Shown: positions 1 to 64,000 of the stretch, one piece after another | Numbering within the stretch: position 1 is the first letter of the stretch | Layout of the letters: each line of letters opens with the position of its first letter | Virus record (IMG/VR): IMGVR_UViG_3300042401_002002 | DNA: 64,000 bases | Strand: one strand, 5' to 3' | Source of the DNA: a virus | Lineage: Duplodnaviria; Heunggongvirae; Uroviricota; Caudoviricetes | Translations under genes and position numbers: made by a program | Notes under the pieces: generated by a model | Database searches by the model: none | What the model was told of the DNA's origin: nothing | The model's input: the letters and a program-made list of their open reading frames with translations, nothing else

Positions 1-206
1 GTACCGATAATAATAGATTAAACGCAAGGGCGGATTGTTCCAAACGGGACATGAAACAGATAGAGGGTTAGCAGTTAACCCAGTGTGAGTTCAAAGTCCA
101 CGAAAAGAGAGTAATGGTATTATATACTATGAAATTTTAAACTGTTATACCAAAGTTACCTGTTTCTAACAACAATTTTGTTAATGAAATTAATAAAAGC
201 AAAGGA

Positions 207-350
207 AACAATGTTTCAGGTCCAAAACCTATTACAAACAATGTTGCTAAACCAAATTATAAAAACAACATTGTATTCAAACAATGTTATAAAATAAACA
301 ATGTTGGTCTTGATGTGACATGGACATCAACAATGTTTGCAAACAATGTT
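207..350. repeat. Cluster of AACAATGTT near-palindromic 9-mers (iteron/operator-like)
   Basis: Copies at 207, 237, 280, 297, 329 and 342, a reversed partial copy at 267, and degenerate copies nearby. Several are about 30 bp apart, in non-coding DNA. Confidence 0.6.
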
Positions 351-384
351 TAAAAATAAACTTTGTTTGTTGGCACATAAGTGC

Positions 385-407
385 AACCTTTATAATTTGT
401 TTGCGTT
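385..407 (+). promoter_or_regulatory. Conserved 23-bp phage promoter-like motif AACCTTT-N8-TTTRCGTT (first of about 14 copies)
   Basis: Fixed-length motif upstream of gene clusters. Plus strand at about 385, 2525, 3630, 6379, 9326, 10344, 12053, 13685, 38103, 41315; minus strand at about 18103, 21024, 26200, 55983. Confidence 0.7.
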
Positions 408-429
408 AAAGAATGTAAATTAAATAACT

Positions 430-2522
430 ATGGAAACACAACAATTTAAAATAGAATACAGATTACTATTGAAAGATGGTAGTTACATGGAAACAACAAC
501 CTATGTTGCCGCTAAAGATAAAGAAACAGCACTAACTAAGTTAGTTTTATGGAGAAAAACACAATCACCAGAGTTTGATGATATTGGATATTTTAATGTA
601 GAACAAGGTTATAATATAGTTGTATAAAATTTAAAATAAATGAATACACTTAAACTAACAACACCTGTTGAGAACGATGTAGTTTTCAAAAAAGAAATGA
701 TTTTCAAATATATTAATTTACTATTTGAATTAGAAAGAAAGTTTGGTTTGATTAATCTAGATAGTTTATTCAAAAGAGATAGTGAAGATAATATTGAAGT
801 AATTAAAATAAGAGTTACAACAGAGTTTGCTCACTTATCAGGTTTCATTGAACCAAAAAATACTTACAAAGATTGGTTGAGAATTGAAAGTAATTTATTA
901 TCTTTGTTAAACTTATCATTAGTTGAACTAAATGAGTTGTTTGAAGACGACCCACAGGATTTAGTTAAAGATGATATTAAACAATTAATTAGTCAGTTTA
1001 AGAATTTAAATGAATAGTATTTATGAATAACCAAACTAGTAAATTAGAAATTGAAGATATTCAAACTTTATTAGATAATATGTTTTTTAATGTAGAAACT
1101 AGATTAAATGCAAGTACAGGTAATTATGTTTATCTTTCTGTTAATTATAAAGGTGAATATTTTGTTAAATACAATAATCATATCGGAACGTATAGTTTCA
1201 CAACAACCAACCTAGAAGTTGCAGTAAATAAATTTAATAATTACTTAATTTAATAGTAGAAATGGAAAAATTTAGATTAATGTTACGTGAAAGTCTTATA
1301 GTGATATTTTGTATATTTATTGGTTATTGTATTGCTAAATATATTCACAATGATTTTAACCCTACAACAACTGAAAAACATTGTGGTACTATCATTAGTA
1401 AATCAAATGATGAAGTTGCAATAAAACATGGCAGTATGACTCAACTGTTTTTAAATATTCAGTTTGATAAAAAAGGTTTTGAATCAGTTGAAGTTGAACC
1501 TACAACCTACTTTAAGTATAAAGTTGGTGAACGTATTTGTATTGATTTCCAGAAAAATGAAGCGTTTATAGGTATTGGTTTTATTGCATCTTGGTTATTA
1601 ATAATCGTTGTTGCTTATTTCTTTATATGTTGGTTATTTGGATTTATTAAATTTTAAATGGAAATGGATAAAATTAATTTTAAAATATACGATGATGAAG
1701 TGAATGTATCAGTAGAAATTACTGAAGAAAAGAAACAACTAATTGTTGATAGAATTTTACAATATTGTAAAGAATATAATTGTGTTAGTGGTGAAACATT
1801 GCATCAAAATGATAATTGTATTATTTACGCTCCTGTTGTTTTATCAGACATAATTGATGATATTCTTAAATTTGATGTTACTTATGAAGAATAATATAAT
1901 TGGTATTGAACCAATTCCACCAGCAGTGATTAAAGATTATGTTTGTAATCATCACGAACACAATCCACCGCAACATTTGTACATACCAGCAGGTAAAAGT
2001 TATAAACACGTTTGTCCAGCTTGTGGAAAAGAAACAGTTGTAAGTAGTTTAAACATAATGTTTTAAGTTATGCAAACAAATTTATTTGAAAACTGTGAAG
2101 TAAATGTGGAAAATGTTTCTAGGTTTACTTTAATTAAACAAATTGAGTTAATCAATGAACATATTATAAAGCTTGAAAATAAGAAATCAACTCTTAAACA
2201 AGCTAAAAGAATATTGGTTTTTGATAAACTAATAGAAGAATTAAAAGAAGAAGGAAATAAATTATATTTTAAATTAAACTAATAAAATTATGGACTTAAC
2301 AGAATTGTTTAAATGATAAAATTTATAATTACCAACCTAGTTGCTGTAATATTTCTATCAATATATAATATTGCAGGTTTGTTCGGTATATTTATTGCAA
2401 TGATTAAAAACTTAGCTGAAGTAATAATAGCTTTATTTGAGAATCTAACTGATTTGATTATACTTAATTTCGTAACTTATTACGAATATATTGAACAAAT
2501 GAAAAAAATTGATAAAAAGTGA
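430..2522 (+). CDS. Cluster of 8 small hypothetical early-type genes (430-627, 640-1017, 1023-1253, 1262-1657 membrane protein, 1658-1894, about 1884-2066 with CxxC, 2070-2282, 2313-2522)
   Basis: Tightly packed co-oriented ORFs following the promoter motif. No recognisable families. Confidence 0.65.
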
Positions 2523-2551
2523 AAAACTTTATGTTTTGTTTGCGTTAAAGA

Positions 2552-2859
2552 TTATGTCCTAAAAACTATACAAATTATTAAAATTTATACAGTTAATTTT
2601 ATAAAAGGTTTGGAACACATCCCTTACTTTTATTGGGTTGAACAATAACCCACTATCAATTATCTTACTAACGTAAGAATCAAAGACTACTTTTAAATAA
2701 AATGTATTTTAAAAAGATAGAATTAACATAAAATGGTTAGTAATTGTTAATTCTATCCCCAACAATGAAGTCTATTCATTAGTTGTACCATTTAATTTAA
2801 ATAGTAAAAAAGTATTAAAATAATTTGATATTATAAAATAAAATTAATAGATTCGTATT
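2552..2859 (-). mobile_element. Non-autonomous, tnpB-less derivative of the IS200/605 element (probable stand-alone omega-RNA locus)
   Basis: 2552-2694 is nearly identical to 53481-53648 (right end plus tnpB 3' region) with one internal deletion. About 2797-2859 resembles the element's left end at 54837-54895. Confidence 0.8.
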
Positions 2860-2885
2860 CTATATAAACAAATAATAAAAACATT

Positions 2886-3589
2886 ATGCAAGAATATTAT
2901 AAATGTAAATCTGATGAATATAGTACTTTTACAAAAGGAAAAATATATTCAATTGAATCAATCGGTAAATATTTAACAATTAATCCAGAAGATTGGTCAC
3001 CAGCATTACCATTCCCTGAAATTAAAGAAATCTTAGATTGTATTGAAAATGGTACAAATAAAACTAAGATTGTTAAAGCGTTAAAACAGTGGTCTAAGAC
3101 TAGAAAATAAAAAATGAAAAAATCAGATATTTTAAAAAATTACAGGTTAACCAAGCTTGATGAAAATACGGTTTTCATCAGTAATTCACATTTTGACTTT
3201 GCTTTTACTAGAGCCGATTCAATTGTTAAAGATGAATTTAAAGGACAATACAGGTATGTTGGTGGTTTACAATGTAATTATCATAAAGAATCACCTGAAT
3301 ATAAAAACCTGGAAAATTGGTTGTGCGAGATTGCTGAATTTGTTTTAAACATTAAACGTAAATAAATATGCAAGAAGAAAAACTAATTTCGATTTTACAA
3401 GATGTTGCTTTAGGAACTTTAACTGTTATTGAAGCAAAAGAAATAATAACTGAATTATATCCTTCTAAAGAGTACCCTTTTAGATTTGAATATATAGATA
3501 AATTCGGTAATGAAAGATATAAAATTGTTAAAGCCTTTTCTGAAGAAGAAGCTGTGATTATATTTAGAACATTTATCAACAACAAATAA
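2886..3589 (+). CDS. Three small hypothetical genes (2886-3110, 3114-3365, 3368-3589)
   Basis: Packed co-oriented ORFs with 2-3 nt gaps. Confidence 0.65.
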
Positions 3590-3814
3590 AAGATTAGTTA
3601 AAATAAACAAAATAAGTTTGATTTAATACAACCTTTATCTTAAAATTACGTTAAAATATTTATGTTAAAAATTCAATTACCAAGAACTGTTCGTTTAATA
3701 TTAGAAAACGGTTCTTTTGGTTCAAAGAAAGAACCTAATAATAAATCAATCAACAAAGATTTGCTTGAGATTCAAGAAAAATTTAAAAAGTTAAACTATA
3801 AACTTTAGAATATT

Positions 3815-4930
3815 ATGTTGTATAAAAGAACAAAAACTGGTGCTGTTCAAGTTTGGTCAGTTGAAGTAGAAGAAAACAAATTCAGAACTGTTGAAGGTCA
3901 ACTTAATGGTAAAATGACAACTAGCGAATGGACAACTTGTGTTGGTAAGAATATAGGTAAGACTAATGAAACTAGTCCAGAACAACAAGCTATTCTTGAA
4001 GCCAAAGCTAAAGAAGTTAAGAAACTTGAATCAGGTTATGTTGTTGACATTAACACTATTGATACAGCAAAGGCTGAGTTAATTTCACCAATGTTAGCTG
4101 AAAAGTTTGAGAAAAACTACGTTACTGGTCAAGAAGCGATGTATTATTCTCAACCAAAATTAGATGGAATGAGAATGGAAACAACTGTTAATGGAACGTT
4201 TTCAAGAAACGGTAAACCTGTTGTTTCAGTACCTCATTTGGATTTAGAACTTTCTAAGTTTTTTGAAGAATTCGGTGAAGAAATTGTGGTTGATGGTGAA
4301 ATTTACAATCACGAACTGAAAGCTGATTTTAATAAATTAATTTCTTATGCTAAGAAAACTAAACCAACTGCTGATGATTTAGTTAATTCTGAAAAGTATC
4401 TTCAATATCATATTTATGATATGCAGTTTAAAGATAAACCTAATATTAGTTTTGACGAAAGATTTTTATTATTATCTAATTTCTTTGATAACAACAACTT
4501 TAAGTATCTTAAGTTAGTTGAAACAATTATCGTAAACGATGATGCACATTTAGATGAATTATACACTAAATACCTTGAAGAAGGTTATGAAGGTCAGATG
4601 GTTAGATTAGTAATGTCTAAATATGAAAACAACAGAACCAAGTCTTTACTTAAAAGAAAAGAGTTCATTGACGAGGAATTTATTATTACTGATATTTCTG
4701 AAGGTACGGGAAATAGAAGTGGAATGATGGGAAGAATTCATTTGGTTGATAAAGATGGTATACACTTTGAATCTGGTTGTCGTGGTAATCATGATTATTA
4801 TAAAGAACTGTTAATTAATAAACATTTATATATTAATAAGACTGCAACTTGCAGATACCAGGGACGCACACCAGATTTAAGTTACAGATTCCCTGTTGTA
4901 ATTCAAATAGCTAGAGAGGAATATGAATAA
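3815..4930 (+). CDS. lig: ATP-dependent DNA ligase
   Basis: PMLA, the adenylation motif QPKLDGMR, VDGEIY, EGQMVR, LLKRK and a C-terminal RFP OB-fold motif. Confidence 0.92.
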   Translation: MLYKRTKTGAVQVWSVEVEENKFRTVEGQLNGKMTTSEWTTCVGKNIGKTNETSPEQQAILEAKAKEVKKLESGYVVDINTIDTAKAELISPMLAEKFEKNYVTGQEAMYYSQPKLDGMRMETTVNGTFSRNGKPVVSVPHLDLELSKFFEEFGEEIVVDGEIYNHELKADFNKLISYAKKTKPTADDLVNSEKYLQYHIYDMQFKDKPNISFDERFLLLSNFFDNNNFKYLKLVETIIVNDDAHLDELYTKYLEEGYEGQMVRLVMSKYENNRTKSLLKRKEFIDEEFIITDISEGTGNRSGMMGRIHLVDKDGIHFESGCRGNHDYYKELLINKHLYINKTATCRYQGRTPDLSYRFPVVIQIAREEYE

Positions 4931-5016
4931 AATAACTAATATTTCTTTTGCATTTATAAATTTAATCATTTACATTTGCACAGTAATCAAGTAATAACAA
5001 TTTAAATCAATTAAAA

Positions 5017-6318
5017 ATGTCTTCAGTAGAAGTATTGGATTATCCACAAGTAACAGAACAAGTTTCATTAAAAGTAGAACAGGAATCTATGTCAGAGAAA
5101 ACAACAAAACCAATGATTGACCCAGCAAGGGTTAAAACGTTAGACCCATTAGCAAAAGCTATTTGGCAAAAAATTGCACCAAGAGATGGAACATTAGCTT
5201 TATATGGTGACGTAGGTGAAACTAAGTCAGCGACTTTTACAGCAATGTGTGAACATTTAGGTATTAAATACATTCGTAAAGATTTAGCTACTATGGATGA
5301 ATCTGATTTATCAGGTATTCCAAACAAAAGAGTTAGTCAAAAAACTAATTTGTCTTATGTAGAAAATTTATTACCTCAATATATTGTTGATGCAATTGAA
5401 TCAGAAGTGCCTGTATTAATTGTATTTGAAGAGGTTAATAGATGTAATCCTTACACTAGAGCGGCTTCTTTAGGTGTAATTAATGAGAAAATTGTAAGTA
5501 ATGTTTTATTACCTGACCATGTTTACATTGCTGCCGCATTAAATATTGGTGATGCTTATGAAGCTGAGATTGAAGATTTAGGTCTTGCAATGAAAAACAG
5601 ATTTATTTGGCAGAACTTTAAAATCTCAACAGATAGTTGGATTGATAGATATGCACAAGATAATGTACATCCTTATATTGTAGCATATTTAAAAGCTAAC
5701 CCAGAAAAAGCTAAATTCTCTGAAAGAAGAGATATTAAAGGTGATGAATTAGCATTTGAAACATTCAGAACCTGGACCTTCTTAAGTTCATATTTAAAAC
5801 AATTTGATACTTTGGATGAAGTTATTGATGCTGTTAGAGGTAGTAAACACGTTAGAAAATCAGGTAAAACTGAATACTATGGTGGTGCTGAGTGTTATGT
5901 AGGTCAATCAGAAAAAAGTGCGTTCTTAACATTCCTTGAGAATATGAAAACGGTTACACCTGATAATGTATTGAATGAGTTCCCTAGATATGAATCAATC
6001 ATTCAAAATATGGCAAGTACTGAAAGATTTCAAATCTTAGAACACTTTAAAGGTACCACAATAAATCATTATGATTTAAATAACCTTAAACCTAATCAAT
6101 ATGATAATCTTAAAAAATTCATGTTGAAATACATTGACGCTGATGTGTTGGTTGGTTTTATTGATGAAGTTACAATGAAATTAATGAAAGGTTTAACACC
6201 TGCTGAAATTAAAAAACTAGGGTTTATTAAATTCCTTAGAGACCCTGATTTAGCTGAAAGAAAAAACCAAGTTGTTGGTGTTTATAAATCATCAATTGGT
6301 AAAAACATGATTAACTAA
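5017..6318 (+). CDS. MoxR/AAA_5-like ATPase
   Basis: Variant Walker A GDVGETKS, DLSGIP, Walker B LIVFEEVNR, AALN sensor and AMKNRF arginine finger. Confidence 0.75.
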   Translation: MSSVEVLDYPQVTEQVSLKVEQESMSEKTTKPMIDPARVKTLDPLAKAIWQKIAPRDGTLALYGDVGETKSATFTAMCEHLGIKYIRKDLATMDESDLSGIPNKRVSQKTNLSYVENLLPQYIVDAIESEVPVLIVFEEVNRCNPYTRAASLGVINEKIVSNVLLPDHVYIAAALNIGDAYEAEIEDLGLAMKNRFIWQNFKISTDSWIDRYAQDNVHPYIVAYLKANPEKAKFSERRDIKGDELAFETFRTWTFLSSYLKQFDTLDEVIDAVRGSKHVRKSGKTEYYGGAECYVGQSEKSAFLTFLENMKTVTPDNVLNEFPRYESIIQNMASTERFQILEHFKGTTINHYDLNNLKPNQYDNLKKFMLKYIDADVLVGFIDEVTMKLMKGLTPAEIKKLGFIKFLRDPDLAERKNQVVGVYKSSIGKNMIN

Positions 6319-6430
6319 ATCAGTTTTTAAATTTTAAAAAAGTTTCGTTATTTTGATAAATTATTTATTGAATAACGAAACTTTTTTATTTTGTTTGCGT
6401 TTGAATGTTAAAGATAAAATAACTAATATC

Positions 6431-9400
6431 ATGTTAAAACTAGAAAAAGGTACTGAACTATATGATTACTCTGGTAAGAAATATATAGTTTCAAAAGTAG
6501 GTAAGAAGTATTTTGAAGTTGAAGGATTAAGAAATAACTTTGTTATTGAAACCTTAAGGGAAAATAGTATTTCAGGTTCAGCTAAAACTTTAGCTGATAA
6601 GAAAACTGTTTTTGAAAGGTTGGAACGAAATGAAATTGAAAAAATGATTTCTATTAAAATGTCAAGTTATAGGGATTCATCACTATCTTTACAACAACTT
6701 AGGTTAATCCGAAATATTATTGAAGAAAAACCAACCTTGGAAGAATATCTTAGAAGTAAAGTTAATGTACTAGAATCAGCACTTGATTACGCTATTGCTA
6801 CTGATACAGTTAGAATGTGGCTTGACATGTATAATGATACTTATTTAAAACCTAAAGATGTTTAATATTATGTCACATAACATTGAAAATTTAAAAATGT
6901 TATCAAAATATTTTAATCAATTAGATGATAATAATTTTGATTTAACAAAAGTAATGTATTTAGGATTTGATAATGATTATAGTTATTTTAGAGATTTTAT
7001 TCAAAAAAATAAAATAGAACTAAAAAATGAAGAAAAAGGTATAATTTATGATATTATATTTATCATTTGGATTGAGAATTTCACTGGTTTAAAATATGTC
7101 AAAGATAAGGAGGTATATTGTTGGCTGTTCGACCATTACTGGGCTTCCTTTAATAATAAAAAAACCGACCCAACACCACAAGGTATTAGTAAAAGAATTG
7201 ATTGGTTTTTAGAATTTGGTTTACCTGATGATTATAGTAAACAAATGATAGGCGAAACAGAATTATGTTATATTTCTAAAAATATTTGAGTTATGTGGAC
7301 AGAAAATCATCTTCCTAACATGTTTAGTGCCACTTTTGTCTTGGGTGATTACAAATTTAGATTTTGTAAACATATTCTAAGTAAAAAGAAATCTAGTAGT
7401 TATATTGAAATTACTGATTACGGTATAAAACCTGAAAATGAACATGATACTAGAATCATGATTAATTTAATCCCACCTTATCTACTTAAAGATAATAAAA
7501 GATTAAAAGAAAAAAATAAACAAAACATTGCAGAACTCAAAGAATTTTGTAAATTTGTTCTAAAAGAACTTGAATAATTATGAGTAAATTTGAATTATTC
7601 CTTTTAAGTAAAGGGTATAAAAAATATAAAGAACATAAACAAGAATTATTATCTGTAGATGATAATGAATATGAAATATCAAGTATGAGTAATATGTGTT
7701 ATGTTTACCTTAAAGATGATAAAAGGATAACTTTTGGATTATGTACTCATGACAGACCACCAACTATTATTGGACCAAGACCGTCCATAGAAAGTAAACG
7801 CCTAAGAAGTGATGGGTCTATCACAATCCAATCAGAAATATTAGATGATAACGTTAATTATCTAATAATGAACACTGATTATGAAAAGATACTAGAAGCA
7901 ATGTTTGATAAAACAATTTGTTTTAATATTGATTTAACTAAAGAATAGTAATGTACATATCAAACATAGTAACCAACAACAAAAATGATTTGTTGCTTAA
8001 TAAAGTCATTCCAGAATATATTAATATTGTTGACTACTCAAATATTAATAATATAGATATTAATATACCAACTTTATACATTGGTTACACTGATATTATT
8101 ATGCATGACATCCTTAAATTAGAAGGTGAACAAATATTTAATAACCAAGTAGATAGTAACACATGGTGGACATATTCAAAACAAGAAAGATTATCAACGT
8201 TTCATGATGTTGTTGATATGTTTTGTTTAAATTCACCTAAATATTATTTCTATAATAAAGAAAGATTTGTTTATAAACCATTTCATTATTTGTTTGATTC
8301 ATCAAATGAATTTATTGTGGAAGATGTTATTAAAGTTTACAACAACAAAAGAAGTGTCTTTTGTTTAATGAACGATAGTAAAACCATCTATGGGTTTGAT
8401 AAAAATTATTTTTATTATATTAATAGATTGGATTTAATTAAAAATATATTATCTTTGGATAATGTTTACGATGACAAGGATTATGTGTTGTTGAATCAAT
8501 ACCAACAATTGATGCCTTGTATGTTTGAAACAATTGAAAAATATTTGGTAAGTTTAGATTAAGTTATGATAATACAATACGATTTAACTGATGTTTTTAA
8601 AATCATACTAAACAAATTAAGTTTTGGTTTATATAGATTACCTGTTCAAGAAATACAAATAACAGATTCTGGTAATTTACGAGTTGACCAAATTTATTTT
8701 CAGAATTTCTTTGATGATAAGTCATTTACTGAAAAACCTGGTTGGTTAAATTCTGTAGACCACGAACATCAAAGAGAATTACGTGATACTTGGGAACAAG
8801 GTATTAAAACAGGTATTCAAGTTGGTTTAGAATCTGCATCCTTAGAAGGGCAAAGAATTGAACTAACAAATAACACAACCAATCCAAGACATGTTGAGTT
8901 TCTTCAAAAACATTACGCTTTATGTACTGAATATAATGTTGCTATCCAATATCATCCTAAACTTGGTTTAGTTATTATTAATCAAAAACCAGACTATTTA
9001 TAATAAATTATTATATCATGCTTAAACAATTAATATTTTCATTATTTTTATTACTAACTTTATCAACTTGTGGTCCAAAGGTTGTTATTGGTGTGGTATC
9101 AGATGTCCAATTTTCTGAACGTGATAAAGTTTACAAAATCACAGCTTTAACTCCAAAGGGAACTGTTTTGTTTAACAGTCGAAACAATCACCAACTAAAA
9201 GATTCTATTCTGGTTAAGGACTATAAGAAATATCTTAAAAGAAATTATAAACCTGCAAAGAAGTAATAATTGTAAAAATAACGTTAGATTTTAAAATATT
9301 TAACGTTATTTTTTTGTTTTAATGAAACCTTTTGTTTAGGTTTGCGTTGTAGTATCTATGTTTAACAATTTAAAATAATAAGTAAAATGAAAAAAAGAAA

Positions 9401-11195
9401 ACCGATTGAGTATGTTGTTTTTATAACAACAACTAATAAAGATGATAAAGCAGAAGGTGAACCGGGATTTTATAATGGAACTAATTATGATGCTTTATAT
9501 AAATTTGAATTTAAAGTTAATAGTGGAGTTGAAATGTCAGTTATTAATGAAGCTTTAGTTTATTTCTACGAGAAATTCTGGACCAACTCAACAAATAATA
9601 CAGATTTGTTTGAACAAGAATTAGATAAATTTAAAAAAGGTTTGGATAAACTTCAATCTGAAACTTACTGTAATGCCTTTCCAGATAAATACGAAATTAT
9701 TAAAAATTTTGAATCAGAACTAAGACAACAATTATCATGTAATGATAAAACTGTAGATGAATTTAAAAGATTAAACATTGATAATAAAATAAATTATCTA
9801 AGTGATTTAGGTTGTAATCTTGATTATTTTGTTGTACCAAAGAAATTTATTAATAAATTTGAAACTATTGAGATAAATTATCTATGACCTTCAGTTTATC
9901 ACCAAAAGAGCAAGAAGCCTTAGCAGAATTTAAAGCTAAGGCTTTAAAGAAATATAAAAAGAAAGGTAAACCTATTTCTTTTACAATTATGTTCACGCCA
10001 ACAGCAATAGGAAATGTTGTTGAAGTGAAAAGTTCGGCTTCGGATGAAATTAAGGACATAACTGATTACAACACATGGTAGATATTAAAGTATTTGTAAC
10101 TTACGAAGTTTGGAAAGATAGAACTATCAAACAATTTACCAAAACAGATGTTCTTTCAGTTGAAACTGATACAGATTCTATTAATAACCTAGTAAACCAA
10201 ATAAGATATTATTTCAAAGATGATGTTAAAGAACCAAACATTTATAATTGGAAAGTAAACATCATTGAAATAGTAACAGGTAAGTTGGATAACTTTACTT
10301 TAGAAGATTTAAATAAATTAGAAATATTATTGTAAAAAAACGCAACCTTTATGTTTTGTTTGCGTTAAAGAGTGTATAAACCAAAACCACTAAGTAAAAT
10401 GAGAACTATATTAATTATTGTTTTAGGTATTATCATTGTATGCATGTACTTAAAGATAGAAGTAAAAGTGAACAAAGATTCAAAAGAATATAAAACGGCT
10501 GTTGACACAACTCAGAAAGTTGTTAATAAATTATTTGATTCTATAAAATAGTAAACTATGAAAATTAAAGAATGTGTAGTAATTGATTCATGGTTATTTA
10601 ATCGTTTAATAGAAGAATTAAATAATTCAGATAATGACGATTTAGCTTGTACTTTACGTATAGAATCAAAACCGTTAGAACCAATCATAAGAGATGCTTA
10701 TAACGCAGGTAATGATTGGAATGAAGATATTGAAGGTTATTTGAATAATAAAGAAATATGAAAAACACAGAAAAGTATCCAGAACTATTAAAATTAGTTG
10801 ATTTATCAGATAGTGACATAACAATAAGTCAACAATTCTTCCCTAAATATTTAAATTTAAATGATTTATCTAAAGTAGAAGCGTTTGAATTAGGTATTAT
10901 AGCAACTGAATTTGTTTATAACATAAGGACTTTGAAAGAAAGATTAGCTGAAGCTGATAAAGTTAAATATAAGGTTTCAACTAATAATTATGTACTTAAG
11001 AAATTAACAACATATCCAGGTTTGATTGATTTCTTAATTAAAGAACTTGAAAATTCGTTTAATAATTTATCTGAGTTAGAAAAATATGAATATGTTAAAA
11101 CGAACCCTTTCAGTTATTTTAAACCAATTAAAGATGATAAAGTAGCTGTTAGAAGACAAAAACTAATGTTTAATCTAATTAATTTTGAAAAGTAA
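6431..11195 (+). CDS. Run of hypothetical genes (6431-6865, 6858-7289, 7293-7577, 7580-7948, 7951-8562, 8566-9003, 9018-9266 lipoprotein-like, 9387-9887, 9884-10081, 10075-10335, 10558-10761, 10758-11195)
   Basis: Contiguous co-oriented ORFs. The first gene more plausibly starts at ATG 6431, downstream of the promoter motif. Confidence 0.65.
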
Positions 11196-11327
11196 TATGA
11201 ATAACCGAATTAACAAAAATTTCCATAGAGACATAATTTATTGGGAAGAAGATGGTGGTACTTGTTTTGAAATAAGAACTGAACCTAAAGAGGAAAAATT
11301 ATCTTGGTTTAAACGTTTATTGAAAAT

Positions 11328-12035
11328 ATGCAAGAAAATTACCAAATAATAGCTAACGAAGATAGGTTACAACAATTTATTGATTGGTTACCTGATTTAA
11401 AACCAAATGAAACATTTTATGTTTGTTTACTATCAAGAAAGAAATATTGTCCGGAATTAAAACATATTAAGTCTGATAAAGGACAACTAAAAAGATTTAC
11501 AACAACCAAAGAACGTTTAATTGAAAAATTAAAACAATTGGAAATACCTTTGGATAGCTACAAACAAGATGATAGTCCAATACCGACTCACGCAATTGCT
11601 TGTTATATAACAGTAAACCCACGTTGTAACAAGAAAGCTTTACAGTTGATGTTAAAGAAAGGTCTTGATTTATTAATCGCTAATGACAATAGATTTAATC
11701 TTCACCAAGAAGCCATTTCTTGCGTACAAAAAGCAAAGAGTTATACGTTTGTTTTAGACTTTGACATAGATATTGATAAAGAATTATTTAAAGAACTTGA
11801 TATTGAAAATAAAGTTCTTGAATATGTAAACAAAGAAGCAGTTAGTTGGTTGGAAACAAGAGGCGGTTTTCATTTGTTGATTAAACCAGATTTGGTTTCT
11901 GATAAACATAAGAAATCTTTTTACAATAATATAGTAAAAAATATACCTTATATTGATAAGGTAAGTGACCACAATCTTATACCAATACCTGGAACTTATC
12001 AAGGTGGTTTTGAACCTTTGTTAAAAAATAACTAA
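11328..12035 (+). CDS. Putative primase-polymerase (AEP-superfamily)-like protein
   Basis: LDFDID (DxD) followed by ETRGGFH (T..G.H), matching AEP motifs I and II. Confidence 0.5.
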   Translation: MQENYQIIANEDRLQQFIDWLPDLKPNETFYVCLLSRKKYCPELKHIKSDKGQLKRFTTTKERLIEKLKQLEIPLDSYKQDDSPIPTHAIACYITVNPRCNKKALQLMLKKGLDLLIANDNRFNLHQEAISCVQKAKSYTFVLDFDIDIDKELFKELDIENKVLEYVNKEAVSWLETRGGFHLLIKPDLVSDKHKKSFYNNIVKNIPYIDKVSDHNLIPIPGTYQGGFEPLLKNN

Positions 12036-12107
12036 ATATTTAGGTTTATTTAAACCTTTTAACTAATTTTACGTTCAAGTTATTAAATATATTAAAACCA
12101 ACTAACT

Positions 12108-12890
12108 ATGTTACAAGAAAAAGAATTTATATTATTAAGGTATGGTAGATTACAAGGTCACTGTTCACCAAAAGGTTATAGAACAAATAAATATTTTGAA
12201 TCTATTGAAATAACCAATACTGATTTACATTATAATAAAACATACAATTTTGTTTATAATGTTGAAGAGCAAACAAAATTATTATCTGAAGGTAAGCCGT
12301 GTTATTATACTGATAAAAGATTTGAAGAAGGGTATCGTTATAATTTTTATAAATCATGTTATTTGAAATGGACAAGATATAAACGTAATATAACCCTTAA
12401 ATCAGCTATTAGATTAGTTAATAATGTAAAAGGTTTACCAGAAGGTACTATTATTAAATTTGATACAGGAACTTATCTTAAAGGAAAAAATTTTAGTTTA
12501 TCTTATCTTTATAAAACAAAAAAAGAAATACCAATCAATATTGAATATCAAATAACTAAAGAAGGTTTTTATAAACAATTTGATACTTGTAAATATTCTC
12601 AAGAACTAACTAATCTATTAAGAGAGAAGGGTTTTTTAGTTCAAGTATTTGAAAATAACCCTAATAAGTTAATTGATGAATGTGATGGTCAAATAGCTAT
12701 CGCATACGGTCACGGTTTAAGAGTTGGTATTTCTTCCGAAAGAAATGAATTCTATGGTTACAGTAATGGTTGTAATAATGTATTATTTGAATTAGAAGAA
12801 GATTTCAATAAATGGTCACAGTGCCAAGAAATCTCAAAAGATTTATCACCAAAAGAAGTTGTAGAATTATTAATCAATTATAAACAATAA
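12108..12890 (+). CDS. Hypothetical protein
   Basis: 260-aa ORF after a copy of the promoter motif. Confidence 0.7.
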   Translation: MLQEKEFILLRYGRLQGHCSPKGYRTNKYFESIEITNTDLHYNKTYNFVYNVEEQTKLLSEGKPCYYTDKRFEEGYRYNFYKSCYLKWTRYKRNITLKSAIRLVNNVKGLPEGTIIKFDTGTYLKGKNFSLSYLYKTKKEIPINIEYQITKEGFYKQFDTCKYSQELTNLLREKGFLVQVFENNPNKLIDECDGQIAIAYGHGLRVGISSERNEFYGYSNGCNNVLFELEEDFNKWSQCQEISKDLSPKEVVELLINYKQ

Positions 12891-12895
12891 AACAA

Positions 12896-13618
12896 ATGAG
12901 TATTCTCAAAAACAATTTAACTCAGTATCTTTTTATTGATATTGAAACTGTATCAAATTACAAGGATTTTGATACTTTCTATGAAACAGACCCAAGACTT
13001 GCTGAACTTTGGTTGAAGAAGTCTAAAAAGTTCTATGAACTACCTGAATATAAAGATGCCGTTGATGCTGACGATAAAGTATATTTTGATAAGAGTAGTA
13101 TCTACCCTGAATTTGGTAGAATTATTGCAATCACTTTAGGTTTCTTTGATGCAGAAATGAATAAAAGGCTTAAAGTTATTACTTCAGATAATGAACTTGA
13201 AATTATTACAGAGTTTAAAAGCTTGATTGATAATAAAACCTTCGCAAACAAAATTCTGTTTGGACACAACATTGGTTCGTTTGATGTACCTTACATTGCT
13301 AAGAAGTTTATTTTCAATGGTTTCAATATACCTAAAAAAATAAACACAGTTGGTCTTAAACCTTGGGAACTAGGTGCGGTTTTGTTTGATACTATGGAGA
13401 CATTCAAACTAGGTTCTTATGAAGTTATGTCTTTTGACTTATTGACCGCAATGCTTGGAGTTGAATCACCAAAACAAGGGATAGATGGTTCACAAGTTAA
13501 TAAAGTGTATTACAACGAACCAAATGGTATCGAAAGAATCCTTGAATATAACAAGAACGATGTTAATGCTTTAATGGAAGTTGCAATTAAGTTGGATGGG
13601 TTAGTTGATTTGGTTTAA
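12896..13618 (+). CDS. DnaQ/PolB-type 3'-5' exonuclease
   Basis: ExoI IDIET, ExoII GHNIGSFD and ExoIII YNKND. Confidence 0.85.
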   Translation: MSILKNNLTQYLFIDIETVSNYKDFDTFYETDPRLAELWLKKSKKFYELPEYKDAVDADDKVYFDKSSIYPEFGRIIAITLGFFDAEMNKRLKVITSDNELEIITEFKSLIDNKTFANKILFGHNIGSFDVPYIAKKFIFNGFNIPKKINTVGLKPWELGAVLFDTMETFKLGSYEVMSFDLLTAMLGVESPKQGIDGSQVNKVYYNEPNGIERILEYNKNDVNALMEVAIKLDGLVDLV

Positions 13619-13743
13619 GATTAATTAACTATCTTAATAAAAACCTTATCTATTAATTTAGGTAAGGTTTATTCATTTTAATGTAACCTTATTATTTTGT
13701 TTGCGTTAAAGATAATATGTTAAACAATTAAAATTAAATAAAA

Positions 13744-14137
13744 ATGAATGTAATATTCTCTGTTGATTGTAAAATAGATAATTCAGAAGAATTTATAACT
13801 AAATTATGTGAAATTCGTAAATACCGTTATAATACTGAAAATATGGATGTAGTTAATAATGTATTTCTATATACCGTTAGTGATAATATTAAAATATTTT
13901 CTTATTATAATAAAAATCATCCTCAAAAAAAAAATTAATTTAAATGAAGGATTGAAATTAATTAAAAAAGATTTTAATAAAAAAGATAAACTTATTTTAA
14001 TAGGTCATTTCAATGAACCGATTAACTTATCAGGTTTTAAAGATGTTGAAATTTGTTTTGTAGGTAATGAACCTATTATTAAAAAAATAAACAAAACATC
14101 CAAGTTAAAATTAGCTAAATATATCTTAAACAATTAA
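13744..14137 (+). pseudogene. Single gene split by a frameshift in an A10 run (weakly VWA-like)
   Basis: ORFs 13744-13938 and 13859-14137 join in frame if one A is removed from 13925-13934. Confidence 0.5.
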
Positions 14138-14150
14138 AATTAAATAAAAG

Positions 14151-14480
14151 ATGAATATTGAAAATTTCAAATTATATATAAAACAATTAAGTAATGATGA
14201 ACTATATGATGAGTTCACATATTACAAGTATAAACATAATTTAGCTTATCGTACAGTTGAAGAATCTATTAGAAAAAGAAATTTTTCTTATGTTGACTTG
14301 CAAAAAGTTTGGTTAAAAACAAAAGATATTCAATCCAAACGTTATGTTTCAATTAAAGAATTTATTGATTTATTTACCAGACAGATTAAAACTAGTTTAA
14401 TTTGGATAAAAGATTATAAATTAAGACTTAAAATAGTTAAAGACGAATTATCACTTAGAAATAATGGCAAAGCAAAATAG
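14151..14480 (+). CDS. Hypothetical protein
   Basis: 109-aa ORF. Confidence 0.6.
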   Translation: MNIENFKLYIKQLSNDELYDEFTYYKYKHNLAYRTVEESIRKRNFSYVDLQKVWLKTKDIQSKRYVSIKEFIDLFTRQIKTSLIWIKDYKLRLKIVKDELSLRNNGKAK

Positions 14481-14675
14481 AAAAACAAAAGAATCTGTTA
14501 TAAATTACGGAAAGATTAAACGTGATTTGTTAATCAGGGATACAGGTTTAGATAGTAGATTTACTACCAAGGTTCAGACAATGAATCATCATAAGAAACC
14601 TAAATACAAGGATAGGTTTGATGAAGAATAAAAAATAAAACCTCTGCAAATTTAATGTAGAGGTTTTTTGTTGAT

Positions 14676-15221
14676 TTAGAAAATATATTTTAATATTTTT
14701 TGCAATAAACTTATTTTTTTATTTTGTTTACGTTTAAATATAAAAATATTATTGGTTCTATAACTTACTGATATCAATTTATCGTATTGGAATTCAGTAA
14801 ATAATACTATTTCATCTGTTGAATCAATATATCTAGTATTGTATATCTTAAGTTTCATCTTTCAAAAACATTTAGTTTGTTAATAATATTTTTCATTCTT
14901 TTTGGGATATAAAAATATCTATTCGTGAATTTTTCTCGAATAAAAAGAAGTCCGCCTGATTCATCATCAACATGAAAACCAATATTATGTATTTTAAGTT
15001 TCATCTTGCGTATAAGATTAAACAATTAAAATATTCCATTTCAGTTAACATATCTAAATCAAATATTTCAAATGATTGTAAATTTACACTATAATTATTT
15101 ATGTCAAGTTTCATCTTCTTTTATAAATTAATAATTCATTAAATAATTCAGATTTAATATCTGAATATAAATTATGTAAATCAAATTTATAATTGGTCCA
15201 ATTCCATACATAAACTCTCAT
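14676..15221 (-). repeat. MKL micro-ORF array 1 (4 units)
   Basis: ATGs at 15221, 15114, 15004 and 14858, each overlapping the previous TGA. Example 15004-14855: MKLKIHNIGFHVDDESGGLLFIREKFTNRYFYIPKRMKNIINKLNVFER. Confidence 0.85.
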
Positions 15222-15227
15222 ATATAA

Positions 15228-15596
15228 CTAAACATTTTTCTTATAGTAACCTAATTTTCTATCAACATATTTAATTGATTGTTGAACAGTTTCTTTTTGG
15301 TTTTCTAAGTTGCACCTATTTGCTAATTGATACTCCAAATCTTTTCTAACTTCTGTTAAAATATGTAACTTAGCTTTTGTTGCTATCTTTAGTTTAACTT
15401 CATCAGAAACTTTGTGTTTTGGTGATGTTTCATCGCTTCTGTTGAACGATAACCCGTCAGCAATATCATCCATCAAAAAGTTTATATGTTCGTCTAATTG
15501 ATTAATTAATGGGTTCTTTGGGAATGTTTTGTTAAGTTCGTATAAAACTGTAACTATAGTTTTGATTCTTGATTCAATTTGCTTGATATTCTTCAT
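15228..15596 (-). CDS. Hypothetical protein
   Basis: 122-aa ORF. Confidence 0.65.
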   Translation of the reverse strand: MKNIKQIESRIKTIVTVLYELNKTFPKNPLINQLDEHINFLMDDIADGLSFNRSDETSPKHKVSDEVKLKIATKAKLHILTEVRKDLEYQLANRCNLENQKETVQQSIKYVDRKLGYYKKNV

Positions 15597-15706
15597 GGGT
15601 TAGTTGTTTTATCTTGTTAAATATAGGCTCTACGACCTATAAAGTATATTTATCGGCTGTAGAACCTATAAAAAGGTTTGTGTTAAATTAGTTTAGTATT
15701 TGTAAT

Positions 15707-16195
15707 TTACCAATCACTACTACCACTTGAACCACTATCGTAAGAACTACTATCACTTTGATAAGAACTACCAGAATCATGACTTGGTGAGTAATCGTGA
15801 TGAAAATGATTACTATCAGAATGTGATGGACTATAATCGTGATTATTATGTCTTGAATATTCTACATCATGATTTGTTGTTCTGCTATAATCATCACAAT
15901 GATTATGTTTTGGTTTGTTATCATCAGTATTTAACCAATAATTATTCAATATATCTGAATCAGATTGGTTTATAATTGAACTTACTGAATGATTGTAATT
16001 ATCATCTGTTTTGGTTTGTTGCCTTGCTAATTCCGTTACAAAAGGTATATTTCTATGTAAAGCAATGTCTTGTGTTTCGTTAGGAACAACTCTAGCAACA
16101 TATTTAGTCGGTTTTTGTTCCTTAGCAGGAGTGATAATAGTTTCTTTCTTATTATTAGAAAACAAACTTTTGATATATCTGAAAATTCTTAGCAT
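15707..16195 (-). CDS. Hypothetical protein with a His/Ser/Asp/Gly low-complexity tail
   Basis: HDYSPSH occurs twice; the protein ends SSSYDSGSSGSSDW. Confidence 0.7.
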   Translation of the reverse strand: MLRIFRYIKSLFSNNKKETIITPAKEQKPTKYVARVVPNETQDIALHRNIPFVTELARQQTKTDDNYNHSVSSIINQSDSDILNNYWLNTDDNKPKHNHCDDYSRTTNHDVEYSRHNNHDYSPSHSDSNHFHHDYSPSHDSGSSYQSDSSSYDSGSSGSSDW

Positions 16196-16582
16196 ATTTT
16201 AACTTTTTGTTTTAGTTTCTGTTACAATTTTTACTTCTTTAAGAAAAGCTGTTGGTCCACTGTATTCATCATTATCAATTTCGATGTCAAATATAACAAA
16301 TTCTGGTAAGTTATCCAAACCTGTTTCATATAAATGATTTAAAATTATTTTATTAACCTCATCAACTGATAAAGTTATTATTTGAGATTTAGTTACTTGC
16401 ATTATTATTTCTTATATTCAACTTGAACTTTATAACATTCAACACCTGGTCCAAAACCAAAATTTTTAACATGAAAATAAACTTTTTCTTTTGGTACAAA
16501 ACCTTCTTTAAGTAAGAAAGATTCCACAAGTCTATTAACATCTTCTATTGTTAATGTTACTTCTGATTTAGAATTTTCCATA

Positions 16583-16966
16583 TTAAACTAATCCAATTAA
16601 TTTTTTATATTCACCAGCTGTTAACAAACCTTCTCTGTTATTATCAACCAATTTAACTTTAACAATCCAGTTCTCGTAAGGATTTTCATTAATTAAACTA
16701 GGATTATCCAATATATTTTGGTTAATCTCAATAATTACACCTGAAATAGGTAAGAATAAATCAGAAACTGTTTTAACTGCTTCCACAATACCGAATTGTT
16801 CGTTTGCTTGAATCAATTGGTTTAAAGGTTTTTCAATTTCAACAAACACAATATCACCAAGTTCTTTTGAAGCAAAACTAGTAATACCGATTGTTGCTGT
16901 GTTATCTGTATCAAAATAAACAAACTCATGCTCTTTTGAATATAATAGGTTTTCTGGAATTATCAT
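16583..16966 (-). CDS. gcvH: Glycine cleavage system H protein (lipoyl carrier)
   Basis: YSKEHE, IGIT, LGDIVFVE, lipoyl-lysine motif VEAVKTVSD and INENPYENW. Confidence 0.93.
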   Translation of the reverse strand: MIIPENLLYSKEHEFVYFDTDNTATIGITSFASKELGDIVFVEIEKPLNQLIQANEQFGIVEAVKTVSDLFLPISGVIIEINQNILDNPSLINENPYENWIVKVKLVDNNREGLLTAGEYKKLIGLV

Positions 16967-16968
16967 GG

Positions 16969-17160
16969 TTATTCTTTTATTAATTTAATGGTTTGTTTAA
17001 GTGCTTCTTCAAAAGAATCAGATTCTTCTACAAAATGATACCTTGGTTGTTCAACATTATTTGTGATATCTTCAAAGTTCATAAGTACCACATACCAAAG
17101 CATGTGTAGTGGATTTTGACCAGCTTCTGAAACAAACCAGCCTTTAGGAATTTCTGTCAT
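16969..17160 (-). CDS. Hypothetical protein (start probably 17160, MTEIPKGW)
   Basis: The longer track start runs through a structured RNA-like element. Confidence 0.55.
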   Translation of the reverse strand: MTEIPKGWFVSEAGQNPLHMLWYVVLMNFEDITNNVEQPRYHFVEESDSFEEALKQTIKLIKE

Positions 17161-17180
17161 ATTTATTTGATTTTTAAATA

Positions 17181-17269
17181 ATAACCTAGAGTGGAGTCGA
17201 ACCCACAAGACCACTCCTGCCACTACCTTAGTTTATTTCTGAGTCGAACAGATTGCATGTCTAGGTTAT
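17181..17269 (-). ncRNA. tRNA-like structured element with two TTCGACT T-loops
   Basis: Terminal stem ATAACCTAGA/TCTAGGTTAT enclosing TCTG-TTCGACT-CAGA and GTGGG-TTCGACT-CCAC hairpins. No canonical D or anticodon arm. Confidence 0.45.
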
Positions 17270-17278
17270 CTGTGAGAA

Positions 17279-18061
17279 CTATTTACGATTATAAACCTTA
17301 ACTATTTTAAAATCACCTTCGTATTTAAATTCTTCTGAATTAATGTTAGAATTTAAATATTCAGCAGCTTCTTTATAACTAGTATAACCTGATTTTAATA
17401 TTCTTGTGCTAAAGTCATTACCGATTTGAAACTTAGCACCACCTCTACCATTTTGCATTACAGCTCTACTTTCAGAAACAATTAAATATGTTTCATTTAG
17501 ATTTGAGGTGTCAACAAAATTATTACTATGACTAGCGAAAGGTATAAATTGTTTAGTGGTAGTTGTTTCTTGTTCTTCAGAAACTTCATCATCAGGATTT
17601 AAGTTATTGAAAGTTTCAATTTCTTCTTCTTGAACTTGTTCAATAGTTTTTTGTTCTAATTGTTCAGTTATGTACTCAAGCACAATATCTTCAATTTTAA
17701 GATAATTATATTTATCATTAAGTTTACCTTCATTTTCAAGATAATCTTCTAAACAACCAACTAAGTTTTGTTTTAGTTCTTCTAATGTTGTTCCTATTGA
17801 AAATAATGCAAAATTACCTTCATCAACCAATGAACCTTGATAATTACCTGGTTCATTATGTGTTAAATTAATTCTTAAAATAACAGTTGCAGGTTTAATA
17901 GATTTTCTATTATCTACTACTTCAACCATGAAATCATCTGGACCAATAGGTGGATTGTTTTTTGAAGGACCTAAAATAGGTTCTTTGTTATCTGTTGATA
18001 CTTTAGGTTGTGAAACTTTTTTAACTGTCGTTGCTGTCGCTTTTGAGGAAGGTTTGTTCAT
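17279..18061 (-). CDS. Hypothetical acidic protein
   Basis: 260-aa ORF. Confidence 0.7.
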   Translation of the reverse strand: MNKPSSKATATTVKKVSQPKVSTDNKEPILGPSKNNPPIGPDDFMVEVVDNRKSIKPATVILRINLTHNEPGNYQGSLVDEGNFALFSIGTTLEELKQNLVGCLEDYLENEGKLNDKYNYLKIEDIVLEYITEQLEQKTIEQVQEEEIETFNNLNPDDEVSEEQETTTTKQFIPFASHSNNFVDTSNLNETYLIVSESRAVMQNGRGGAKFQIGNDFSTRILKSGYTSYKEAAEYLNSNINSEEFKYEGDFKIVKVYNRK

Positions 18062-18118
18062 TTTCTTGATTATTTAATTGATTCTACAAATATAACTTCT
18101 TTAACGCAAATAAACTAA

Positions 18119-20445
18119 TTATGTTGCAAAAATGTTTAGTTTATTTACATCTAAAATGTAAAATATTTCACTGGTACCATTTATCGTTAGTGCATTATAA
18201 ACTCTGGAATGAATAAACCTAGTATTAGTTAGGTTCTTAATGTTTAGTTTCATATTATATAAATTGTTATTTCGTTAATCCAGCGTTCAATAACTATATT
18301 ACGATTATTTACTAAAAGGTTACTAATAGCACTGAATTGGAAGTAATAGCCGTTATTATCAATTTTAAGTTTCATCTTGCGTAAATTAATATTATGTTTC
18401 TATTTTTATTTAAAGTACCGTTTCGATTTACTAAATACCAATAAGTATCAGTATATTTGAAATTAGTAATACCTTGTTTCCAAAGTTGTTCTACTTTAAG
18501 TTTCATCTTCCGTATGTTCTAAGTGAATTTGTAATATTAATTAATTTAAAAGGATATTCACTATAACCTCTAACTAATATCTGAGTAACCATGTTGTCAA
18601 ATATATCAAATAAAAGTCTTCGAGATTTAATTTGTAATTTCATCTTTTATATATTCTAAGTGAATTTTTGTAATTTGTTAAGTTATCATTTAGACTATAA
18701 CCTTGAACTAAAATTTCAGCAACTGTACTATTTTCTTGAATATTTTCGTTACATCTGAAATTTAAACTTAATGAGTTTTCTATTATTAATTTCATCTTAC
18801 ATATATTTTAAGTGAATCTTTATAATTTATAAATTTAAAAGTTTTATCATAAAAATCACTTTTAATTAATATATATGCTATTATGTTGTCATCAACATTA
18901 AAACAAAAACCTAAATCTGTTTTATATACTATATCTAATTTCATCTTTTACAAATTATTAGTTCGTCAGTATTATTAAAACAATTATTAAATGTTTTAAT
19001 TTTACCTATGCTATAGAAATTATAACTACTTGGATAGTATTTTAATTTTATTATTACTAATTTCATCTTTTGAATACATATAATTTATTTGACCAAATAT
19101 TTTTATATTTAATTATTTCAGAAATAGATATAGTTATCTCATCAGTATAATATCTAAAATACAATTGTTTGTTTAACATACATGTTATGAGTTTCATCTT
19201 CTAAATATAGTTAATTGATAGTAGAACAACATTTTATTATTTACAATATCAGTTATATTATAACAGGTAAGATTACTATTATTTCTAAAACACATAATTC
19301 CTATTTTATTTTGTATTAGTAATTTCATCTTGCAAAGATAGTAATTAAATTTATAAATTCAGCTTTTTCTTTTATAACTTCTTTAAAATTATAACTGTTA
19401 TTGGTACTTCGTGAATTAGTTAACCTACAATTCCAGGTTGATAAATTATCAATTCTAAGTTTCATCTTTTGAATACAGCTATGTTGTTATAAAAAAACTT
19501 ATCAACTATTATTTCAGATAAACAATAAGCTGTTGTAGCAGTTCCAGTATTTTTAAGATACCAACTAGTTTTATCGTATATTTTAAGTTTCATCTTCTAA
19601 ATATTAATAATCGGTTATAATATTTAAAATCTATGATAAATTCTAATTCATCTAAATTAAACTTAATTAAATGATAATTTTGGCTTGTTAAGCGGTTATA
19701 AGAAATTTTAAGTTTCATCTTTTATATTTTAATTCTATTGTTAAACACAGATTCATCAACAATTTGTGAGCATTCTTCAGAACGTACATCTATGCTTTTA
19801 GACCAGTCAAATCTAATTCCAAGATTTAATCTATTCTTTAAATTATGCACGACCTCAATAGCTTTCCATTCTTCATCTGTTAGTTCTTTATTAAACAAAT
19901 CAACAATCGGTCCTGTTGTACCTATTATTTCTTCTTCTGGTTCATTAATTGGTAAAGGTTCATTAACAGTTAAGATAGTTAGGTGTTTGTGACGTTTGTT
20001 TAAATATTTATTGATTTCTTTTAAGATAATATTTGTACCAATGAAATATTGTTGCCCTTTGTTAACTTCTGTTTCGTTATCTAGAACATAATTGTAATAA
20101 ATTGTTACTTCGTAGTCACCTTGGTGACTTGTAACTGAACAATCAGTTATTTTTGAATTGGAATTAAGTATTATATTTTTCATCTTTCATATATTAATAA
20201 TTGATTAAAATCTTTAACGTCTATGTTAAATTTTAATTCATATAAATCAAACTTAATTAAAGAATAATTTTGGCTTGTTAAACGTTCGTAAGAAATTTCA
20301 AGTTTCATCTTGCAAATATTGTTATAGTATTTAACCATTCAAGATTTCCTGAATTAAATTGTTTAATAGTAAAAGTAAACATACAATTATTACTATCATT
20401 TCTAAGATAATAATCTTTAGAATAATCATATAATCTAAGTTTCAT
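18119..20445 (-). repeat. MKL micro-ORF array 2 (14 units, interrupted by a 153-aa gene)
   Basis: ATGs at 20445, 20308, 19718, 19593, 19465, 19328, 19197, 19066, 18944, 18795, 18643, 18506, 18375 and 18253. Units are 126-156 nt open frames, mostly ending in the next unit's ATGA. Confidence 0.9.
19722..20183 (-). CDS. Hypothetical protein embedded in micro-ORF array 2
   Basis: 153-aa ORF whose ATG overlaps the TGA of the upstream micro-ORF. Confidence 0.7.
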   Translation of the reverse strand: MKNIILNSNSKITDCSVTSHQGDYEVTIYYNYVLDNETEVNKGQQYFIGTNIILKEINKYLNKRHKHLTILTVNEPLPINEPEEEIIGTTGPIVDLFNKELTDEEWKAIEVVHNLKNRLNLGIRFDWSKSIDVRSEECSQIVDESVFNNRIKI

Positions 20446-20446
20446 C

Positions 20447-21000
20447 TTAGTCAAACCAGAACCCTAATAAAATAATTTTATTCAAACCTGTTTCTGGTTC
20501 TAATTCAGATAAAACTATCTCACAGTGTGTTGGACCAATCTTGCAGTTGATTATATCCTCAACTTTTAAAGTTCCTAAACCGAATTCTTCTATAACTTCA
20601 ACCAATAAAGGATAAAGTGTTTCTTTGCTTGATTTCAACGAATCAAACTTAGTTTTTGAAATGTAGTGTTTTGCTTGCATAATTTTTAACCTTGACTATA
20701 ATCTATGTTAATTAGTTCTCCATCACCATTAAATTCAAGAGAATAAATCCTTGTCCAACCATCCGGGTCCGATTCATTTTGTCCGCCTGTTTCACTAAAG
20801 AAAAGAATTATTTCGTTATCTTTAATATAACATTCATCTTTATCTAATTCAACTTGGGTATCGTTTTTGAATTGTTTAATTAGTTCTATTAATTTAGCGT
20901 CATCCGTATCATCTTCATCAAATAATGATTCATCTATTGAAAATCTCAATTCTTGATGATATAGGTAATTCCAGTTAATGAATTTGTTTAATATATTCAT
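20447..21000 (-). CDS. Two small hypothetical genes (20686-21000, 20447-20680)
   Basis: Packed ORFs after the promoter motif at about 21024-21046. Confidence 0.65.
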
Positions 21001-21060
21001 GTCTTTAATAAGTTTTGTTTATAAACGTAAATATAAACAAAAGGTTTCTATAAAACAAAT

Positions 21061-22032
21061 TTATCTTCTAAATATGTAAATATTATTAACCAAATCATTT
21101 TTATTAACTAATTTATCTCGTATTCCGTTTAAAACCATTAATTAATTCTTTTTTAATAAATGAATCATAGTGGTTAAATTGGTAATCAGATTCTGTATCA
21201 ATTTTAAGTTTCATCTTGGAAATGACCAAATTATATTTTTAGTTCTTTTAATATCTTTAACCAAAGGTATAAACCAACCGTCAATACAGAATACAGTAAC
21301 TTGATAAGAATTGATATTAAGTTTCATATCTTTTTAAGTTATTTAAATGTTCAATATCCTGTGGTGTTCCTGCAAAGTTAATTTGTTCAAACCAACTAAT
21401 CTTTTGATTATCAGTTAAATAATCATCGTGATAACTGTAAACAACATCAAAGTTTATTGGAAATCTTTGAAATTGAGTCCTTAGTTCTACAGGCAATTCA
21501 CTAAACAAATATTCTACATCATTTACTAATAAACTAAATTTATCATTTAAGAAATCAATAATTGTAGATAATCTTTGTTTTCCATCAATAATAAGTAATT
21601 GTTTGTACTTATGATTATCATTAAAAGGATGATGAAATATTGCAGATATATTTGGAATAAACAATTCTTTGAATATTGATTTAATCAATTCACGTTTTTG
21701 TTCTAAATTCCAACAAAAATCTCGCTGTAAATTCTTATTTTTGGTTGGTAACCAAACATTAAAATCAATCTCAGGTACATATCGCTTATCAACTAATTGA
21801 CGTAAACTATAAGAACAGTGATTCTTTTTTATCTTATTCTTAAGTTCAAACTTTGGTGCTATATCAGCTAATGTTATTACAGGTTTCATCTTTTTAGTAT
21901 CTTTATATCATTGAAAGGTAAAGTAATAGAGTCATGTCTTTTATTACCTATTAAAATATGTTTAACTAATGAGTTATCATGGTTAAAATTAACATGAAAA
22001 ACTGTATCATTATATTCTATCTTAAGTTTCAT
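21061..22032 (-). repeat. MKL micro-ORF array 3 (units at 22032, 21327 and a frameshifted unit at 21214) flanking the DUF262 gene
   Basis: Same junction motif and termini as the other arrays. Confidence 0.75.
21317..21889 (-). CDS. DUF262 / ParB-Srx-like domain protein
   Basis: LQRDFCW and IIDGKQRLSTI motifs. Confidence 0.8.
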   Translation of the reverse strand: MKPVITLADIAPKFELKNKIKKNHCSYSLRQLVDKRYVPEIDFNVWLPTKNKNLQRDFCWNLEQKRELIKSIFKELFIPNISAIFHHPFNDNHKYKQLLIIDGKQRLSTIIDFLNDKFSLLVNDVEYLFSELPVELRTQFQRFPINFDVVYSYHDDYLTDNQKISWFEQINFAGTPQDIEHLNNLKRYET

Positions 22033-22122
22033 CTTTCTAATATTTCAACAAAACTAAACAATTTATTCATTTAAAACAAATATATTTTTTAATAAATTTT
22101 TACTATTTAAAATAAAAACAAA

Positions 22123-22332
22123 ATGACAAATCAAAAAGAAACACTAGGCGTTGAAGCTAATTGCAAAATAATTAACGGAAAATCAATAATTATAAGTGGT
22201 GACATACATGATATCATGTTAAGTTACGTTAAATCTAAAGGAACTAAAATTTCATATTTCACTGAACAGTTATTTTTAGAATTCTTAAAAACTAATAATA
22301 TTGATGTAAATCAATTTAGAAAAAACAAATAA
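22123..22332 (+). CDS. Small protein, possibly ribbon-helix-helix DNA-binding
   Basis: KSIIISGDIHDIMLSYVK..GTKISYFTEQL pattern. Preceded by CTATTTA. Confidence 0.5.
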   Translation: MTNQKETLGVEANCKIINGKSIIISGDIHDIMLSYVKSKGTKISYFTEQLFLEFLKTNNIDVNQFRKNK

Positions 22333-22335
22333 TTA

Positions 22336-22911
22336 ATGAAAAAAAAAATATTTTTAGGGTTTGATATTTCAACCACTTGTATAGGTATTTCATTATTTGA
22401 TGAACAAGGTATTTTAATTAAAGTAGAACACCTGGTCCTTAAACCAGATAAAGACGTGCTTCCGGAACATAGAATTTTTGCAAAGGCAAATATGTTTGAA
22501 TCTTTTATTCAAAAGTTTAAAGAATATGAAGTCGTTAAGATATTCATTGAGGAACCACTTGTTATGTCAAATAACATACATACATCAAATCTTTTAATGA
22601 AATTTAATGGTATATGTTCATATATCTTACTAAATCATTTATTAGTTATACCTGATTATATATCAGTTCATAATATTCGTGTAGCATTATGTCCAGAATT
22701 AATTAGAACTGAAATTAAAAAAGGTGTTCAAAAAGAAATCTTGTCATTCCCTAAAGATATTAAAGGAAAAGAATACATCTTTACCAAGATACAAACACTT
22801 TATAAAGATATTGATTGGGTTAAAGATAAAAAAGGTCAGTTATCCAAATTCAATTACGATATGTCAGATGCAATCGCAGTTGGTTTAGCAGGTTTAAAAA
22901 TATTCTGTTAA
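22336..22911 (+). CDS. RuvC-like Holliday junction resolvase
   Basis: LGFDISTTCIG, IFIEEP and YDMSDAIAVG acidic catalytic pattern. Confidence 0.8.
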   Translation: MKKKIFLGFDISTTCIGISLFDEQGILIKVEHLVLKPDKDVLPEHRIFAKANMFESFIQKFKEYEVVKIFIEEPLVMSNNIHTSNLLMKFNGICSYILLNHLLVIPDYISVHNIRVALCPELIRTEIKKGVQKEILSFPKDIKGKEYIFTKIQTLYKDIDWVKDKKGQLSKFNYDMSDAIAVGLAGLKIFC

Positions 22912-22954
22912 AATAAAACCTCTTCTTAAATTAATAGGAAGAGGTTTTTTGTTT

Positions 22955-23434
22955 TTAATAAGTAACTGACATTAAAACATTATGACCTTGATTTAGTATT
23001 TCTTTAAATCCAAATTTCTTATAGAAATTAACTAATTCATTTGTGTTTAATCCAGACATACCCATAGGTGAAGCATTTAAATAAAATTGTGTATAACCAT
23101 TCTTTCTCATTAAAATCATACCACGTTTCATTAATTCAGAACCAACACCTGAATTTTTATATTTATCTTCAACATTAAGATATTCAATTTTAACTATTTC
23201 TGATTCTGGAAATAAGTCTTCAAACTCTTCTTCATCAAATACATCATCAAATTCATAATTATAAGAATCATATAAAATTTCCATTGTTAATGAACCAATC
23301 TTTTCATTATTTATATAAGCATTTATATGAGTAGTATTATCATCAACACTTTTTTTATATTTAACAGTATTTAATACATTTTCATTTAATTGTTTTTGTA
23401 TTGTGTTTTTAATAAAAAGTCTTAATTCACTCAT
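22955..23434 (-). CDS. GNAT acetyltransferase with a putative head-targeting N-terminal leader
   Basis: LNVEDKYKNSGVGSELM (motif A) and LVNFYKKFGF. The leader ends in QLNE. Confidence 0.8.
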   Translation of the reverse strand: MSELRLFIKNTIQKQLNENVLNTVKYKKSVDDNTTHINAYINNEKIGSLTMEILYDSYNYEFDDVFDEEEFEDLFPESEIVKIEYLNVEDKYKNSGVGSELMKRGMILMRKNGYTQFYLNASPMGMSGLNTNELVNFYKKFGFKEILNQGHNVLMSVTY

Positions 23435-23627
23435 AGATATATTTTTTAATAAATAGTGTACTTTAAGGATAAAATTTAATAGGTTTCTTATTTCTAGTTT
23501 TACTGTTATTAACTTTACGTTCCAACCAAGTTATATAATTTTGGTTATCACTTTCAAATAAAAACTCAACTGTCCCTTTAGGTGCTTTTATTTCATTTTC
23601 AAATTGTTGTCTTAAGGTCATTTTAAA

Positions 23628-26166
23628 CTATTTTAGTTTTTCAACACGTTTAGTTAAATTTTTAATAACTTTTTCTAAACTTGCTTTATCATTCTTAATG
23701 TTGATAATTAAGTTAGAACTATCGTCTGAACAAACAATTTCCCTTATAGTATTTTGTTCAAAGAACTGTGCCGTTACTGCAAGAAATTCATTTGTAATAT
23801 CTGTTTTGTTGCCAACCCACATTCTTTTTTCTGGATTTTGTTTACCAAGGTACACCTTATCAGTTAAAGGTGAATATCCTATTCCGTTTTTTGCTGCCAT
23901 CTTTTATTATTTATTTGTTTTGACCATAACTACAATATTTACCACAATCACATTCATCTGAATTAAAATACTCACAGTGTTTTGAAAGAGGTAACTTTTC
24001 AACAGGTTTCTCGTTTACAACCTTTAGTTTACGCAAATCTATTTCAAGTTGTTCAATAATATTTGAAATAGCTTTCTCACGTTCTTCAGCACAACTTGGT
24101 TCATCACCATAGTTATAGTATATACCTGTATTACTATAAGGAAATTTATAATTTGGATTATAAATTTTACGAATATTGTTGAGTGCTTCGTTTTTCTTTA
24201 ATTCCCTAGCTTTTAATATTTTTGTGTTGTTCATATTAATCTAATTTACTTGCTTTTTCAAATATGTAATCACAACCACTTATTACATCAGATTCTTCTA
24301 AGTCATCCAATATTTCTTCTATTTCAAATATTTGTCCTTCAAGATAACCTAAAGAATACCCTCCCCAGTAAGTATATTTTAATTCATTGCCTTTATGTTC
24401 ATTTTTATAATTATCACGTCTTTCTTTTAAACGTTCTAATCGTCTTTTTAGTTTATCTGTATTTATCATAACTATTTTAAAATTTCATCTAAATATAATT
24501 CAAACAAAGTCAACATTAGTTGTTTGTTTTTCAACTGACTTCTATGATGATTAACAGATATTTCAAAATCAACCTCTTCACAAATTAACTTCGTTTTATA
24601 ATACGTTATCCCACATGATTGTCCACCAAGTTTTGGGACTTCTGTTTCCCACTTGACTAACCCTTTATAGTATTCTTTAGTTGGTTGTTGGTCCATTAGT
24701 TATTTATTTCAAAGAATTTTCTTGTGCTAGTTTTTGTTCCAAATAAATTATTGATTGAATTAAGTAAAAACCAAACATTATCAGTTAAATCCTTTCCGTC
24801 AATTAATTTGCTGTAAATGTTATTTTCTACAATAAAGCCAGAACAATTGGTTTTACCTATTTCAAGTACTAGTCGTTTATCATCTTTATCAAACTCAATA
24901 GTAATAGTTCCATTAGGATTAGGGAAGAAATCATCTATTAAATCAAAATGATTATTATCTAAACAACCAATAAATTCATTAAATTTATTTATAACTTCTT
25001 CAGATACTTTAATAGCACCATAATTGTCCCAGTTATCTTCTAATAACTTAATTTCATCTAAATATTCTTGCAGTTCAGTTTTAGTCATTGTTATTTAAAC
25101 GTTTAAGAACTTTATTAGCTTTTTTCTTTGATTTGAATGAAGTTCTAGCTAAAGTCATAAAACCAGTATCTTTAAATATTTCAAGAAATTTGTAACCAAA
25201 CTCATTTACATGAACCCATTCAGTTACAGTCTTTTTCCACCAGAACAAACCTGTAGTTCTTTCAACTAACATTTCAATGATAAAATTATCCTTTGAAAGT
25301 TTAGTTATTCTGTATTTATCTTGTGACATAATTAAATAAACTTAAATTCTCTTAACTTTTCATTAAATTTTTTACTATTTTGACCATAAGCAAACGCTAA
25401 ATCTTCTAATAAAGTTATTTTTAACTCATCAGTAAGTTCAACTTCTTTTGCTCTTTCCATAGTGGTTCCTCTTAATTCATTCCACCCTGAATCAGGATTT
25501 CTATCACGGTTTAAACCGAATTCAGTTACTTCTCTAGTATTTATGTCCAAAACAGGTTGACCATATATAGTGTATATTTTCATAACTTTATTATTTAAAC
25601 GTTTGCCAAGAGTTGGAGAATCGAACCCGTTTGTTTACTATATCTAGCTGTTCCATTTATATAAAACAAATACACAACCCCTGGTTTTGTTAGTCTTTTA
25701 TTTTATATAAATGGAACACTAATACATATTCAAAATCATCACCAAAGTCCTCATCATCAATATATTCACATTCTCTGTTAAGTATACCTATATACGGTCC
25801 CCATTTGTGCCATCTCCAACCACCACCTTTACCTTTATTATCCTTATCTTGACCAACTGGTGTTAATGAAATCACATATTTATTTTCAGTATCACTAATT
25901 TCATCTTTGAAATATTCTTTTATCTGCTCAACATTATCAGCAACGCCATACTCAGATTTACTATAATCAGTAAATATTTTTTCGTCATCGTATGTATGTT
26001 TTTCCATTTCAACAAACTCAAATTTGCGAAAGTTGAACCCGTTATCATAATATATACCTGTTTCTAACATACGTTGATGTTGTGGATAATAAGTAAAATT
26101 ATTTTCTTTAGCTACTTGATAACATCTATCAATTTCTTCTTGTATTGGTGTTAATTGTACTAACAT
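23628..26166 (-). CDS. Cluster of small hypothetical genes (25690-26166, 25332-25583, 25081-25329, 24696-25088, 24472-24696, 24236-24469, 23911-24234, 23628-23900)
   Basis: Contiguous minus-strand ORFs after the promoter motif at about 26200-26222. Confidence 0.65.
25605..25684 (-). ncRNA. Degenerate tRNA-like element
   Basis: CCAGGGGTTG/CAACTCTTGG terminal stem with a GGGTTCGATTC T-loop at the 3' side. Intergenic. Confidence 0.3.
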
Positions 26167-26236
26167 ATACTTATTGTTTTAATTGTTTATACTATCTTCA
26201 ACGCAAATCTAAACAAAAGGTTACAATAAACCTAAA

Positions 26237-29107
26237 TTATTTTCTATAAAATATAAAAATTTTATCGTAATCAAACATTTGTATAGCGGTTTCAATATTA
26301 ATTATATTGTAATCACTTGTCGTATAAGTTGATAATGTATTACTTGGGTCAAATATTTTTAATTTCATCTTCTATAAATATTTAATTGACCAATATGTGG
26401 TTGGTCGAGATAATAAAATTTTCCTCTAATTATGTTTATATCTTTTTCATTAAATACTTTAAGATAATCAATATGAAACCTCAAATTATGTAAACCTAAA
26501 TGTTTTAATATGTTTTGTCTTGCAAGTTTCATCTTCTTCTATAAAACGTTAATAAAATATTTCTTTTCCAAAGTTTTATAATGTCAGATAATTCCAATTC
26601 TGAACCATCAGTTACAACCCTATTATACACAAAATAATTTAATTGTTTACCTACTGCAAGTTTCATCTTCTGTAAATTGTTAAAGTGTTTAACCAAAGTC
26701 TTGTGTCGATTTCAAATTCACCCAGTAAATATGAACAACAACTAGTCAAATTAAATCGTGTTTTGTTATATCTTGGTTCTTCTATTTTAAGTTTCATCTT
26801 CTGTAAATTGAAATTACATTTATCCTGTGCTTCATTACTACCTCAATTTTACCTGTCGCTAAACATTTAGCTAATTCACGTTCCGAAAAACCTTCTCCAA
26901 AGTTTTGTAATCTAGTTATCTTAAGTTTCATCTCAAATAAATCACCAATTCGTTTACAAATATATCAATATTTTTTATAACATAACTAATATTAACTGAT
27001 TTTTTTAATACATGCTCATTATTAAACGTTATTGATTTATTAAAATAACCTGGTTTGGAAGCATCTGTTATTGAGAGTTTCATCTTGAATGAATAATTAA
27101 TCTATTTGTATATGTTAATTTTGTGCGAAATCCTTTGCGAGTTATTGTAGAAATAATTGAACTACTTTGTACCTTAATTAAAATAGGATGTATTTTAAGT
27201 TTCATCTTACAAATATATTTATTGTATTATTTAAAGGATAACCAAATGATATCACTAAAGTATTAACTGAACTATATAATTTAGTTGTATTAAATTTAGT
27301 TGGTACTAGAGTATGCATGTTATCAATGTGGTTAAAAACCATGTCTGTTATATTTACTATCTTAAGTTTCATCTTCTACTATAAATTAAAATTATATTTT
27401 TGTCGTATGGATTTGTTTCGTAACCCACATACAGACTGTGAAGTTCCTGAAAACTTATATAATACGCTGAGTTACTTACATCAAATATCTTAAGTTTCAT
27501 AAACGTACATAATATTTAGTTCTTTATTTTCTATGTCAAATTGATGGTAACTATTATCAATTAATACTGTATATATCCAACTAGTACTAAATGGTCCAGG
27601 TGATAAGTAAAGTTTAAGTTTCATCTTACATATAACATTAATTCATTGCGAATGCTTTTAAAATATTTAATTTTTGATACTGTTATTATATTAAAATAAC
27701 TTGAGTTAATGAATTTCACACCTACAAAACAAGTTATTTCTAATCTCATTTTGAAAGAATTATTAATGTGTTTAAATTTATTAATTTAACTTGAAAACCT
27801 TTACGTGTTAATACAGGTATGATTGAACTATATTGAATCTTAGTTAGAACAGGGTGTATTTTAAGTTTCATCTTTTGTATATTTTTATTCTATTAAAATC
27901 ATCGTCAAACATCATTGCGAATTCACCTGTTTCATTATGGTAACCTATTGTCCAAATTACATTAAATTTCTCATAACCATAAATGTCGTGTTTTTCTATT
28001 AATATTTTCATCTTTCACAAATATAAATTAAGTTAGTTATTTTATTATCTATTTTATGATTTGAATTTAGTACTAAATATTTATATAACCAACTATCATT
28101 AAATATATATTTAGAATGTTCTGAATAATCATGTAATTTAAGTTTCATCTTTTGTAAACTGTTATAATGTTACAGTATTCTTCACGTTGAAATAACGACC
28201 AAGTTCTAGCTCCGTTTATTAACATCCAACCTAATGATGTTAAATTAAAATTTTGATGATGTTGATTAAACATTTTGTCAATATTAAGTTTCATCTTTCG
28301 CTATTTTTATAATAAACGACAATATTGTTTTTGGACCTGTAGTCAAATGAACTGAACGGATAAACAAAATATAATAATTTGTTTAATGTAGTATCCCAAA
28401 CAGAATGACCCAATGTTCTTTTGTCTATGTTTAATTTCATCTTACATTTATTACAATATAATTTAAATCTTCATTATTAATATCAAAACTACCTGGTTTA
28501 ATTAAACATTCACAATGCCAAGTGTTTTTAAAGGTAAGGTAAGCATCATGCGAGCAATCGTATATTTTAAGTTTCATCTTTTGTAAATTTCTATATGGTT
28601 ACAAAAACCATTATCTAAATTAAATTTCACTTTTTCAGTTAATAAATTATATATAGTACTATGTTCAAAATTTTTATAAACATGATTAGTAAATTTCAAT
28701 ATTTTAAGTTTCATCTTCTATAAACTGTTATAACATTTAAATCATCTTTATCAATCGTATAATTATGAATACCTAGAAATACATGACATATCCAAGTTTC
28801 ATTAAACATTTTACTGTAATTCACTACTTTAAGTTTCATCTTTTGTAAATTTTAATATGATTTAAATCCCCGGAAATAATACCAAATTTATTTTGAGTAA
28901 GTAATTCAAATTGCCATTCGTTTTGGAACCTATATTTTGAATAGTTTCTTATTGTTAATCTCATCTACTGTAAATAATTACTTCATTAAGAAACTCATAT
29001 TTGTTAGTGATTACCCAGTTAATATTCATCTCAACACTTTTGATGTTATTATTTGTAAATCTAAGGTTTGTGTTGTTATTACCTATATTATCTATTCCAA
29101 GTTTCAT
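26237..29107 (-). repeat. MKL micro-ORF array 4 (21 consecutive units)
   Basis: ATGs at 29107, 28964, 28839, 28714, 28577, 28440, 28294, 28148, 28011, 27871, 27749, 27624, 27500, 27372, 27205, 27083, 26931, 26797, 26666, 26532 and 26368. Example 26797-26663: MKLKIEEPRYNKTRFNLTSCCSYLLGEFEIDTRLWLNTLTIYRR. Confidence 0.92.
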
Positions 29108-29127
29108 AATCATTCATTTTATATTTA

Positions 29128-29135
29128 CAAAACTA
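29128..29135 (-). promoter_or_regulatory. Bacteroidota-type -7 promoter box (TAnnTTTG) heading array 4
   Basis: TAGTTTTG about 20 nt upstream of the first ATG. Equivalent boxes at 22049, 38052, 56877 and 60733 head other array-containing operons. Confidence 0.55.
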
Positions 29136-29182
29136 ACATTTTTTATTTGAATAAACAAAACTATTTACAATAAAATATTATT

Positions 29183-29383
29183 ATGAAAATTTCAAATACA
29201 CAAAAATACATCATCGAATTCGTTTTATTCGTGATAGGTACTGTTTTATTAGGGTTTGCAACTCACTGGACCGGAAATATTATTTCTTATTCGGATACAC
29301 TTACTATTGTTGCTTTGGTAACTATATTTAGTCCATTCGCAATTGAAATAGGTGGTACCGTTCTTGGTGTTTTTAAAAAGTAA
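29183..29383 (+). CDS. Small two-helix membrane protein (holin-like candidate)
   Basis: Two hydrophobic segments and a basic C-terminus. CTATTTA lies upstream. Confidence 0.5.
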   Translation: MKISNTQKYIIEFVLFVIGTVLLGFATHWTGNIISYSDTLTIVALVTIFSPFAIEIGGTVLGVFKK

Positions 29384-29424
29384 AAAATAACCTCTAGTCT
29401 ATCTATTACTAGAGGTTATTTCAT

Positions 29425-32079
29425 TTAAAAGTGATAAGTAAAATACCCACAATCATAAATTGAAAATACATTACATTTAGATAAGAATTCTTCATCAGTC
29501 ATCCCGTCTTTATATTTACGTTTATGTAAATAATGTGTTTTGTAATGTTCTACATTAATATCATTAAACCTTTTATAACCTTTCATATAAAACCTTTTTG
29601 GTTCACTATGATTAACTGAGACACTTATCTTTTTAAATAAATTATTAGTTTCACTAAACCATCTTTTATCCAAAGTAACACATTTTATGTTGTTTTCTTT
29701 AATGAAATTAATAATCAAAGTTTCTAAGTTAACTATTTTATAAACAGGATTAACCAAAACTTCTTTAAGTTTACTACCCTTAACGGTAATAGCACCAAGT
29801 TTCTTATTACCTTGTTTAATGTAAAACAACTTATCGTAGTCCTGTGTTATTTGTAAACTTAATTTGTTAACTAAAACATCTTCTATGTTTGTTGTATTTT
29901 CTATTTTAGCATCACTCACAACAACTTTGTCTTTTAGTTGATACAAACTATCAACACTTAATAAAAACTCCTCAGATGTTTTAAAATCAAGCATCTTGAA
30001 GTAATTAAAATCAGAACCAACATATTTATCTACATTGAATAACTCCAGTATCTTGTTGAAAATTAAATATTCTTTGTTTAAATATTCATCCTCAAAAATA
30101 TGGATTAATCTATAACCATTAGCTTCAACTTCATTGGTCTTATCTAAATGATAATTTACATTTTGACCTTTATAATATTTATCCGAATGCCACAGCAAAC
30201 CATTGTACTCAATGCCGATTTTGTATTTATGTGACAATACATCAACCTCGCCAGAAGGAATAAAATCTCTTGGGTTACTTAATACATCTTTATCAATGAA
30301 ACCTTTAACAAATCGGTTGATTATTCTTTCTGGAATAGAACTGTTTGATGGACGAGTTTCAACTCCGTTAAGTTTTAAGTGTTTAATAACAATATGTCCA
30401 GGTACATTTAATGTTTTACCAATAGTAACAGCATCATATTCAAAATCAACGTATTTAGTAATCATTGATTTTATTTGTTCTTCTGTGAATTGGTAAATAC
30501 GTTTATCATAAACTGTTATGTTGTGTTCTTTTAAAATATCAGTTATAATGCCTTTGTGACATTCATATTTTTTAGCTAGTGTATTACTAGAAACACCACT
30601 ATTATATGAATTAAGTATATCAGTTATTTCTTCATCTGTAAATGTAACTTTAAAATCTCTAATTTCAACACCATTAAATACTAAATTACGTCTTAACGTT
30701 TTCTTATTCAGTGAATATTTATCACACAATTCTCTAACTGATGAACCATTATTATATTCTTCAATTAAATTATTCATTAATTCAGATGAATAATGTAAAA
30801 ACCCGTCATTAACACCTATTTCTTTATTAAAGAATGGTGTGTATTTAATGTGTGTTAAACCACGTTTTTTAAATTCACTCGCTATAGTTTTGTAGGATAA
30901 TTTTAGGTCATCAGCTATTTTGTTAATACCCTCACCATTATCATTTCTTTGTTTAATTGATTCAAATAATTCATCAGTTACGTTAGAGAATCTATTATCA
31001 AGAAAATCTAAAGTATATCGTTTGATTATTTTGGTTAATGTTTCAACAGATGTATTAAAATATTCAGCTATATAATCTTTGCTGAGACCCTGTTGATTAA
31101 ATTCAACCATTTTATCTAAATCTTCTTGTGAAAATATTAAACGTTGACCATGCATGTATCGTTTTAATTCTATGTTATTTTTCTCTAACTGGTTAGTTAA
31201 GAAACTGTAAGTATAACCGAATTTTTCACATAACATTCCTAAGCCATGTTCTTCTTCAATATTTAATCTAACTATTTCATTTAGTTCTTCTTTAGTTAAA
31301 TCAACAACACACCTATTGTGTAGTTTTATACCATGTTTTTCACATTCACGTTTGAAAACTGAATCTTTGAATTTTAAATCAATAGCTATTTGCGTATATG
31401 GAATTTTTTCAACATGATGTTTTTGAATAATAATCTCTTTTTCCTCTTGAGTTAATTTTCTTGTACTATCAAAAGTGTTTGGCGTTAATCCTAATTTTTG
31501 TAAAGCTTTACCTACAACCTTGTGGTCAAAACCCATTTCTTTACCGATACCACTGTTATGTAAACCTTGCGAATGAAGTTCTTTTAACTTAATTATATTT
31601 TCATCATCGTATATAGAAACATCTTTATTTGGTTTTATATTTAAATGTTGATATATTCTATGAACAACATCATGACCCAACTTTAACGTTGTTTTCATGG
31701 TAGATATATTACCACCTTCATTATGAAGTTTTAAGAATTTATCTAAAACACTTTGTTGTAAATATTTTTCACCTTTCTCTGTTAAGTCAACACCTAGTTG
31801 TAATAAATCTAATTTAAGTGACTTATTGTTACCTAACCCGCGTTTTTCACTTATAGTTCTCATTGAGAGACCATTTTTAATGTCGATTTTAACTAATTCT
31901 ATAACATCATCAGTTAAATAACTAGGTCTTCTATAATTAGGTAATTTATAACCTGCTGTAAGAAATTGCAATTTAAAGGTATCAATAGCAATATTAAACT
32001 CTCTACTAATTTCTACTAGCAGTTTACCATTTAATAAATAATCATTTGCTTTACTTAATTGTTCTTTTGTCAACTCCAT
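29425..32079 (-). CDS. Multi-HTH-repeat protein with a C-terminal DUF559/Vsr-like (Hef-type) endonuclease; putative homing endonuclease
   Basis: About 11 repeats of about 50 aa (helix-G-S-x-x-x-I-A pattern), then EVDV...IGIEYNGLLWHS...GYRLIHIFEDEY and a terminal IYDCG. Confidence 0.7.
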   Translation of the reverse strand: MELTKEQLSKANDYLLNGKLLVEISREFNIAIDTFKLQFLTAGYKLPNYRRPSYLTDDVIELVKIDIKNGLSMRTISEKRGLGNNKSLKLDLLQLGVDLTEKGEKYLQQSVLDKFLKLHNEGGNISTMKTTLKLGHDVVHRIYQHLNIKPNKDVSIYDDENIIKLKELHSQGLHNSGIGKEMGFDHKVVGKALQKLGLTPNTFDSTRKLTQEEKEIIIQKHHVEKIPYTQIAIDLKFKDSVFKRECEKHGIKLHNRCVVDLTKEELNEIVRLNIEEEHGLGMLCEKFGYTYSFLTNQLEKNNIELKRYMHGQRLIFSQEDLDKMVEFNQQGLSKDYIAEYFNTSVETLTKIIKRYTLDFLDNRFSNVTDELFESIKQRNDNGEGINKIADDLKLSYKTIASEFKKRGLTHIKYTPFFNKEIGVNDGFLHYSSELMNNLIEEYNNGSSVRELCDKYSLNKKTLRRNLVFNGVEIRDFKVTFTDEEITDILNSYNSGVSSNTLAKKYECHKGIITDILKEHNITVYDKRIYQFTEEQIKSMITKYVDFEYDAVTIGKTLNVPGHIVIKHLKLNGVETRPSNSSIPERIINRFVKGFIDKDVLSNPRDFIPSGEVDVLSHKYKIGIEYNGLLWHSDKYYKGQNVNYHLDKTNEVEANGYRLIHIFEDEYLNKEYLIFNKILELFNVDKYVGSDFNYFKMLDFKTSEEFLLSVDSLYQLKDKVVVSDAKIENTTNIEDVLVNKLSLQITQDYDKLFYIKQGNKKLGAITVKGSKLKEVLVNPVYKIVNLETLIINFIKENNIKCVTLDKRWFSETNNLFKKISVSVNHSEPKRFYMKGYKRFNDINVEHYKTHYLHKRKYKDGMTDEEFLSKCNVFSIYDCGYFTYHF

Positions 32080-32180
32080 TTGTTTATGTGTTTAAATTTA
32101 TGCAAACCTAAACATTTTATTTTTAATATACAAACATTTAATAAAAAAAAAATACTCTCCAAAAATGAAGAGTATTAATT

Positions 32181-32669
32181 TTAGAATAATTGTTCACAAT
32201 AATCAGGTTGGAAACCTACAGTAATACTAATGAATCCATCATCTTTGTAATCCATCTTGTCATTCTCAACTTTATTAATCTGACAATTATAACACCCCCA
32301 TTTTTCAACTATGGAACCAGTTGGGTCACAGACACTTATGGTACAATTAAACTTATATGAAATCGAATATCCCATTCTCGCAGTGTAGGATTCTACACCC
32401 AACCTAAGAGCTTCCATCAATTTTTGTGTTGTGGATGGTCCAATTGGTGAAATAAAAGTAACTTCCATTTTGTTCCATTTGTAACGTCCTGAAATATACT
32501 GACTTGCGTTAAAGTAAGGAATTTCAACGTCATTTACTTCGATGCTAGGCATTGATGTTGTTTGAACTAACCAACTAGGTATGTCAAATCCAGGGTTTAA
32601 GAACTCAAATATAAATCGGTTTTTTAATTTGGGTTCAGAACCTATTAAATTTCGCATTAATGTTGCCAT
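32181..32669 (-). CDS. Tail tube protein (T4 gp19-like)
   Basis: EPKLKNRF, GRYKWNKMEVTF, DPTGSIVEKW and QPDYC; size is typical of gp19-like tube proteins. Confidence 0.8.
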   Translation of the reverse strand: MATLMRNLIGSEPKLKNRFIFEFLNPGFDIPSWLVQTTSMPSIEVNDVEIPYFNASQYISGRYKWNKMEVTFISPIGPSTTQKLMEALRLGVESYTARMGYSISYKFNCTISVCDPTGSIVEKWGCYNCQINKVENDKMDYKDDGFISITVGFQPDYCEQLF

Positions 32670-32799
32670 AAATTAAATTTTGTTTTAATTTAAATAGAGT
32701 AACATTAAGTTTTTTTTATAAAAACAAAAAACCTTGTTTTATTAGAACAAGGTTTTTGAAAAAGAAAACAAAATTAATACAAACATTAAAATATATCAT

Positions 32800-33261
32800 T
32801 CAACTAAAAAAATCAATTGATTTAAAATATAATTCAGACATTAATAAAACATCGTTACTTGTTTTTGGTTTATTGTAATTAAGTAGGTCGCTAAAGTACA
32901 TAACATCAAGAACATAAACTAAGTCATCATAATCTTTATTATTATAAATTTGACCTAAAGCATGGTTGTACATATAATTAAAATAATCGTAACGTTTTTT
33001 CATGTTAAAATTAATAAACTTATAGTTACTTACTGTTTTATTGAAACACCATAAAAAATGATTTTTAACATCTTCTTCATTTTTTGTTAGTTCATCACCA
33101 AGAAATGTTGAGTGAAGGTTAAACATTAGGTTGTTAGTGAATTCTCTAATGATGTCAACAAATTCACGTTGAATTTCACTATTCTTGTAAGCTATTATTA
33201 ACTCATCTTGTGATAGTAGTTTAGCCAATTCTGGTTTTATATGAATAGTTTTTGGTTCCAT
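32800..33261 (-). CDS. Hypothetical protein
   Basis: 153-aa ORF. Confidence 0.7.
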   Translation of the reverse strand: MEPKTIHIKPELAKLLSQDELIIAYKNSEIQREFVDIIREFTNNLMFNLHSTFLGDELTKNEEDVKNHFLWCFNKTVSNYKFINFNMKKRYDYFNYMYNHALGQIYNNKDYDDLVYVLDVMYFSDLLNYNKPKTSNDVLLMSELYFKSIDFFS

Positions 33262-33377
33262 AAAACATTTATTTAAAAATATGTTATTTGTCTTATAACT
33301 CGTATAAGGTAGGTAATTTTTTTATAAAATCCAACCTTTATTGTTAATATTTTAATAAAGGTTGGTTTTTTAATATG

Positions 33378-35348
33378 TTAGAATTTAGGTCTGTTATTTA
33401 GTTTATTAGACACATATTTTGATGGGTCATAATTAACTAACTTTTTCATTTTTTTAATTGTATCTTTATCAACTAATTGAGTTGATTCTTTGATAACATA
33501 TACAACTTTATCTTCTTTTTTATTATAGAAGAAATCGAAGTTGTTTAATGTTTCATTTAAATCAGCTTTGATACTATTAGTTTTAGATTCTAATAAAGAA
33601 CCTAGACCTTTATAATTTAATTTATAAACACCTGGTTTTTCTGTATCTTCTTTAGTTGCTTCTGTTAATGAATTAGTTTTAATAGTCACAAAATTATGTC
33701 TATTATTAATATCATAATAAGAAGAAGTTATTGATTCATTTAAACCAGTAAGTTTATCTTTGATTGTTGGTGTTTTACTAAAATCATTGATTTGAGTTTC
33801 AACATCTCTCATTGATTTTCTTTCCATTTCTCTAGCTTTAGCTTTGTCTTTAAGTTTGCTGAATTTTTCTTCACCAATACCTTGTTTAAGTCTATCCCAA
33901 TAAGCTGGTGAAGGTTCGTAACTATAATCTAAGTCTTCAAGACCTCTACCACTATCATTGGTTGTTAAATCATTTTGTTCTTTAGATGGTACAAACTGAA
34001 CTAATTCTTTTGGATTATCTTTAGCGTTGTCACCATCGTAATCATATTCAAAAGGAGTTGGTTCTTCTTGTTTGTCTTTAAAGTAGTTAGCTATTTGACT
34101 GTTAAGAGATTTAATGTCATTAGCAAGACTTTTTTCATTCTCTTTATTGATTTTGTTTATTTGTTGTGTTACTATTGGAACAGCTACTTCGTTAATCATA
34201 TTGTTAGTTGTTTGTGTATCTCCGGTTGGGTTAGTTTGGTTATTAGTTATATTAGGTTGTGTTTCAGTATTACCTGTTATTATAGTTTGGTTATTTGTTT
34301 CTAAAGGTTGTGTGTTATCTACAGAAGTATTAATAGTTTTTGGTTGTAATTTATTTGTATAATCAATTAAATCATCGTTTTCATCTGAAGCTTCTAAACT
34401 ATCATCAATTTCAGAAATCACATATAATTTTAGTGTTTGTTCAAAAATATCGTAATTCTGTTTGATTGTTCTTAAAATTGTTTCCATGTCTAATTCATCT
34501 TGTAATGAATTAACTTTAGTACAAACAAAATTAATGTAGTCATCAGCATCAACTATTAATATATATGTTTCACTTGTTTTATTAAATAAACTAAACAACA
34601 CATTTAGTGTTCCGCCTTTCATTAATTCATGTAAAGCGATTTCTGGTTGAATACCGTTAATTAATTCTATTTTAATATCATCAAATGTTATTGCATCAGG
34701 TGCATCATTGCTTTGAATTATTAAAATATTATTCGGAATACCTTGTTCAGTTTCACCAGGAATAATGTCTTCACTTAATTGAGTTAAGAATTTAGTTTTA
34801 TTATTAATTAGTGGTGTATTAACAACTGTTGCACCAACTGCTTTAATAATAGGTGAAGCAAATTTTCTCCAGTTTTTAACATCTTTAGCAAACGAAGCTG
34901 GTCCAGAAGGAAAGTTATCAACCGCAGATGTATCTGTTTCGTTTACAGCTTGTTTTTCTGGTGTTTCAGCTTTAACTGTTTGAGCAACTTCTTTAGATTG
35001 GTCGATAGCTAATCTTTCTTTAGCTTTTTCAAGTTTTTTATCTTCCAGATTCTTTTTGTTTTTGTGTAAATAATATTTTCTAAGTTTAAGATACCTTTCA
35101 AATAAAACTTTATTACTTCTTACATATTTAAGAAATAACATAGAAAGAATTATCTCGTTAAAGTGGTAACCGAAGACATCCTTACCTCTAGTTTTAATTT
35201 TTTCATATATGTTCTTTAAGAAGTTAACATCAGTAACGATTTGAAGCATCGCTTTTGAGTTAAACAACCTATTTCGACCATACTTACCTTTATTATCATC
35301 AGCTTCTGATAAGGTATCATAAAATTCTTGTAGTTCGTTGATTGTCAT
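33378..35348 (-). CDS. Putative virion/head-associated protein
   Basis: 656 aa with multiple INE/LNE/LSE motifs. The operon is headed by CTATTTA. Confidence 0.55.
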   Translation of the reverse strand: MTINELQEFYDTLSEADDNKGKYGRNRLFNSKAMLQIVTDVNFLKNIYEKIKTRGKDVFGYHFNEIILSMLFLKYVRSNKVLFERYLKLRKYYLHKNKKNLEDKKLEKAKERLAIDQSKEVAQTVKAETPEKQAVNETDTSAVDNFPSGPASFAKDVKNWRKFASPIIKAVGATVVNTPLINNKTKFLTQLSEDIIPGETEQGIPNNILIIQSNDAPDAITFDDIKIELINGIQPEIALHELMKGGTLNVLFSLFNKTSETYILIVDADDYINFVCTKVNSLQDELDMETILRTIKQNYDIFEQTLKLYVISEIDDSLEASDENDDLIDYTNKLQPKTINTSVDNTQPLETNNQTIITGNTETQPNITNNQTNPTGDTQTTNNMINEVAVPIVTQQINKINKENEKSLANDIKSLNSQIANYFKDKQEEPTPFEYDYDGDNAKDNPKELVQFVPSKEQNDLTTNDSGRGLEDLDYSYEPSPAYWDRLKQGIGEEKFSKLKDKAKAREMERKSMRDVETQINDFSKTPTIKDKLTGLNESITSSYYDINNRHNFVTIKTNSLTEATKEDTEKPGVYKLNYKGLGSLLESKTNSIKADLNETLNNFDFFYNKKEDKVVYVIKESTQLVDKDTIKKMKKLVNYDPSKYVSNKLNNRPKF

Positions 35349-35391
35349 TTTATTTTTGTTGTTATTTTAAAAGTTGTTTTTTTTGTTTTAG

Positions 35392-35598
35392 TTATTTAAC
35401 ATCATTAACCCAAAAACTAGATTTATTGTATAAAGCTTTTGTGAAATTAACCAATGCTTTGGCAGCTATTTCTTTCATTGCTTTTTCATTATCTATGTTT
35501 TTATTTTGTGATTTAACTTCCTTTTCAACCATGTCTTTTATTTGAGACAAAATTTCTTTTTTTAGGTTGTTTAAATCAGTCTTGGTAATCTCTGCCAT
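35392..35598 (-). CDS. Small hypothetical late protein
   Basis: 68-aa ORF directly downstream of CTATTTA. Confidence 0.6.
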   Translation of the reverse strand: MAEITKTDLNNLKKEILSQIKDMVEKEVKSQNKNIDNEKAMKEIAAKALVNFTKALYNKSSFWVNDVK

Positions 35599-35675
35599 AA
35601 CATTTTTTAATAAATAGTTTCAGTTTTATAAAAATGTTTGTTTTGTTGAAACCTTTTTGTTGTTAGAATAAAAAC

Positions 35676-35712
35676 AAAAAACCTCTCCTAAAATTAATTA
35701 AGAGAGGTTTTT
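35676..35712. terminator. Member of a conserved bidirectional hairpin terminator family (AAAACCTCTC...GAGAGGTTTT)
   Basis: Related hairpins at about 13639, 14637, 22915, 29386, 42365, 47052, 52798 and 58956, mostly between convergent genes. Confidence 0.75.
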
Positions 35713-37584
35713 ATTTCGTAAAAATAGTTATCGAATCAGATAGAAATCTTTTGTTGGTTAATATCCATTGGTACCAAAAATTATTAAATTTATGATATTG
35801 GTAGTGTTTTATTATGTTAAGTTTCATCTTTTAAATGTTAAAATTTTATTGTAGTATTCTTTTGAACCTGTAAAATCTTCAATATACCACTCATCGTGAT
35901 TATTATCTAATAGTTGATTTCCAACAAACTTCCAGTTATTAGGTATTCTTATAAGTTTCATCTCCAATAAATAATTAATCGGTTTAATCTGAAAGATTCA
36001 TTTCTATTAAGTAATAATATTTCTAAACTACTACTATCATTTATACCTGATATATTCAAAAACCTTAATGTAAATTTTGTGTTTTTAAGTTTCATCTTGG
36101 AAATGTTATTAATTTGTTATGCTTAGTATTATCTATAAGTTCACTAAGACACCAATTTTCAGTTAAATTTTGGAAAACATCTTTTTTCTCGCCAACAAAT
36201 TTCCACTTATGATTAGTTATATTAAGTTTCATCTTGATAACGATATAAGTTGATTATAAAACATTTTATAATCTGTAATAGTTTGAATAAAACTTCTTCC
36301 ATCACTATATATAATATCGAATTTAGTATAAAATTTCTCTCTTTTAAGTTTCATCTCCAGTAAATATAAATTCTATTATGTACTTTATTATTTAAATCAT
36401 AATTAGGTTGAAACTCATTAAACCAATCTTTATTAAATCTGGTTGAATTATTTAGTTGTATTTTCATCTTAGTAATGTTATTATTGTATCATACAAACCA
36501 ATTGTTATTAATTTTTCATACGTAATATAGCCTACTGAAACATTACAGACGAGTTTTAAATTTATATTTGTTCTTACCAATTTCATTTCAATATCTTTTT
36601 AATTTCATTAAAACTAAACGCTGGTGATACATCTGTGTAATTTAAACCAATGTTTGCTCTACAGAAGATACCTTCATACATTTCAACGTTATCTATTGGG
36701 AATATATGTGAAACACAATCACGTTTTATATTGTGTTTAGTTAGTAATTCTTTTAGTAAAACTCTCAATGTAGAATATTGTTCTTTTGTGTAGTTATGCC
36801 ACAAAGTTTGGTCCATGTATTTCTTTCTGAATACTTCATCACTTGGTACCAATACATTATACCAGTTTTCAAAAGTATCATTATCAACTTCTTTCAACCA
36901 ACCTAGATTTTCTAAACAAATTGTTATGTTATAACTATCAATTTTATTAATACCTGTAATCTTGTTATGAAATTTAGTATCCATAAATTGCGTTAAAACA
37001 CCTTCTCTGTTGATTATATAGTGTGGTTGAATAACTTCATGTTGCAAAGATAATCTGTCCGTGTAGTCATGTTCTTTCATCAAAGAATTGATTAACATAA
37101 TTCTATCCTTTGGTGTTTCTTTGGTTGTTATTTCTGGTTTCATCTTGTAAAGGTTATTAGTACATCATTCCACTTATAGTTAATTATAGTTTTTAAACTA
37201 TAATAACCATCTGAATAATTAATATTATTAGTAGTTATTAATTTAGCTATAACTCTGTTTCTTATGTAAAGTTTCATCTTTTTAAAATTGTAATTACATT
37301 AATAAAGGAAGAATATGTTTGTATTATTTCTTCTATTGTCCAAGTTCTTATATTAGAAACATTACCAATTGAATATCCGTAATAATTAAAATCCTCGTTA
37401 GATTTATCATGTTTAGAAATATCATGTATTGTAAGTTTCATGTTAAGTTATAATATCTTGTTTCATCTTTTATAAATATAACTAATTTATTTCTATGTTC
37501 CCAATTATGATTTTTCCATTCTCTAGTTAATACTAACGTATTAATATGAAAATAATGTCCAGTATTTAATATTTTAAGTTTCAT
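35711..37584 (-). repeat. MKL micro-ORF array 5 (10 units around an amidase-like gene)
   Basis: ATGs at 37584, 37441, 37277, 36586, 36467, 36354, 36232, 36095, 35961 and 35827. Confidence 0.88.
36583..37143 (-). CDS. N-acetylmuramoyl-L-alanine amidase-like protein (Amidase_2 fold)
   Basis: PHYIINREG, ITICLENLG, YTKEQY, CVSH and DVSPAF. The first Zn-ligand His is not evident. Confidence 0.7.
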   Translation of the reverse strand: MKPEITTKETPKDRIMLINSLMKEHDYTDRLSLQHEVIQPHYIINREGVLTQFMDTKFHNKITGINKIDSYNITICLENLGWLKEVDNDTFENWYNVLVPSDEVFRKKYMDQTLWHNYTKEQYSTLRVLLKELLTKHNIKRDCVSHIFPIDNVEMYEGIFCRANIGLNYTDVSPAFSFNEIKKILK

Positions 37585-38024
37585 ATCTTATTTCTTTTAA
37601 GTCTTCTAGCACTAACTTCTTTTTGTGTTGTTGCAAAGGTAACATTTTTTTTCCATTTACAAACATATTCTTTATTTATTCTTGTAATTTCTTTTTCATT
37701 TGGTAATGTTACTGTAACTGGTTCTTCTTTTATAACAGCCATAATACCATATATTCTACAAGCTTTTCTTATTTTTTTAAGATAAACAAAATGTATCTCT
37801 GTTCTATGGTATTCATTATCTATAATATAACCTTTACTTTTTAAACCTTTGATATTACCGTTTTTATAGTATTCAGTTATAAATTCAACACCTATTTTAT
37901 ATATTGATGTTAATTTAACTTTTTTGGTGTGTATTTTTTTATTTTCTTTATAACGTATGGTTATTACTATATTCTCATTCTCATCCCATTTGATTGGATG
38001 ATTAACTTTGACTCTTTTATACAT
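37581..38024 (-). CDS. Basic hypothetical protein
   Basis: 147-aa ORF whose stop overlaps the first micro-ORF ATG. Confidence 0.65.
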   Translation of the reverse strand: MYKRVKVNHPIKWDENENIVITIRYKENKKIHTKKVKLTSIYKIGVEFITEYYKNGNIKGLKSKGYIIDNEYHRTEIHFVYLKKIRKACRIYGIMAVIKEEPVTVTLPNEKEITRINKEYVCKWKKNVTFATTQKEVSARRLKRNKI

Positions 38025-38162
38025 ATTTATAATGATTATTTTTATTAATTACAAAATTAATATTATTTTTAATTTAAACAAATAATTTTGTTGATTTATT
38101 GAAACCTTTTATTTAGATTTGCGTTACAATTAGAAATGTTCATATAAACATGTAAAATAGTT

Positions 38163-41100
38163 ATGCAAGAAGAAAAAATGTTATTTAGGTTTTTCAATGA
38201 AAATAACTTGAAACCAACTGATGGTTCCTTCTTTATTGAAGGTGAAAGAGTTGATAATGAAATTATATATAGAATTTGTTTTTCACCTTCAAATAAAAGT
38301 ACAATAAAATATTATGAACACTATTACTATAAATATAACAATGATGTCGTTATAGGTAGTTTACTAGATGTTAGAATGGAAAAATTAAAAATAGTTTTAG
38401 TGTCTAATTGTTATAATCATGATGAATCACTTAAATTACAAATTAACTCATCTGATTTATTAAAATTATTATTGAATAAATTTAGTGATATTATGTGTTC
38501 ACCACCAGGTGAAATAAATGATATTAACGAATTGAGTGATAAATTTTATTATAGTTTAACTTATACTAAAACAAATGAAGAAATTATTCCAACAATTAAA
38601 AGTAAAATAGTTATGCAAAACCAAGAAGAAAAAACTCTGTTAGTTAAAGATGTTGTTAGAGAATTAATGGTTCATGATGGTGAATTTAGTATTGAAAATA
38701 ATAAATATAACACAATATTAAATTTTAAATACAACAACCCAACTGAACAACTTAACAATGATTTAAATTATTTTTTAGGTAATCCTTTTAATGTTAAAAC
38801 AAACATAACGTATGTTCCATATACATTAATAGAAAAAATAAATAATAAAAATTTATTTATAAATATTTTAATATGTGATAAATTAGAACTTGATTTTGAT
38901 GATTTGATTAATTTTCTTGATTCAAATCACGCTATAGATGGATATGATTGGAAGTATTCTATTAAAAACAATGCAAAATTATTAGAATATTTTGAATCAT
39001 CTAAAGATATCGAATATAAAAAGATTTCAATAAAAACTGATGAAGTCCAGATTAATAAATATAAGTTATTTTATATTGAAAATTGTAATCAGTTTTTAAT
39101 AAATGAAAGTAATCAAAATTATTTTTGCGAATATTCATTAAGTTCTTTTCCTAGTAGTAATATTTTAACAATTAAAAAACAATATCATATTCAAAACCAT
39201 GATAATATAACACTATTATCAACCGATTATGAAAATAACCCAGTTAGTACTTGGTTAGATAAAAATGAAGTAATAACACTAAAACCTGCTTTAGGTAATA
39301 TTGGACATCCGGCTTTAGCTGACACTGGACAAAATATTTACAACGATTTCCAACTAATCAAAACCCTTGTTAAAAAATGTAAATTCAACACAACTCAATC
39401 ACCGATAACAACAAAAATAAAACATTTTGTTGTTGATGAAGAGGGTACATTTTATTTATTAGGTGAAGCAGGTGATGTTAATGTTGGTGATGATGTGCTG
39501 GTTTGTACTAAAATGAATGATAGTTATCAATTTAGTAAACAATATTGGAAAGTAGTGTCAAATGACGAAGTGAATCCTACTGTTGGTTTATGTAAACATA
39601 ATGATAAACGTCTAGATGCTCACATGTTACGTAAAAACGTTTATAAAATATATGCATCAACTTCTGATAAGATTTTACATAGTAATACTTATATAATGAA
39701 ATCAAAGTTGTTGGATTATATAAATTATTTAGGTTTTGGTTTTGATGTTAAAGATAGAAGTGCAATTTATTTAAAACAGCATGAAAAATTAGAAACCATA
39801 TTATCGACTAAGAAGATACTAAACATAGATTCAATCCAACCAAAAGAATCATTAACTTTCATTTATAATAATATGTTACATAATTGTGATATAAAAGGGT
39901 TTAAATCACCTAAATTGGTGTTGATTGGTGATAATGAAAATAAAACACATTTAACTAGTGATGCTGATGTTAGAACTAAACATTACAAAGGTGATTTCTA
40001 TTTACTTGAAGACCAGTTTAATGAAAATTGTCAATATTTTGTTGTTGATAACCCTGGTTCACTTAACCATAACCTAATATTTAGACATTCTTATTCTCAA
40101 GTTGATTATGATTGTGTTTCAGGGTATCTTGTATCTTTTGTTAAAGACACACCTTCAAGTAGTACTAGATTGTTTGACCGTAAACTAGTAAAATCAATCA
40201 TAGGTACAACTAATAAAGCATTGGGTGGAAAAATACTAATGAATGCATCTATGATTTTTGAAGTTTTAGATGAATATAGACTTAGTATTAATTTGGAAAC
40301 GTTAGATAGTGGATTACATCAATCTTATTATTTCTTGAATAGATTACTTGATGATTGTTTTGTTAAACCTTTAAATTCAAAAGATGATGATATATTTATT
40401 ACATTTAAGACAGGTTTGAATGGTGAAAATGAAATTAAACTACCTGTTATTGATGGAAAGATAAATTTAAATAAATTTAATCATGTTTCTTTCTTCATTA
40501 AAGATATTATAATTCCTGAAGGTGTTTTACATTTATCTATTAAATCAACAACAATATCTAAGTTGATTTTACCTTCTTCACTTATTAGTTTAGATGCAAC
40601 GCAATGTAAAGATTTATCTGAATTAATCATACCTGATGATTCTAAATTAAAGGAATTAACTATTTCATTTTCTTTATTAACTGATTTGGTTATTAAACAA
40701 ACTTTAGATAAATTAAATATTATTGACAATAATAAATTAGAATCACTTAGTTTATTGGGTTATGTTAAAGACATTAACGCACATAATAATAGTTTAAAAA
40801 CTATTGATTTAGTAGGTGGTTGTGAAGAATTGAATGTTTCACATAATAATTTAACTGAATTAGTAATACCCGATGGTTGTATTAATGTTAACGCTAAAGA
40901 TAACAAACTAACTAATTTGGTTTTATCAAACACAGTTCAAACATTTGATGTTTCTAATAATAATTTACTTAATCTTAAAACAGGTACATCTGTTTTAAAT
41001 TTTAATGCTAATAACAATAAATTAGTTAACGTTAAATTAAATAAAGGATTAACTAATCTTAGTGTTGATAATAATAACATAACCAAGTTAAAATTACCAA

Positions 41101-41294
41101 ATAGTTGTGTTACCGTTTATGCAACAAATAATCCAATTAAAGGGTTAAGATTAGGACAAAGAACAACCGGTATGTATATTAGTAAACGACCTGATTTTGT
41201 TACAATGAATCGAAAAGTATTTGATTACATGTGTAATAAAGACAAAAATGGTAAATTAAACATAGATTTCTTGGTTAAATTAGCAAGTTCTTAA
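38163..41294 (+). CDS. Large protein with C-terminal leucine-rich repeats
   Basis: About 12 repeats of about 20 aa, e.g. LNVSHNNLTELVIP, INVNAKDNKLTNL, LSVDNNNITKLKLP. Confidence 0.75.
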   Translation: MQEEKMLFRFFNENNLKPTDGSFFIEGERVDNEIIYRICFSPSNKSTIKYYEHYYYKYNNDVVIGSLLDVRMEKLKIVLVSNCYNHDESLKLQINSSDLLKLLLNKFSDIMCSPPGEINDINELSDKFYYSLTYTKTNEEIIPTIKSKIVMQNQEEKTLLVKDVVRELMVHDGEFSIENNKYNTILNFKYNNPTEQLNNDLNYFLGNPFNVKTNITYVPYTLIEKINNKNLFINILICDKLELDFDDLINFLDSNHAIDGYDWKYSIKNNAKLLEYFESSKDIEYKKISIKTDEVQINKYKLFYIENCNQFLINESNQNYFCEYSLSSFPSSNILTIKKQYHIQNHDNITLLSTDYENNPVSTWLDKNEVITLKPALGNIGHPALADTGQNIYNDFQLIKTLVKKCKFNTTQSPITTKIKHFVVDEEGTFYLLGEAGDVNVGDDVLVCTKMNDSYQFSKQYWKVVSNDEVNPTVGLCKHNDKRLDAHMLRKNVYKIYASTSDKILHSNTYIMKSKLLDYINYLGFGFDVKDRSAIYLKQHEKLETILSTKKILNIDSIQPKESLTFIYNNMLHNCDIKGFKSPKLVLIGDNENKTHLTSDADVRTKHYKGDFYLLEDQFNENCQYFVVDNPGSLNHNLIFRHSYSQVDYDCVSGYLVSFVKDTPSSSTRLFDRKLVKSIIGTTNKALGGKILMNASMIFEVLDEYRLSINLETLDSGLHQSYYFLNRLLDDCFVKPLNSKDDDIFITFKTGLNGENEIKLPVIDGKINLNKFNHVSFFIKDIIIPEGVLHLSIKSTTISKLILPSSLISLDATQCKDLSELIIPDDSKLKELTISFSLLTDLVIKQTLDKLNIIDNNKLESLSLLGYVKDINAHNNSLKTIDLVGGCEELNVSHNNLTELVIPDGCINVNAKDNKLTNLVLSNTVQTFDVSNNNLLNLKTGTSVLNFNANNNKLVNVKLNKGLTNLSVDNNNITKLKLPNSCVTVYATNNPIKGLRLGQRTTGMYISKRPDFVTMNRKVFDYMCNKDKNGKLNIDFLVKLASS

Positions 41295-41373
41295 AAATAA
41301 TTTAGAATTTATGAAACCTTTTGTTTAGATTTGCGTTAGAATCATTAATTAACGATTTAAATTAATAAGTAAA

Positions 41374-42360
41374 ATGAAAAAAATATTATTTATGTTGTTT
41401 GTTATCCTAGGGATAAGCTTACAAAATGTTATTGCACAAAATGATAGTGTTGTGTTGCCTGATTATATGTATAAATATGAATTTAAACATTATAAAGAAA
41501 AACAATATACAAATCATAGATTAAAAACTAAAAATGAGTATAGTTATGATGAAAAATTGGGGCGAACAGTAATGAAATATTATTATACTATAGATAATAA
41601 AAAACCTGTAAGAGTTGAGAATACCGTTTCATATAATAACACATGTAATTGGTGGTATATAAAGCAGTCTATGGTTTATTCAATTGAAAGTAATATAGTT
41701 GGGAGTTATTGTATTAATGATGATGAATGTATTATTTTTGTTAAAACAATGGAGTTTTATAAATTTAGGTATTCTGATAGTTCCATAACCTATGTCGGTG
41801 ATTTGTCTGAATCAGGTTTATTTAATGAAACAATTAATTATAATCGTAATGAGACAATTAAAGAAGTTGAAGATGTAATCAATAAAAACCCTAATAGTGG
41901 GCAACCATCTAGTGAAACTCTTGAAATTTATTACAAGTTTCGTGGTGTAAGAAATATTCAAATAGGTAGAATGGAGTCAGGGAATTTAACATATATTGAT
42001 GGTGTTTGGTTTTTATCATTTCAATATTATGATTTTACTAAACCGCTTAATGATGGTACTGAAATATTACTTAGGAGTATTGATAATATGAAAACTTGGA
42101 CTAGGAGTAAAGTTTATTTAAATTATATGTATAAGCAGTATGATGTAAATTTGAAAAAATTTATACCTTTCTTATTAACTTTTGAAAATAATGATGGTCA
42201 TTTGACAAATATATATAAAATTAATAACGTTATTTATTTTAGTGACATAGAAAATGTTATTTACAAATCTGTTGATAACGGTAACATATTTAAGTTATAT
42301 AAAATTTTCAAACCGTTCCCTACACCTGTAGTGCCAACTTTTGAGAATACAAATCATTAA
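41374..42360 (+). CDS. Secreted protein with Asp-box (BNR-like) motifs
   Basis: Signal peptide MKKILFMLFVILGISLQNVIAQ, plus RSIDNMKTW and KSVDNGNIF. Confidence 0.6.
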   Translation: MKKILFMLFVILGISLQNVIAQNDSVVLPDYMYKYEFKHYKEKQYTNHRLKTKNEYSYDEKLGRTVMKYYYTIDNKKPVRVENTVSYNNTCNWWYIKQSMVYSIESNIVGSYCINDDECIIFVKTMEFYKFRYSDSSITYVGDLSESGLFNETINYNRNETIKEVEDVINKNPNSGQPSSETLEIYYKFRGVRNIQIGRMESGNLTYIDGVWFLSFQYYDFTKPLNDGTEILLRSIDNMKTWTRSKVYLNYMYKQYDVNLKKFIPFLLTFENNDGHLTNIYKINNVIYFSDIENVIYKSVDNGNIFKLYKIFKPFPTPVVPTFENTNH

Positions 42361-42399
42361 ATAAAAAATCTCTCTTAAAATTAATTAAGAGAGATTTTA

Positions 42400-45348
42400 T
42401 TAAGCTTTTGGTAATTTTTCTATTTCTGTATTTCTTGTATTACGTTCAGTGTTATATCTACCTATTTGATTTTTTTCTGTTGTACTAGCGTTATTCATTT
42501 GTTTGTTTACTTCAGGATTGAATGGGTCAAAAGTTTGTCCTTTAGGTCTGAACGTACTATTAGCGTAGAACATGGTAGAAATAGCATTTTGTAGTTGTGC
42601 TATTGGTGTTGCAAGTGATTGACCACCAATTATTTTAACAGCTAAGTTTACCTTTGCTACCATCGGTTGTACACCATGACCGTTAGGATTTAAATCCCAT
42701 AACTGTTCATATTTAATGTCTAAGTTTGTGATAATCAACTTAGTGTGTAAAAAATCACCAAGTCTTAATATAATTACAGGTTGTTTTCCGAATACACTGT
42801 TATTAGGTACATATTGTTTATCATTAGATGATAAAGTTCTACCAGGTCTCATACATTGGTTCAAGAAAGTTAATCTGTTATGAAAATCGTAAGGTGTTTG
42901 GCTATGATATGTTGGAATAAAGGTGTCCATGTAACCAGAACCTAATTTATTAGGTCTAGCAAAATCTATATCTAATAAATCGTTACCACTCTTACCTATT
43001 GTTGATTGAGATTCCCAGTCTTGATATACATTATTTTCTAAAGCATCAGTTGTTTGCGTTGGTTGTGAAATAATTGTTGTTTGGTCAATAACTAAAACTT
43101 GATTATTTAAAGTTGTTGATTGAGCCTGTTTAGTGGGTGTAATATTGTAAACAAAACCTTTACGTGATTTAATTGCATCATCTGTAACAGTATCTTGTGA
43201 TTTACTCAAATTTTCACCATAAGATATAATATTGAAAACTATATTACTATTGTCTGAAGACACAAATTTAAATACCGTACCACTAGTAAATTGTGTAAAA
43301 GTATCACCTGATGTGATTTCGATTCTGTTACCTTTTGAATCTTTTTTATAAGTAAATGTTTCATCAACAAAATTATCAGGAGTTTTTAGTGAACCTTGAT
43401 AACACGCTTTCATTAAAGCGTAAGCTCTTCTAAAACCTAATTTAGCATTGTAATTTTCTTTATATCTAGCTGAACAATATCCGTGTATAGTAATTTCATG
43501 GTCATTACCTTTTGGTGAATTAATTAATTGTTTTACTATGTTTACTTTATTATTATATTCATCATTGTAACCTTTAGGGTTATAACCAATATCAATAGTA
43601 TTACTATCATTATCATAATAAACTGTTAGGTTATACATGGGTTCAACTAAATCACTATTACCTTCAACATCTAATCTTTTAATACTTTGTATTTTAGTTA
43701 CTTGTTTGTTTGTGTTATTTTTAGGTTTAACTTCATCTTCGCAACTTTTGTATATTTTATTTATAATATTCGGGTCAGAATAATCCATTTGGTCCAATTT
43801 ATAATCACTTAAGGGGTAATCCATTATTAACATAAAAGATAAAGTACCACTTCTTTCAGCACCATTATAACTATAAACAGGTTCTGGTCTACCTACAAAT
43901 TTATGAGATTCCCAGTTAGCTGCTGTTTGTTCACTGAATTCAATACCGTAAGGAGCAAACCACATTAAACGACCACCAAAATAACCTTGTTCTGATTTTG
44001 GTAAGTCTGCATAACTACCTGTATCAAAAGCTAGATTTTCCATAGAAAACATATATCTAGACTTATCTTCTTCGGGTTTACCTAATTTAGGGTGAATGTT
44101 AGGTCTAACAGTATCTCTCATAACACTGTTTTGTACACCATTACCACCATTAAATTGGTTAAATGTTAATAATTGATTAGGTAAATCGGAACCATATTGG
44201 TCATGTCCACTACCTGTACCAAAAGTATTGGTCCAACTTCTACACTTACCTCTACCTCTATAAGTAACAACATCCGGATTTCCATTTGTACCTTTAGCTT
44301 CTATATATTCAATGTTATCACCAGCCAAATGTTTTCCATTTTGTGTTTCTAATATTTTTTTAGTAAAATATAAAATACCTCTTTTAGCACCTGTATCTGG
44401 TGCATCTTTAATGTTAAAAACACCTTCTAAATTTTCAACCCTACCATTAACAACTTTTTGTGTAGAACCAAAACCAAAATCTTGTTCTATTTTTCTATCA
44501 TTTTCAGGTTTAGTACCATTGTATGCTAAGAATGCATCATATTCAGTTTGTGTTTGACCATTTACTGATGGTGTATAAAACTCATATCCTATACCTAAAC
44601 TATTAATAGTTTTTTCTAGATAACTTCTTTGTGCGTCTGTATCTGTACCCAAATATTGGAAATAATCACCACTAACTAAATTATTTAATAAAGCTTTGTT
44701 GGTTGCTCTATCAACTGAACCATTTCTTCTAGGACCATAAAAGTTTTGATTACTTAAATTAACAATATGGTCTTTAGTAAAATCACCTAAAATGTTATAG
44801 TTGAAATCCATAATATTTTTAACATTAAAGGTATCAGTATAAGAACCAATCATGTTACCACCATATATTTTTTCAAACATACTTTTACTGTAACCGTGGT
44901 CAATACCTCCAACAACTAAACTTGTTAAATTATTGATACTAATTATTTCTTTATTTTGTGCATCTTTAGAAGTAATGGCTAAACTTCTGAATCTATAAGC
45001 CTTGCCAGTAAAAAAATCTTTTGCTTTACTCAATAAATTACCACCTTGATTCATGTTAAACACAGGCATTTGGTTTTGAACAACCTTTTGTGCTGTATTT
45101 AATGTCAAGAATTTTAATTGTTGTATTTGTGCATTTTGTACGATTGGTGAGTCTTGTATTAATGAACCTTCAACATAATTTGTTATAAAACTATTTCTTA
45201 AGTCAAAATTACTATATTGATTAACAGCATTTAAAGCTTGTGTAACAGAATTATTATTAATATCGTAAGTATTTGTTGGTGTATAATAGTTACGTGCCTG
45301 TAACGCATCTTTTATAGCTTGACTTCTTGTTTTAACTCCGGTAGCCAT
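42400..45348 (-). CDS. Putative baseplate/tail structural protein with an internal OmpA-like domain
   Basis: VYYDND...ITIHGYCSA...YNAKLGFRRA...ISYGE insert, flanked by FVGRPEPVYSY and PVIILRLGDF...WDLNP segments. Late motif upstream. Confidence 0.55.
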   Translation of the reverse strand: MATGVKTRSQAIKDALQARNYYTPTNTYDINNNSVTQALNAVNQYSNFDLRNSFITNYVEGSLIQDSPIVQNAQIQQLKFLTLNTAQKVVQNQMPVFNMNQGGNLLSKAKDFFTGKAYRFRSLAITSKDAQNKEIISINNLTSLVVGGIDHGYSKSMFEKIYGGNMIGSYTDTFNVKNIMDFNYNILGDFTKDHIVNLSNQNFYGPRRNGSVDRATNKALLNNLVSGDYFQYLGTDTDAQRSYLEKTINSLGIGYEFYTPSVNGQTQTEYDAFLAYNGTKPENDRKIEQDFGFGSTQKVVNGRVENLEGVFNIKDAPDTGAKRGILYFTKKILETQNGKHLAGDNIEYIEAKGTNGNPDVVTYRGRGKCRSWTNTFGTGSGHDQYGSDLPNQLLTFNQFNGGNGVQNSVMRDTVRPNIHPKLGKPEEDKSRYMFSMENLAFDTGSYADLPKSEQGYFGGRLMWFAPYGIEFSEQTAANWESHKFVGRPEPVYSYNGAERSGTLSFMLIMDYPLSDYKLDQMDYSDPNIINKIYKSCEDEVKPKNNTNKQVTKIQSIKRLDVEGNSDLVEPMYNLTVYYDNDSNTIDIGYNPKGYNDEYNNKVNIVKQLINSPKGNDHEITIHGYCSARYKENYNAKLGFRRAYALMKACYQGSLKTPDNFVDETFTYKKDSKGNRIEITSGDTFTQFTSGTVFKFVSSDNSNIVFNIISYGENLSKSQDTVTDDAIKSRKGFVYNITPTKQAQSTTLNNQVLVIDQTTIISQPTQTTDALENNVYQDWESQSTIGKSGNDLLDIDFARPNKLGSGYMDTFIPTYHSQTPYDFHNRLTFLNQCMRPGRTLSSNDKQYVPNNSVFGKQPVIILRLGDFLHTKLIITNLDIKYEQLWDLNPNGHGVQPMVAKVNLAVKIIGGQSLATPIAQLQNAISTMFYANSTFRPKGQTFDPFNPEVNKQMNNASTTEKNQIGRYNTERNTRNTEIEKLPKA

Positions 45349-45403
45349 GTGTTTTTAATAAATAGAGCCTTATACAAATTAAACTATTTATTAATAAAAT
45401 ATT

Positions 45404-46543
45404 ATGTTGAATCAGGATAATGTACCTATAATATTAAAATTCTATAATAAACAAGGTTTTGTTTTTGAACATATATTTGAAAATAAAGCAGTTGGTTTTA
45501 ATTATTTTATTTTAAAAGATTTGATTATTAGAAAATACTCAAACCAAACTTATTTTATTGATATAATATGTGATGATAAAATAAAAAGTAAATTACAAAG
45601 AATTATTAAAAACTTTATTAATGATAATACCTTGCTTGGAACTTCTAAAAAATTAAACAATAAATTATATGCCAATTTTGAAGACTTTAATTAAACATAA
45701 AATAAATGAAATATCAGATAAAATAAACACTGATGAAACTACATTTACAAATATACGTTTATCCGCAGCTTATTCAAATGGACAATTTTCAACTAAATCA
45801 GGTATAAACTACAGTGTTGATATTTTCTTTTCATCTAAATCAATAAATCCTGAAATATATAACATAATAGATAACGATATTTTAAATAAAATATTTTCTA
45901 TTACAAAAGTATTACCAACTGTAGAATTTAGAGCTAATGGTTCACACGAAGCAACTAATGGTTTTGAACAATTTGAAGTTGCTGCTAATGTTTTTGGATT
46001 TTTAAAAATTTATACTAACAGATTCAAACCCGATATTATTAACTTCTATACTAATGATACTAGAAGAGCTAATTTTTATATGCTTATTTTACGTAAACAT
46101 TTTGATGATTATTTTGTGTTAGAAACAGGTACTAATAGTTATTTTATAATCAAAAATAAATTTAAAAATTTGTTTTATAAGAAATAAATTAGTAAGTTTG
46201 TTGTTGTAAATATAAACACACTAATATGCTTTTAGATTTAGAAAAAGAACAACAATTAGCTTTCAATAGATTAAAGAAAGCTTACGCTGATTGTAAAAAA
46301 TTAAAAGTTGAATTGGTTAATCAGTATGGTACATTACATGCATATAACGGTAAGTTAATTGTAGATTTTGGGGATGATGAAATAAAACCTAGAGGTCATT
46401 CAGTTTATTATACTGATGTTATTGATAAGTTTATCGGTAATAATAATATTATATCCAATATTGACCCAGGTAGAGCTGATGATGAGGATTTGTGGATGTT
46501 TGGTTTATCTGATAAAGGTTTAGAAATTTACGAAAATGAATAA
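45404..46543 (+). CDS. Three hypothetical genes (45404-45694, 45669-46187, 46226-46543)
   Basis: Co-oriented ORFs. Confidence 0.6.
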
Positions 46544-46892
46544 AACAAAAGTAATAATCGCTGGTACAAGAACGTTTGATAATTATCAACTTCTTAAAAC
46601 CAAATGTAATGAAATATTAAAAGATTTCAATAACATAGAAATAGTTTCCGGAACTGCTAAAGGTGGTGATATTTTAGGTGAGCAATACGCAAAAGAAATG
46701 GGTTTTGATTTAAAATTATTTAAACCTGATTGGAGTGGGTTAGGCAGAAAAGCTGGTCCTCTTAGAAATATTGAAATGGGTGATTACGCTGATGTTTTGA
46801 TTGCTTTCTGGGATAATATTTCAGGTGGGACAAAACACATGATTACTTACGCACAAAGTAAAGGTTTAAAAGTTCATGTTATAAATTATTAA
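46536..46892 (+). CDS. SLOG-family (YspA/DUF2493-like) protein
   Basis: KVIIAGTR, IVSGTAKGGD, AGPLRNIEM and AFWD..SGGTKHMI. Confidence 0.85.
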   Translation: MNKTKVIIAGTRTFDNYQLLKTKCNEILKDFNNIEIVSGTAKGGDILGEQYAKEMGFDLKLFKPDWSGLGRKAGPLRNIEMGDYADVLIAFWDNISGGTKHMITYAQSKGLKVHVINY

Positions 46893-47088
46893 AATTATGC
46901 GAAATATTTTAAAACGTCTGTTTGTTAAGTTACCTTTAATTATCTTGTTTTTTGTAGCATGTGCAACTGGAATATTACCTATTTTATATTGGGTTTTAAC
47001 GGGTGGTAACTGTATTGAGTTGCTGGATTATGTTGATAACATTTAAAAACAAAAAACCTCTCCTAATTTCTTAAGAGAGGTTTTTCTT

Positions 47089-50000
47089 TTATAACTTATT
47101 ATTGTTGTTTAAAAACTCATTTAGTAATTGAACTGTTTCATTTGAATTTTGACTTAAACTTGTTTTGTCTTCAACTTCTTTAAGTAACTGAACCAATTCG
47201 TTATTTGTTTTATTTGCTCTATACAAATATTTTTCTTTTAACTGAAATGGTTCTTGTTCACCTTGTGGTGCAGCTCCACCTGCTGGGTTATTACCTGCAT
47301 CCATTGGTCCACCCATAGCATCGGCTCCTGGTTCAGCAGGTTGTTCACCGTTAACTTGTGCTGGGTCTAATGATGAAGTAATAATACCTCTTTTAATGTA
47401 TTCCTCTAAATCATTGAAAATACCTGATTTTTTAAGAATTAAACCAGCATTTTTAATTTCATCACCAACAACATTTTCAATCATTTGTTGTTTAATATCA
47501 TCAAGTATTTCATCAGCTGATAAACCAAAAATAAGTTTTTTAGCATTTGTTTCTGACATAGGTTTTAAACCTGTTTCATTTGATGTCGTTAATTTAACAT
47601 ATAAATCAACTTTTTGTGTAAATGCTTCAATTTTAAGTATTTCTGATTGTGTAGATGGGTTATTTAAAGTTAATTTATAATCTCTAATATCATCATCACT
47701 GTAACCTAATAAGAATAAATGTATTAATGCAATTTTGTTTAATTCTTGAATCATTGCATTTTGTATTCTCATTACTTTTCTAGAAAATACAATATCTGTT
47801 TGAGCATTATTGTCACCACCACCTTCTCCAGAACCTGAGAAATTAAGTCTGTTTTTAGGTACACCTAAACCTGTAAATAAGTTATCTCTTAAGTATTCAA
47901 TATCTGCAATTTTATCTAAATTATCAGCACCTTCTAAAATATCAATTGGTGAAGGGTCACCAGCGTTTTTAACTGCAACAAATATATCTTCAACACCACT
48001 TGCTGGACTATATTTGTAATTAATTTGTCCTGTTGCAGGGTCAACTATTTGTGATTTTTTAAAATTTGAAATAGTTTGACGCATAAACATTGGGATATCT
48101 GCTGGGTCCATATTACCAGTAGGAACTTTAACTACTTTAACCCTTGCAGCATTAGTTGCTCTATATACTAATTGAGCATCTTCACTCATTTTTAACATTC
48201 TGTAATACATTCTAACAGGTGCCAGTACAGATGTACCATAAGGTAACGTATTTTCATCACCTAATAACCTAAAATGTGCCACTTGGAAGTTAGTATATTC
48301 TTGTCCACCTAATTGCCAAATAAATTTAGTTGTTGGTTTTCCATTTATAATTTTTTCTTGTCTTTCTATTTCAGATGTAGGTAATTGTTTAACATTTACA
48401 ACACCTTTATCTGCTTCAGTCATTACAAATAAAAAATTATCACCAAACTTGCAGTTTGACAAAAATACACCAGAAGTTCTTGAGTATGAACCGTTTATGT
48501 CTTTACCTAGTACTGGAAAATTATGTCTATCATGTTCACCGTTAGGACCAACAGCTTCTAAACAGTAAACATCCGAAGTTTCTTCTAATTTAACAACGGA
48601 AACTACTTTATGGTTTACAACCTTAGTTTTACCTAAAAAAATTGCTTTAGCTCTTATATAATCTTTATCTAATATTAAAGTTGGTTTAATAGATAAAACA
48701 TAATCAAAATAATTTAACTCAGTTTTTCTCTTTAAAACATTTGTTAGTGTTGCATGGTTTATAGATTTAATAATATCTTTTCTTAAAGTATAAGTTTCTT
48801 TAAAAAGATTTATAAATTCAGTATCAATTTTTAATAATTGAGCTAGTTTATTTATACCAACATAATTTTCGTTACTTGCTATAATATTAGTTATATAGTT
48901 TAAACAACTATCAGATATTTCTATTGTCATACCTTTTTTTGTTTTCGCAACAAATTCTTCATTAGACCAATTCTCTAACATTTTTTTTGTACGGATTTCA
49001 TTATGTTCACTGTGTAAATCACTATTATTATATTCATTAAAATATTTTGGATAAATACCTGTCATTTCTTTTGACATTCTTTGTCTACGAGCATCAGATG
49101 TTAGATATTTGTGGATACCTTCTAAACGTTTTTTTGTAATTTCAGGTGAATGTAATACTTGTTTACAAAGGTCTGTGTGTATTTTAAAATGTTCACTGTT
49201 AGTTAATCTTTGTAAATTATGTGGGTGATTATTTAGTTTATTAAAATCAATGTGATGTGTGTCAAAACGTTCATTGACAGTTTTTTCATATTCCAAATCA
49301 CGCACACATTCATGTGCTACCATACGATGAGTAAACTTATATTTACCAGTACTTGGGTTAAATACTTTTTCATAACCACCTATTTGGTCTTGTTTTTTAT
49401 TACTTTTTTTGGTGTAATAAGGCATTAACGATTGACCAGGTGTTAATTCATCAGCTCTTTTAAATGAACCGTTTCTTAACATGTATTCATGGTCTGGTGT
49501 TGTATCTATATATGTACCATCATCTAACGTTACACGATATAATTCACTATTTTTTCTAGTTAAGTCACACCAAACAATTTTACTAGGTACAATAGCGTGT
49601 GTCTTATCCTGAATAGAATAAGACCAGATTTCTTCACCTAATTTAATTCTATCTGATAATTCTTTTATTGTACACTCAGTACCATCTAATAATGGTATCA
49701 TTGAATTCTCTCTAATTGGAGTGTTTCTCACCCAGAAAGGTAGATTAGTATTAATATCTAAAATCTCATAAAATAAGTATTCTAAATCTTCTTTTAGTCT
49801 ATTATTGTTAGAATAAATGTTTAACATTTGACCTCTATCACCTATCGTTGTGGCTTCTTCAGCTAAAACATTTAAAGCTTGAGCTATGATAGGGTATGAT
49901 TCCATCATTTTATATTCAACATAAGCAGGTAATCTTAAAGCATTGGCTTGAACTGCTTGCATATCATTTTGTTGGATGATATGTGAATGTTGTTTATAAA

Positions 50001-50172
50001 GATATTGCGTTTGTTGGTATTCTAATTTTTTATCTTCTAATTCTTCTTTAGAAGATGCTGTAATAAGTTCTTTTTTTTCTATTGGTGTAACAAATTGATT
50101 ATTATCATGTTTATTAACCTTTCCTGTTAATCTATTATAGGCTGATTCCCATAAACTAGTTTTTTCTGCCAT
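47089..50172 (-). CDS. Portal protein (T4 gp20-like) with an intein
   Basis: WVRNT^CKFGDNF, VAHFRL, PYGTSVL, EDAQLVYR and DIEYLRDNLFTGLGVP. Confidence 0.88.
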   Translation of the reverse strand: MAEKTSLWESAYNRLTGKVNKHDNNQFVTPIEKKELITASSKEELEDKKLEYQQTQYLYKQHSHIIQQNDMQAVQANALRLPAYVEYKMMESYPIIAQALNVLAEEATTIGDRGQMLNIYSNNNRLKEDLEYLFYEILDINTNLPFWVRNTPIRENSMIPLLDGTECTIKELSDRIKLGEEIWSYSIQDKTHAIVPSKIVWCDLTRKNSELYRVTLDDGTYIDTTPDHEYMLRNGSFKRADELTPGQSLMPYYTKKSNKKQDQIGGYEKVFNPSTGKYKFTHRMVAHECVRDLEYEKTVNERFDTHHIDFNKLNNHPHNLQRLTNSEHFKIHTDLCKQVLHSPEITKKRLEGIHKYLTSDARRQRMSKEMTGIYPKYFNEYNNSDLHSEHNEIRTKKMLENWSNEEFVAKTKKGMTIEISDSCLNYITNIIASNENYVGINKLAQLLKIDTEFINLFKETYTLRKDIIKSINHATLTNVLKRKTELNYFDYVLSIKPTLILDKDYIRAKAIFLGKTKVVNHKVVSVVKLEETSDVYCLEAVGPNGEHDRHNFPVLGKDINGSYSRTSGVFLSNCKFGDNFLFVMTEADKGVVNVKQLPTSEIERQEKIINGKPTTKFIWQLGGQEYTNFQVAHFRLLGDENTLPYGTSVLAPVRMYYRMLKMSEDAQLVYRATNAARVKVVKVPTGNMDPADIPMFMRQTISNFKKSQIVDPATGQINYKYSPASGVEDIFVAVKNAGDPSPIDILEGADNLDKIADIEYLRDNLFTGLGVPKNRLNFSGSGEGGGDNNAQTDIVFSRKVMRIQNAMIQELNKIALIHLFLLGYSDDDIRDYKLTLNNPSTQSEILKIEAFTQKVDLYVKLTTSNETGLKPMSETNAKKLIFGLSADEILDDIKQQMIENVVGDEIKNAGLILKKSGIFNDLEEYIKRGIITSSLDPAQVNGEQPAEPGADAMGGPMDAGNNPAGGAAPQGEQEPFQLKEKYLYRANKTNNELVQLLKEVEDKTSLSQNSNETVQLLNEFLNNNNKL
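48454..49719 (-). mobile_element. 422-aa intein with an HNH homing endonuclease in the portal gene
   Basis: Begins PIRENSMIPLLDG; block B TTPDH; HNH HHIDFNKLNNHPHNL; block F VYCLEA; ends GVFLSN before Cys. Confidence 0.85.
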
Positions 50173-50234
50173 TTTATTGATATTGTTATATTTAATTAAG
50201 TTTAAAACTTAATAGTTAGTTTGTTGATTCCTAT

Positions 50235-50606
50235 TTAGAATACTATTTCAATTTTGTTTGATTCTGTGTAAAAATCATCGGTATAGGTAAATGTGATTGT
50301 TAATAAAACCTGGTTTTCATTAATACTGTCAAAAATAATACTGTCTATATTTATTTTTGGCATATATTTTTTAACAACCAACTTAATATCATCAATTATG
50401 TCTGATTGTGTAATTTCGTCAGATTGTTCAAATAAAAAACGTCTTAAGTCAGTACCATAATCACGTTGAAAATAACGAGTACCTTTTTCTGTTATTAATA
50501 ACAACATAAGATTGCTTTTAATACCATCCATTGTTGTTTCATTTCTTTGCATTAAAAAATTCTTTTTAACATCATCTGTTATTGGAAACTTTATATTGAT
50601 AAACAT
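50235..50606 (-). CDS. Baseplate wedge protein (gp25-like)
   Basis: IKSNLMLLLITEKGTRYFQRDYGTDLRRFLFE. Confidence 0.85.
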   Translation of the reverse strand: MFINIKFPITDDVKKNFLMQRNETTMDGIKSNLMLLLITEKGTRYFQRDYGTDLRRFLFEQSDEITQSDIIDDIKLVVKKYMPKINIDSIIFDSINENQVLLTITFTYTDDFYTESNKIEIVF

Positions 50607-50641
50607 ATTAGGTTTAGCTATTTATTATAAATAGTTTTAAG

Positions 50642-52747
50642 ATGACAAATTTTATAAAAAAAACTAATATTTCTTTAGATTCTATACTTACTAAATTAAT
50701 TAATGAAGAACTTGAATCTACGATTGACGAAGCTACATATCCAGAAAACTTTGATTTAGAAAAATTCAAACAACTTAGAAGTTTTAAAGATAGAGTTAAT
50801 TATTGTAACTCAACATTAAAAAAATTAGGTTCCGGTAGTTCTAGGATAGTTTATTTGGTTGATGATAAAACAGTATTAAAATTAGCTAAAAACCAAAAAG
50901 GTATTGCTCAGAATGAAGTTGAAATAGGTGCTTCAACTGATTATTATAGTGATATTACAGCAGAAGTTTATGAATCAGATGAAAATGGGTTATGGCTTGA
51001 AATGGAATTAGCTAAACCAATTAACAAAGCAAGATTTCAACAAATATTAGGTTATACTGTTGAAGATTTTGGTAAGTGGATAACTAACTTCTGGAATAGT
51101 AATAACAGAAAGAAACCTTATTATAATTTAGATAAACAACTTGAAGAAACTATTAATGAATCTGAATTTGCTAATAAAGTTTTTTCTTTTATACAAGATT
51201 ACGGTTTGTCAACTGGTGATTTAGGTAGAATATCAACTTACGGTGAGTTTGATGGTGAAGTTAAAATCATTGATTATGGTTTGAATGATGATGTTTTAAA
51301 TTCTTACTATAGAAAATTAAGTGAAGAACTAGAATCTACTGAAAATAACCAAACTGTGTTAAATGAAGTTGAACCATCTGAAGTTCCAACAAAAACAATT
51401 AAATACACTGACCATCTAAATGATAAAATTTGGGATAATAGTACCAAAAAACTTAAACCTATTGTTAGATACAAGTTATTAGAAATAACCAAAAAATATC
51501 TTGAAACTTTAAAAGATTTAGATATTAAATTTAAAGATATTATTTTAACAGGTAGTGCAGCAAATTATAACTATAATGACCAATCTGATTTAGATGTACA
51601 TGTTGTAGTTGATTACAATAAAATCAATCAAGATAAAGATTTGTTGTTAAATTATTTTAAAGGTGTTAAAGATAATTGGTCTAATCAATATAAAATAACT
51701 ATCTATGGTATTCCGGTTGAAATGTTTATTCAAGATGAAGATAGTAAAGAAATTAGTTCAGCTAGTAGATACAGTTTGTTAAATGATAAATGGGTTATTG
51801 AACCGCAATATGAAAAACCTAAATATAATATTGAAGAAATTAAAAAAATAGCAGCTAATTTCTTGACCAGATTTGATGATATTAAAAGAGAATATAAGGT
51901 TAATAAAAAAGATGTTCAAAAACCAATCAATGATATTGAACAAATGAAAACTGATATGTCTGATTTAAGAAAGAAAGGTCTTGATTCAGAACTTGGTGAG
52001 TTTTCAAATGAAAACCTTGGTTACAAACTTTTAAGAAATTTATTGTTTTTTGATAAAGTTAATAAATTTAAAGAAGAACTGGTACACAAAGAGTTGAGTT
52101 TGAAAGAAAACCGTGTAGTTATAAACAAGAGTAAAAAACAAGGTAGGTTAATGACTGAAACAACGGTACAAGGTAAAACTATTATAAATGTTGATATTCA
52201 ACCTGAATATGAAAATTATATATCATTTGATTTGGATAAATGGGTTAATTTCTTGAATGAAAATGGGAGTAATAATCGAATAGTTTTTTTATATAACGGT
52301 GCTGATACATTAGGTATGATTAGTGAAGGTTCTTATCAAAATTGGTTGATGGAATTAGGTGTTGATGAAGATGTTGTTTATAATGGTACTTTTTATGATA
52401 AAGGTTACGCTTTTTTTAGATATTGTATGGATAGTTCAATAGATGAAGATAATATTGTTGATTTAGTTAAATATATGTTAAAACATAATATAAATGATAG
52501 TCATGATATTGATAAAGAAATGTGGGATAACTATATGGAAGAAACGGGGCATAATCAACAAGACGTTAGAGATTTATTGGAACCTGCTGATGATATGATT
52601 AATATACCTGATTTGATGGATTTTCTTAAAAATTACTCAAATATTGTTTTAACTGGTGGTGGTATTAATGAATGTTTAAAAGAGGTTGAAATAGCTTTGT
52701 TGGCTTTGGATAAAACATTTAACACATTATCAGAGTTCGTTTATTAA
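50642..52747 (+). CDS. Multidomain protein: kinase-like + Pol-beta nucleotidyltransferase + cysteine-hydrolase-like
   Basis: LGSGSSRIVY..VLKLAK..GDL..IIDYG; ILTGSAANYNY..SDLDVHVVVD; IINVDIQPEY..LTGGGINECL. Confidence 0.65.
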   Translation: MTNFIKKTNISLDSILTKLINEELESTIDEATYPENFDLEKFKQLRSFKDRVNYCNSTLKKLGSGSSRIVYLVDDKTVLKLAKNQKGIAQNEVEIGASTDYYSDITAEVYESDENGLWLEMELAKPINKARFQQILGYTVEDFGKWITNFWNSNNRKKPYYNLDKQLEETINESEFANKVFSFIQDYGLSTGDLGRISTYGEFDGEVKIIDYGLNDDVLNSYYRKLSEELESTENNQTVLNEVEPSEVPTKTIKYTDHLNDKIWDNSTKKLKPIVRYKLLEITKKYLETLKDLDIKFKDIILTGSAANYNYNDQSDLDVHVVVDYNKINQDKDLLLNYFKGVKDNWSNQYKITIYGIPVEMFIQDEDSKEISSASRYSLLNDKWVIEPQYEKPKYNIEEIKKIAANFLTRFDDIKREYKVNKKDVQKPINDIEQMKTDMSDLRKKGLDSELGEFSNENLGYKLLRNLLFFDKVNKFKEELVHKELSLKENRVVINKSKKQGRLMTETTVQGKTIINVDIQPEYENYISFDLDKWVNFLNENGSNNRIVFLYNGADTLGMISEGSYQNWLMELGVDEDVVYNGTFYDKGYAFFRYCMDSSIDEDNIVDLVKYMLKHNINDSHDIDKEMWDNYMEETGHNQQDVRDLLEPADDMINIPDLMDFLKNYSNIVLTGGGINECLKEVEIALLALDKTFNTLSEFVY

Positions 52748-53480
52748 AATTATAACTCGCCAAATCTATAGTATTTTTACCACATTTGGCGAAATATAAA
52801 AACCTCTCTTATTAATTTAGGGGAGGTTTTTATTTTTGAATAACAATATTTTATTGAAAAACCTCTCTTCATCAGATAAATTTCTTAAATTTAATTGATT
52901 GATAGAGAGGTAAATCCAATTAACTGTATTGAAAGTACTATTAAAACCTGTTTTATAGGTTATTATTATGTTAAGTTTCATAAACTATTAATTTTGTTTG
53001 AATATAAACAAACTTTTTCTGTTATGATTATTTTTTATGAATGTTATCACATCAATGTTGTGAAAACCGTTAACATTTAGATTTAAACCTGTAAGAATAA
53101 AATCATAATCTTCTAAATTAAATATTTTAAGTTTCATCTTAAAAAGATTATTAGTTTGTTATTGTCAAATTTAAATAATTTACCACCATACCATTTTTGA
53201 ATGCCAAAATAAAACCAATGGGTTTTATCAAATGGGTCAAAGTTCTGTGTGGGTTTATCAACTTGTAATTTCATCTTTTTAATATATAAATTCTATCTTT
53301 AGATAATGCGTTAATAGGTTCAGTTTTGTTGTATGCACCAAATATAAATTCAGTCATTAGTAATTCTCCTTGTTTGACATGAAAAACTAGATTATTGCAA
53401 ATGTAGTATTGTAATTTCATCTTTTAAATATAATTATTTTCCCGTTATAATAAATTTTTTGTGAAATTATTTCAAACAAA

Positions 53481-54895
53481 TTATGTCCTAAAAACTATAC
53501 AAATTATTAAAATCTATACAATTAATTTTATAAAAGGATTGGATTTGTTGACACATATTTCAACTCGAATACGTCCCTTACTTTTATTGGGTTGAACAAT
53601 AATCCACTATCAATTATCTTACTAACGTAAGAATCAAAGACTACTTTTCTCATTATGTTAACTGCTCCGTTAACATCTGCGTTTATCAACCCTTTGGCTG
53701 ATTGAAACAAACCACGTTGAACTCTTTTGTTTACTTTAAAGAACCCATTCGGTATCGCTTCGCCATACTTATACAATTTCTCTAATATCAAACTATCTGT
53801 TTTTGAGGTATAACTTTCTTCTGTTTCAACTACTTTTATACCCACCATTTCACACTTATATTTAATCTTATTTAAGAGATTCAAATAAGAAATGTAACAA
53901 AACTTTTGGTTATTAATTCTACCAATATCAATGGAGTCCTTCCATTGTTTGTTGTAACCAACTATTAAATTACCTATCTTATTATCTACCAAATAATCTA
54001 CAATGTACCTACTTACCTTGTGATATATATCATTCAATGTGTTCTCTCTATCTACATATAAATCTTTGATTTGTTCTGTTAGACCTTTTATTTTTTGTTT
54101 ATCTTTAATTGAAGTTAATCTAGCTAATTCTTTGTTAAAGAACTGATTGTAACTTTTAATCTGATTACCGCTAAGTAAAACAGGGTTAGTTAATGAACTA
54201 ACCAAAGTTACTAAGTTATTAACACCTAAGTCAATTGAAGCGTGTTCATCGTAGTTAACATCTTTATTTTCAATATGTTTTTCATAAACAATTTCAACTT
54301 TGATGTAATTCTTTTTAGGAATCAACCTAACTTGATTAAAGTTGATTATATCTTTTTTGTATTTATCAAACTGTGGTACAGCTATTTTTAATGTTTTAGA
54401 TAAATGTATGTATCCATCATGTTTAATAATACATGATTGATTTGGATAAATTAAGTTAGATAAACTATTTTTACGTTTAAAATTAGGTAATTTAGGTTTA
54501 CCTTTATATTTAGTCGGGTTCTTTGACCAATCTCTAATAGCAGCAATGTAAGATTTAACATCTTGTTCAAGAACCTTTAATGTTTGTTGAGCAACTTGTG
54601 CTTTAAGTAATCTATAATTAACAGTACCTTCTAAATTAGTTTTACATTTCATTAACACATCTAACTGTTTATAAAACAAAAACTTACCTTCGTTATTAAG
54701 GTTTGTTTTAACTTCATAAAGAGCCTGATTGTAAAGGTTGTTAGCAACTTTACAAAGTTCAGTTAGATGAGTAGCTGTATTAATGTCAAATGTGTAAACT
54801 AATCTCATTTATTGTGTTATTAAATGTTATTTATTATAAATAGTAAAAACTATTAAATAATTTGATATATAGAATAAATTCTATATATTTGTGTG
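53481..54895 (-). mobile_element. tnpB-only IS200/IS605-family element (IS1341-like)
   Basis: Removing 53481-54895 restores an intact micro-ORF. Left-end hairpin ATATATAGAAT-AA-ATTCTATATAT at 54865-54888. No tnpA in the window. Confidence 0.85.
53528..54808 (-). CDS. tnpB: TnpB RNA-guided endonuclease
   Basis: NNLYNQA, KPKLPNFK, RuvC-I IDLGVNNL, EESYTSK and RuvC-III NADVNGAVNI. Confidence 0.92.
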   Translation of the reverse strand: MRLVYTFDINTATHLTELCKVANNLYNQALYEVKTNLNNEGKFLFYKQLDVLMKCKTNLEGTVNYRLLKAQVAQQTLKVLEQDVKSYIAAIRDWSKNPTKYKGKPKLPNFKRKNSLSNLIYPNQSCIIKHDGYIHLSKTLKIAVPQFDKYKKDIINFNQVRLIPKKNYIKVEIVYEKHIENKDVNYDEHASIDLGVNNLVTLVSSLTNPVLLSGNQIKSYNQFFNKELARLTSIKDKQKIKGLTEQIKDLYVDRENTLNDIYHKVSRYIVDYLVDNKIGNLIVGYNKQWKDSIDIGRINNQKFCYISYLNLLNKIKYKCEMVGIKVVETEESYTSKTDSLILEKLYKYGEAIPNGFFKVNKRVQRGLFQSAKGLINADVNGAVNIMRKVVFDSYVSKIIDSGLLFNPIKVRDVFELKYVSTNPILL

Positions 54896-55285
54896 TTATA
54901 TGTTTTTTCATCACTTCTATAACCGAATTTTGCTGAAGTGGTTAATAATTGTAATTTCATCTTTCAAAAGTCAATAACCAATTAATATGTATTTCTTTAC
55001 GTTCAAGTAATTCATCTAAACAATAAGCAAAACTGCTTGTATCGTTTTTAAATTTAAACATTAAATTGTATTTTGTTTGTAATTTCATGTTCATCTATTT
55101 TAAAATAATAAATTACGATTAAATATATGTAATTTATTTAAATCATTTTTTATTAAGTTAATATTTATTTTTCTTGTAATCTGATTAAATAAATCATCAT
55201 ATTTATTGAAATATTTATACATAACAACATTCCCACGTCTCGTTCTGATATAATATATATCTGGGATTATTTTAAGTTTCATCTT

Positions 55286-55948
55286 CTAATAAGGGTAAAA
55301 TATTTCTTCTGTTTCTATTTCAACATCTTCAAATAACTTAAGTCTTTCTTTAACCGAAAAACCGTTTCCATCTGTTGGATTTATTCTTCCATTACTTGCA
55401 AGAAATTTATAGACACTATGGTAACCTATAAAACCTGCTGATAGAATTCCTGCTTTGGTTATTTTAACACCTTTAATTTTCTTACCAACATACTTACGTA
55501 TTGATTCTTTTAAATATCTATGTTCTAGTGTAAATAAATATTCTTTTATAACCTGGTCCTGTTGTTTTTCTGTAAACAAGGTTGTATCAAATATTTGAAC
55601 ATGACCCAACCATTCATCTTTAATTGTTTTAATAGACCTTTTAATTTTTTTGGTGTTAATCTCTTTAAAACCTAATTCATTTAAACTATTAACCTGGAAT
55701 TGATATTTACCAATACAACCAAATCTGTTTATTATATTTGGTCTATATCTACTTTCTAAATAAGCATTCTTTGATAAGAATGAATCAATTGTTATTATGT
55801 TCGGTTCTTCTATATGTTTTAACATATAAATAAACTGTTTATTAGTAGTTTTATATGTGTTAGCATATACTTTGTTAATTGTTCTATTGTTAGTTGCTAG
55901 TAACACTATTAATAACATTAACTTAAATTTTATAATCATCTTTAACAT
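55286..55948 (-). CDS. Lysozyme-like/transglycosylase-fold protein with an N-terminal hydrophobic anchor
   Basis: LESRY..INRFGCIGKYQF and QQDQ motifs. Confidence 0.6.
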   Translation of the reverse strand: MLKMIIKFKLMLLIVLLATNNRTINKVYANTYKTTNKQFIYMLKHIEEPNIITIDSFLSKNAYLESRYRPNIINRFGCIGKYQFQVNSLNELGFKEINTKKIKRSIKTIKDEWLGHVQIFDTTLFTEKQQDQVIKEYLFTLEHRYLKESIRKYVGKKIKGVKITKAGILSAGFIGYHSVYKFLASNGRINPTDGNGFSVKERLKLFEDVEIETEEIFYPY

Positions 55949-56952
55949 ATTCTTTTATTTTGGTTTAACATTATCCTTCTATAACGTAAATATAGTTATA
56001 AAGGTTTCGTAATTTACAAAATAAATTTGAGAAAACCTAGATATCTGATAAATTTATTTTTCAAGTTTCATAATCGATGAAAGACTATTAGTCTATTTGA
56101 GTAAGGTATTTTCGCTGTTATTATGTGGTTTTCTAAAACCTTTTCTGTAAAGAACCACCATTTTAAGTTTATTTTTTCAAGTTTCATTTTATCTATAAAA
56201 TATATGTAAAATATTTAAATTTTTATATCTTATAGAGTTATAAAGATAAAAATCGTAAACATCTTTAGTTAATAGTAAACTACTACGTTCTATGTTAAGT
56301 TTCATCTTCTGTAGGTTAATATTTTGTTAATATAAGGTTTTGGTATATAATAATTTGGTTGTTGTTCAACTAAATATTCAGCAAAAACTGAACGATTTGG
56401 TTTAAAACAATCAACAAGTGGGTTAAGTATAATTAATTTCATCTACTTAAGATTGTTAATTTATTTTTATTAAAAACAAAATTATCAATTAGTTCATCCA
56501 AACAAATAACAGAACTATCTTTGATATTTTCATGTTGAATAAATTTAAATCCTGAAATGTTAGAAAAATTATTAACCTGAAGTTTCATCTTTTGTAAATT
56601 TTTAAATAATTATGTACTGATTTAGACCCAATATTGAAATATTCTCTGTTAATAAGATAGTTGCAAATTTTATTACTATCTAACCTAAAGTGGATATATA
56701 AATTAACTATTTCTAATCTCATCTTTTGTATATTGATATATTATTTATATGTATTATAGTAGTAACTATATCTAATCCTAAAATATTTATACTTTTGTAA
56801 AGATTGTTGTTGTTATCAAACGGTATGTTTTGATTTTTGAATATAAATAATTTCATGTACTACTATTTTACTACAACAAATCTAATTATAATTTTTAATT
56901 AATCCAACTATTTATTTAAAATACTCTATTTAATTTAAACAAAATTTATAAC

Positions 56953-58926
56953 ATGCAAAATAAAAAACAATTAACAACTGAGGAATTGAGAGAAAGATTC
57001 TTGTTTTTATCTGGTGGTGACACTAAAAAGAATCTAAATGAATCGGTTGTAACATCAAATAGTACGTCTAAGCTATTAAAATATGAAAGAATGGCAGATG
57101 GTAAGGTTTATGGTATTGTACAAGAAGGACAAAAATTTTATATTAAAGTTTGTTCAGCTCCATCAACCAATGTATTGAATGTATCTGATTTTGTTTATTT
57201 AGGTGGTTCAATGGATAATGAGAGATTATATGAAAAATATGATTCTTATAATAAAGTTTTAACACGTTTTCACGGTAAAAAAGTGGCTTTGAATGAAACA
57301 TTTGGTCGTTTAAATGAATCAGATGATAAAGATGAATTTGAACCAATAGATGAAGAATTTGAATTAAATGGAAAAAAATACAATAGTAAATCATTTGACT
57401 CTGAAGATGAAGTTAATAATTTTTTAGAAAAAAATGACGAGTATGGTGTTATCGGTAAAAAAGGTGATAAAATATTTGTAGCTAAAAAATCAGACAAAGG
57501 TGAAGTTAATGAAGAAATTCCTTTAAATAAAGATGTTGATGCTAAAAAAGGTGAAACTATCGTACCAGCACCTGCTGAAACAACACCTGCTCCAGTAGAA
57601 ACACCTGTATCTGAACCAACAACACCAGTAGAAGCACCTGCTGCTCCTGTTTCTGCTGATGTAACTTCAGAACCAGAAGCTGTTGATAATACAGATATTG
57701 CCGATTATAACCCAGAAAATTCTACAACACCTGCTCCAGCACCTTCTGCTGATTCAGCTCCTGAAGCAAGTACAGATGTTCCAGCAACAGATACTGTAGA
57801 CGCACCTGTAGATAGTGAATCAAACACTGAAGGTTCAGACGATACAGTTTCTGAAATTCAATCATTATTAGGTAAATTAGGTGCTGAATTTAGAAAATTA
57901 CCTGAAGTTGATGCAACAACTGCTAAATCAGCAATCAATAATATTATTTCTTCAACTAAATCAGGAATCGAAAAATTAGATGATAAAGATAAAGAAGAAA
58001 TTAAAAAACGTATTGATAAAAACGGTGAAAAGATTGATGAATCAGAGAATATTGATGAAGCTTACGGTGATGAAAAAACTGGTGCTTATAAATATAAAGG
58101 TTATACAGTAAAAGTTGTTGATGTAAACGGTAAACGTGAAGTTAGTATTGCGGATGGTAAAAGTTCACCAATAACCGTTAATAAAGAAAATAAACCATTT
58201 AAAGATAGTAGTGAAGCTAATGACTATATTAATAAAAATTTAGATTCATTAGATGAAGAAGTTGAATCAACTGATGATGAGTTAGATGCTGAAACTATTA
58301 ACGAAATCACTGAATTATGTGGAATTGATTCTAAAGAAGTTGAAGAAAAACTTAACGAAGCAATTAAAACACCTTATGGTAAGTATTTGGTTAAAAAACT
58401 CATTAAAGAAGAAATGAGTAGATATCAAAGTGATGATATTGTTGCTGAAAATGATGATAAGAAAGAGGTTGAAGGTGGTTATTATAGATTTAACCCATCA
58501 ACTAAAACTTTTCAAACAACTATGATTAATAAAGAAAATGAACCGTATCCAGGTGAAGAATTTGATAAAGAAGATGATGCAATTAATCATTTAAAAAATT
58601 CAGTTACTGAACCTGTTCAAGAATCAAAATATCAAAAATATTTGGCGGCTAAAAAAAACAAATTAGTTAAAGAAGATGATGTAGTTAATAATCCAACACC
58701 TGATATACAAAAACAATTTGATGATGAAGAAAATGAAGGTTTACCTGCTGAAATCGTTGACTTATATAATAAAGGTGTTAATTTAGTACGTACTTATAAA
58801 AACTCTAAAAAAGAACACTATTATCCTATGATTATTGAAATAGTAAGAAAACTTAGAGATGCTGGTCATAGTGATAAAGCTAAAAAACTTTTACAAATGG
58901 CTAACCAGGCTATACCTAGAGCATAA
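56953..58926 (+). CDS. Acidic putative head/scaffold-associated protein with a Pro/Ala/Glu/Thr linker
   Basis: ADGKVYGIVQEGQKFYIK and many LNE/IDE/VNE motifs. CTATTTA lies upstream. Confidence 0.55.
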   Translation: MQNKKQLTTEELRERFLFLSGGDTKKNLNESVVTSNSTSKLLKYERMADGKVYGIVQEGQKFYIKVCSAPSTNVLNVSDFVYLGGSMDNERLYEKYDSYNKVLTRFHGKKVALNETFGRLNESDDKDEFEPIDEEFELNGKKYNSKSFDSEDEVNNFLEKNDEYGVIGKKGDKIFVAKKSDKGEVNEEIPLNKDVDAKKGETIVPAPAETTPAPVETPVSEPTTPVEAPAAPVSADVTSEPEAVDNTDIADYNPENSTTPAPAPSADSAPEASTDVPATDTVDAPVDSESNTEGSDDTVSEIQSLLGKLGAEFRKLPEVDATTAKSAINNIISSTKSGIEKLDDKDKEEIKKRIDKNGEKIDESENIDEAYGDEKTGAYKYKGYTVKVVDVNGKREVSIADGKSSPITVNKENKPFKDSSEANDYINKNLDSLDEEVESTDDELDAETINEITELCGIDSKEVEEKLNEAIKTPYGKYLVKKLIKEEMSRYQSDDIVAENDDKKEVEGGYYRFNPSTKTFQTTMINKENEPYPGEEFDKEDDAINHLKNSVTEPVQESKYQKYLAAKKNKLVKEDDVVNNPTPDIQKQFDDEENEGLPAEIVDLYNKGVNLVRTYKNSKKEHYYPMIIEIVRKLRDAGHSDKAKKLLQMANQAIPRA

Positions 58927-58994
58927 TTTTTGTCTGTTTTAATTTTGTTTTGTTTAAAAAAACCTCTCTTATTAATTTAAGAGAGGTTTTTTGT

Positions 58995-60523
58995 TTATCT
59001 ATTAAAAATATTTAGTTTGTTTAAACTATTTCGTGAACTATTCAATAAATCGCTTAGACCGTAGGTTAATGCTGATGATTTATTATTAAATTTAAAATTT
59101 TTAGGATATATTACTATTGAAAGTTTCATCTTCTAAATATTGTTAATCGGTTTTTATTTATTTCTAAAAAATAATCTGACGATTGATAGTCACTTTTTAA
59201 TTTAACTAATAATTGGTTCCATTTATCTACAGTAAAGTTTTTAAATTTATAACCTGTGATTGTTTTTTCTATTTTAAGTTTCATCTTCCGATAATATATA
59301 AATGGTTTAACATAGGATATATGTGATAACTATCACCACGATAATCTACTGAAATCTCAAGTCCGTAAGACTGATATATTAAAGAATTTATCTTTAATGT
59401 ACTGTTATCTTGTTTTTTAAGTTTCATCTTAATAAAATTATTATTTTATTTTTCTCAAATTCGGTTAATTCTATATTATTATACAATCTGAACATTCTAC
59501 AATAAACAAAATTAGTATTATTGAAGAACATAGGTTGTTTTGGGTTAGTTTTGAAAATGAGAAGTTTCATCTTTTACCTAATATTAATAATCTATTAACT
59601 GTATGTATTAAATGTAAATCTACACGTTGTTTTTTATAAAAAAGAATAATTGTTTCATTTATAGTATGAAACTTAATATCTACATTATGGTTGATTAAAA
59701 GTTTCATAATCTATCCAATTCAAAATAAACATAATCAAATTCATTCTTTTCATCAGCAATACCTTTACCGACAACTGTTTGTTTAAATTTATCATTGAAT
59801 AATAAATTTAGGTCAATTTCACTATCAAATTCTTCAACAACTGTTTCAATTAATGTTAAGTAAACTTTGGTACATAAAGGAATAGTTTGTTTATATATTT
59901 CAGCACCACCTATAAGAAATATTTCTTTTGTTGGGTAATATACTTCTGAAATATCAATCGCTTTAGCTATTGTATCTACAATAAACAAATTATCATGTTT
60001 TAATTGTAAATGTTCTAAGTTAGATACATTTCTAGTGATAACAATATTAATTCTGTTAGGTAGTGGTTTTGAACCTAATGATTCAAATGTCTTTCTCCCC
60101 ATAATTACAACATTATCTGTTGTTAATTTTTTGAACCTTTGTAGGTCATTTGATTGTTTGAATAACAATTGGTTGTTATTGCCAATTGCACCGTTTTTGG
60201 AGATTGCTAGAATAAGTTTCATCTTGTAAATATTATTAAAATATTGGGTTTTTTCCTTAAATTTTTAATACAGTTGCAAATTTTTATTTCGATATGAGTA
60301 GAATTCATTATAGGGAATAATTCTACCATATACCATTTATAAATATTAGTTATTTTATTATCAAATAATTGAACTTTTAATTTCATCTTGCGAAGATAAA
60401 TAATTGATTTCTTTTAAAGACCGTTACATTTTCTCTGTTTCCAATATTTAAATTTTTATACCAAATTTCTTTATTATTTGAAATAATTACTACCCAATTA
60501 AAACTTGTTATATCTAATTTCAT
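58995..60523 (-). repeat. MKL micro-ORF array 7 (7 units around DHFR)
   Basis: ATGs at 60523, 60386, 59707, 59570, 59427, 59284 and 59129. Confidence 0.85.
59704..60222 (-). CDS. folA: Dihydrofolate reductase
   Basis: IGNNNQL, DLQRFKKLT, VIMGRKTFESLGSKPLPNRINIVITR and IGGAEIY. Confidence 0.95.
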   Translation of the reverse strand: MKLILAISKNGAIGNNNQLLFKQSNDLQRFKKLTTDNVVIMGRKTFESLGSKPLPNRINIVITRNVSNLEHLQLKHDNLFIVDTIAKAIDISEVYYPTKEIFLIGGAEIYKQTIPLCTKVYLTLIETVVEEFDSEIDLNLLFNDKFKQTVVGKGIADEKNEFDYVYFELDRL

Positions 60524-60526
60524 ATT

Positions 60527-60708
60527 TTACAAATGTCTGTTGCTGATTAATTGTTCCAAGTCTCTATCAAAATTAATAAACATTTCTGGGTCAGAAGATT
60601 CAATTATCATTTCTTTAAATCTTCTGATTACTAATCTATCAAACTGTTTTTGAGTTTGTTCCCTTTCTTGTTCTAATTGTTCATCGTATTGTTCTAAAAA
60701 CGTTTTCA
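60527..60708 (-). CDS. Small hypothetical protein (probable start MKTFLEQ)
   Basis: Downstream of the TAGATTTG box at 60733-60740. Confidence 0.5.
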
Positions 60709-60796
60709 TTGTTGTATAAACTTTTATTTCAACAAATCTACAAAATAAAAAAACTCTTACCAAATATTGATAAGAGTTTTTTTATTAAAATTTATT

Positions 60797-61072
60797 TTAA
60801 ACCAATTCGTTTATTTTGTTTAAAATGTTTTGTTTGGTGGTAGCACCTGCGGAACGATGCACCACTTCATCATCTTTTAAATAAATTAAAGTAGGTACTG
60901 ACCTTATATTGTATTGTGCTGTAAGTTCAGGTTCGGCATCAATATCAATTTTGATAATTTCAACATTTTCATTACCTTCAAATTCTTTTTTTAAAGAATC
61001 AATGATAGGTGAAAGTTGTTTGCACGGTCCGCACCAAGAAGCTGCGAAGTCATATAATTTAATTTTTGACAT
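60797..61072 (-). CDS. trxA: Thioredoxin
   Basis: WCGPCK active site and IRSVPT cis-Pro loop. Confidence 0.93.
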   Translation of the reverse strand: MSKIKLYDFAASWCGPCKQLSPIIDSLKKEFEGNENVEIIKIDIDAEPELTAQYNIRSVPTLIYLKDDEVVHRSAGATTKQNILNKINELV

Positions 61073-61077
61073 AGTTG

Positions 61078-62157
61078 TTAGAATTTAAAATCACCAAAGT
61101 TTGTACTATCTAAATCTTGTTTAAATGAACCAACAACGTAACTAGTTTTTTCAGTTTCTTGCGGTGCTTCTTGAACATTTGTGCTTCCGGTCCAGTTGTT
61201 CATCCAAGTTAAAGGGTTTTCTGTGTTCTCGAATATTGATTTTAACCCAATAGCTTTCATTCTTCTATTGGTTAAATGTTTCATGTACTTAATAAGTAAC
61301 TCAGCATTTAATCCTAACATTGAACCACCTTCAAATAAGTATTTTGCCCATTCCATTTCTTCCTCAGCAGCATCTTTAAACATTTTGATAACAATTGGTT
61401 CACAATCTTTAATTACTTCTTGGAAACCTTCAGATTCATTGTTTCTAAGTAACATAATCATTTTTTGTGTACCTGCTAAATGACAATTTTCATCACGAGA
61501 AATTAACTTAATAATTTTAGCATTACCTTCCATTTTTTTATTTTCAGCAAAAGCAAATGAACAAGCAAATGAAACATAGAACCTAATACCCTCTAAGATG
61601 TTAATTGACATAATAGTAAGGTAAAGTTTCTTTCTTTTCTCATAATCACTATCATCAGATAATGAATTAATTAATTCATCATAATAAGATGTAACTGATG
61701 TGGTTCTTTTTATGATTTCAGTATCCTTTAAAATATTATCAAATACTTCAGTTGGGTTTGGGTAAATATTCTTAATAATATAAGAATACGAATAACTATG
61801 AAGTGTTTCAAAATATTGCCAAGCACTACCAAATAATTCAATTTCAGGATTAGATGTATTTTCAGTAATATGTTTAATACCTCTACTTTGAATTGAATCT
61901 AAAAGAATTTGATAACTTAAGTTCTTAGTAAATATGAATTTTTCATGGTCACTTAGTGTGTTAAAATCACCTCTATCTTTTTGAATATCCACTTCTTCTG
62001 GTCTCCAAGAAAAAGAAAGTTGTTTTAAGTAAAGGTCATAAAAGATAGGGTTTTTAACCTTATCATATCTTTGTAAATTTAAACTTTTACCAAAAAACAT
62101 AGGTTCTTTAGTGAAATCAACTAAATCTAAGTTGATAATGTGTTTTTTGTCTTCCAT
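61078..62157 (-). CDS. nrdB: Ribonucleotide reductase class Ia beta subunit
   Basis: WRPEE, LLDSIQ, FETLHSYSY, LEGIRFYVSF, RDENCH and QEAPQETEKTSY. Confidence 0.95.
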   Translation of the reverse strand: MEDKKHIINLDLVDFTKEPMFFGKSLNLQRYDKVKNPIFYDLYLKQLSFSWRPEEVDIQKDRGDFNTLSDHEKFIFTKNLSYQILLDSIQSRGIKHITENTSNPEIELFGSAWQYFETLHSYSYSYIIKNIYPNPTEVFDNILKDTEIIKRTTSVTSYYDELINSLSDDSDYEKRKKLYLTIMSINILEGIRFYVSFACSFAFAENKKMEGNAKIIKLISRDENCHLAGTQKMIMLLRNNESEGFQEVIKDCEPIVIKMFKDAAEEEMEWAKYLFEGGSMLGLNAELLIKYMKHLTNRRMKAIGLKSIFENTENPLTWMNNWTGSTNVQEAPQETEKTSYVVGSFKQDLDSTNFGDFKF

Positions 62158-62273
62158 TTGTAATTTAGGTTTTAAATTAATGTTAATTAAAATGGGTTAG
62201 ATTTAATATCTAACCCATTTGTAAGTGCAAATATAATAGTTTAAATTAATAAACCAAAATTATTTCGTTATTT

Positions 62274-64000
62274 TTAAACTGAACAAGCACCTGATTCACA
62301 ACCGACATCATTTGAATTAGATTCATTATGTGTCTTTTCAAGTTCATTAATTAAATCATCACTATTACCATCTTCAGTATTAGCGTAATATAATGTTTTT
62401 AAACCCATTTGGTATGAATACAAAATATCTGTTGAAACTTGTGAAATAGGAATTTCGCCACCATTTTTAGTTGCATTATAATAATGGTTAGAGCTAATAG
62501 CCTGGTCAATATATTTTTGAATAATAGCTTGAATATTAATCAAATGTTTATTATCACCGATTTCAAAAGCTAATTGATATTTGTTTTTTAATTTACTAAT
62601 CTCAGGCACTACCATTTTTAATGTACCTTGTTTAGATGTTTTAGTTGTTAATAAACTTCTAACCGGTTCAATACCGTTTGTTGAGTTAGATACAACAGAT
62701 GATGATTCACAAGGCATAATAGCTGTCAATGTACTATTTCTCATGCCATAAGTTAAAACATCTTGTCTTAAGGATTCCCAATCTAATGTTAATGGTCTGT
62801 TAACAATTTTATCTACATTTTTGTTATATGTATCAATAGGTAAAATACCTGATGAGTATTTAGTTTGGTCAAAATATTCACATTTACCATATTCTTTTGC
62901 TAATTTAACAGAAGCTTTGATTAAGTAGTATTGAATATGTTCCATTAACTCATCAACAAATGGTAAAGTTTCTGGAGTAGTATATGTTAAGTTATTTTTA
63001 GCTAAATAATAAGCTAAGTTAGTAATACCCACACCTACACTTCTACGTTTTAACATTTTCCTAGCAGCTGGAACTGGATAATCTTGTTTTTCAATGATAA
63101 AATCAAGTCCTCTTAAAATGTTTTCACATAATCCTTCTAATTCATCTAATGTTTTTAATTCACCCAAGTTAATAGCTGATAAAACACATAAAGCAATCTC
63201 TCCATTTTCTGTATGTAAATCAGTTATTGGTGTGGTTGGTAAGGTGATTTCCTGACAATTACCTGTGATTATACCATTAAAAATAACTTTATGTCTTTTA
63301 GGTTCATTAACACAATATGTATCATCAATTCTACCTAAATCTTCTATTTTAGTTATCGTTATACCTGAAATAATTTCACTATCAATAGAGTATGTTTCAA
63401 TTTTATCGTCAATAACTAATTCATTTGCTCTAACTTCTTTGTTACCTTCTAAATAAAATTTATGATATTCAGTACACTCAATAGTTTGTCCGTTACTAAA
63501 ACTAATTTTAATTATTTTTTGGTTCTCACCTGTTTTAACAATAGTTGTTGTACTAAACTCTTCACCATTCCATACGTTAACTTCCTTACCTGCGTTATCA
63601 CCAATTGTAATATAACCTTGGTCAGTTAAAATTTGAGTTTCTGGCGCAACACAAAGATTTGACATAGTAACACTTTGTTTAAAAGAACTATGTGTGTTTA
63701 CATGGTCTGCATTAAATAAATAAATTCTACCTGTACCGATTCTTTCTTGAATATATGAATTAAATAATTCTCTAGCACCAATAACAGTTTTTTTAATCAT
63801 TTTGTTATTCTCTAAACGAACATATAATTCTTCAAATTTATCATTGTCTTTGAAAAATAATTCATATAGTGTTGGACTATCACCAGGTGAAAATAATGTA
63901 ATATTACCGTTTTCTACTACACGTTTATAAAATAATCTATTAAATTGAATAGAATAATCCATACCACGTACTCTGTTTTCAGTTGCGCCTTTATTATTTT
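62274..64000 (-). CDS. nrdA: Ribonucleotide reductase class Ia alpha subunit (5' end outside the window) with a mini-intein
   Basis: The frame is open to the window edge (KNNKGATENRVRGMDY). SNL^CQEI, LKTLYY and C-terminal CESGAC. Confidence 0.95.
   Translation of the reverse strand, partial: NNKGATENRVRGMDYSIQFNRLFYKRVVENGNITLFSPGDSPTLYELFFKDNDKFEELYVRLENNKMIKKTVIGARELFNSYIQERIGTGRIYLFNADHVNTHSSFKQSVTMSNLCVAPETQILTDQGYITIGDNAGKEVNVWNGEEFSTTTIVKTGENQKIIKISFSNGQTIECTEYHKFYLEGNKEVRANELVIDDKIETYSIDSEIISGITITKIEDLGRIDDTYCVNEPKRHKVIFNGIITGNCQEITLPTTPITDLHTENGEIALCVLSAINLGELKTLDELEGLCENILRGLDFIIEKQDYPVPAARKMLKRRSVGVGITNLAYYLAKNNLTYTTPETLPFVDELMEHIQYYLIKASVKLAKEYGKCEYFDQTKYSSGILPIDTYNKNVDKIVNRPLTLDWESLRQDVLTYGMRNSTLTAIMPCESSSVVSNSTNGIEPVRSLLTTKTSKQGTLKMVVPEISKLKNKYQLAFEIGDNKHLINIQAIIQKYIDQAISSNHYYNATKNGGEIPISQVSTDILYSYQMGLKTLYYANTEDGNSDDLINELEKTHNESNSNDVGCESGACSV
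63258..63653 (-). mobile_element. 132-aa mini-intein in NrdA
   Basis: CVAPETQILT...ECTEYHKF...TYCVNE...GIITGN, followed by Cys. No endonuclease domain. Confidence 0.88.

Follow-up and report, generated by a model that had tools for sequence, protein, structure and literature searches.

The virus record IMGVR_UViG_3300042401_002002 (Caudoviricetes) contains a full-length tnpB element and, some distance away, a second element of 308 nt that has no protein gene and lies a few bases past the core of a promoter-like motif (Table 1). This mini-element is best explained as a non-autonomous, gene-less derivative of the phage's own tnpB-only element, similar to the PATEs described in bacteria and belonging to an IS607/IS605-type family. 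Its right end encodes a predicted stand-alone omega-RNA, and we consider it probable, at roughly 60%, that this RNA would use the phage TnpB in trans to cut alleles lacking the insertion, resulting in homing or retention of the element. Positions given without a contig name refer to the window, which is the whole 64,000-nt stretch of DNA that was analyzed.

Table 1. Coordinates of the mini-element, the full tnpB element and promoter copies related to the predicted guide.
Feature	Position	Strand	Remarks
Mini-element, gene-less, PATE-like derivative of the tnpB element	2554..2861	-	308 nt, no ORF
Omega-RNA scaffold (predicted)	2554..2694	-	141 nt, tail ...UUUUUAGGACAU
Segment replacing tnpB	2695..2789	-	95 nt; 15-bp hairpin (2714-2759), then U-run on the minus strand
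Left-end-like region	2790..2861	-	~80% identical to the left end of the full element (68/85)
CTATTTAAA motif within the left-end-like region	2796-2804	-	
TAM-like motif ATAT flanking the left end	2862..2865	-	
Predicted guide AAUCUUUAACGCAAACAAAA	2534..2553	-	First 20 nt of the right-end flank; overlaps the promoter core
Predicted TAM and target sequence for the mini-element guide			AATCTTTAACGCAAACAAAA
Promoter-like motif CTTTATGTTTTGTTTGCGTTAAAGA	2527..2551	+	Reads rightward into the mini-element and ORF 2886-3110
Closest self site, promoter copy	13695..13718	-	ATAT and protospacer 13695-13714, single mismatch at guide position 1
Second near-cognate self site	10354..10377	-	ATAC, not ATAT; protospacer 10354-10373, mismatch at guide position 2
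Third self site	395-414		TTAC; mismatches at guide positions 2 and 20
Full tnpB-only element	53483..54897	-	1415 nt; left end, tnpB and scaffold 53483-53648
tnpB	53528-54808	-	426 aa, full length; Pfam OrfB_IS605 and Cas12f1-like TNB domain
Guide of the full element, AAUUUGUUUGAAAUAAUUUC	53463..53482	-	Flank after ...GGACAT

The mini-element and the full tnpB element

Both transposon ends are present in the mini-element (left, 2790–2861; right, 2554–2694) with no protein gene between them, and there are no ORFs of at least 40 aa between 2523 and 2885. Alignment of 2551–2694 with 53480–53648, comprising the 3′ end of tnpB and the right end of the full element, gives 140 identical columns with 25 nt missing from the mini copy, and 2790–2865 is identical at 61 of 76 positions to the left-end region of the full element (54829–54901). 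The exact limits are ambiguous by 2–3 nt, reflecting microhomology at the junctions. The initial annotation had described 2552–2694 as a copy of the right end and 3′ region of the tnpB element without tnpB itself, accompanied by a left-end-like region; the alignments and the ORF scan bear out both parts of this description, and support its proposal of a stand-alone omega-RNA locus derived from the phage's own tnpB element.

The 95-nt segment in the middle of the mini-element has no homolog in the genome or in any of the relative loci compared. Its 15-bp hairpin appears in the computed fold and is positioned between the left end and the scaffold, and a consensus terminator scan called no terminator at this hairpin (2714–2759). 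An Rfam scan of the window matched no family, and no further mini copies are present in the 69.9-kb record, which thus contains one copy only.

Excision of 53483–54897 restores an in-frame 42-aa micro-ORF of the MKL family ending ...IIIFKR, confirming the ends of the full element. The MKL family itself comprises about 80 tandem micro-ORFs of 33–62 aa that start with MKL(K/N/Q)I and end with ...I(Y/F)(K/R)R; neighboring members are joined by stop/start overlaps at ATGA, almost all of them lie on the minus strand, and they are found within 14676–60523 of the window and in the rest of the record (e.g. 18119–20445, 26237–29107, and 52817–56856).

The TnpB residues D193, E330/E331 and D378 are invariant in 24 homologs sharing 54–92% identity, and the position of the canonical RuvC-II glutamate is replaced, reading LIVGYN. 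TnpBs with a 'rearranged RuvC-II' have been described for which structure models point to a compensating alternative glutamate, and some branches of these are virus-specific (PMC10691335). The replaced glutamate of this TnpB fits that class, its catalytic residues are conserved, and nothing suggests a dead, TldR-like protein. The relatives of the TnpB that were collected comprise an 83%-identical copy encoded at L001 on a related phage contig, two of 60% identity (L003 and L004), and 80 loci on viral contigs at about 50%. No TnpB closer than 49% identity was found in cellular genomes, and the clade therefore lives mainly in phages. Two loci of the same RNA family (L055 and L061) have a serine recombinase gene (PF00239 Resolvase) that overlaps tnpB, which makes an IS607 type probable for the family; neither a Y1 transposase nor a serine recombinase lies beside the tnpB gene described here or elsewhere in the record, which at 69.9 kb is 38% complete (CheckV). 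Megablast of window positions 1–6000 against the phage collection gave no match, a distant blastn search with the tnpB region returned two short scaffold matches only, and a single-protein TnpB search of viral contigs returned nothing. As a DNA pattern, the scaffold is absent from viral contigs and species genomes and was found as two tnpB-linked copies in metagenome contigs only.

The record has a G+C content of 26%, and the locus occurs in sequencing runs of lake and freshwater metagenomes, with no RNA run among them. A 308,574-bp contig codes for a ligase and a TnpB identical to those of the record, and a second TnpB, 92% identical, is encoded both on that contig and on a 265-kb contig; the record probably represents part of a jumbo phage carrying several tnpB elements. 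Other nuclease-related genes include one on the minus strand (47089–50172) that codes for a 1027-aa portal-like protein with an HNH endonuclease segment (residues ~230–470) ahead of the portal domain, and another (29425–32079, also minus strand) that codes for an 884-aa protein combining HNH/homing-endonuclease domains with DNA-binding ones in a mosaic. Selfish nucleases appear to be plentiful in this genome.

The omega-RNA scaffold

A covariance model (R1) constructed from 23 tnpB-linked scaffolds, including the full copy and excluding the mini copy, matches 2694→2554 over model positions 1–156, ending ...ACAT, with 110.5 bits (E 1e-14), and the tnpB-linked copy scores 111.2 bits under the same model. 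The minimum-energy folds of eight family members have the same layout, with P1 enclosing P1a, P2, a long P3, a 3′ hairpin P4, and the tail UUUUUAGGACAU. RNAalifold analysis of the 23 scaffolds, whose alignment resolves the 5′ half, gives 14 pairs, five of them with double changes (P1, P1a and P2); for P3 and P4 the single-sequence folds agree with one another.

Of these helices, P1a, P2 and P4 are retained in the mini copy; P3 is shortened to its outer seven pairs, the 25 missing bases all coming from the distal part of this stem, which is of widely varying length in the family, and the closing pairs remain. The possibility raised in the initial annotation that the internal deletion inactivates the scaffold is not borne out, given the R1 score and the confinement of the loss to this variable distal part, and the scaffold of the mini-element is predicted to be complete. 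It is identical to the tnpB-linked copy at 135–137 of 141 positions (97%) as compared with 80% for the left end, a contrast that would fit constraint on the RNA; alternatively, the scaffolds may be so similar owing to recent origin or to gene conversion rather than to selection. Of six differences between the two copies, four are changes in the full copy, with the mini copy agreeing with L001, and two are located at the deletion junction; away from this junction, no substitution is specific to the mini scaffold. Relative to the family consensus, both copies have two U-U mismatches in P1.

At 53603 (position 46 of the full scaffold) the full copy departs from the G shared by the mini copy, L001 and the family consensus; its A introduces an A-C mismatch in P2 and is synonymous in tnpB (GGA versus GGG). 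A gut-phage contig of the wider TnpB family (L010:2331–3428) has two orphan scaffolds (2441–2557 and 3297–3428) after the tnpB-linked one, the first of them starting 8 nt past the right end of the tnpB-linked scaffold, and orphan scaffolds are therefore not unique to the phage described here.

Guide, TAM and alleles of the insertion site

The guide in elements of this kind is the DNA adjoining the right end. In the family alignment the right end stops at ...ACAT in more than 20 related elements located at different sites, all of which diverge directly afterwards, the consensus being ...TTTT(N)A(N)(A/G)ACAT followed by unrelated sequence. In this genome the left flank is YATAT and the right end reads ...TTTTTAGRACAT, the mini copy having ...GGACAT at 2554. 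Because the family alignment fixes the right end at ACAT, the guide begins at 2553 with AATCTTTAACGC (AATCTTT...), two bases earlier than in the initial annotation, which correctly took the right-end flank as the guide and placed it after ...GGACATAA rather than after the true end. At one related locus (L069:2340–2513) the terminal 12 nt of the right end (TTTTCATAACAT) occur twice in tandem, and the flank that follows is the same as in L045.

At the left end, ATAT precedes the element in nine of ten independent flanks and CTAT in the other; the flanks counted are those of the mini copy, the full copy, L001, and seven related tnpB-only elements (ATAT in six of the seven). The flanks thus give ATAT in place of the (T)ATAA proposed initially, and it is from flanks that we infer the TAM and seed rules used for this TnpB. 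TTGAT-like and (T)ATAA flank motifs were dropped as candidates, as was a right end at ...CATAAT, since the family alignment and the empty sites fix ACAT and ATAT. For the guide of the full element, no sites with fewer than four mismatches are present in the genome.

Three metagenome contigs from different samples (L186, L187 and L188) share the gene order of this region, including a copy of the downstream gene (ORF 2886–3110, ORF74) with 97% aa identity, and have an empty site. L186 positions 426–1012 correspond to 1941–2555 of the window and L186 positions 1010–1263 correspond to 2861–3114, with an overlap of 3 nt. In a more distant relative (L165), whose ligase is 88% identical, the same promoter is uninterrupted and reads ...GCGTTAAAGATTATATAAAC... 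The insertion is absent from all four of these contigs with precise ends and no target duplication, and the mini-element is a discrete 308-nt insertion that is polymorphic among close relatives. Conservation had been put forward as a check, with absence from relatives counting as a refutation, and the locus is absent from close relatives, which tells against a co-opted repressor. Read on the strand of the element, the empty allele consists of ATAT and, directly after it, 27 nt that match the guide region perfectly, and this allele in the relatives is the only perfect combination of TAM and target known; in the occupied allele, the element separates the TAM from the protospacer.

The occupied junctions are bridged by contigs of two other lake/freshwater runs (X4 and X6; 2017–2024), and no joint skipping 2554–2861 was found in contigs of four runs. 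Exact patterns of the empty and occupied junctions had no match in viral contigs. In run X4, a single contig connects 2153 directly with 2947, so that 793 nt are skipped; its shorter side is only 21 nt, and this weak joint may reflect an artefact or else a variant that lacks the promoter, the mini-element and two small genes. Behind the shared promoter, L165 has a T4 endonuclease V-like gene (L165:51–428; Pfam Pyr_excise) at the position occupied here by the unrelated 74-aa ORF (2886–3110), and the genes that follow are shared; a gene cassette has been swapped at the insertion site.

The promoter-like family to which the guide belongs has about 12 copies in the genome, located upstream of genes and sharing the core TTTGCGTT. 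The matches to the right-end flank elsewhere in the genome are members of this family and do not occur by chance, and the earlier view of the flank as the core of a repeated promoter motif is supported. The exact matches reported earlier also hold, both the 25/25 match at 10347–10371 and the runs of 18, 17 and 13 nt at 13695, 396 and 18098, and the bases adjacent to these four sites (ACAC, ATTA, ACAT and AACT) were given correctly. That the guide corresponds to a promoter core follows from the element having landed at an ATAT a few bases past that core. Every other promoter copy in the genome mismatches the guide at position 1 or 2, ATAT is present at only one of them, and two of the three closest self sites lack it. 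A search with the 17-nt promoter core returned only unrelated chance matches. The flanking promoter is expected to transcribe the mini-element in the antisense direction, and the description of the locus as late-expressed is not sustained, as the CTATTTA motif is no more abundant than expected by chance (6 occurrences of CTATTTAWA versus 8.8 expected).

Interpretation and relationship to known systems

We envisage that the element inserted 3′ of ATAT, within the opening few bases transcribed from a phage promoter, and that the left end and the whole omega-RNA gene were kept and tnpB was lost. The mini-element would be transcribed on the minus strand and its omega-RNA loaded by the TnpB encoded 51 kb away, such that the complex would cut DNA containing ATAT and AATCTTTAACGCAAAC..., which is to say the unoccupied allele. 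This allele would arise by excision and would also be present in co-infecting sibling phages, and repair from an occupied copy would restore or spread the insert by RNA-guided homing and might also exclude competitors to some extent. The other promoter copies of the phage itself would presumably escape, all of them having a mismatch at guide position 1 or 2 and most having no ATAT. All of these steps beyond the existence of the element and its target are ones that we infer. Two suggestions of the initial annotation fit the evidence: a chance insertion next to a promoter, in that the guide follows from the landing site, and a guide aimed at equivalent promoters of competing phages, in that the promoter is uninterrupted in close relatives and comes there with ATAT and a target matching perfectly over 27 nt.

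Of the steps in RNA-guided homing at this locus, expression is the least secure. The chance-level frequency of the left-end CTATTTA motif tells against such homing, as does the record's having only one mini copy and no transposase or recombinase, although the record is just 38% complete. Further points against it are the hairpin and U-run of the 95-nt segment upstream of the scaffold, the antisense transcription expected from the flanking promoter, and the U-U mismatches in P1. These last three features, together with the presence of a single copy in the record and the 20% divergence of the left end, favor the main rival, namely that the locus is an inert relic, a decaying transposon leftover whose RNA is either not made or not used and whose guide matches the promoter without consequence. 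We regard this as rather unlikely, because the scaffold scores level with the tnpB-linked copy and has no substitution of its own away from the deletion junction, the lost bases come cleanly from a stem of variable length, and the genome also codes for a TnpB of this element family with conserved catalytic residues. An effect solely in cis, in which the 308 nt added to the 5′ leader of the operon of ORF 2886–3110 (including the reverse complement of the scaffold) alter its expression and the guide is irrelevant, would agree with the location of the element a few bases past the promoter core and before the ATG at 2886, where the promoter is left intact and the leader is lengthened. It is nonetheless improbable, as nothing indicates selection for such an effect, relatives do without the insertion, and the preserved scaffold would be left unexplained.

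The initial annotation had also offered TldR-like repression, in which the orphan guide has been co-opted to direct TnpB to the phage's own early promoters. The overlap of the guide with a promoter core repeated in the genome is in keeping with this, as is the copy at 13695–13718 with its ATAT and a mismatch at position 1 only. The catalytic residues of TnpB and the transposon ends are intact, however, unlike those of TldR, the other promoter copies mismatch the TAM-proximal positions 1–2 and two of the three closest have no ATAT, very close relatives have these promoters but not the locus, and an active nuclease directed at promoters of the phage itself would be self-destructive; we therefore consider such a role highly improbable.

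The kind of element is not new, as stand-alone omega-RNAs and PATE-like elements have already been described. As relayed in PMC10691335, Altae-Tran et al. (2021) describe stand-alone omega-RNAs as mobilized, effector-less, and working in trans with compatible effectors. The locus described here similarly has neither effector nor transposase and has an effector locus of the same family in the same genome, but it differs in residing in a virulent-looking freshwater phage, and in having siblings with empty alleles that contain the exact TAM and target; function in trans is here only predicted. PATEs often encode omega-RNAs that need TnpB from other elements, and TnpB cleaves empty donor sites, restoring the transposon (Meers et al. 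2023, 10.1101/2023.03.14.532601). Like the PATE-like IS200/IS605 elements of Geobacillus stearothermophilus, the mini-element has both ends, no protein gene, and a right end encoding an omega-RNA. Unlike them, it is present in one copy rather than many, its TnpB family has serine-recombinase relatives of the IS607 type rather than a Y1 TnpA, and its middle 95 nt have no homolog among the sequences compared.

TldRs are nuclease-dead, TnpB-derived RNA-guided repressors, of which phage-encoded examples exist (10.1101/2023.11.30.569447). Here too a guide of the TnpB family pairs with promoter DNA, but TldRs have no RuvC catalytic residues or transposon ends and their guides fit a target beside the TAM, whereas this phage has retained both the residues and the ends, and its own promoter copies mismatch the guide within the seed. 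A parallel to the proposed process is the 'intronless homing' of SegF and MobE, free-standing homing endonucleases of T4-like phages (PMC13565253). There, as proposed here, the nuclease cuts an element-free allele brought in by a co-infecting relative, and the element is copied into it together with its flanks during repair. Unlike SegF and MobE, the system described here would rely for recognition on an RNA guide whose gene is separate from that of the nuclease. Among theoretical cases, a 2026 review (PMC13565253) lists 'transposon non-restorative homing' into co-infecting phages.

The locus provides an unusually clean case, with occupied and empty alleles in near-identical phage backgrounds, a predicted TAM with a perfect 27-nt target on the empty allele, and a catalytically conserved TnpB of this family in the same genome, and RNA-guided homing between co-infecting phages, so far only theoretical (PMC13565253), becomes directly testable. 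For a TnpB clade almost confined to phages, it also defines the TAM (ATAT), the right end (ACAT) and a scaffold trimmed to 141 nt. More tentatively, TnpB may function as a multi-guide homing system, in which gene-less guide cassettes spread among co-infecting siblings and drag neighboring early-gene cassettes with them; we hold this broader idea to be possible but doubtful. If true, multi-guide TnpB homing would be a natural RNA-guided gene drive, and possibly a weapon of competition, among viruses.

Follow-up and report, generated by a model that had tools for sequence, protein, structure and literature searches.

A diversity-generating retroelement combines a reverse transcriptase with a template repeat and a variable repeat altered specifically at adenines, and an integron is made up of the IntI tyrosine recombinase, the attI site, and a structured attC after each cassette. 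CRISPR arrays are non-coding, with repeats of 23-50 nt and spacers of 25-70 nt. Large DNA viruses possess multigene families (the "genomic accordion"), among them the MGF families of African swine fever virus and the host-range families of poxviruses. In the hyperplastic regions of T4-type phages, PeSL shuffling operates with intergenic cassettes in which an early, sigma-70-like promoter is combined with a stem-loop terminator (Arbiol et al. 2010, PMC2839356; Comeau et al. 2014, PMC4122927). Lastly, phage proteins of less than 100 residues that act on host targets have been reviewed (PMC11323111).

The locus described here belongs to an uncultured, very AT-rich T4-like phage of lakes. The window, which designates the whole stretch of 64,000 nucleotides that was analyzed, devotes ~15% of its length to 71 chained genes for proteins of ~45 residues. 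We assign to these units, with a probability of about 0.6, the status of a lineage-specific multigene family of small proteins located in T4-type hyperplastic regions, perhaps early host-directed binders. Flanking genes of the arrays encode a T4-type portal (PF07230), gp25, RNR, DHFR, and ligase. One of the phage proteins is found on a contig of as much as 308 kb, which makes a jumbo phage probable. The host probably belongs to the Bacteroidota, as suggested solely by the promoter boxes, the absence of Shine-Dalgarno motifs, and a distant similarity of the portal to that of a Flavobacterium phage.

As in PeSL shuffling, small non-essential ORFs without assigned function occur in clusters that separate the core genes of a T4-like genome, which is the location of a hyperplastic region, each variable ORF has a short conserved motif on either side, and the insertions, deletions, and replacements that distinguish close relatives terminate in these motifs. 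However, the motif lies here within the coding sequence, being formed by the stop/start overlap and the codons of the termini, and it comprises neither promoter nor hairpin, the genes overlapping by 4 nt with no intergenic DNA. Moreover, PeSL-flanked ORFs are unrelated ORFans, whereas the units form one protein family. The MGF and host-range families resemble the arrays as tandem diverged paralogs in variable regions, with strain-dependent copy number and content and a presumed role in host interaction, but their members comprise 100-500 residues, possess their own promoters, and belong to eukaryotic viruses, while the present units of 45 residues are translationally chained and have only their termini in common. 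With the reviewed phage small proteins they share the status of unannotated micro-genes maintained by selection, and they differ by forming an unrelated family to which no sequence matches, by their 71 copies in 64 kb, their fixed N- and C-terminal clasp, and their unique cores. The seven arrays and their associated elements are the following:

14637-14667: bidirectional stem-loop terminator at the end of array 1
14676-15221, minus strand: array 1, chain of four or five units, with MRV at the start of the final one (ORF scan)
18119-20445, minus strand: array 2, 12 chained units (18119-19718), an embedded gene, and two further units
19722-20183, minus strand: gene embedded in array 2, 153 aa, no family assigned
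21061-22032, minus strand: array 3, total span (ORF scan)
21061-21214, minus strand: frameshifted (pseudogene) unit of array 3
21211-21327, minus strand: unit of array 3
21317-21889, minus strand: GmrSD_N (DUF262) gene embedded in array 3
21886-22032, minus strand: head unit of array 3
22049-22080, minus strand: Bacteroidota-type promoter box TTTG-N20-TAGTTTTG, located 17 nt before the ATG that opens array 3
26237-29113, minus strand: array 4, 21 chained units, the longest run (ORF scan)
28830-28842, minus strand: example of a junction module, (A)AG-ATGA-AACTTA, with the Arg-stop of one unit and the Met-Lys-Leu of the next
29128-29159, minus strand: promoter box TTTG-N20-TAGTTTTG heading array 4
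35711-37584, minus strand: array 5, three units, an Amidase_2 gene, and seven units
36583-37143, minus strand: Amidase_2 gene embedded in array 5
37581-38024, minus strand: gene co-operonic with array 5, preceded by a promoter box (38052-38082)
52817-56856, minus strand: array 6, total span (ORF scan)
52817-53420, minus strand: four units of array 6
53528-54808: inserted IS605-type tnpB in array 6
54853-55282, minus strand: three units of array 6, the last one apparently truncated
55286-55948, minus strand: 220-aa gene in array 6
56068-56856, minus strand: six units of array 6
58995-60523, minus strand: array 7, two units, DHFR, and five units, the operon starting behind a promoter box (60733-60764)
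59704-60222, minus strand: DHFR gene in array 7, with an ATGA overlap on both sides

The first-pass annotation had described seven blocks, on one strand, of a recurring motif with nearly always stop-free intervals and a TGA that usually overlaps the next ATG, and this layout is confirmed. The junction AAGATGAAACTTA (at most one mismatch) occurs 42 times at intervals of 110-170 nt, as compared with 0.53 expected, always on the minus strand (42/42), and the ORF scan returns 71 units of 33-60 codons starting with M-[KR]-[LI] within the seven blocks, the plus strand of the entire window containing three MKL ORFs. In the 9.0 kb of arrays, minus-strand ORFs of at least 33 aa account for 98.6% of the sequence and plus-strand ORFs for 3.3%, versus a mean of 6.4% and a maximum of 14% in 200 dinucleotide shuffles. 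Adjacent units share a 4-nt ATGA overlap at 53 of 58 junctions; all 71 start with ATG and 59 end with TGA, while TAA ends 25 of 31 large genes. One clearly frameshifted unit was seen. DHFR, the amidase, and the GmrSD_N gene are themselves joined into the ATGA chain, and accessory and nucleotide-metabolism genes are found in the same operons as the units.

A 13-nt repeat with a variable interval might recall a non-coding array (CRISPR-like, satellite, or structured RNA) in which the open frames are incidental, and a junction 11-mer does occur inside CRISPR repeats of unrelated metagenome contigs. This explanation is refuted by the ORF coverage, 15-fold over the shuffles, and by the frame-specific selection reported below. 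In addition, the ATG is invariant and ATGA chaining prevails, Rfam analysis of the arrays reports no match, and array mRNA has less structure than its shuffled versions (z = +2.0). The repeat core of ~13-17 nt is also far shorter, and the interval of in-frame ORFs under selection far longer, than their counterparts in CRISPR arrays. A frameshift polyprotein was rejected on account of the ATG at every junction; inspection by eye identified no canonical slippery heptamer in the junction sequences viewed.

That small proteins are really encoded, as proposed from the letters alone, is almost certain. For orthologs chosen at a minimum of 60% amino-acid identity, a selection that biases dN downward, the dN/dS between strains amounts to 0.386 in frame (bootstrap CI 0.26-0.57), as compared with 0.91 and 0.76 when this DNA is read in the remaining two frames. 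The first-pass annotation had named a dN/dS near 1 as the outcome that would speak against it. By region, the termini have a value of 0.16 and the cores one of 0.48 (CI 0.30-0.74). Orthologous units are thus under purifying, not diversifying, selection. The positive-selection test on two recent paralog pairs returns omega values of 0.80 and 0.38, calculated from very few sites.

The junction is also constrained at the nucleotide level, with ~17 nt (AGATGAAACTTAAAATA) conserved beyond the protein requirement and a codon bias in favor of CTT (68% versus 14%), ATA (78% versus 33%), and AGA (100% versus 72%). This bias could reflect a translation-restart signal instead of recombination. Together with the arrival and departure of whole units between strains, the omega of 0.80 of one recent duplicate pair, and the presence of useful genes in the same ATGA chain, it would suit selfish or neutral filler, i.e. 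micro-cassettes spread by junction homology, the open frames of which merely keep ribosomes flowing to DHFR and the amidase (no polarity) and the peptides of which are inert. We consider this improbable: in-frame dN/dS (0.39 overall, 0.48 in cores) lies below the off-frame values, and the C-terminal motif is kept at the protein level while its synonymous codons occur at genome-typical frequencies. Leu3, for its part, is encoded by two codon families (CTT in 47 units, TTA in 18). Furthermore, a recent spread would leave near-identical copies, which are absent from the window, where the closest paralog pairs are just 69% and 63% identical, and 9.7 kb (15% of the window) is costly for a packaged genome.

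The unit runs are long and devoid of internal promoters or Shine-Dalgarno sites, and they are placed behind host-type promoters. Boxes of the TTTG-N-TAnnTTTG type number 19 in the window, versus 9 expected, and are placed at operon heads; the earlier suggestion that host-type boxes precede arrays is confirmed for four array-bearing operons, which have a Bacteroidota-type box directly upstream, and a single box lies within the arrays. Sigma-70-like sites are not enriched (122 versus 130 in shuffles), no terminator-like site is found at unit junctions, and Shine-Dalgarno-like motifs precede one of the 71 units and none of the 48 larger genes.

The units appear from their sequences to be soluble, mostly basic proteins of ~45 residues (median pI 9.6, median net charge +4, no membrane segment). 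Only the first five and the last eight residues are common to them, in agreement with the initial description of fixed termini and mostly unrelated middles. The N-terminus reads M-K-L-x-I (K2 in 68/71, L3 in 69/71, I5 in 50/71) and the C-terminus N-x-[LI]-x-I-[YF]-x-R, with Arg at position -1 in 58 units, of which 41 have Y/F at -3, 37 have I at -4, 54 have L/I at -6, and 47 have N at -8. The cores are no more alike than shuffled ones (identity 0.176 versus 0.168 ± 0.051), with one weak common anchor, an enrichment of F at residues 12-13; a F..W/Y..hh motif is present in 14 units, as compared with 4.2 ± 2 in shuffled cores. AlphaFold, provided with one unit and the 71-paralog alignment, predicts a strand (residues 4-11), a helix (12-22), and a second strand (36-41) with a pLDDT of 90.2. 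This model has two strands only, at the N- and C-termini, and agrees with the pairing of terminal strands put forward earlier, but a second unit is modelled at a pLDDT of 66 with the central helix only, so the predicted fold is not robust. The homodimer prediction (two copies, unit alignment) scores 0.01 and carries no weight for or against.

The positive charge is equally compatible with nucleic-acid binding. The units might then be small basic proteins, nucleic-acid-binding or ribosome- or chaperone-associated, that act collectively, for instance as a coat on DNA or RNA or as internal proteins that are packaged, with only the charge and the clasp being of importance. The shuffled-like cores and the tens of units that would be co-expressed from one transcript fit this proposal, as do the pI and the lack of membrane segments. 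However, the charge stems mostly from the conserved termini (K2, K4, K/R at -2, R at -1) and the cores are near neutral, a core dN/dS of 0.48 is unexpected if only composition is required, and the repertoire differs between close strains. Such a collective role is therefore unlikely, although slightly less so than inert filler.

The first-pass annotation treated the units as a candidate undescribed system, and the searches for a characterised family agree in that the units belong to none. Pfam and PHROGs analysis of 10 units reports a best E-value of 0.048, Foldseek against the PDB a best E-value of 2.9, VIA-align wide no Z of 2 or more, and the ESM Atlas structure comparison TM scores of at most 0.44. 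An ESM Atlas feature-search hit with DUF3781 (0.80) was rejected, this score being at chance level by the calibration of the tool. The unit alignment, used in a homologous-protein search, returned solely proteins of the window, and a profile search of 1.84 billion representative proteins gave 14 matches, all of them own or near-strain copies. The profile is absent from the nearest portal relatives, uncultured phage LR756508.1, Flavobacterium phage immuto, and Microcystis phage Mel-JY01. In IMG/VR, the exact junction 17-mer has 42 single matches, none with a second match in the same stretch, and the two-junction pattern has three, all unrelated. The latter pattern matched at least 120 stretches of metagenome contigs; the motif-rich ones inspected are CRISPR repeats ending in ...GTTCAGATGAAAC or simple tandem repeats and were discarded, and the true relatives among the matches listed are three marine contigs. 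In a marine relative, with a backbone 78% identical, the same family is present, yet only the junctions are kept and every core is new.

Closer strains differ by whole-unit gain, loss, replacement, insertion, and reordering, with breakpoints at junctions. In strain L054, the backbone of which is 88-93% identical, retained and novel units are interleaved: array 4 retains 11 units (63-93% amino-acid identity) among replaced or novel ones, and array 5 has three extra units and one swap. A third strain (run X6) lacks eight units of array 2, position 18231 being joined to 19320, and both ends of the deletion fall in codons 3-8 of two units. Homology blocks end within 30 nt of a unit ATG in 21 of 22 cases, versus 38% by chance; since all units share the junction, BLAST blocks tend to end there, and this count shows whole-unit exchange without locating the crossover itself. 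Single units have dS values between 0 and 0.78. Modular turnover based on the junctions is thus probable, and, as elsewhere in T4-type hyperplastic regions, the variation seems to reflect the usual gain, loss, and recombination of cassettes, here through homologous junctions.

The label of "diversification system" given in the first-pass annotation is not supported, in view of the purifying selection (dN/dS 0.39) and the lack of any reverse transcriptase, tyrosine or serine recombinase, or integron integrase among the 48 ORFs of at least 100 aa in the window, i.e. in 64 kb of a genome of up to ~300 kb; there is accordingly no sign of an active diversifier. The locus also differs from a diversity-generating retroelement in that no template/variable-repeat pair is present in the window and the cores do not represent A-site variants of a single template but are unrelated, and from an integron in that genes overlapping by 4 nt leave no inter-unit hairpins. 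The repeat-and-variable-cassette layout and the precise unit-level exchange could nevertheless evoke enzyme-driven diversification or capture, by DGR-like mutagenesis, integron-like capture, or cutting of the junctions by a nuclease. A candidate is the HTH-rich homing-endonuclease-like gene (884 aa, 29425-32079) that lies immediately upstream of the largest array and has diverged to an unusual degree between strains (78% aa, dS 0.62). A PDB sequence search with its product returns no match; the neighbouring 656-aa protein, used as a query, identifies no related locus in IMG/VR. Orthologous cores are however stable between strains, several units being 93-100% identical, and with the missing enzymes and template this makes an enzyme-driven process very unlikely.

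For the multigene family of small proteins that we favor, the following scheme may be proposed. Ribosomes would terminate and re-initiate at each ATGA and so reach the next unit, one early transcript thereby yielding roughly equal amounts of 10-20 different mini-proteins. The two conserved termini may form a two-stranded clasp presenting a unit-specific helix and loop, and the junction (~17-40 nt) may double as homology for unequal or inter-phage recombination, through which units would be added, removed, and exchanged, filling the role of the PeSL promoter-terminator cassettes. Early in infection, each unit might have its own host or competitor target, which it would bind or modulate; this would explain selection on every core alongside a strain-variable repertoire. 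Host-directed binding is a tentative assignment, somewhat short of even odds, and an anti-defence or host-takeover role is conjectural, no unit resembling known proteins of these types. More doubtful is the broader idea of a natural combinatorial library of mini-binders on a two-strand clasp, in which the junction serves at once as restart site, clasp, and recombination site and co-infecting phages exchange cassettes, so that the population shares and reshuffles a large set of modules, each of 45 residues, for host targeting or counter-defence.

Should the peptides be produced, the phage would spend about one seventh of the DNA of the window on dozens of distinct 45-residue proteins, possibly missed by standard annotation and without explanation in any database. 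Regions of AT-rich jumbo phage genomes that look empty can be gene-dense, and the modular shuffling of T4-type hyperplastic regions can run on an in-frame coding junction, not just on promoter-terminator cassettes. With their ends fixed, their middles free, and every middle under selection, the arrays represent a tractable natural experiment in micro-protein evolution, and the units are a candidate source of small inhibitors of Bacteroidota host functions or defences.

In its IMG/VR viral record, which is 69.9 kb long and 38% complete by CheckV, the window corresponds to the minus strand; it has a GC content of ~25% and is devoid of tRNA genes. Judged from its predicted gene content, the phage is a distant T4-like myovirus, as indicated by the entries below:

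47089-50172, minus strand: T4-type portal (PF07230) split by an intein, whose splicing domain spans residues 159-540
62274-63962, minus strand: ribonucleotide reductase large subunit with an intein-like insertion
encoded in the window: gp25 baseplate wedge protein, ribonucleotide reductase small subunit, DHFR and ATP-dependent ligase
53528-54808, minus strand: IS605-type tnpB (OrfB_IS605 and Cas12f1-like TNB domain), inside array 6

The nearest portals, from an uncultured 484-kb phage, Microcystis phage Mel-JY01 and Flavobacterium phage immuto, are merely 30-35% identical. This is probably a jumbo phage, since one micro-protein of the window also has a record on a contig with a length of up to 308,574 nt. 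The metagenomes carrying the phage DNA are from lake, freshwater and estuary. At 16583-16966 (minus strand) the phage encodes the H protein of the glycine cleavage system (PF01597, E = 1e-35), which may represent an auxiliary metabolic gene or a lipoyl carrier. In the plus-strand blocks, 6353-6865 and 46536-46892 (plus strand) code for a product containing a phage ProQ C-terminal-like domain and for a member of the YspA/SLOG family (PF10686).

The first-pass annotation had described a recurring motif and about 70 chained MKL micro-ORFs in seven blocks on one strand, and both are borne out. The motif AAGATGAAACTTA, with at most one mismatch, returns 42 matches where 0.53 are expected, every one of them minus-strand, and an ORF scan of the seven blocks identifies 71 units of 33-60 codons (median 45), which take up 9,694 nt or 15.1% of the window:

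14676-15221, minus strand: array 1
18119-20445, minus strand: array 2
21061-22032, minus strand: array 3
26237-29113, minus strand: array 4
35711-37584, minus strand: array 5
52817-56856, minus strand: array 6
58995-60523, minus strand: array 7

Three MKL ORFs lie on the plus strand of the entire window. Adjacent units overlap through an ATGA stop/start at 53 of 58 junctions, and the stop codon is TGA in 59 of the 71 units; large genes end in TAA in 25 cases out of 31. Open frames are far more frequent than in shuffled sequence, as ORFs of at least 33 aa cover 98.6% of the minus strand over the 9.0 kb of arrays (plus strand 3.3%), compared with 6.4% on average and 14% at maximum in 200 dinucleotide shuffles. 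The unit at 21061-21214 (minus strand) is split across two frames, MKLKID... reaching an early stop and ...NNIYIFRR lying in another frame, and is the sole clear frameshift or pseudogene seen among about 72 units. The C-terminal motif typical of the units is missing from a 35-aa unit at 54853-54960, adjoining tnpB in array 6, which the insertion appears to have cut short.

A second-strain contig, L054 (ENA ERZ28613030, 14.5 kb), is syntenic with window positions 38074-24861 at 88-93% nucleotide identity. Nei-Gojobori dN/dS, computed over 664 codons in 15 ungapped orthologous units, comes to 0.386 (bootstrap 95% CI 0.26-0.57), the orthologs having been chosen at ≥60% amino-acid identity, which lowers dN. 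The other two frames of the same unit DNA give 0.91 and 0.76; the in-frame ratio amounts to 0.16 for the first five and last eight codons and 0.48 (CI 0.30-0.74) for the cores, and large genes give 0.19. These values count against a rival reading of the units as translated filler. Codon choice supports protein coding independently of dN/dS: synonymous codons at C-terminal positions -4, -6 and -8 and for Phe at -3 occur at genome-typical frequencies, so this motif is conserved as protein, and Leu3 draws on two codon families (CTT 47, TTA 18). Rfam returns no match, and a 901-nt piece of array RNA folds worse than its own shuffles (z = +2.0). The units are genes that encode proteins and do not constitute a repeat of DNA or RNA.

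At the N-terminus, K2 is conserved in 68 of the 71 units, L3 in 69 and I5 in 50. The C-terminal residue is R in 58 units, among which Y/F is found at -3 in 41, I at -4 in 37, L/I at -6 in 54 and N at -8 in 47. The middles are mostly unrelated, as first noted: with the termini removed, core identity averages 17.6%, against 16.8 ± 5.1% for shuffled cores, and there are two recent duplicate pairs only (69% and 63% identity). Within the cores, Phe is enriched at residues 12-13, an F..[WYF]..hh motif is common to 14 units (4.2 ± 2.0 in shuffled cores), and within-array similarity is clearer in marine relatives. The proteins are soluble (no 17-residue hydrophobic window above 1.41) and mostly basic (median pI 9.6, net charge +4), the conserved ends supplying most of the charge; another rival reading is that they bind nucleic acids collectively. 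AlphaFold2, with the 71 paralogs as alignment, predicts for unit 28714-28839 (pLDDT 90.2) a strand at residues 4-11, a helix at 12-22 and a strand at 36-41. Since the model holds no other strands, these two presumably pair together, a pairing read from strand positions and not from coordinates. The second modelled unit, 26797-26931, has a central helix at a pLDDT of merely 66; the paired terminal strands considered by the annotation fit one model, and the strand-helix-strand fold is therefore suggestive, not established.

Pfam and PHROGs searches with ten units report no match below E = 0.048, and a profile run against 1.84 billion representative proteins returns 14 matches at E < 1e-3, all of them the window's own or near-strain variants. 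With the unit model, Foldseek against the PDB reports no match (best E = 2.9), VIA-align against 48,161 chains no Z ≥2, and ESM Atlas nothing above TM 0.44. Hence, no match to an already characterised family was found in these resources, and by profile search the family is absent from the three nearest portal relatives. A two-junction DNA pattern matches many unrelated stretches of metagenome contigs, the inspected ones being CRISPR-repeat or tandem-repeat false positives; CRISPR arrays appear in such scans because the 11-mer AGATGAAACTT also ends a widespread CRISPR repeat (...CCCAC..GTTCAGATGAAAC; contigs L064, L073, L117, L130 and L070). Among the matches listed, three marine-metagenome contigs (UPTL01; L092, L104 and L125; GC 0.24-0.25) carry true arrays, each made up of 4-8 units. 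L092 shares synteny with window positions 22027-22953 at 78% nucleotide identity; past the promoter, the match is confined to the junctions (about 20-45 nt) and every core is different.

Turnover is also seen between close strains. Of the 21 units in array 4, 11 are kept in L054 at 63-93% amino-acid identity, interleaved with units devoid of a counterpart above 50% identity; three units are inserted, several are lost, and the order is changed (units 14 and 16). Array 5 of L054 has three additional units, placed exactly between conserved neighbours. In 21 of 22 cases a homology block ends no more than 30 nt from a unit ATG (38% for random positions), and dS among neighbouring units ranges from 0 to 0.78, which argues for a recombination mosaic and not for accelerated protein evolution. 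In a third strain (contig from metagenome run X6), position 18231 is joined to 19320; the deletion removes eight units (1,088 nt), and its two ends lie within codons 3-8 of two units. The annotation had proposed a diversification system; however, neither a reverse transcriptase nor an integrase is present among the 48 ORFs of at least 100 aa in the window, and the rival of an enzyme-driven diversifier finds no evidence of an active system. Unit turnover works like the shuffling of PeSLs, the promoter-terminator cassettes of T4-type hyperplastic regions (PMC2839356, PMC4122927), but the arrays are not members of this class because what they have in common is a stop/start junction within coding sequence. 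An 884-aa protein encoded immediately upstream of the largest array (29425-32079, minus strand) combines several HTH domains with a homing-endonuclease-like PHROG match. At 78% aa identity and dS 0.62 between strains, it is far more diverged than its neighbours, which show 94-100% aa identity.

Regarding expression, the window contains 19 copies (9.0 ± 2.8 expected) of TTTG-N17-23-TAnnTTTG, the Bacteroidota sigma-A -33/-7 consensus. In accordance with the host-type boxes first noted, one lies directly upstream of each operon bearing arrays 3, 4, 5 and 7; one only is found within the arrays. Shine-Dalgarno-like tetramers are all but missing, preceding one of the 71 units and none of the 48 larger genes, and start regions are A-rich, both typical of Bacteroidota translation. 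Ordinary genes (DHFR, Amidase_2, a GmrSD_N/DUF262 protein and a 153-aa ORF) sit inside the same ATGA chain and share the start context aagATGAAAC with the units. The GmrSD_N protein (190 aa; 21317-21889, minus strand), within the chain of array 3, is limited to the N-terminal domain found in type IV restriction enzymes. The arrays would be read as early, long polycistronic mRNAs and translated via termination and re-initiation. At junction positions -2 to +14 (AGATGAAACTTAAAATA), nucleotide constraint exceeds what the protein requires: AAA is used in 68/68 cases (86% genome usage), AGA in 58/58 (72%), CTT in 68% vs 14% (p = 6e-25) and ATA in 78% vs 33% (p = 1e-10). This bias could reflect a restart signal or homogenisation through recombination. 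Leu3 CTT with a following AAA creates ACT-TAA, a third-frame stop just past each start (e.g. junction 28830-28842, minus strand). A stem-loop, AAAACCTCT...AGAGGTTTT followed by a T-run, occurs twice at convergent operon ends (14637-14667 and 22915-22948, plus strand), and these copies are probably bidirectional terminators.

The units form a previously undescribed, lineage-specific and greatly expanded family of about 45-residue proteins, encoded by real genes in a chained and modular arrangement. Early promoters of host type, neighbouring accessory genes, a repertoire that differs between strains, and purifying selection on cores particular to each unit together suggest, with a tentative probability of roughly 0.35-0.4, that the units may each modulate a target of their own among the proteins of the host or of competitors. 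The family is unusual in its scale, with 71 units in the window, and in its architecture of fixed ends and a free middle.

What the first reader, a model, noticed from the sequence alone, without database searches (positions are those of the whole stretch)
26237..29107. Longest array: 21 uninterrupted units, which could be a reinitiation chain, a frameshift-fused polyprotein or processed RNA
Seen: 2.9 kb of consecutive units with no spacer DNA, almost all joined by a 4-nt ATGA overlap and usually with an Arg AGA codon before the stop, behind one TAGTTTTG box. Inference: the conserved junction may enforce termination-reinitiation with near-stoichiometric output. Alternatively, a -1 slip at A/AGA-TGA would fuse units into a repeat polyprotein, or the 13-nt motif could be an RNA processing site.
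Basis: partly seen in the sequence, partly recalled or inferred. Interest (0 to 1): 0.7.

Follow-up and report, generated by a model that had tools for sequence, protein, structure and literature searches.

The report
Chain of 21 phage microprotein genes
An uncultured, very AT-rich T4-like phage carries 21 back-to-back genes for related 41-56-residue proteins of unknown function. Each gene's stop codon overlaps the next gene's start (ATGA), and this short joint is also where related phages swap whole genes.

Summary
From 29107 to 26237 there are 21 tiled ORFs of 41-56 aa. 19 of 20 joints are ATGA overlaps and 18 of 21 units end in Arg AGA. The units are real genes: interior dN/dS against a related phage is 0.39 (CI 0.28-0.54), with out-of-frame controls of 0.78 and 0.96. 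They belong to an orphan family (MKLxI...NxLxIYxR) with about 88 copies, 18% of the 69.9-kb record.

- Every unit keeps its own ATG.
- Synonymous sites around each start are biased: A at -3, AAA-CTT-AAA-ATA after the ATG.
- One Bacteroidota-type promoter-like site (TTTG-N20-TAGTTTTG) precedes the array, and there is no terminator inside it.

A frameshift polyprotein is not supported. There is no slippery heptamer, no RNA structure, and one joint is in the wrong frame. Processing at a structured RNA site is not supported either. Coupling itself, and equal output, remain untested.

In a syntenic 21-unit array only 13 units are shared, two are in a different order, one is absent, and homology breaks exactly at the joint core. 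Earlier follow-ups of this scan reached the same family-level reading on other windows of this genome. The proteins' function is unknown.

The parts
29128..29159 (-). Promoter-like site TTTG-N20-TAGTTTTG. The -33-like TTTG is at 29156-29159 and the -7-like box at 29128-29135, 20 nt before the MKL start of unit 1.
   Evidence: the bipartite pattern occurs 16 times against 4.8 expected, mostly 20-45 nt before start codons. The consensus TTTG/TANNTTTG is from PMC6847099. Activity was not tested.
28961..29107 (-). Unit W1, 48 aa from the MKL start (an in-frame ATG at 29113 adds MI). Not shared with relative L055.
28836..28964 (-). Unit W2, 42 aa. Ortholog in L055 (83% aa) and L057.
28711..28839 (-). 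Unit W3, 42 aa. Replaced by an unrelated unit in L055. 62% aa match in L057.
28574..28714 (-). Unit W4, 46 aa. Ortholog in L055 (93% aa).
28437..28577 (-). Unit W5, 46 aa. Diverged ortholog in L055 (50% aa).
28291..28440 (-). Unit W6, 49 aa. Ortholog in L055 (94% aa).
28145..28294 (-). Unit W7, 49 aa. Not shared with L055.
28008..28148 (-). Unit W8, 46 aa. Absent from L055. 85% aa match in L057.
27868..28011 (-). Unit W9, 47 aa. Ortholog in L055 (91% aa).
27746..27871 (-). Unit W10, 41 aa, ends in Lys AAA. Closest paralog is W15 (57% interior identity). Replaced in L055.
27621..27749 (-). Unit W11, 42 aa. An intact ortholog exists in L055 that its gene caller did not call (74% aa).
27490..27624 (-). 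Unit W12, 44 aa. Ends ...YET with TAA inside the next unit's MKLK codons, giving an 11-nt overlap. The same end is present in the L055 ortholog.
27369..27500 (-). Unit W13, 43 aa. Ortholog in L055 (70% aa).
27202..27372 (-). Unit W14, 56 aa. Ortholog in L055 (75% aa).
27080..27205 (-). Unit W15, 41 aa. Paralog of W10. Replaced in L055.
26928..27083 (-). Unit W16, 51 aa. Its ortholog in L055 lies after the ortholog of W18, so the order differs.
26794..26931 (-). Unit W17, 45 aa. Not shared with L055.
26663..26797 (-). Unit W18, 44 aa. Its ortholog in L055 has a different downstream neighbour.
26529..26666 (-). Unit W19, 45 aa. Ortholog in L055 (91% aa).
26365..26532 (-). Unit W20, 55 aa. Absent from L055 as a clean one-unit indel bounded by two joints.
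26237..26368 (-). Unit W21, 43 aa, ends ...YRK with TAA. Last unit. Ortholog in L055 (77% aa).
26204..26211 (-). -7-like box TAGATTTG between the array and the next gene (158 aa, 25690-26166). It has no TTTG partner at 18-21 nt.
   Evidence: Homology to L055 ends about 40 nt past this box.

Best explanation
The stretch is a single operon of 21 separate genes for small proteins, on the minus strand of a T4-like phage. Its transcription and translation signals look like those of Bacteroidota hosts.

The likely course of expression is as follows.
1. Host-type RNA polymerase probably starts at the TTTG-N20-TAGTTTTG site and reads through all 21 units, because no terminator lies inside the array.
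2. Each unit is translated as its own 41-56-residue protein.
3. A ribosome that terminates at UGA sits one base from the next AUG. It can restart there (termination-reinitiation), and the A-rich, unstructured, Shine-Dalgarno-free joint may also allow fresh initiation.

The same 13-17-nt joint core (AGATGAAACTTAA, often followed by AATA) is the only DNA shared by all units. It serves as the crossover point at which related phages gain, lose, replace and reorder whole units.

What is shown: the units are coding and under purifying selection; there is nucleotide-level constraint at the joints; breakpoints fall at the joints. What is inferred: a single transcript, coupling, early timing, the Bacteroidota host, and any role of the proteins. 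My guess for that role is a library of host-directed or anti-defence proteins.
For: Coding, separate genes:
- 21 tiled ORFs.
- For 12 orthologous pairs against L055, interior dN/dS is 0.39 (bootstrap 0.28-0.54). The other two frames give 0.78 and 0.96.
- Every unit starts with ATG.
- Interiors keep weak positional similarity (z = 16 against shuffles).

Initiation at each joint:
- 19 of 20 joints here, and 67 of 73 in the record, are ATGA.
- Synonymous A at -3 of the next ATG occurs 66 times out of 73 against 48.9 expected. A is also enriched at -12, -15 and -18.
- Codon 3 is Leu CTT in 53 of 84 cases, against 14% genome-wide (p = 2e-25). Codon 5 is ATA in 48 of 59 Ile codons (81%), against 47% ATA among Ile codons in unit interiors. 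No bias is seen beyond codon 6.
- The same biases appear in 57 units of relatives.
- A at -3, -12 and -13 raises initiation in Flavobacterium johnsoniae (PMC6847099).
- Larger genes of the record have A-rich upstream regions without G-rich Shine-Dalgarno motifs.
- Joints are unstructured: mean MFE -4.1 kcal/mol per 60 nt, z about 0.
- ATGA pairs were strictly coupled in 13 of 14 tested cases (PMC6728339).

One transcript: there is one enriched bipartite promoter-like site upstream and none inside the array. E. coli-type promoters are at chance level, and there are no terminators in 25000-30000.

Crossover at the joint:
- The L055 array has 21 units, of which 13 are shared (71-96% nt identity for the 12 pairs measured) and 8 are not.
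- W16 and W18 are in a different order, and W20 is a clean one-unit indel.
- Identity drops from above 90% to background exactly at the core.
- L057 shows a third arrangement: W2-W3-W8.
Against: - There are no expression data of any kind. The transcript, the start site and coupling are all inferred.
- A pure reinitiation chain would lose output geometrically over 20 joints, so 'stoichiometric' is doubtful.
- The -7 box has G at its first variable position, which F. johnsoniae promoters almost never have (TAHHTTTG). The host polymerase assignment is therefore uncertain.
- The synonymous-site biases could come from repeated recombination or gene conversion at the core rather than from selection on translation. 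The two cannot be separated here.
- A 13-17-nt core is short for homologous recombination.
- The fold predictions are inconsistent: W2 has pLDDT 86 but W14 only 65, with different secondary structure. A common scaffold is therefore not established.
Confidence: 0.68

Rival explanations
1. A -1 ribosomal slip at A-AGA-UGA fuses neighbouring units into a repeat polyprotein. This could then be cleaved after the dibasic KR/RR ends.
For: The next unit is always in the -1 frame at ATGA joints. Many units end in KR or RR just before MKLK, which resembles a dibasic processing site.
Against: - No X_XXY_YYZ heptamer lies in the last 8 codons of any of the 21 units (5 of 88 in the whole record).
- There is no stimulatory structure after the joints (z about 0).
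- W12/W13 is in the other frame, and the same unit end (...YET, TAA inside the next start) is kept in the L055 ortholog.
- Other arrays have +1, +4, +6 and +11 spacers.
- Every unit keeps an ATG and an initiation-type context at synonymous sites, which a fusion would not need.
- 20 successive slips would give negligible full-length product.
Confidence: 0.03
2. The 13-nt motif is an RNA cleavage site, so the operon RNA is cut into unit-length pieces, either as mRNAs or as small RNAs.
For: The core is constrained at the nucleotide level beyond what the protein needs (CTT, ATA and A at -3). It lies in single-stranded, A/U-rich RNA, which is the kind of context that RNase E-type enzymes prefer (my own knowledge, not tested).
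Against: - There is no conserved hairpin and no Rfam match.
- The intervals are protein-coding under purifying selection in one frame only, so they are not spacers of a small-RNA array.
- A cut inside AGAUGAAAC would sever the stop or the start codon and would work against translation of one neighbour.
Confidence: 0.08
3. The units are separate genes, but each is initiated afresh and independently. The ATGA overlap is only compact packing, and there is no functional coupling.
For: Every joint carries the features that favour fresh initiation on Shine-Dalgarno-blind ribosomes: A-rich, unstructured, A at -3. Joints with an 11-nt overlap or short spacers are tolerated. A pure chain would starve the distal units.
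Against: ATGA is used at 92% of unit-unit joints (67 of 73) and TGA at 73 of 88 unit stops, whereas larger genes end mostly in TAA (26 of 33). Overlaps of this type were coupled in 13 of 14 tested pairs in other organisms. Distance strongly limits reinitiation, which would explain selection for the overlap.
Confidence: 0.2
4. The joint has no cis function at all. Its conservation only reflects the conserved protein ends (R-stop, MKLKI) and common descent of the paralogs.
For: The C-terminal motif N-x-L-x-I-Y-x-R shows protein-type conservation: second codon positions are fixed and the third position of the Asn codon is free, T or C.
Against: Interiors are saturated (median 17% identity), yet synonymous choices at codons 2-5 and at -3 are held far from genome usage. 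Breakpoints between phages coincide with the core.
Confidence: 0.07

Closest known systems
PeSL (promoter-early stem-loop) cassettes in the hyperplastic regions of T4-type phages (Arbiol et al. 2010, PMC2839356; PMC4122927)
   Same: - It is a T4-like phage.
- Small non-essential genes lie in variable regions.
- A short repeated element between the genes is where insertions, deletions and replacements between close relatives begin and end.
   Different: - Here the repeated element is a 13-17-nt coding stop/start overlap. It is not an intergenic promoter plus terminator hairpin.
- The genes are chained in one operon rather than each having its own promoter.
- All cassettes are paralogs of one family rather than unrelated ORFans.
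Overlapping ATGA gene pairs coupled by termination-reinitiation (Huber et al. 2019, PMC6728339; 2023, PMC10666635)
   Same: The genes are co-directed with a 4-nt stop/start overlap. This is the commonest and experimentally coupled class.
   Different: - Known cases are pairs or short runs, often subunits of one complex. Here there are 20 consecutive joints between paralogs.
- The neighbours change between related phages, which argues against fixed partner stoichiometry.
- Coupling was not tested here.
Integron gene-cassette arrays
   Same: Both are promoter-less cassettes in one orientation behind a common promoter, with whole cassettes gained, lost and reordered at a repeated boundary.
   Different: - The boundaries have no attC-like folded sites.
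- No tyrosine recombinase is present in the 69.9-kb record, which is only 38% complete.
- The boundary is a translated overlap.
Internal-protein (ip) loci of T-even phages, where variable genes share a conserved N-terminal capsid-targeting sequence (recalled from memory, not checked here)
   Same: Both are T4-type phages with clustered genes that have conserved ends and very variable bodies, thought to serve against host defences.
   Different: - The ip proteins are larger and few per genome.
- There is no ATGA chaining.
- Here both ends are conserved, and nothing shows that the proteins are packaged.
- This is a lead only.

Membership tests
Termination-reinitiation coupled overlapping genes | Co-directed genes whose stop and start overlap by 4 nt (ATGA) or 1 nt | tested here: met
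   19 of 20 joints in the array and 67 of 73 in the record
Termination-reinitiation coupled overlapping genes | Both partners are real protein-coding genes | tested here: met
   Interior dN/dS is 0.39 (0.28-0.54), against 0.78 and 0.96 in the other frames
Termination-reinitiation coupled overlapping genes | Both genes lie on one transcript | tested here: inconclusive
   One promoter-like site upstream, none inside, and no terminator-like site. No RNA data.
Termination-reinitiation coupled overlapping genes | Translation of the downstream gene depends on translation of the upstream gene | not testable with these tools
   Needs a reporter with premature stops, as in PMC6728339
Programmed -1 ribosomal frameshift fusion | Slippery heptamer X_XXY_YYZ in the zero frame at the shift site | tested here: not met
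   0 in the last 8 codons of the 21 units, and 5 of 88 in the whole record
Programmed -1 ribosomal frameshift fusion | Stimulatory hairpin or pseudoknot a few nt downstream | tested here: not met
   60-nt windows on the joints have mean MFE -4.1 kcal/mol and z about 0. Unpaired probability is flat.
Programmed -1 ribosomal frameshift fusion | Constant -1 frame relation between the fused parts | tested here: not met
   W12/W13 has an 11-nt overlap (the other frame), and its unit end is kept in the L055 ortholog. Other arrays have +1, +4, +6 and +11 spacers.
PeSL modular shuffling | The repeated element is an early promoter plus a terminator stem-loop between genes | tested here: not met
   The joints overlap coding sequence, have no hairpin and contain no promoter
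PeSL modular shuffling | Gene gains, losses and replacements between close relatives are bounded by the repeated element | tested here: met
   13 joint comparisons with L055 all break at the core. L057 gives a third order.
PeSL modular shuffling | Excised cassette mini-circles | not testable with these tools
   Needs PCR or long reads on phage DNA
Integron cassette array | IntI-type tyrosine recombinase next to the array | tested here: inconclusive
   No PF00589 match in the 69.9-kb record, but the record is estimated 38% complete
Integron cassette array | attC-like folded recombination sites at cassette ends | tested here: not met
   No structure at the joints
CRISPR-like or other repeat-spacer RNA array | Long near-identical direct repeats separated by non-coding spacers, processed into unit RNAs | tested here: not met
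   The core is only 13-17 nt. There is no unit-period tandem repeat and no Rfam match. The intervals are coding.
Bacteroidota primary-sigma promoter (-33 TTTG / -7 TANNTTTG) | Both elements at about 19-21 nt spacing, shortly upstream of a gene | tested here: met
   29128-29159(-). The pattern occurs 16 times against 4.8 expected in the window. The consensus is from PMC6847099.
Bacteroidota primary-sigma promoter (-33 TTTG / -7 TANNTTTG) | Refined F. johnsoniae -7 element TAHHTTTG, with no G at the two variable positions | tested here: not met
   The box is TAGTTTTG. Other boxes in this phage are TAGATTTG and TAGGTTTG.
Diversity-generating retroelement target | Reverse transcriptase and template repeat near the variable genes | tested here: inconclusive
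   No PF00078 match in the record, which is a fragment. Variation is by whole-unit exchange, not adenine-specific substitution.

The most novel reading that the evidence does not exclude
The joint core is a selected, dual-purpose cis element. It restarts ribosomes on Shine-Dalgarno-blind host ribosomes, and it also acts as a portable crossover site. Together these would let a phage population shuffle a large library of microprotein effectors, one gene at a time, within promoter-less operons and without any dedicated recombinase. In effect this would be an integron-like cassette system built from a stop/start overlap.
Probability: 0.3. Interest if true: 0.75.

Novelty: new variant of a known kind. 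Interest (0 to 1): 0.55.

Why it matters
If the reading holds, nearly a fifth of this phage record is a library of about 45-residue proteins. The phage would express them from a few promoters by chaining stop to start, and reshuffle them gene by gene at the same short joint.

This would extend the PeSL idea of modular shuffling to a coding junction. It would also give a natural test bed for translational restart in bacteria that ignore Shine-Dalgarno sequences.

The family has no described relatives. A profile search of 1.84 billion proteins found only 10 hits, and some of the ten are the window's own units, letter for letter. Such short genes are easily missed by gene callers: one intact unit in L055 was not called. 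Their function, possibly host takeover or anti-defence, is open and could be tested by expressing single units.

Tried and rejected
Searches for relatives of the family:
- No DNA match to the array in the phage collection.
- No PHROGs family for the 61 units.
- ESM Atlas feature search gave no usable hit.
- Foldseek against PDB found nothing below E = 4.7, and VIA-align wide found no match at Z of 2 or more.

Structure and binding:
- A second fold, of W14, had low confidence (pLDDT 65) and did not reproduce the W2 topology. I therefore make no fold claim.
- Complex prediction on two copies of W2 gave no verdict (score 0.00). This is neither evidence for nor against self-association.

Searches for related loci:
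- 54 phages that carry the neighbouring 158-aa gene (28-61% identity) hold no family member within 10 kb.
- The 884-aa neighbour found no relatives in viral or JGI metagenome contigs.
- The paired-core pattern found nothing in IMG/VR. In metagenomes it found two true relatives (L060, L061) and five unrelated contigs of GC 0.38-0.48 with no family hits.

Alternative readings of the array:
- TGA read as sense gives extensions of only 1-23 codons, so there is no fusion.
- E. coli-type promoters are at chance level.
- TAGTTTTG and TANNTTTG alone are not enriched.
- No integrase or reverse transcriptase is present in the record.

Literature: searches for a described equivalent found none.
Full report
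SETTING. The window is the reverse strand of a single 69,893-bp linear IMG/VR virus record, which CheckV estimates to be 38% complete. GC content is about 25%. The record encodes a T4-type portal protein interrupted by an intein, a ribonucleotide reductase with an intein, and a TnpB-like gene. The portal is only about 30-35% identical to those of Flavobacterium and Microcystis myoviruses, and the array has no DNA match in the phage collection.

OBSERVATION. On the minus strand, 21 ORFs of 41-56 aa tile 29107->26237 without any spacer.
- 19 of 20 joints are ATGA overlaps. The exception is W12/W13, an 11-nt overlap in which W12 ends with TAA inside the MKLK codons of W13.
- 18 of 21 units end in Arg AGA.
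- The 13-mer AGATGAAACTTAA is exact at 11 joints. With up to 2 mismatches it occurs 58 times in the window against 9.6 expected, nearly all on the minus strand.
- Across the whole array each minus-strand frame carries about 10% stop codons, so 21 tiled open frames cannot be chance.
However, two copies lie 20 nt apart just upstream (29128-29135 and 29156-29163) and form TTTG-N20-TAGTTTTG. That bipartite pattern is enriched (16 against 4.8 expected, 0 of 100 shuffles) and mostly lies 20-45 nt before start codons.

THE UNITS ARE GENES OF ONE FAMILY. The alignment of 61 units gives the consensus MKLxI...F...NxLxIxxR, with pairwise identity to the reference unit of 15-39%.
- About 88 units in 17 runs cover 17.9% of the record. 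This array is the longest.
- Interiors are almost saturated (median 17% identity, maximum 57% for W10/W15) but still more alike than shuffled sequences (z = 16).
- L055, a contig from an ENA metagenome, is syntenic. It has the same 884-aa gene, the same 66-aa gene and a 21-unit array.
- For 12 orthologous pairs, interior dN/dS is 0.39 (bootstrap 0.28-0.54). The same columns read in the other two frames give 0.78 and 0.96. The flanking 884-aa gene gives 0.21.
- The family is an orphan. A profile search of 1.84 billion representatives found only 10 proteins, all 41-52 aa, and some of the ten are the window's own units, letter for letter. There was no PHROGs, Atlas or PDB-fold match.
- AlphaFold gives a fairly confident strand-helix-strand model for W2 (pLDDT 86) but a poor, different model for W14 (pLDDT 65). 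No common fold is established.

TESTING THE THREE MODELS.

(a) Frameshift polyprotein.
- No canonical slippery heptamer lies in the last eight codons of any of the 21 units (5 of 88 in the whole record).
- The 60-nt windows on the joints fold no better than shuffles (mean -4.1 kcal/mol, z about 0).
- W12/W13 is in the other frame, and its unit end is kept in L055. Other arrays have joints of -20, +1, +4, +6 and +11 nt.
- Reading TGA as sense adds only 1-23 codons.
- Every unit keeps its own ATG.
I put this model at about 3%.

(b) RNA processing. There is no structure and no Rfam match, and the intervals are coding. Cleavage at a single-stranded site cannot be excluded from sequence alone. I put this at about 8%.

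(c) Separate cistrons with restart. The sequence around each start is constrained beyond what the proteins need.
- Given the amino acids, A at -3 occurs 66 times out of 73 against 48.9 expected. A is also enriched at -12, -15 and -18.
- Codon 2 is always AAA.
- Codon 3 is CTT in 53 of 84 Leu codons, against 14% in the genome (p = 2e-25).
- Codon 5 is ATA in 48 of 59 Ile codons (81%), against 47% ATA among Ile codons in unit interiors (A-ending codons at this position: 67 of 88 against 41 expected).
- The bias stops after codon 6.
- Units from relatives show the same pattern.
Adenines at -3, -6, -12 and -13 raise initiation in Flavobacterium johnsoniae, whose ribosomes ignore Shine-Dalgarno sequences (PMC6847099). 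The larger genes of this record likewise have A-rich leaders with no G-rich motif. ATGA pairs were strictly coupled in 13 of 14 tested cases, and coupling falls steeply with distance (PMC6728339, PMC10666635).

This model therefore fits. What remains inferred is the dependence on upstream translation. 'Near-stoichiometric' output is doubtful, because a pure chain with, say, 80% restart per joint would leave about 1% at unit 21. Fresh initiation at the A-rich joints probably contributes.

TRANSCRIPTION. There is one bipartite promoter-like site upstream and none inside the array. There is no terminator-like site in 25000-30000, and E. coli-type promoters are at chance level. Several other arrays in the record end in clear GC-stem/T-run hairpins. 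After this array there is only a -7-like box (26204-26211) before the next gene. The -33/-7 consensus TTTG/TANNTTTG is that of Bacteroidota. The phage boxes carry G at the first variable position, which F. johnsoniae promoters avoid. The host assignment is therefore likely Bacteroidota but not settled.

Compared with L055, the flank upstream of the array is 97-100% identical. Inside the array, blocks of 90-97% identity alternate with unalignable blocks, and the switches fall at unit starts.
- 13 of the 21 units are shared, at 71-96% nt identity for the 12 pairs measured. Eight are not shared.
- W16 and W18 are in a different order, and W20 is a clean one-unit indel.
- At 13 joints anchored on the ATG, identity is near-perfect on the orthologous side and at background on the other. 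Only the core is shared.
- A third phage fragment (L057) has W2-W3 followed directly by W8, behind four other units.
- The array around the amidase gene also varies in unit number between relatives.
The joint is therefore the crossover point for unit-wise exchange. This works like the PeSL elements of T4-type phages (PMC2839356), but it fails their defining anatomy because it has no promoter and no hairpin. No integrase or reverse transcriptase is present in the record. I cannot tell whether the synonymous-site constraint at the core is kept for translation, for recombination, or for both.

EARLIER WORK IN THIS SCAN. Follow-ups on other windows of the same genome reached the same family-level conclusions: real genes, an orphan family, and PeSL-like unit exchange. 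I had noted the PeSL lead before reading them and tested the claims independently on this array.

VERDICT. The reinitiation reading is partly supported. The frameshift and processing readings are not supported by any sequence feature. The proteins' function is unknown. An early-expressed library of host-directed proteins is a guess based only on the promoter type and the T4 analogy.

Noticed in passing
window 29425-32079 (-): The 884-aa gene just upstream of the array has a long run of helix-turn-helix repeats. Its best NCBIfam hit is the CRISPR repeat-binding protein Cbp1 (90 bits, below the cut-off of 140). Its C-terminal part weakly matches the I-Bth0305I homing-endonuclease catalytic domain (PDB 3r3p, E = 0.0046). 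It is conserved in L055 (dN/dS 0.21). It could be a free-standing homing nuclease. Whether it acts on the arrays is unknown.
   Followed up: partly
window 36583-37143 (-): An Amidase_2 (N-acetylmuramoyl-L-alanine amidase) gene sits inside a microgene chain, joined by ATGA overlaps on both sides. The number of units on each side differs between relatives: 3+7 here, 3+9 in L055 and 9+10 in L058.
   Followed up: partly
window 25690-26200 (-) vs L055:12740-13300: The gene after the array (158 aa here) is replaced by unrelated small genes in L055. Homology ends about 40 nt past the -7-like box TAGATTTG. This is a replacement bounded by a promoter-like element rather than by a joint.
   Followed up: partly
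window 47089-50172 (-) and 62274-63962 (-): The T4-type portal gene and the ribonucleotide reductase gene both carry intein splicing domains. A TnpB/OrfB_IS605 gene lies at 53528-54808.
   Followed up: no
window 29105-29117 (-): A 6-codon mini-ORF (MNDYET, stop TAA) starts at 29117 and overlaps the start of unit 1. It ends in the same TATGAAACTTAA arrangement as the odd W12/W13 joint. If the -7 box is used, the leader would be only about 10-16 nt.
   Followed up: no
L062-L066 (JGI metagenome contigs, GC 0.38-0.48): Five unrelated contigs hold 3-4 copies of the same 13-mer, at least two of them 105-135 nt apart, but have no family hits. This may be another repeat element or chance.
   Followed up: no
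window, promoter-like boxes (e.g. 29128, 22049, 32103, 60733, all -): The phage's -7-like boxes are mostly TAGnTTTG, with G at the position where Flavobacterium johnsoniae promoters almost never have G. This may point to a different Bacteroidota host or a phage-modified polymerase.
   Followed up: no
L055:11060-11188 (+): An intact family unit (the ortholog of W11) was not called by the gene caller of the source assembly. Members of this family are likely under-counted in protein databases.
   Followed up: yes
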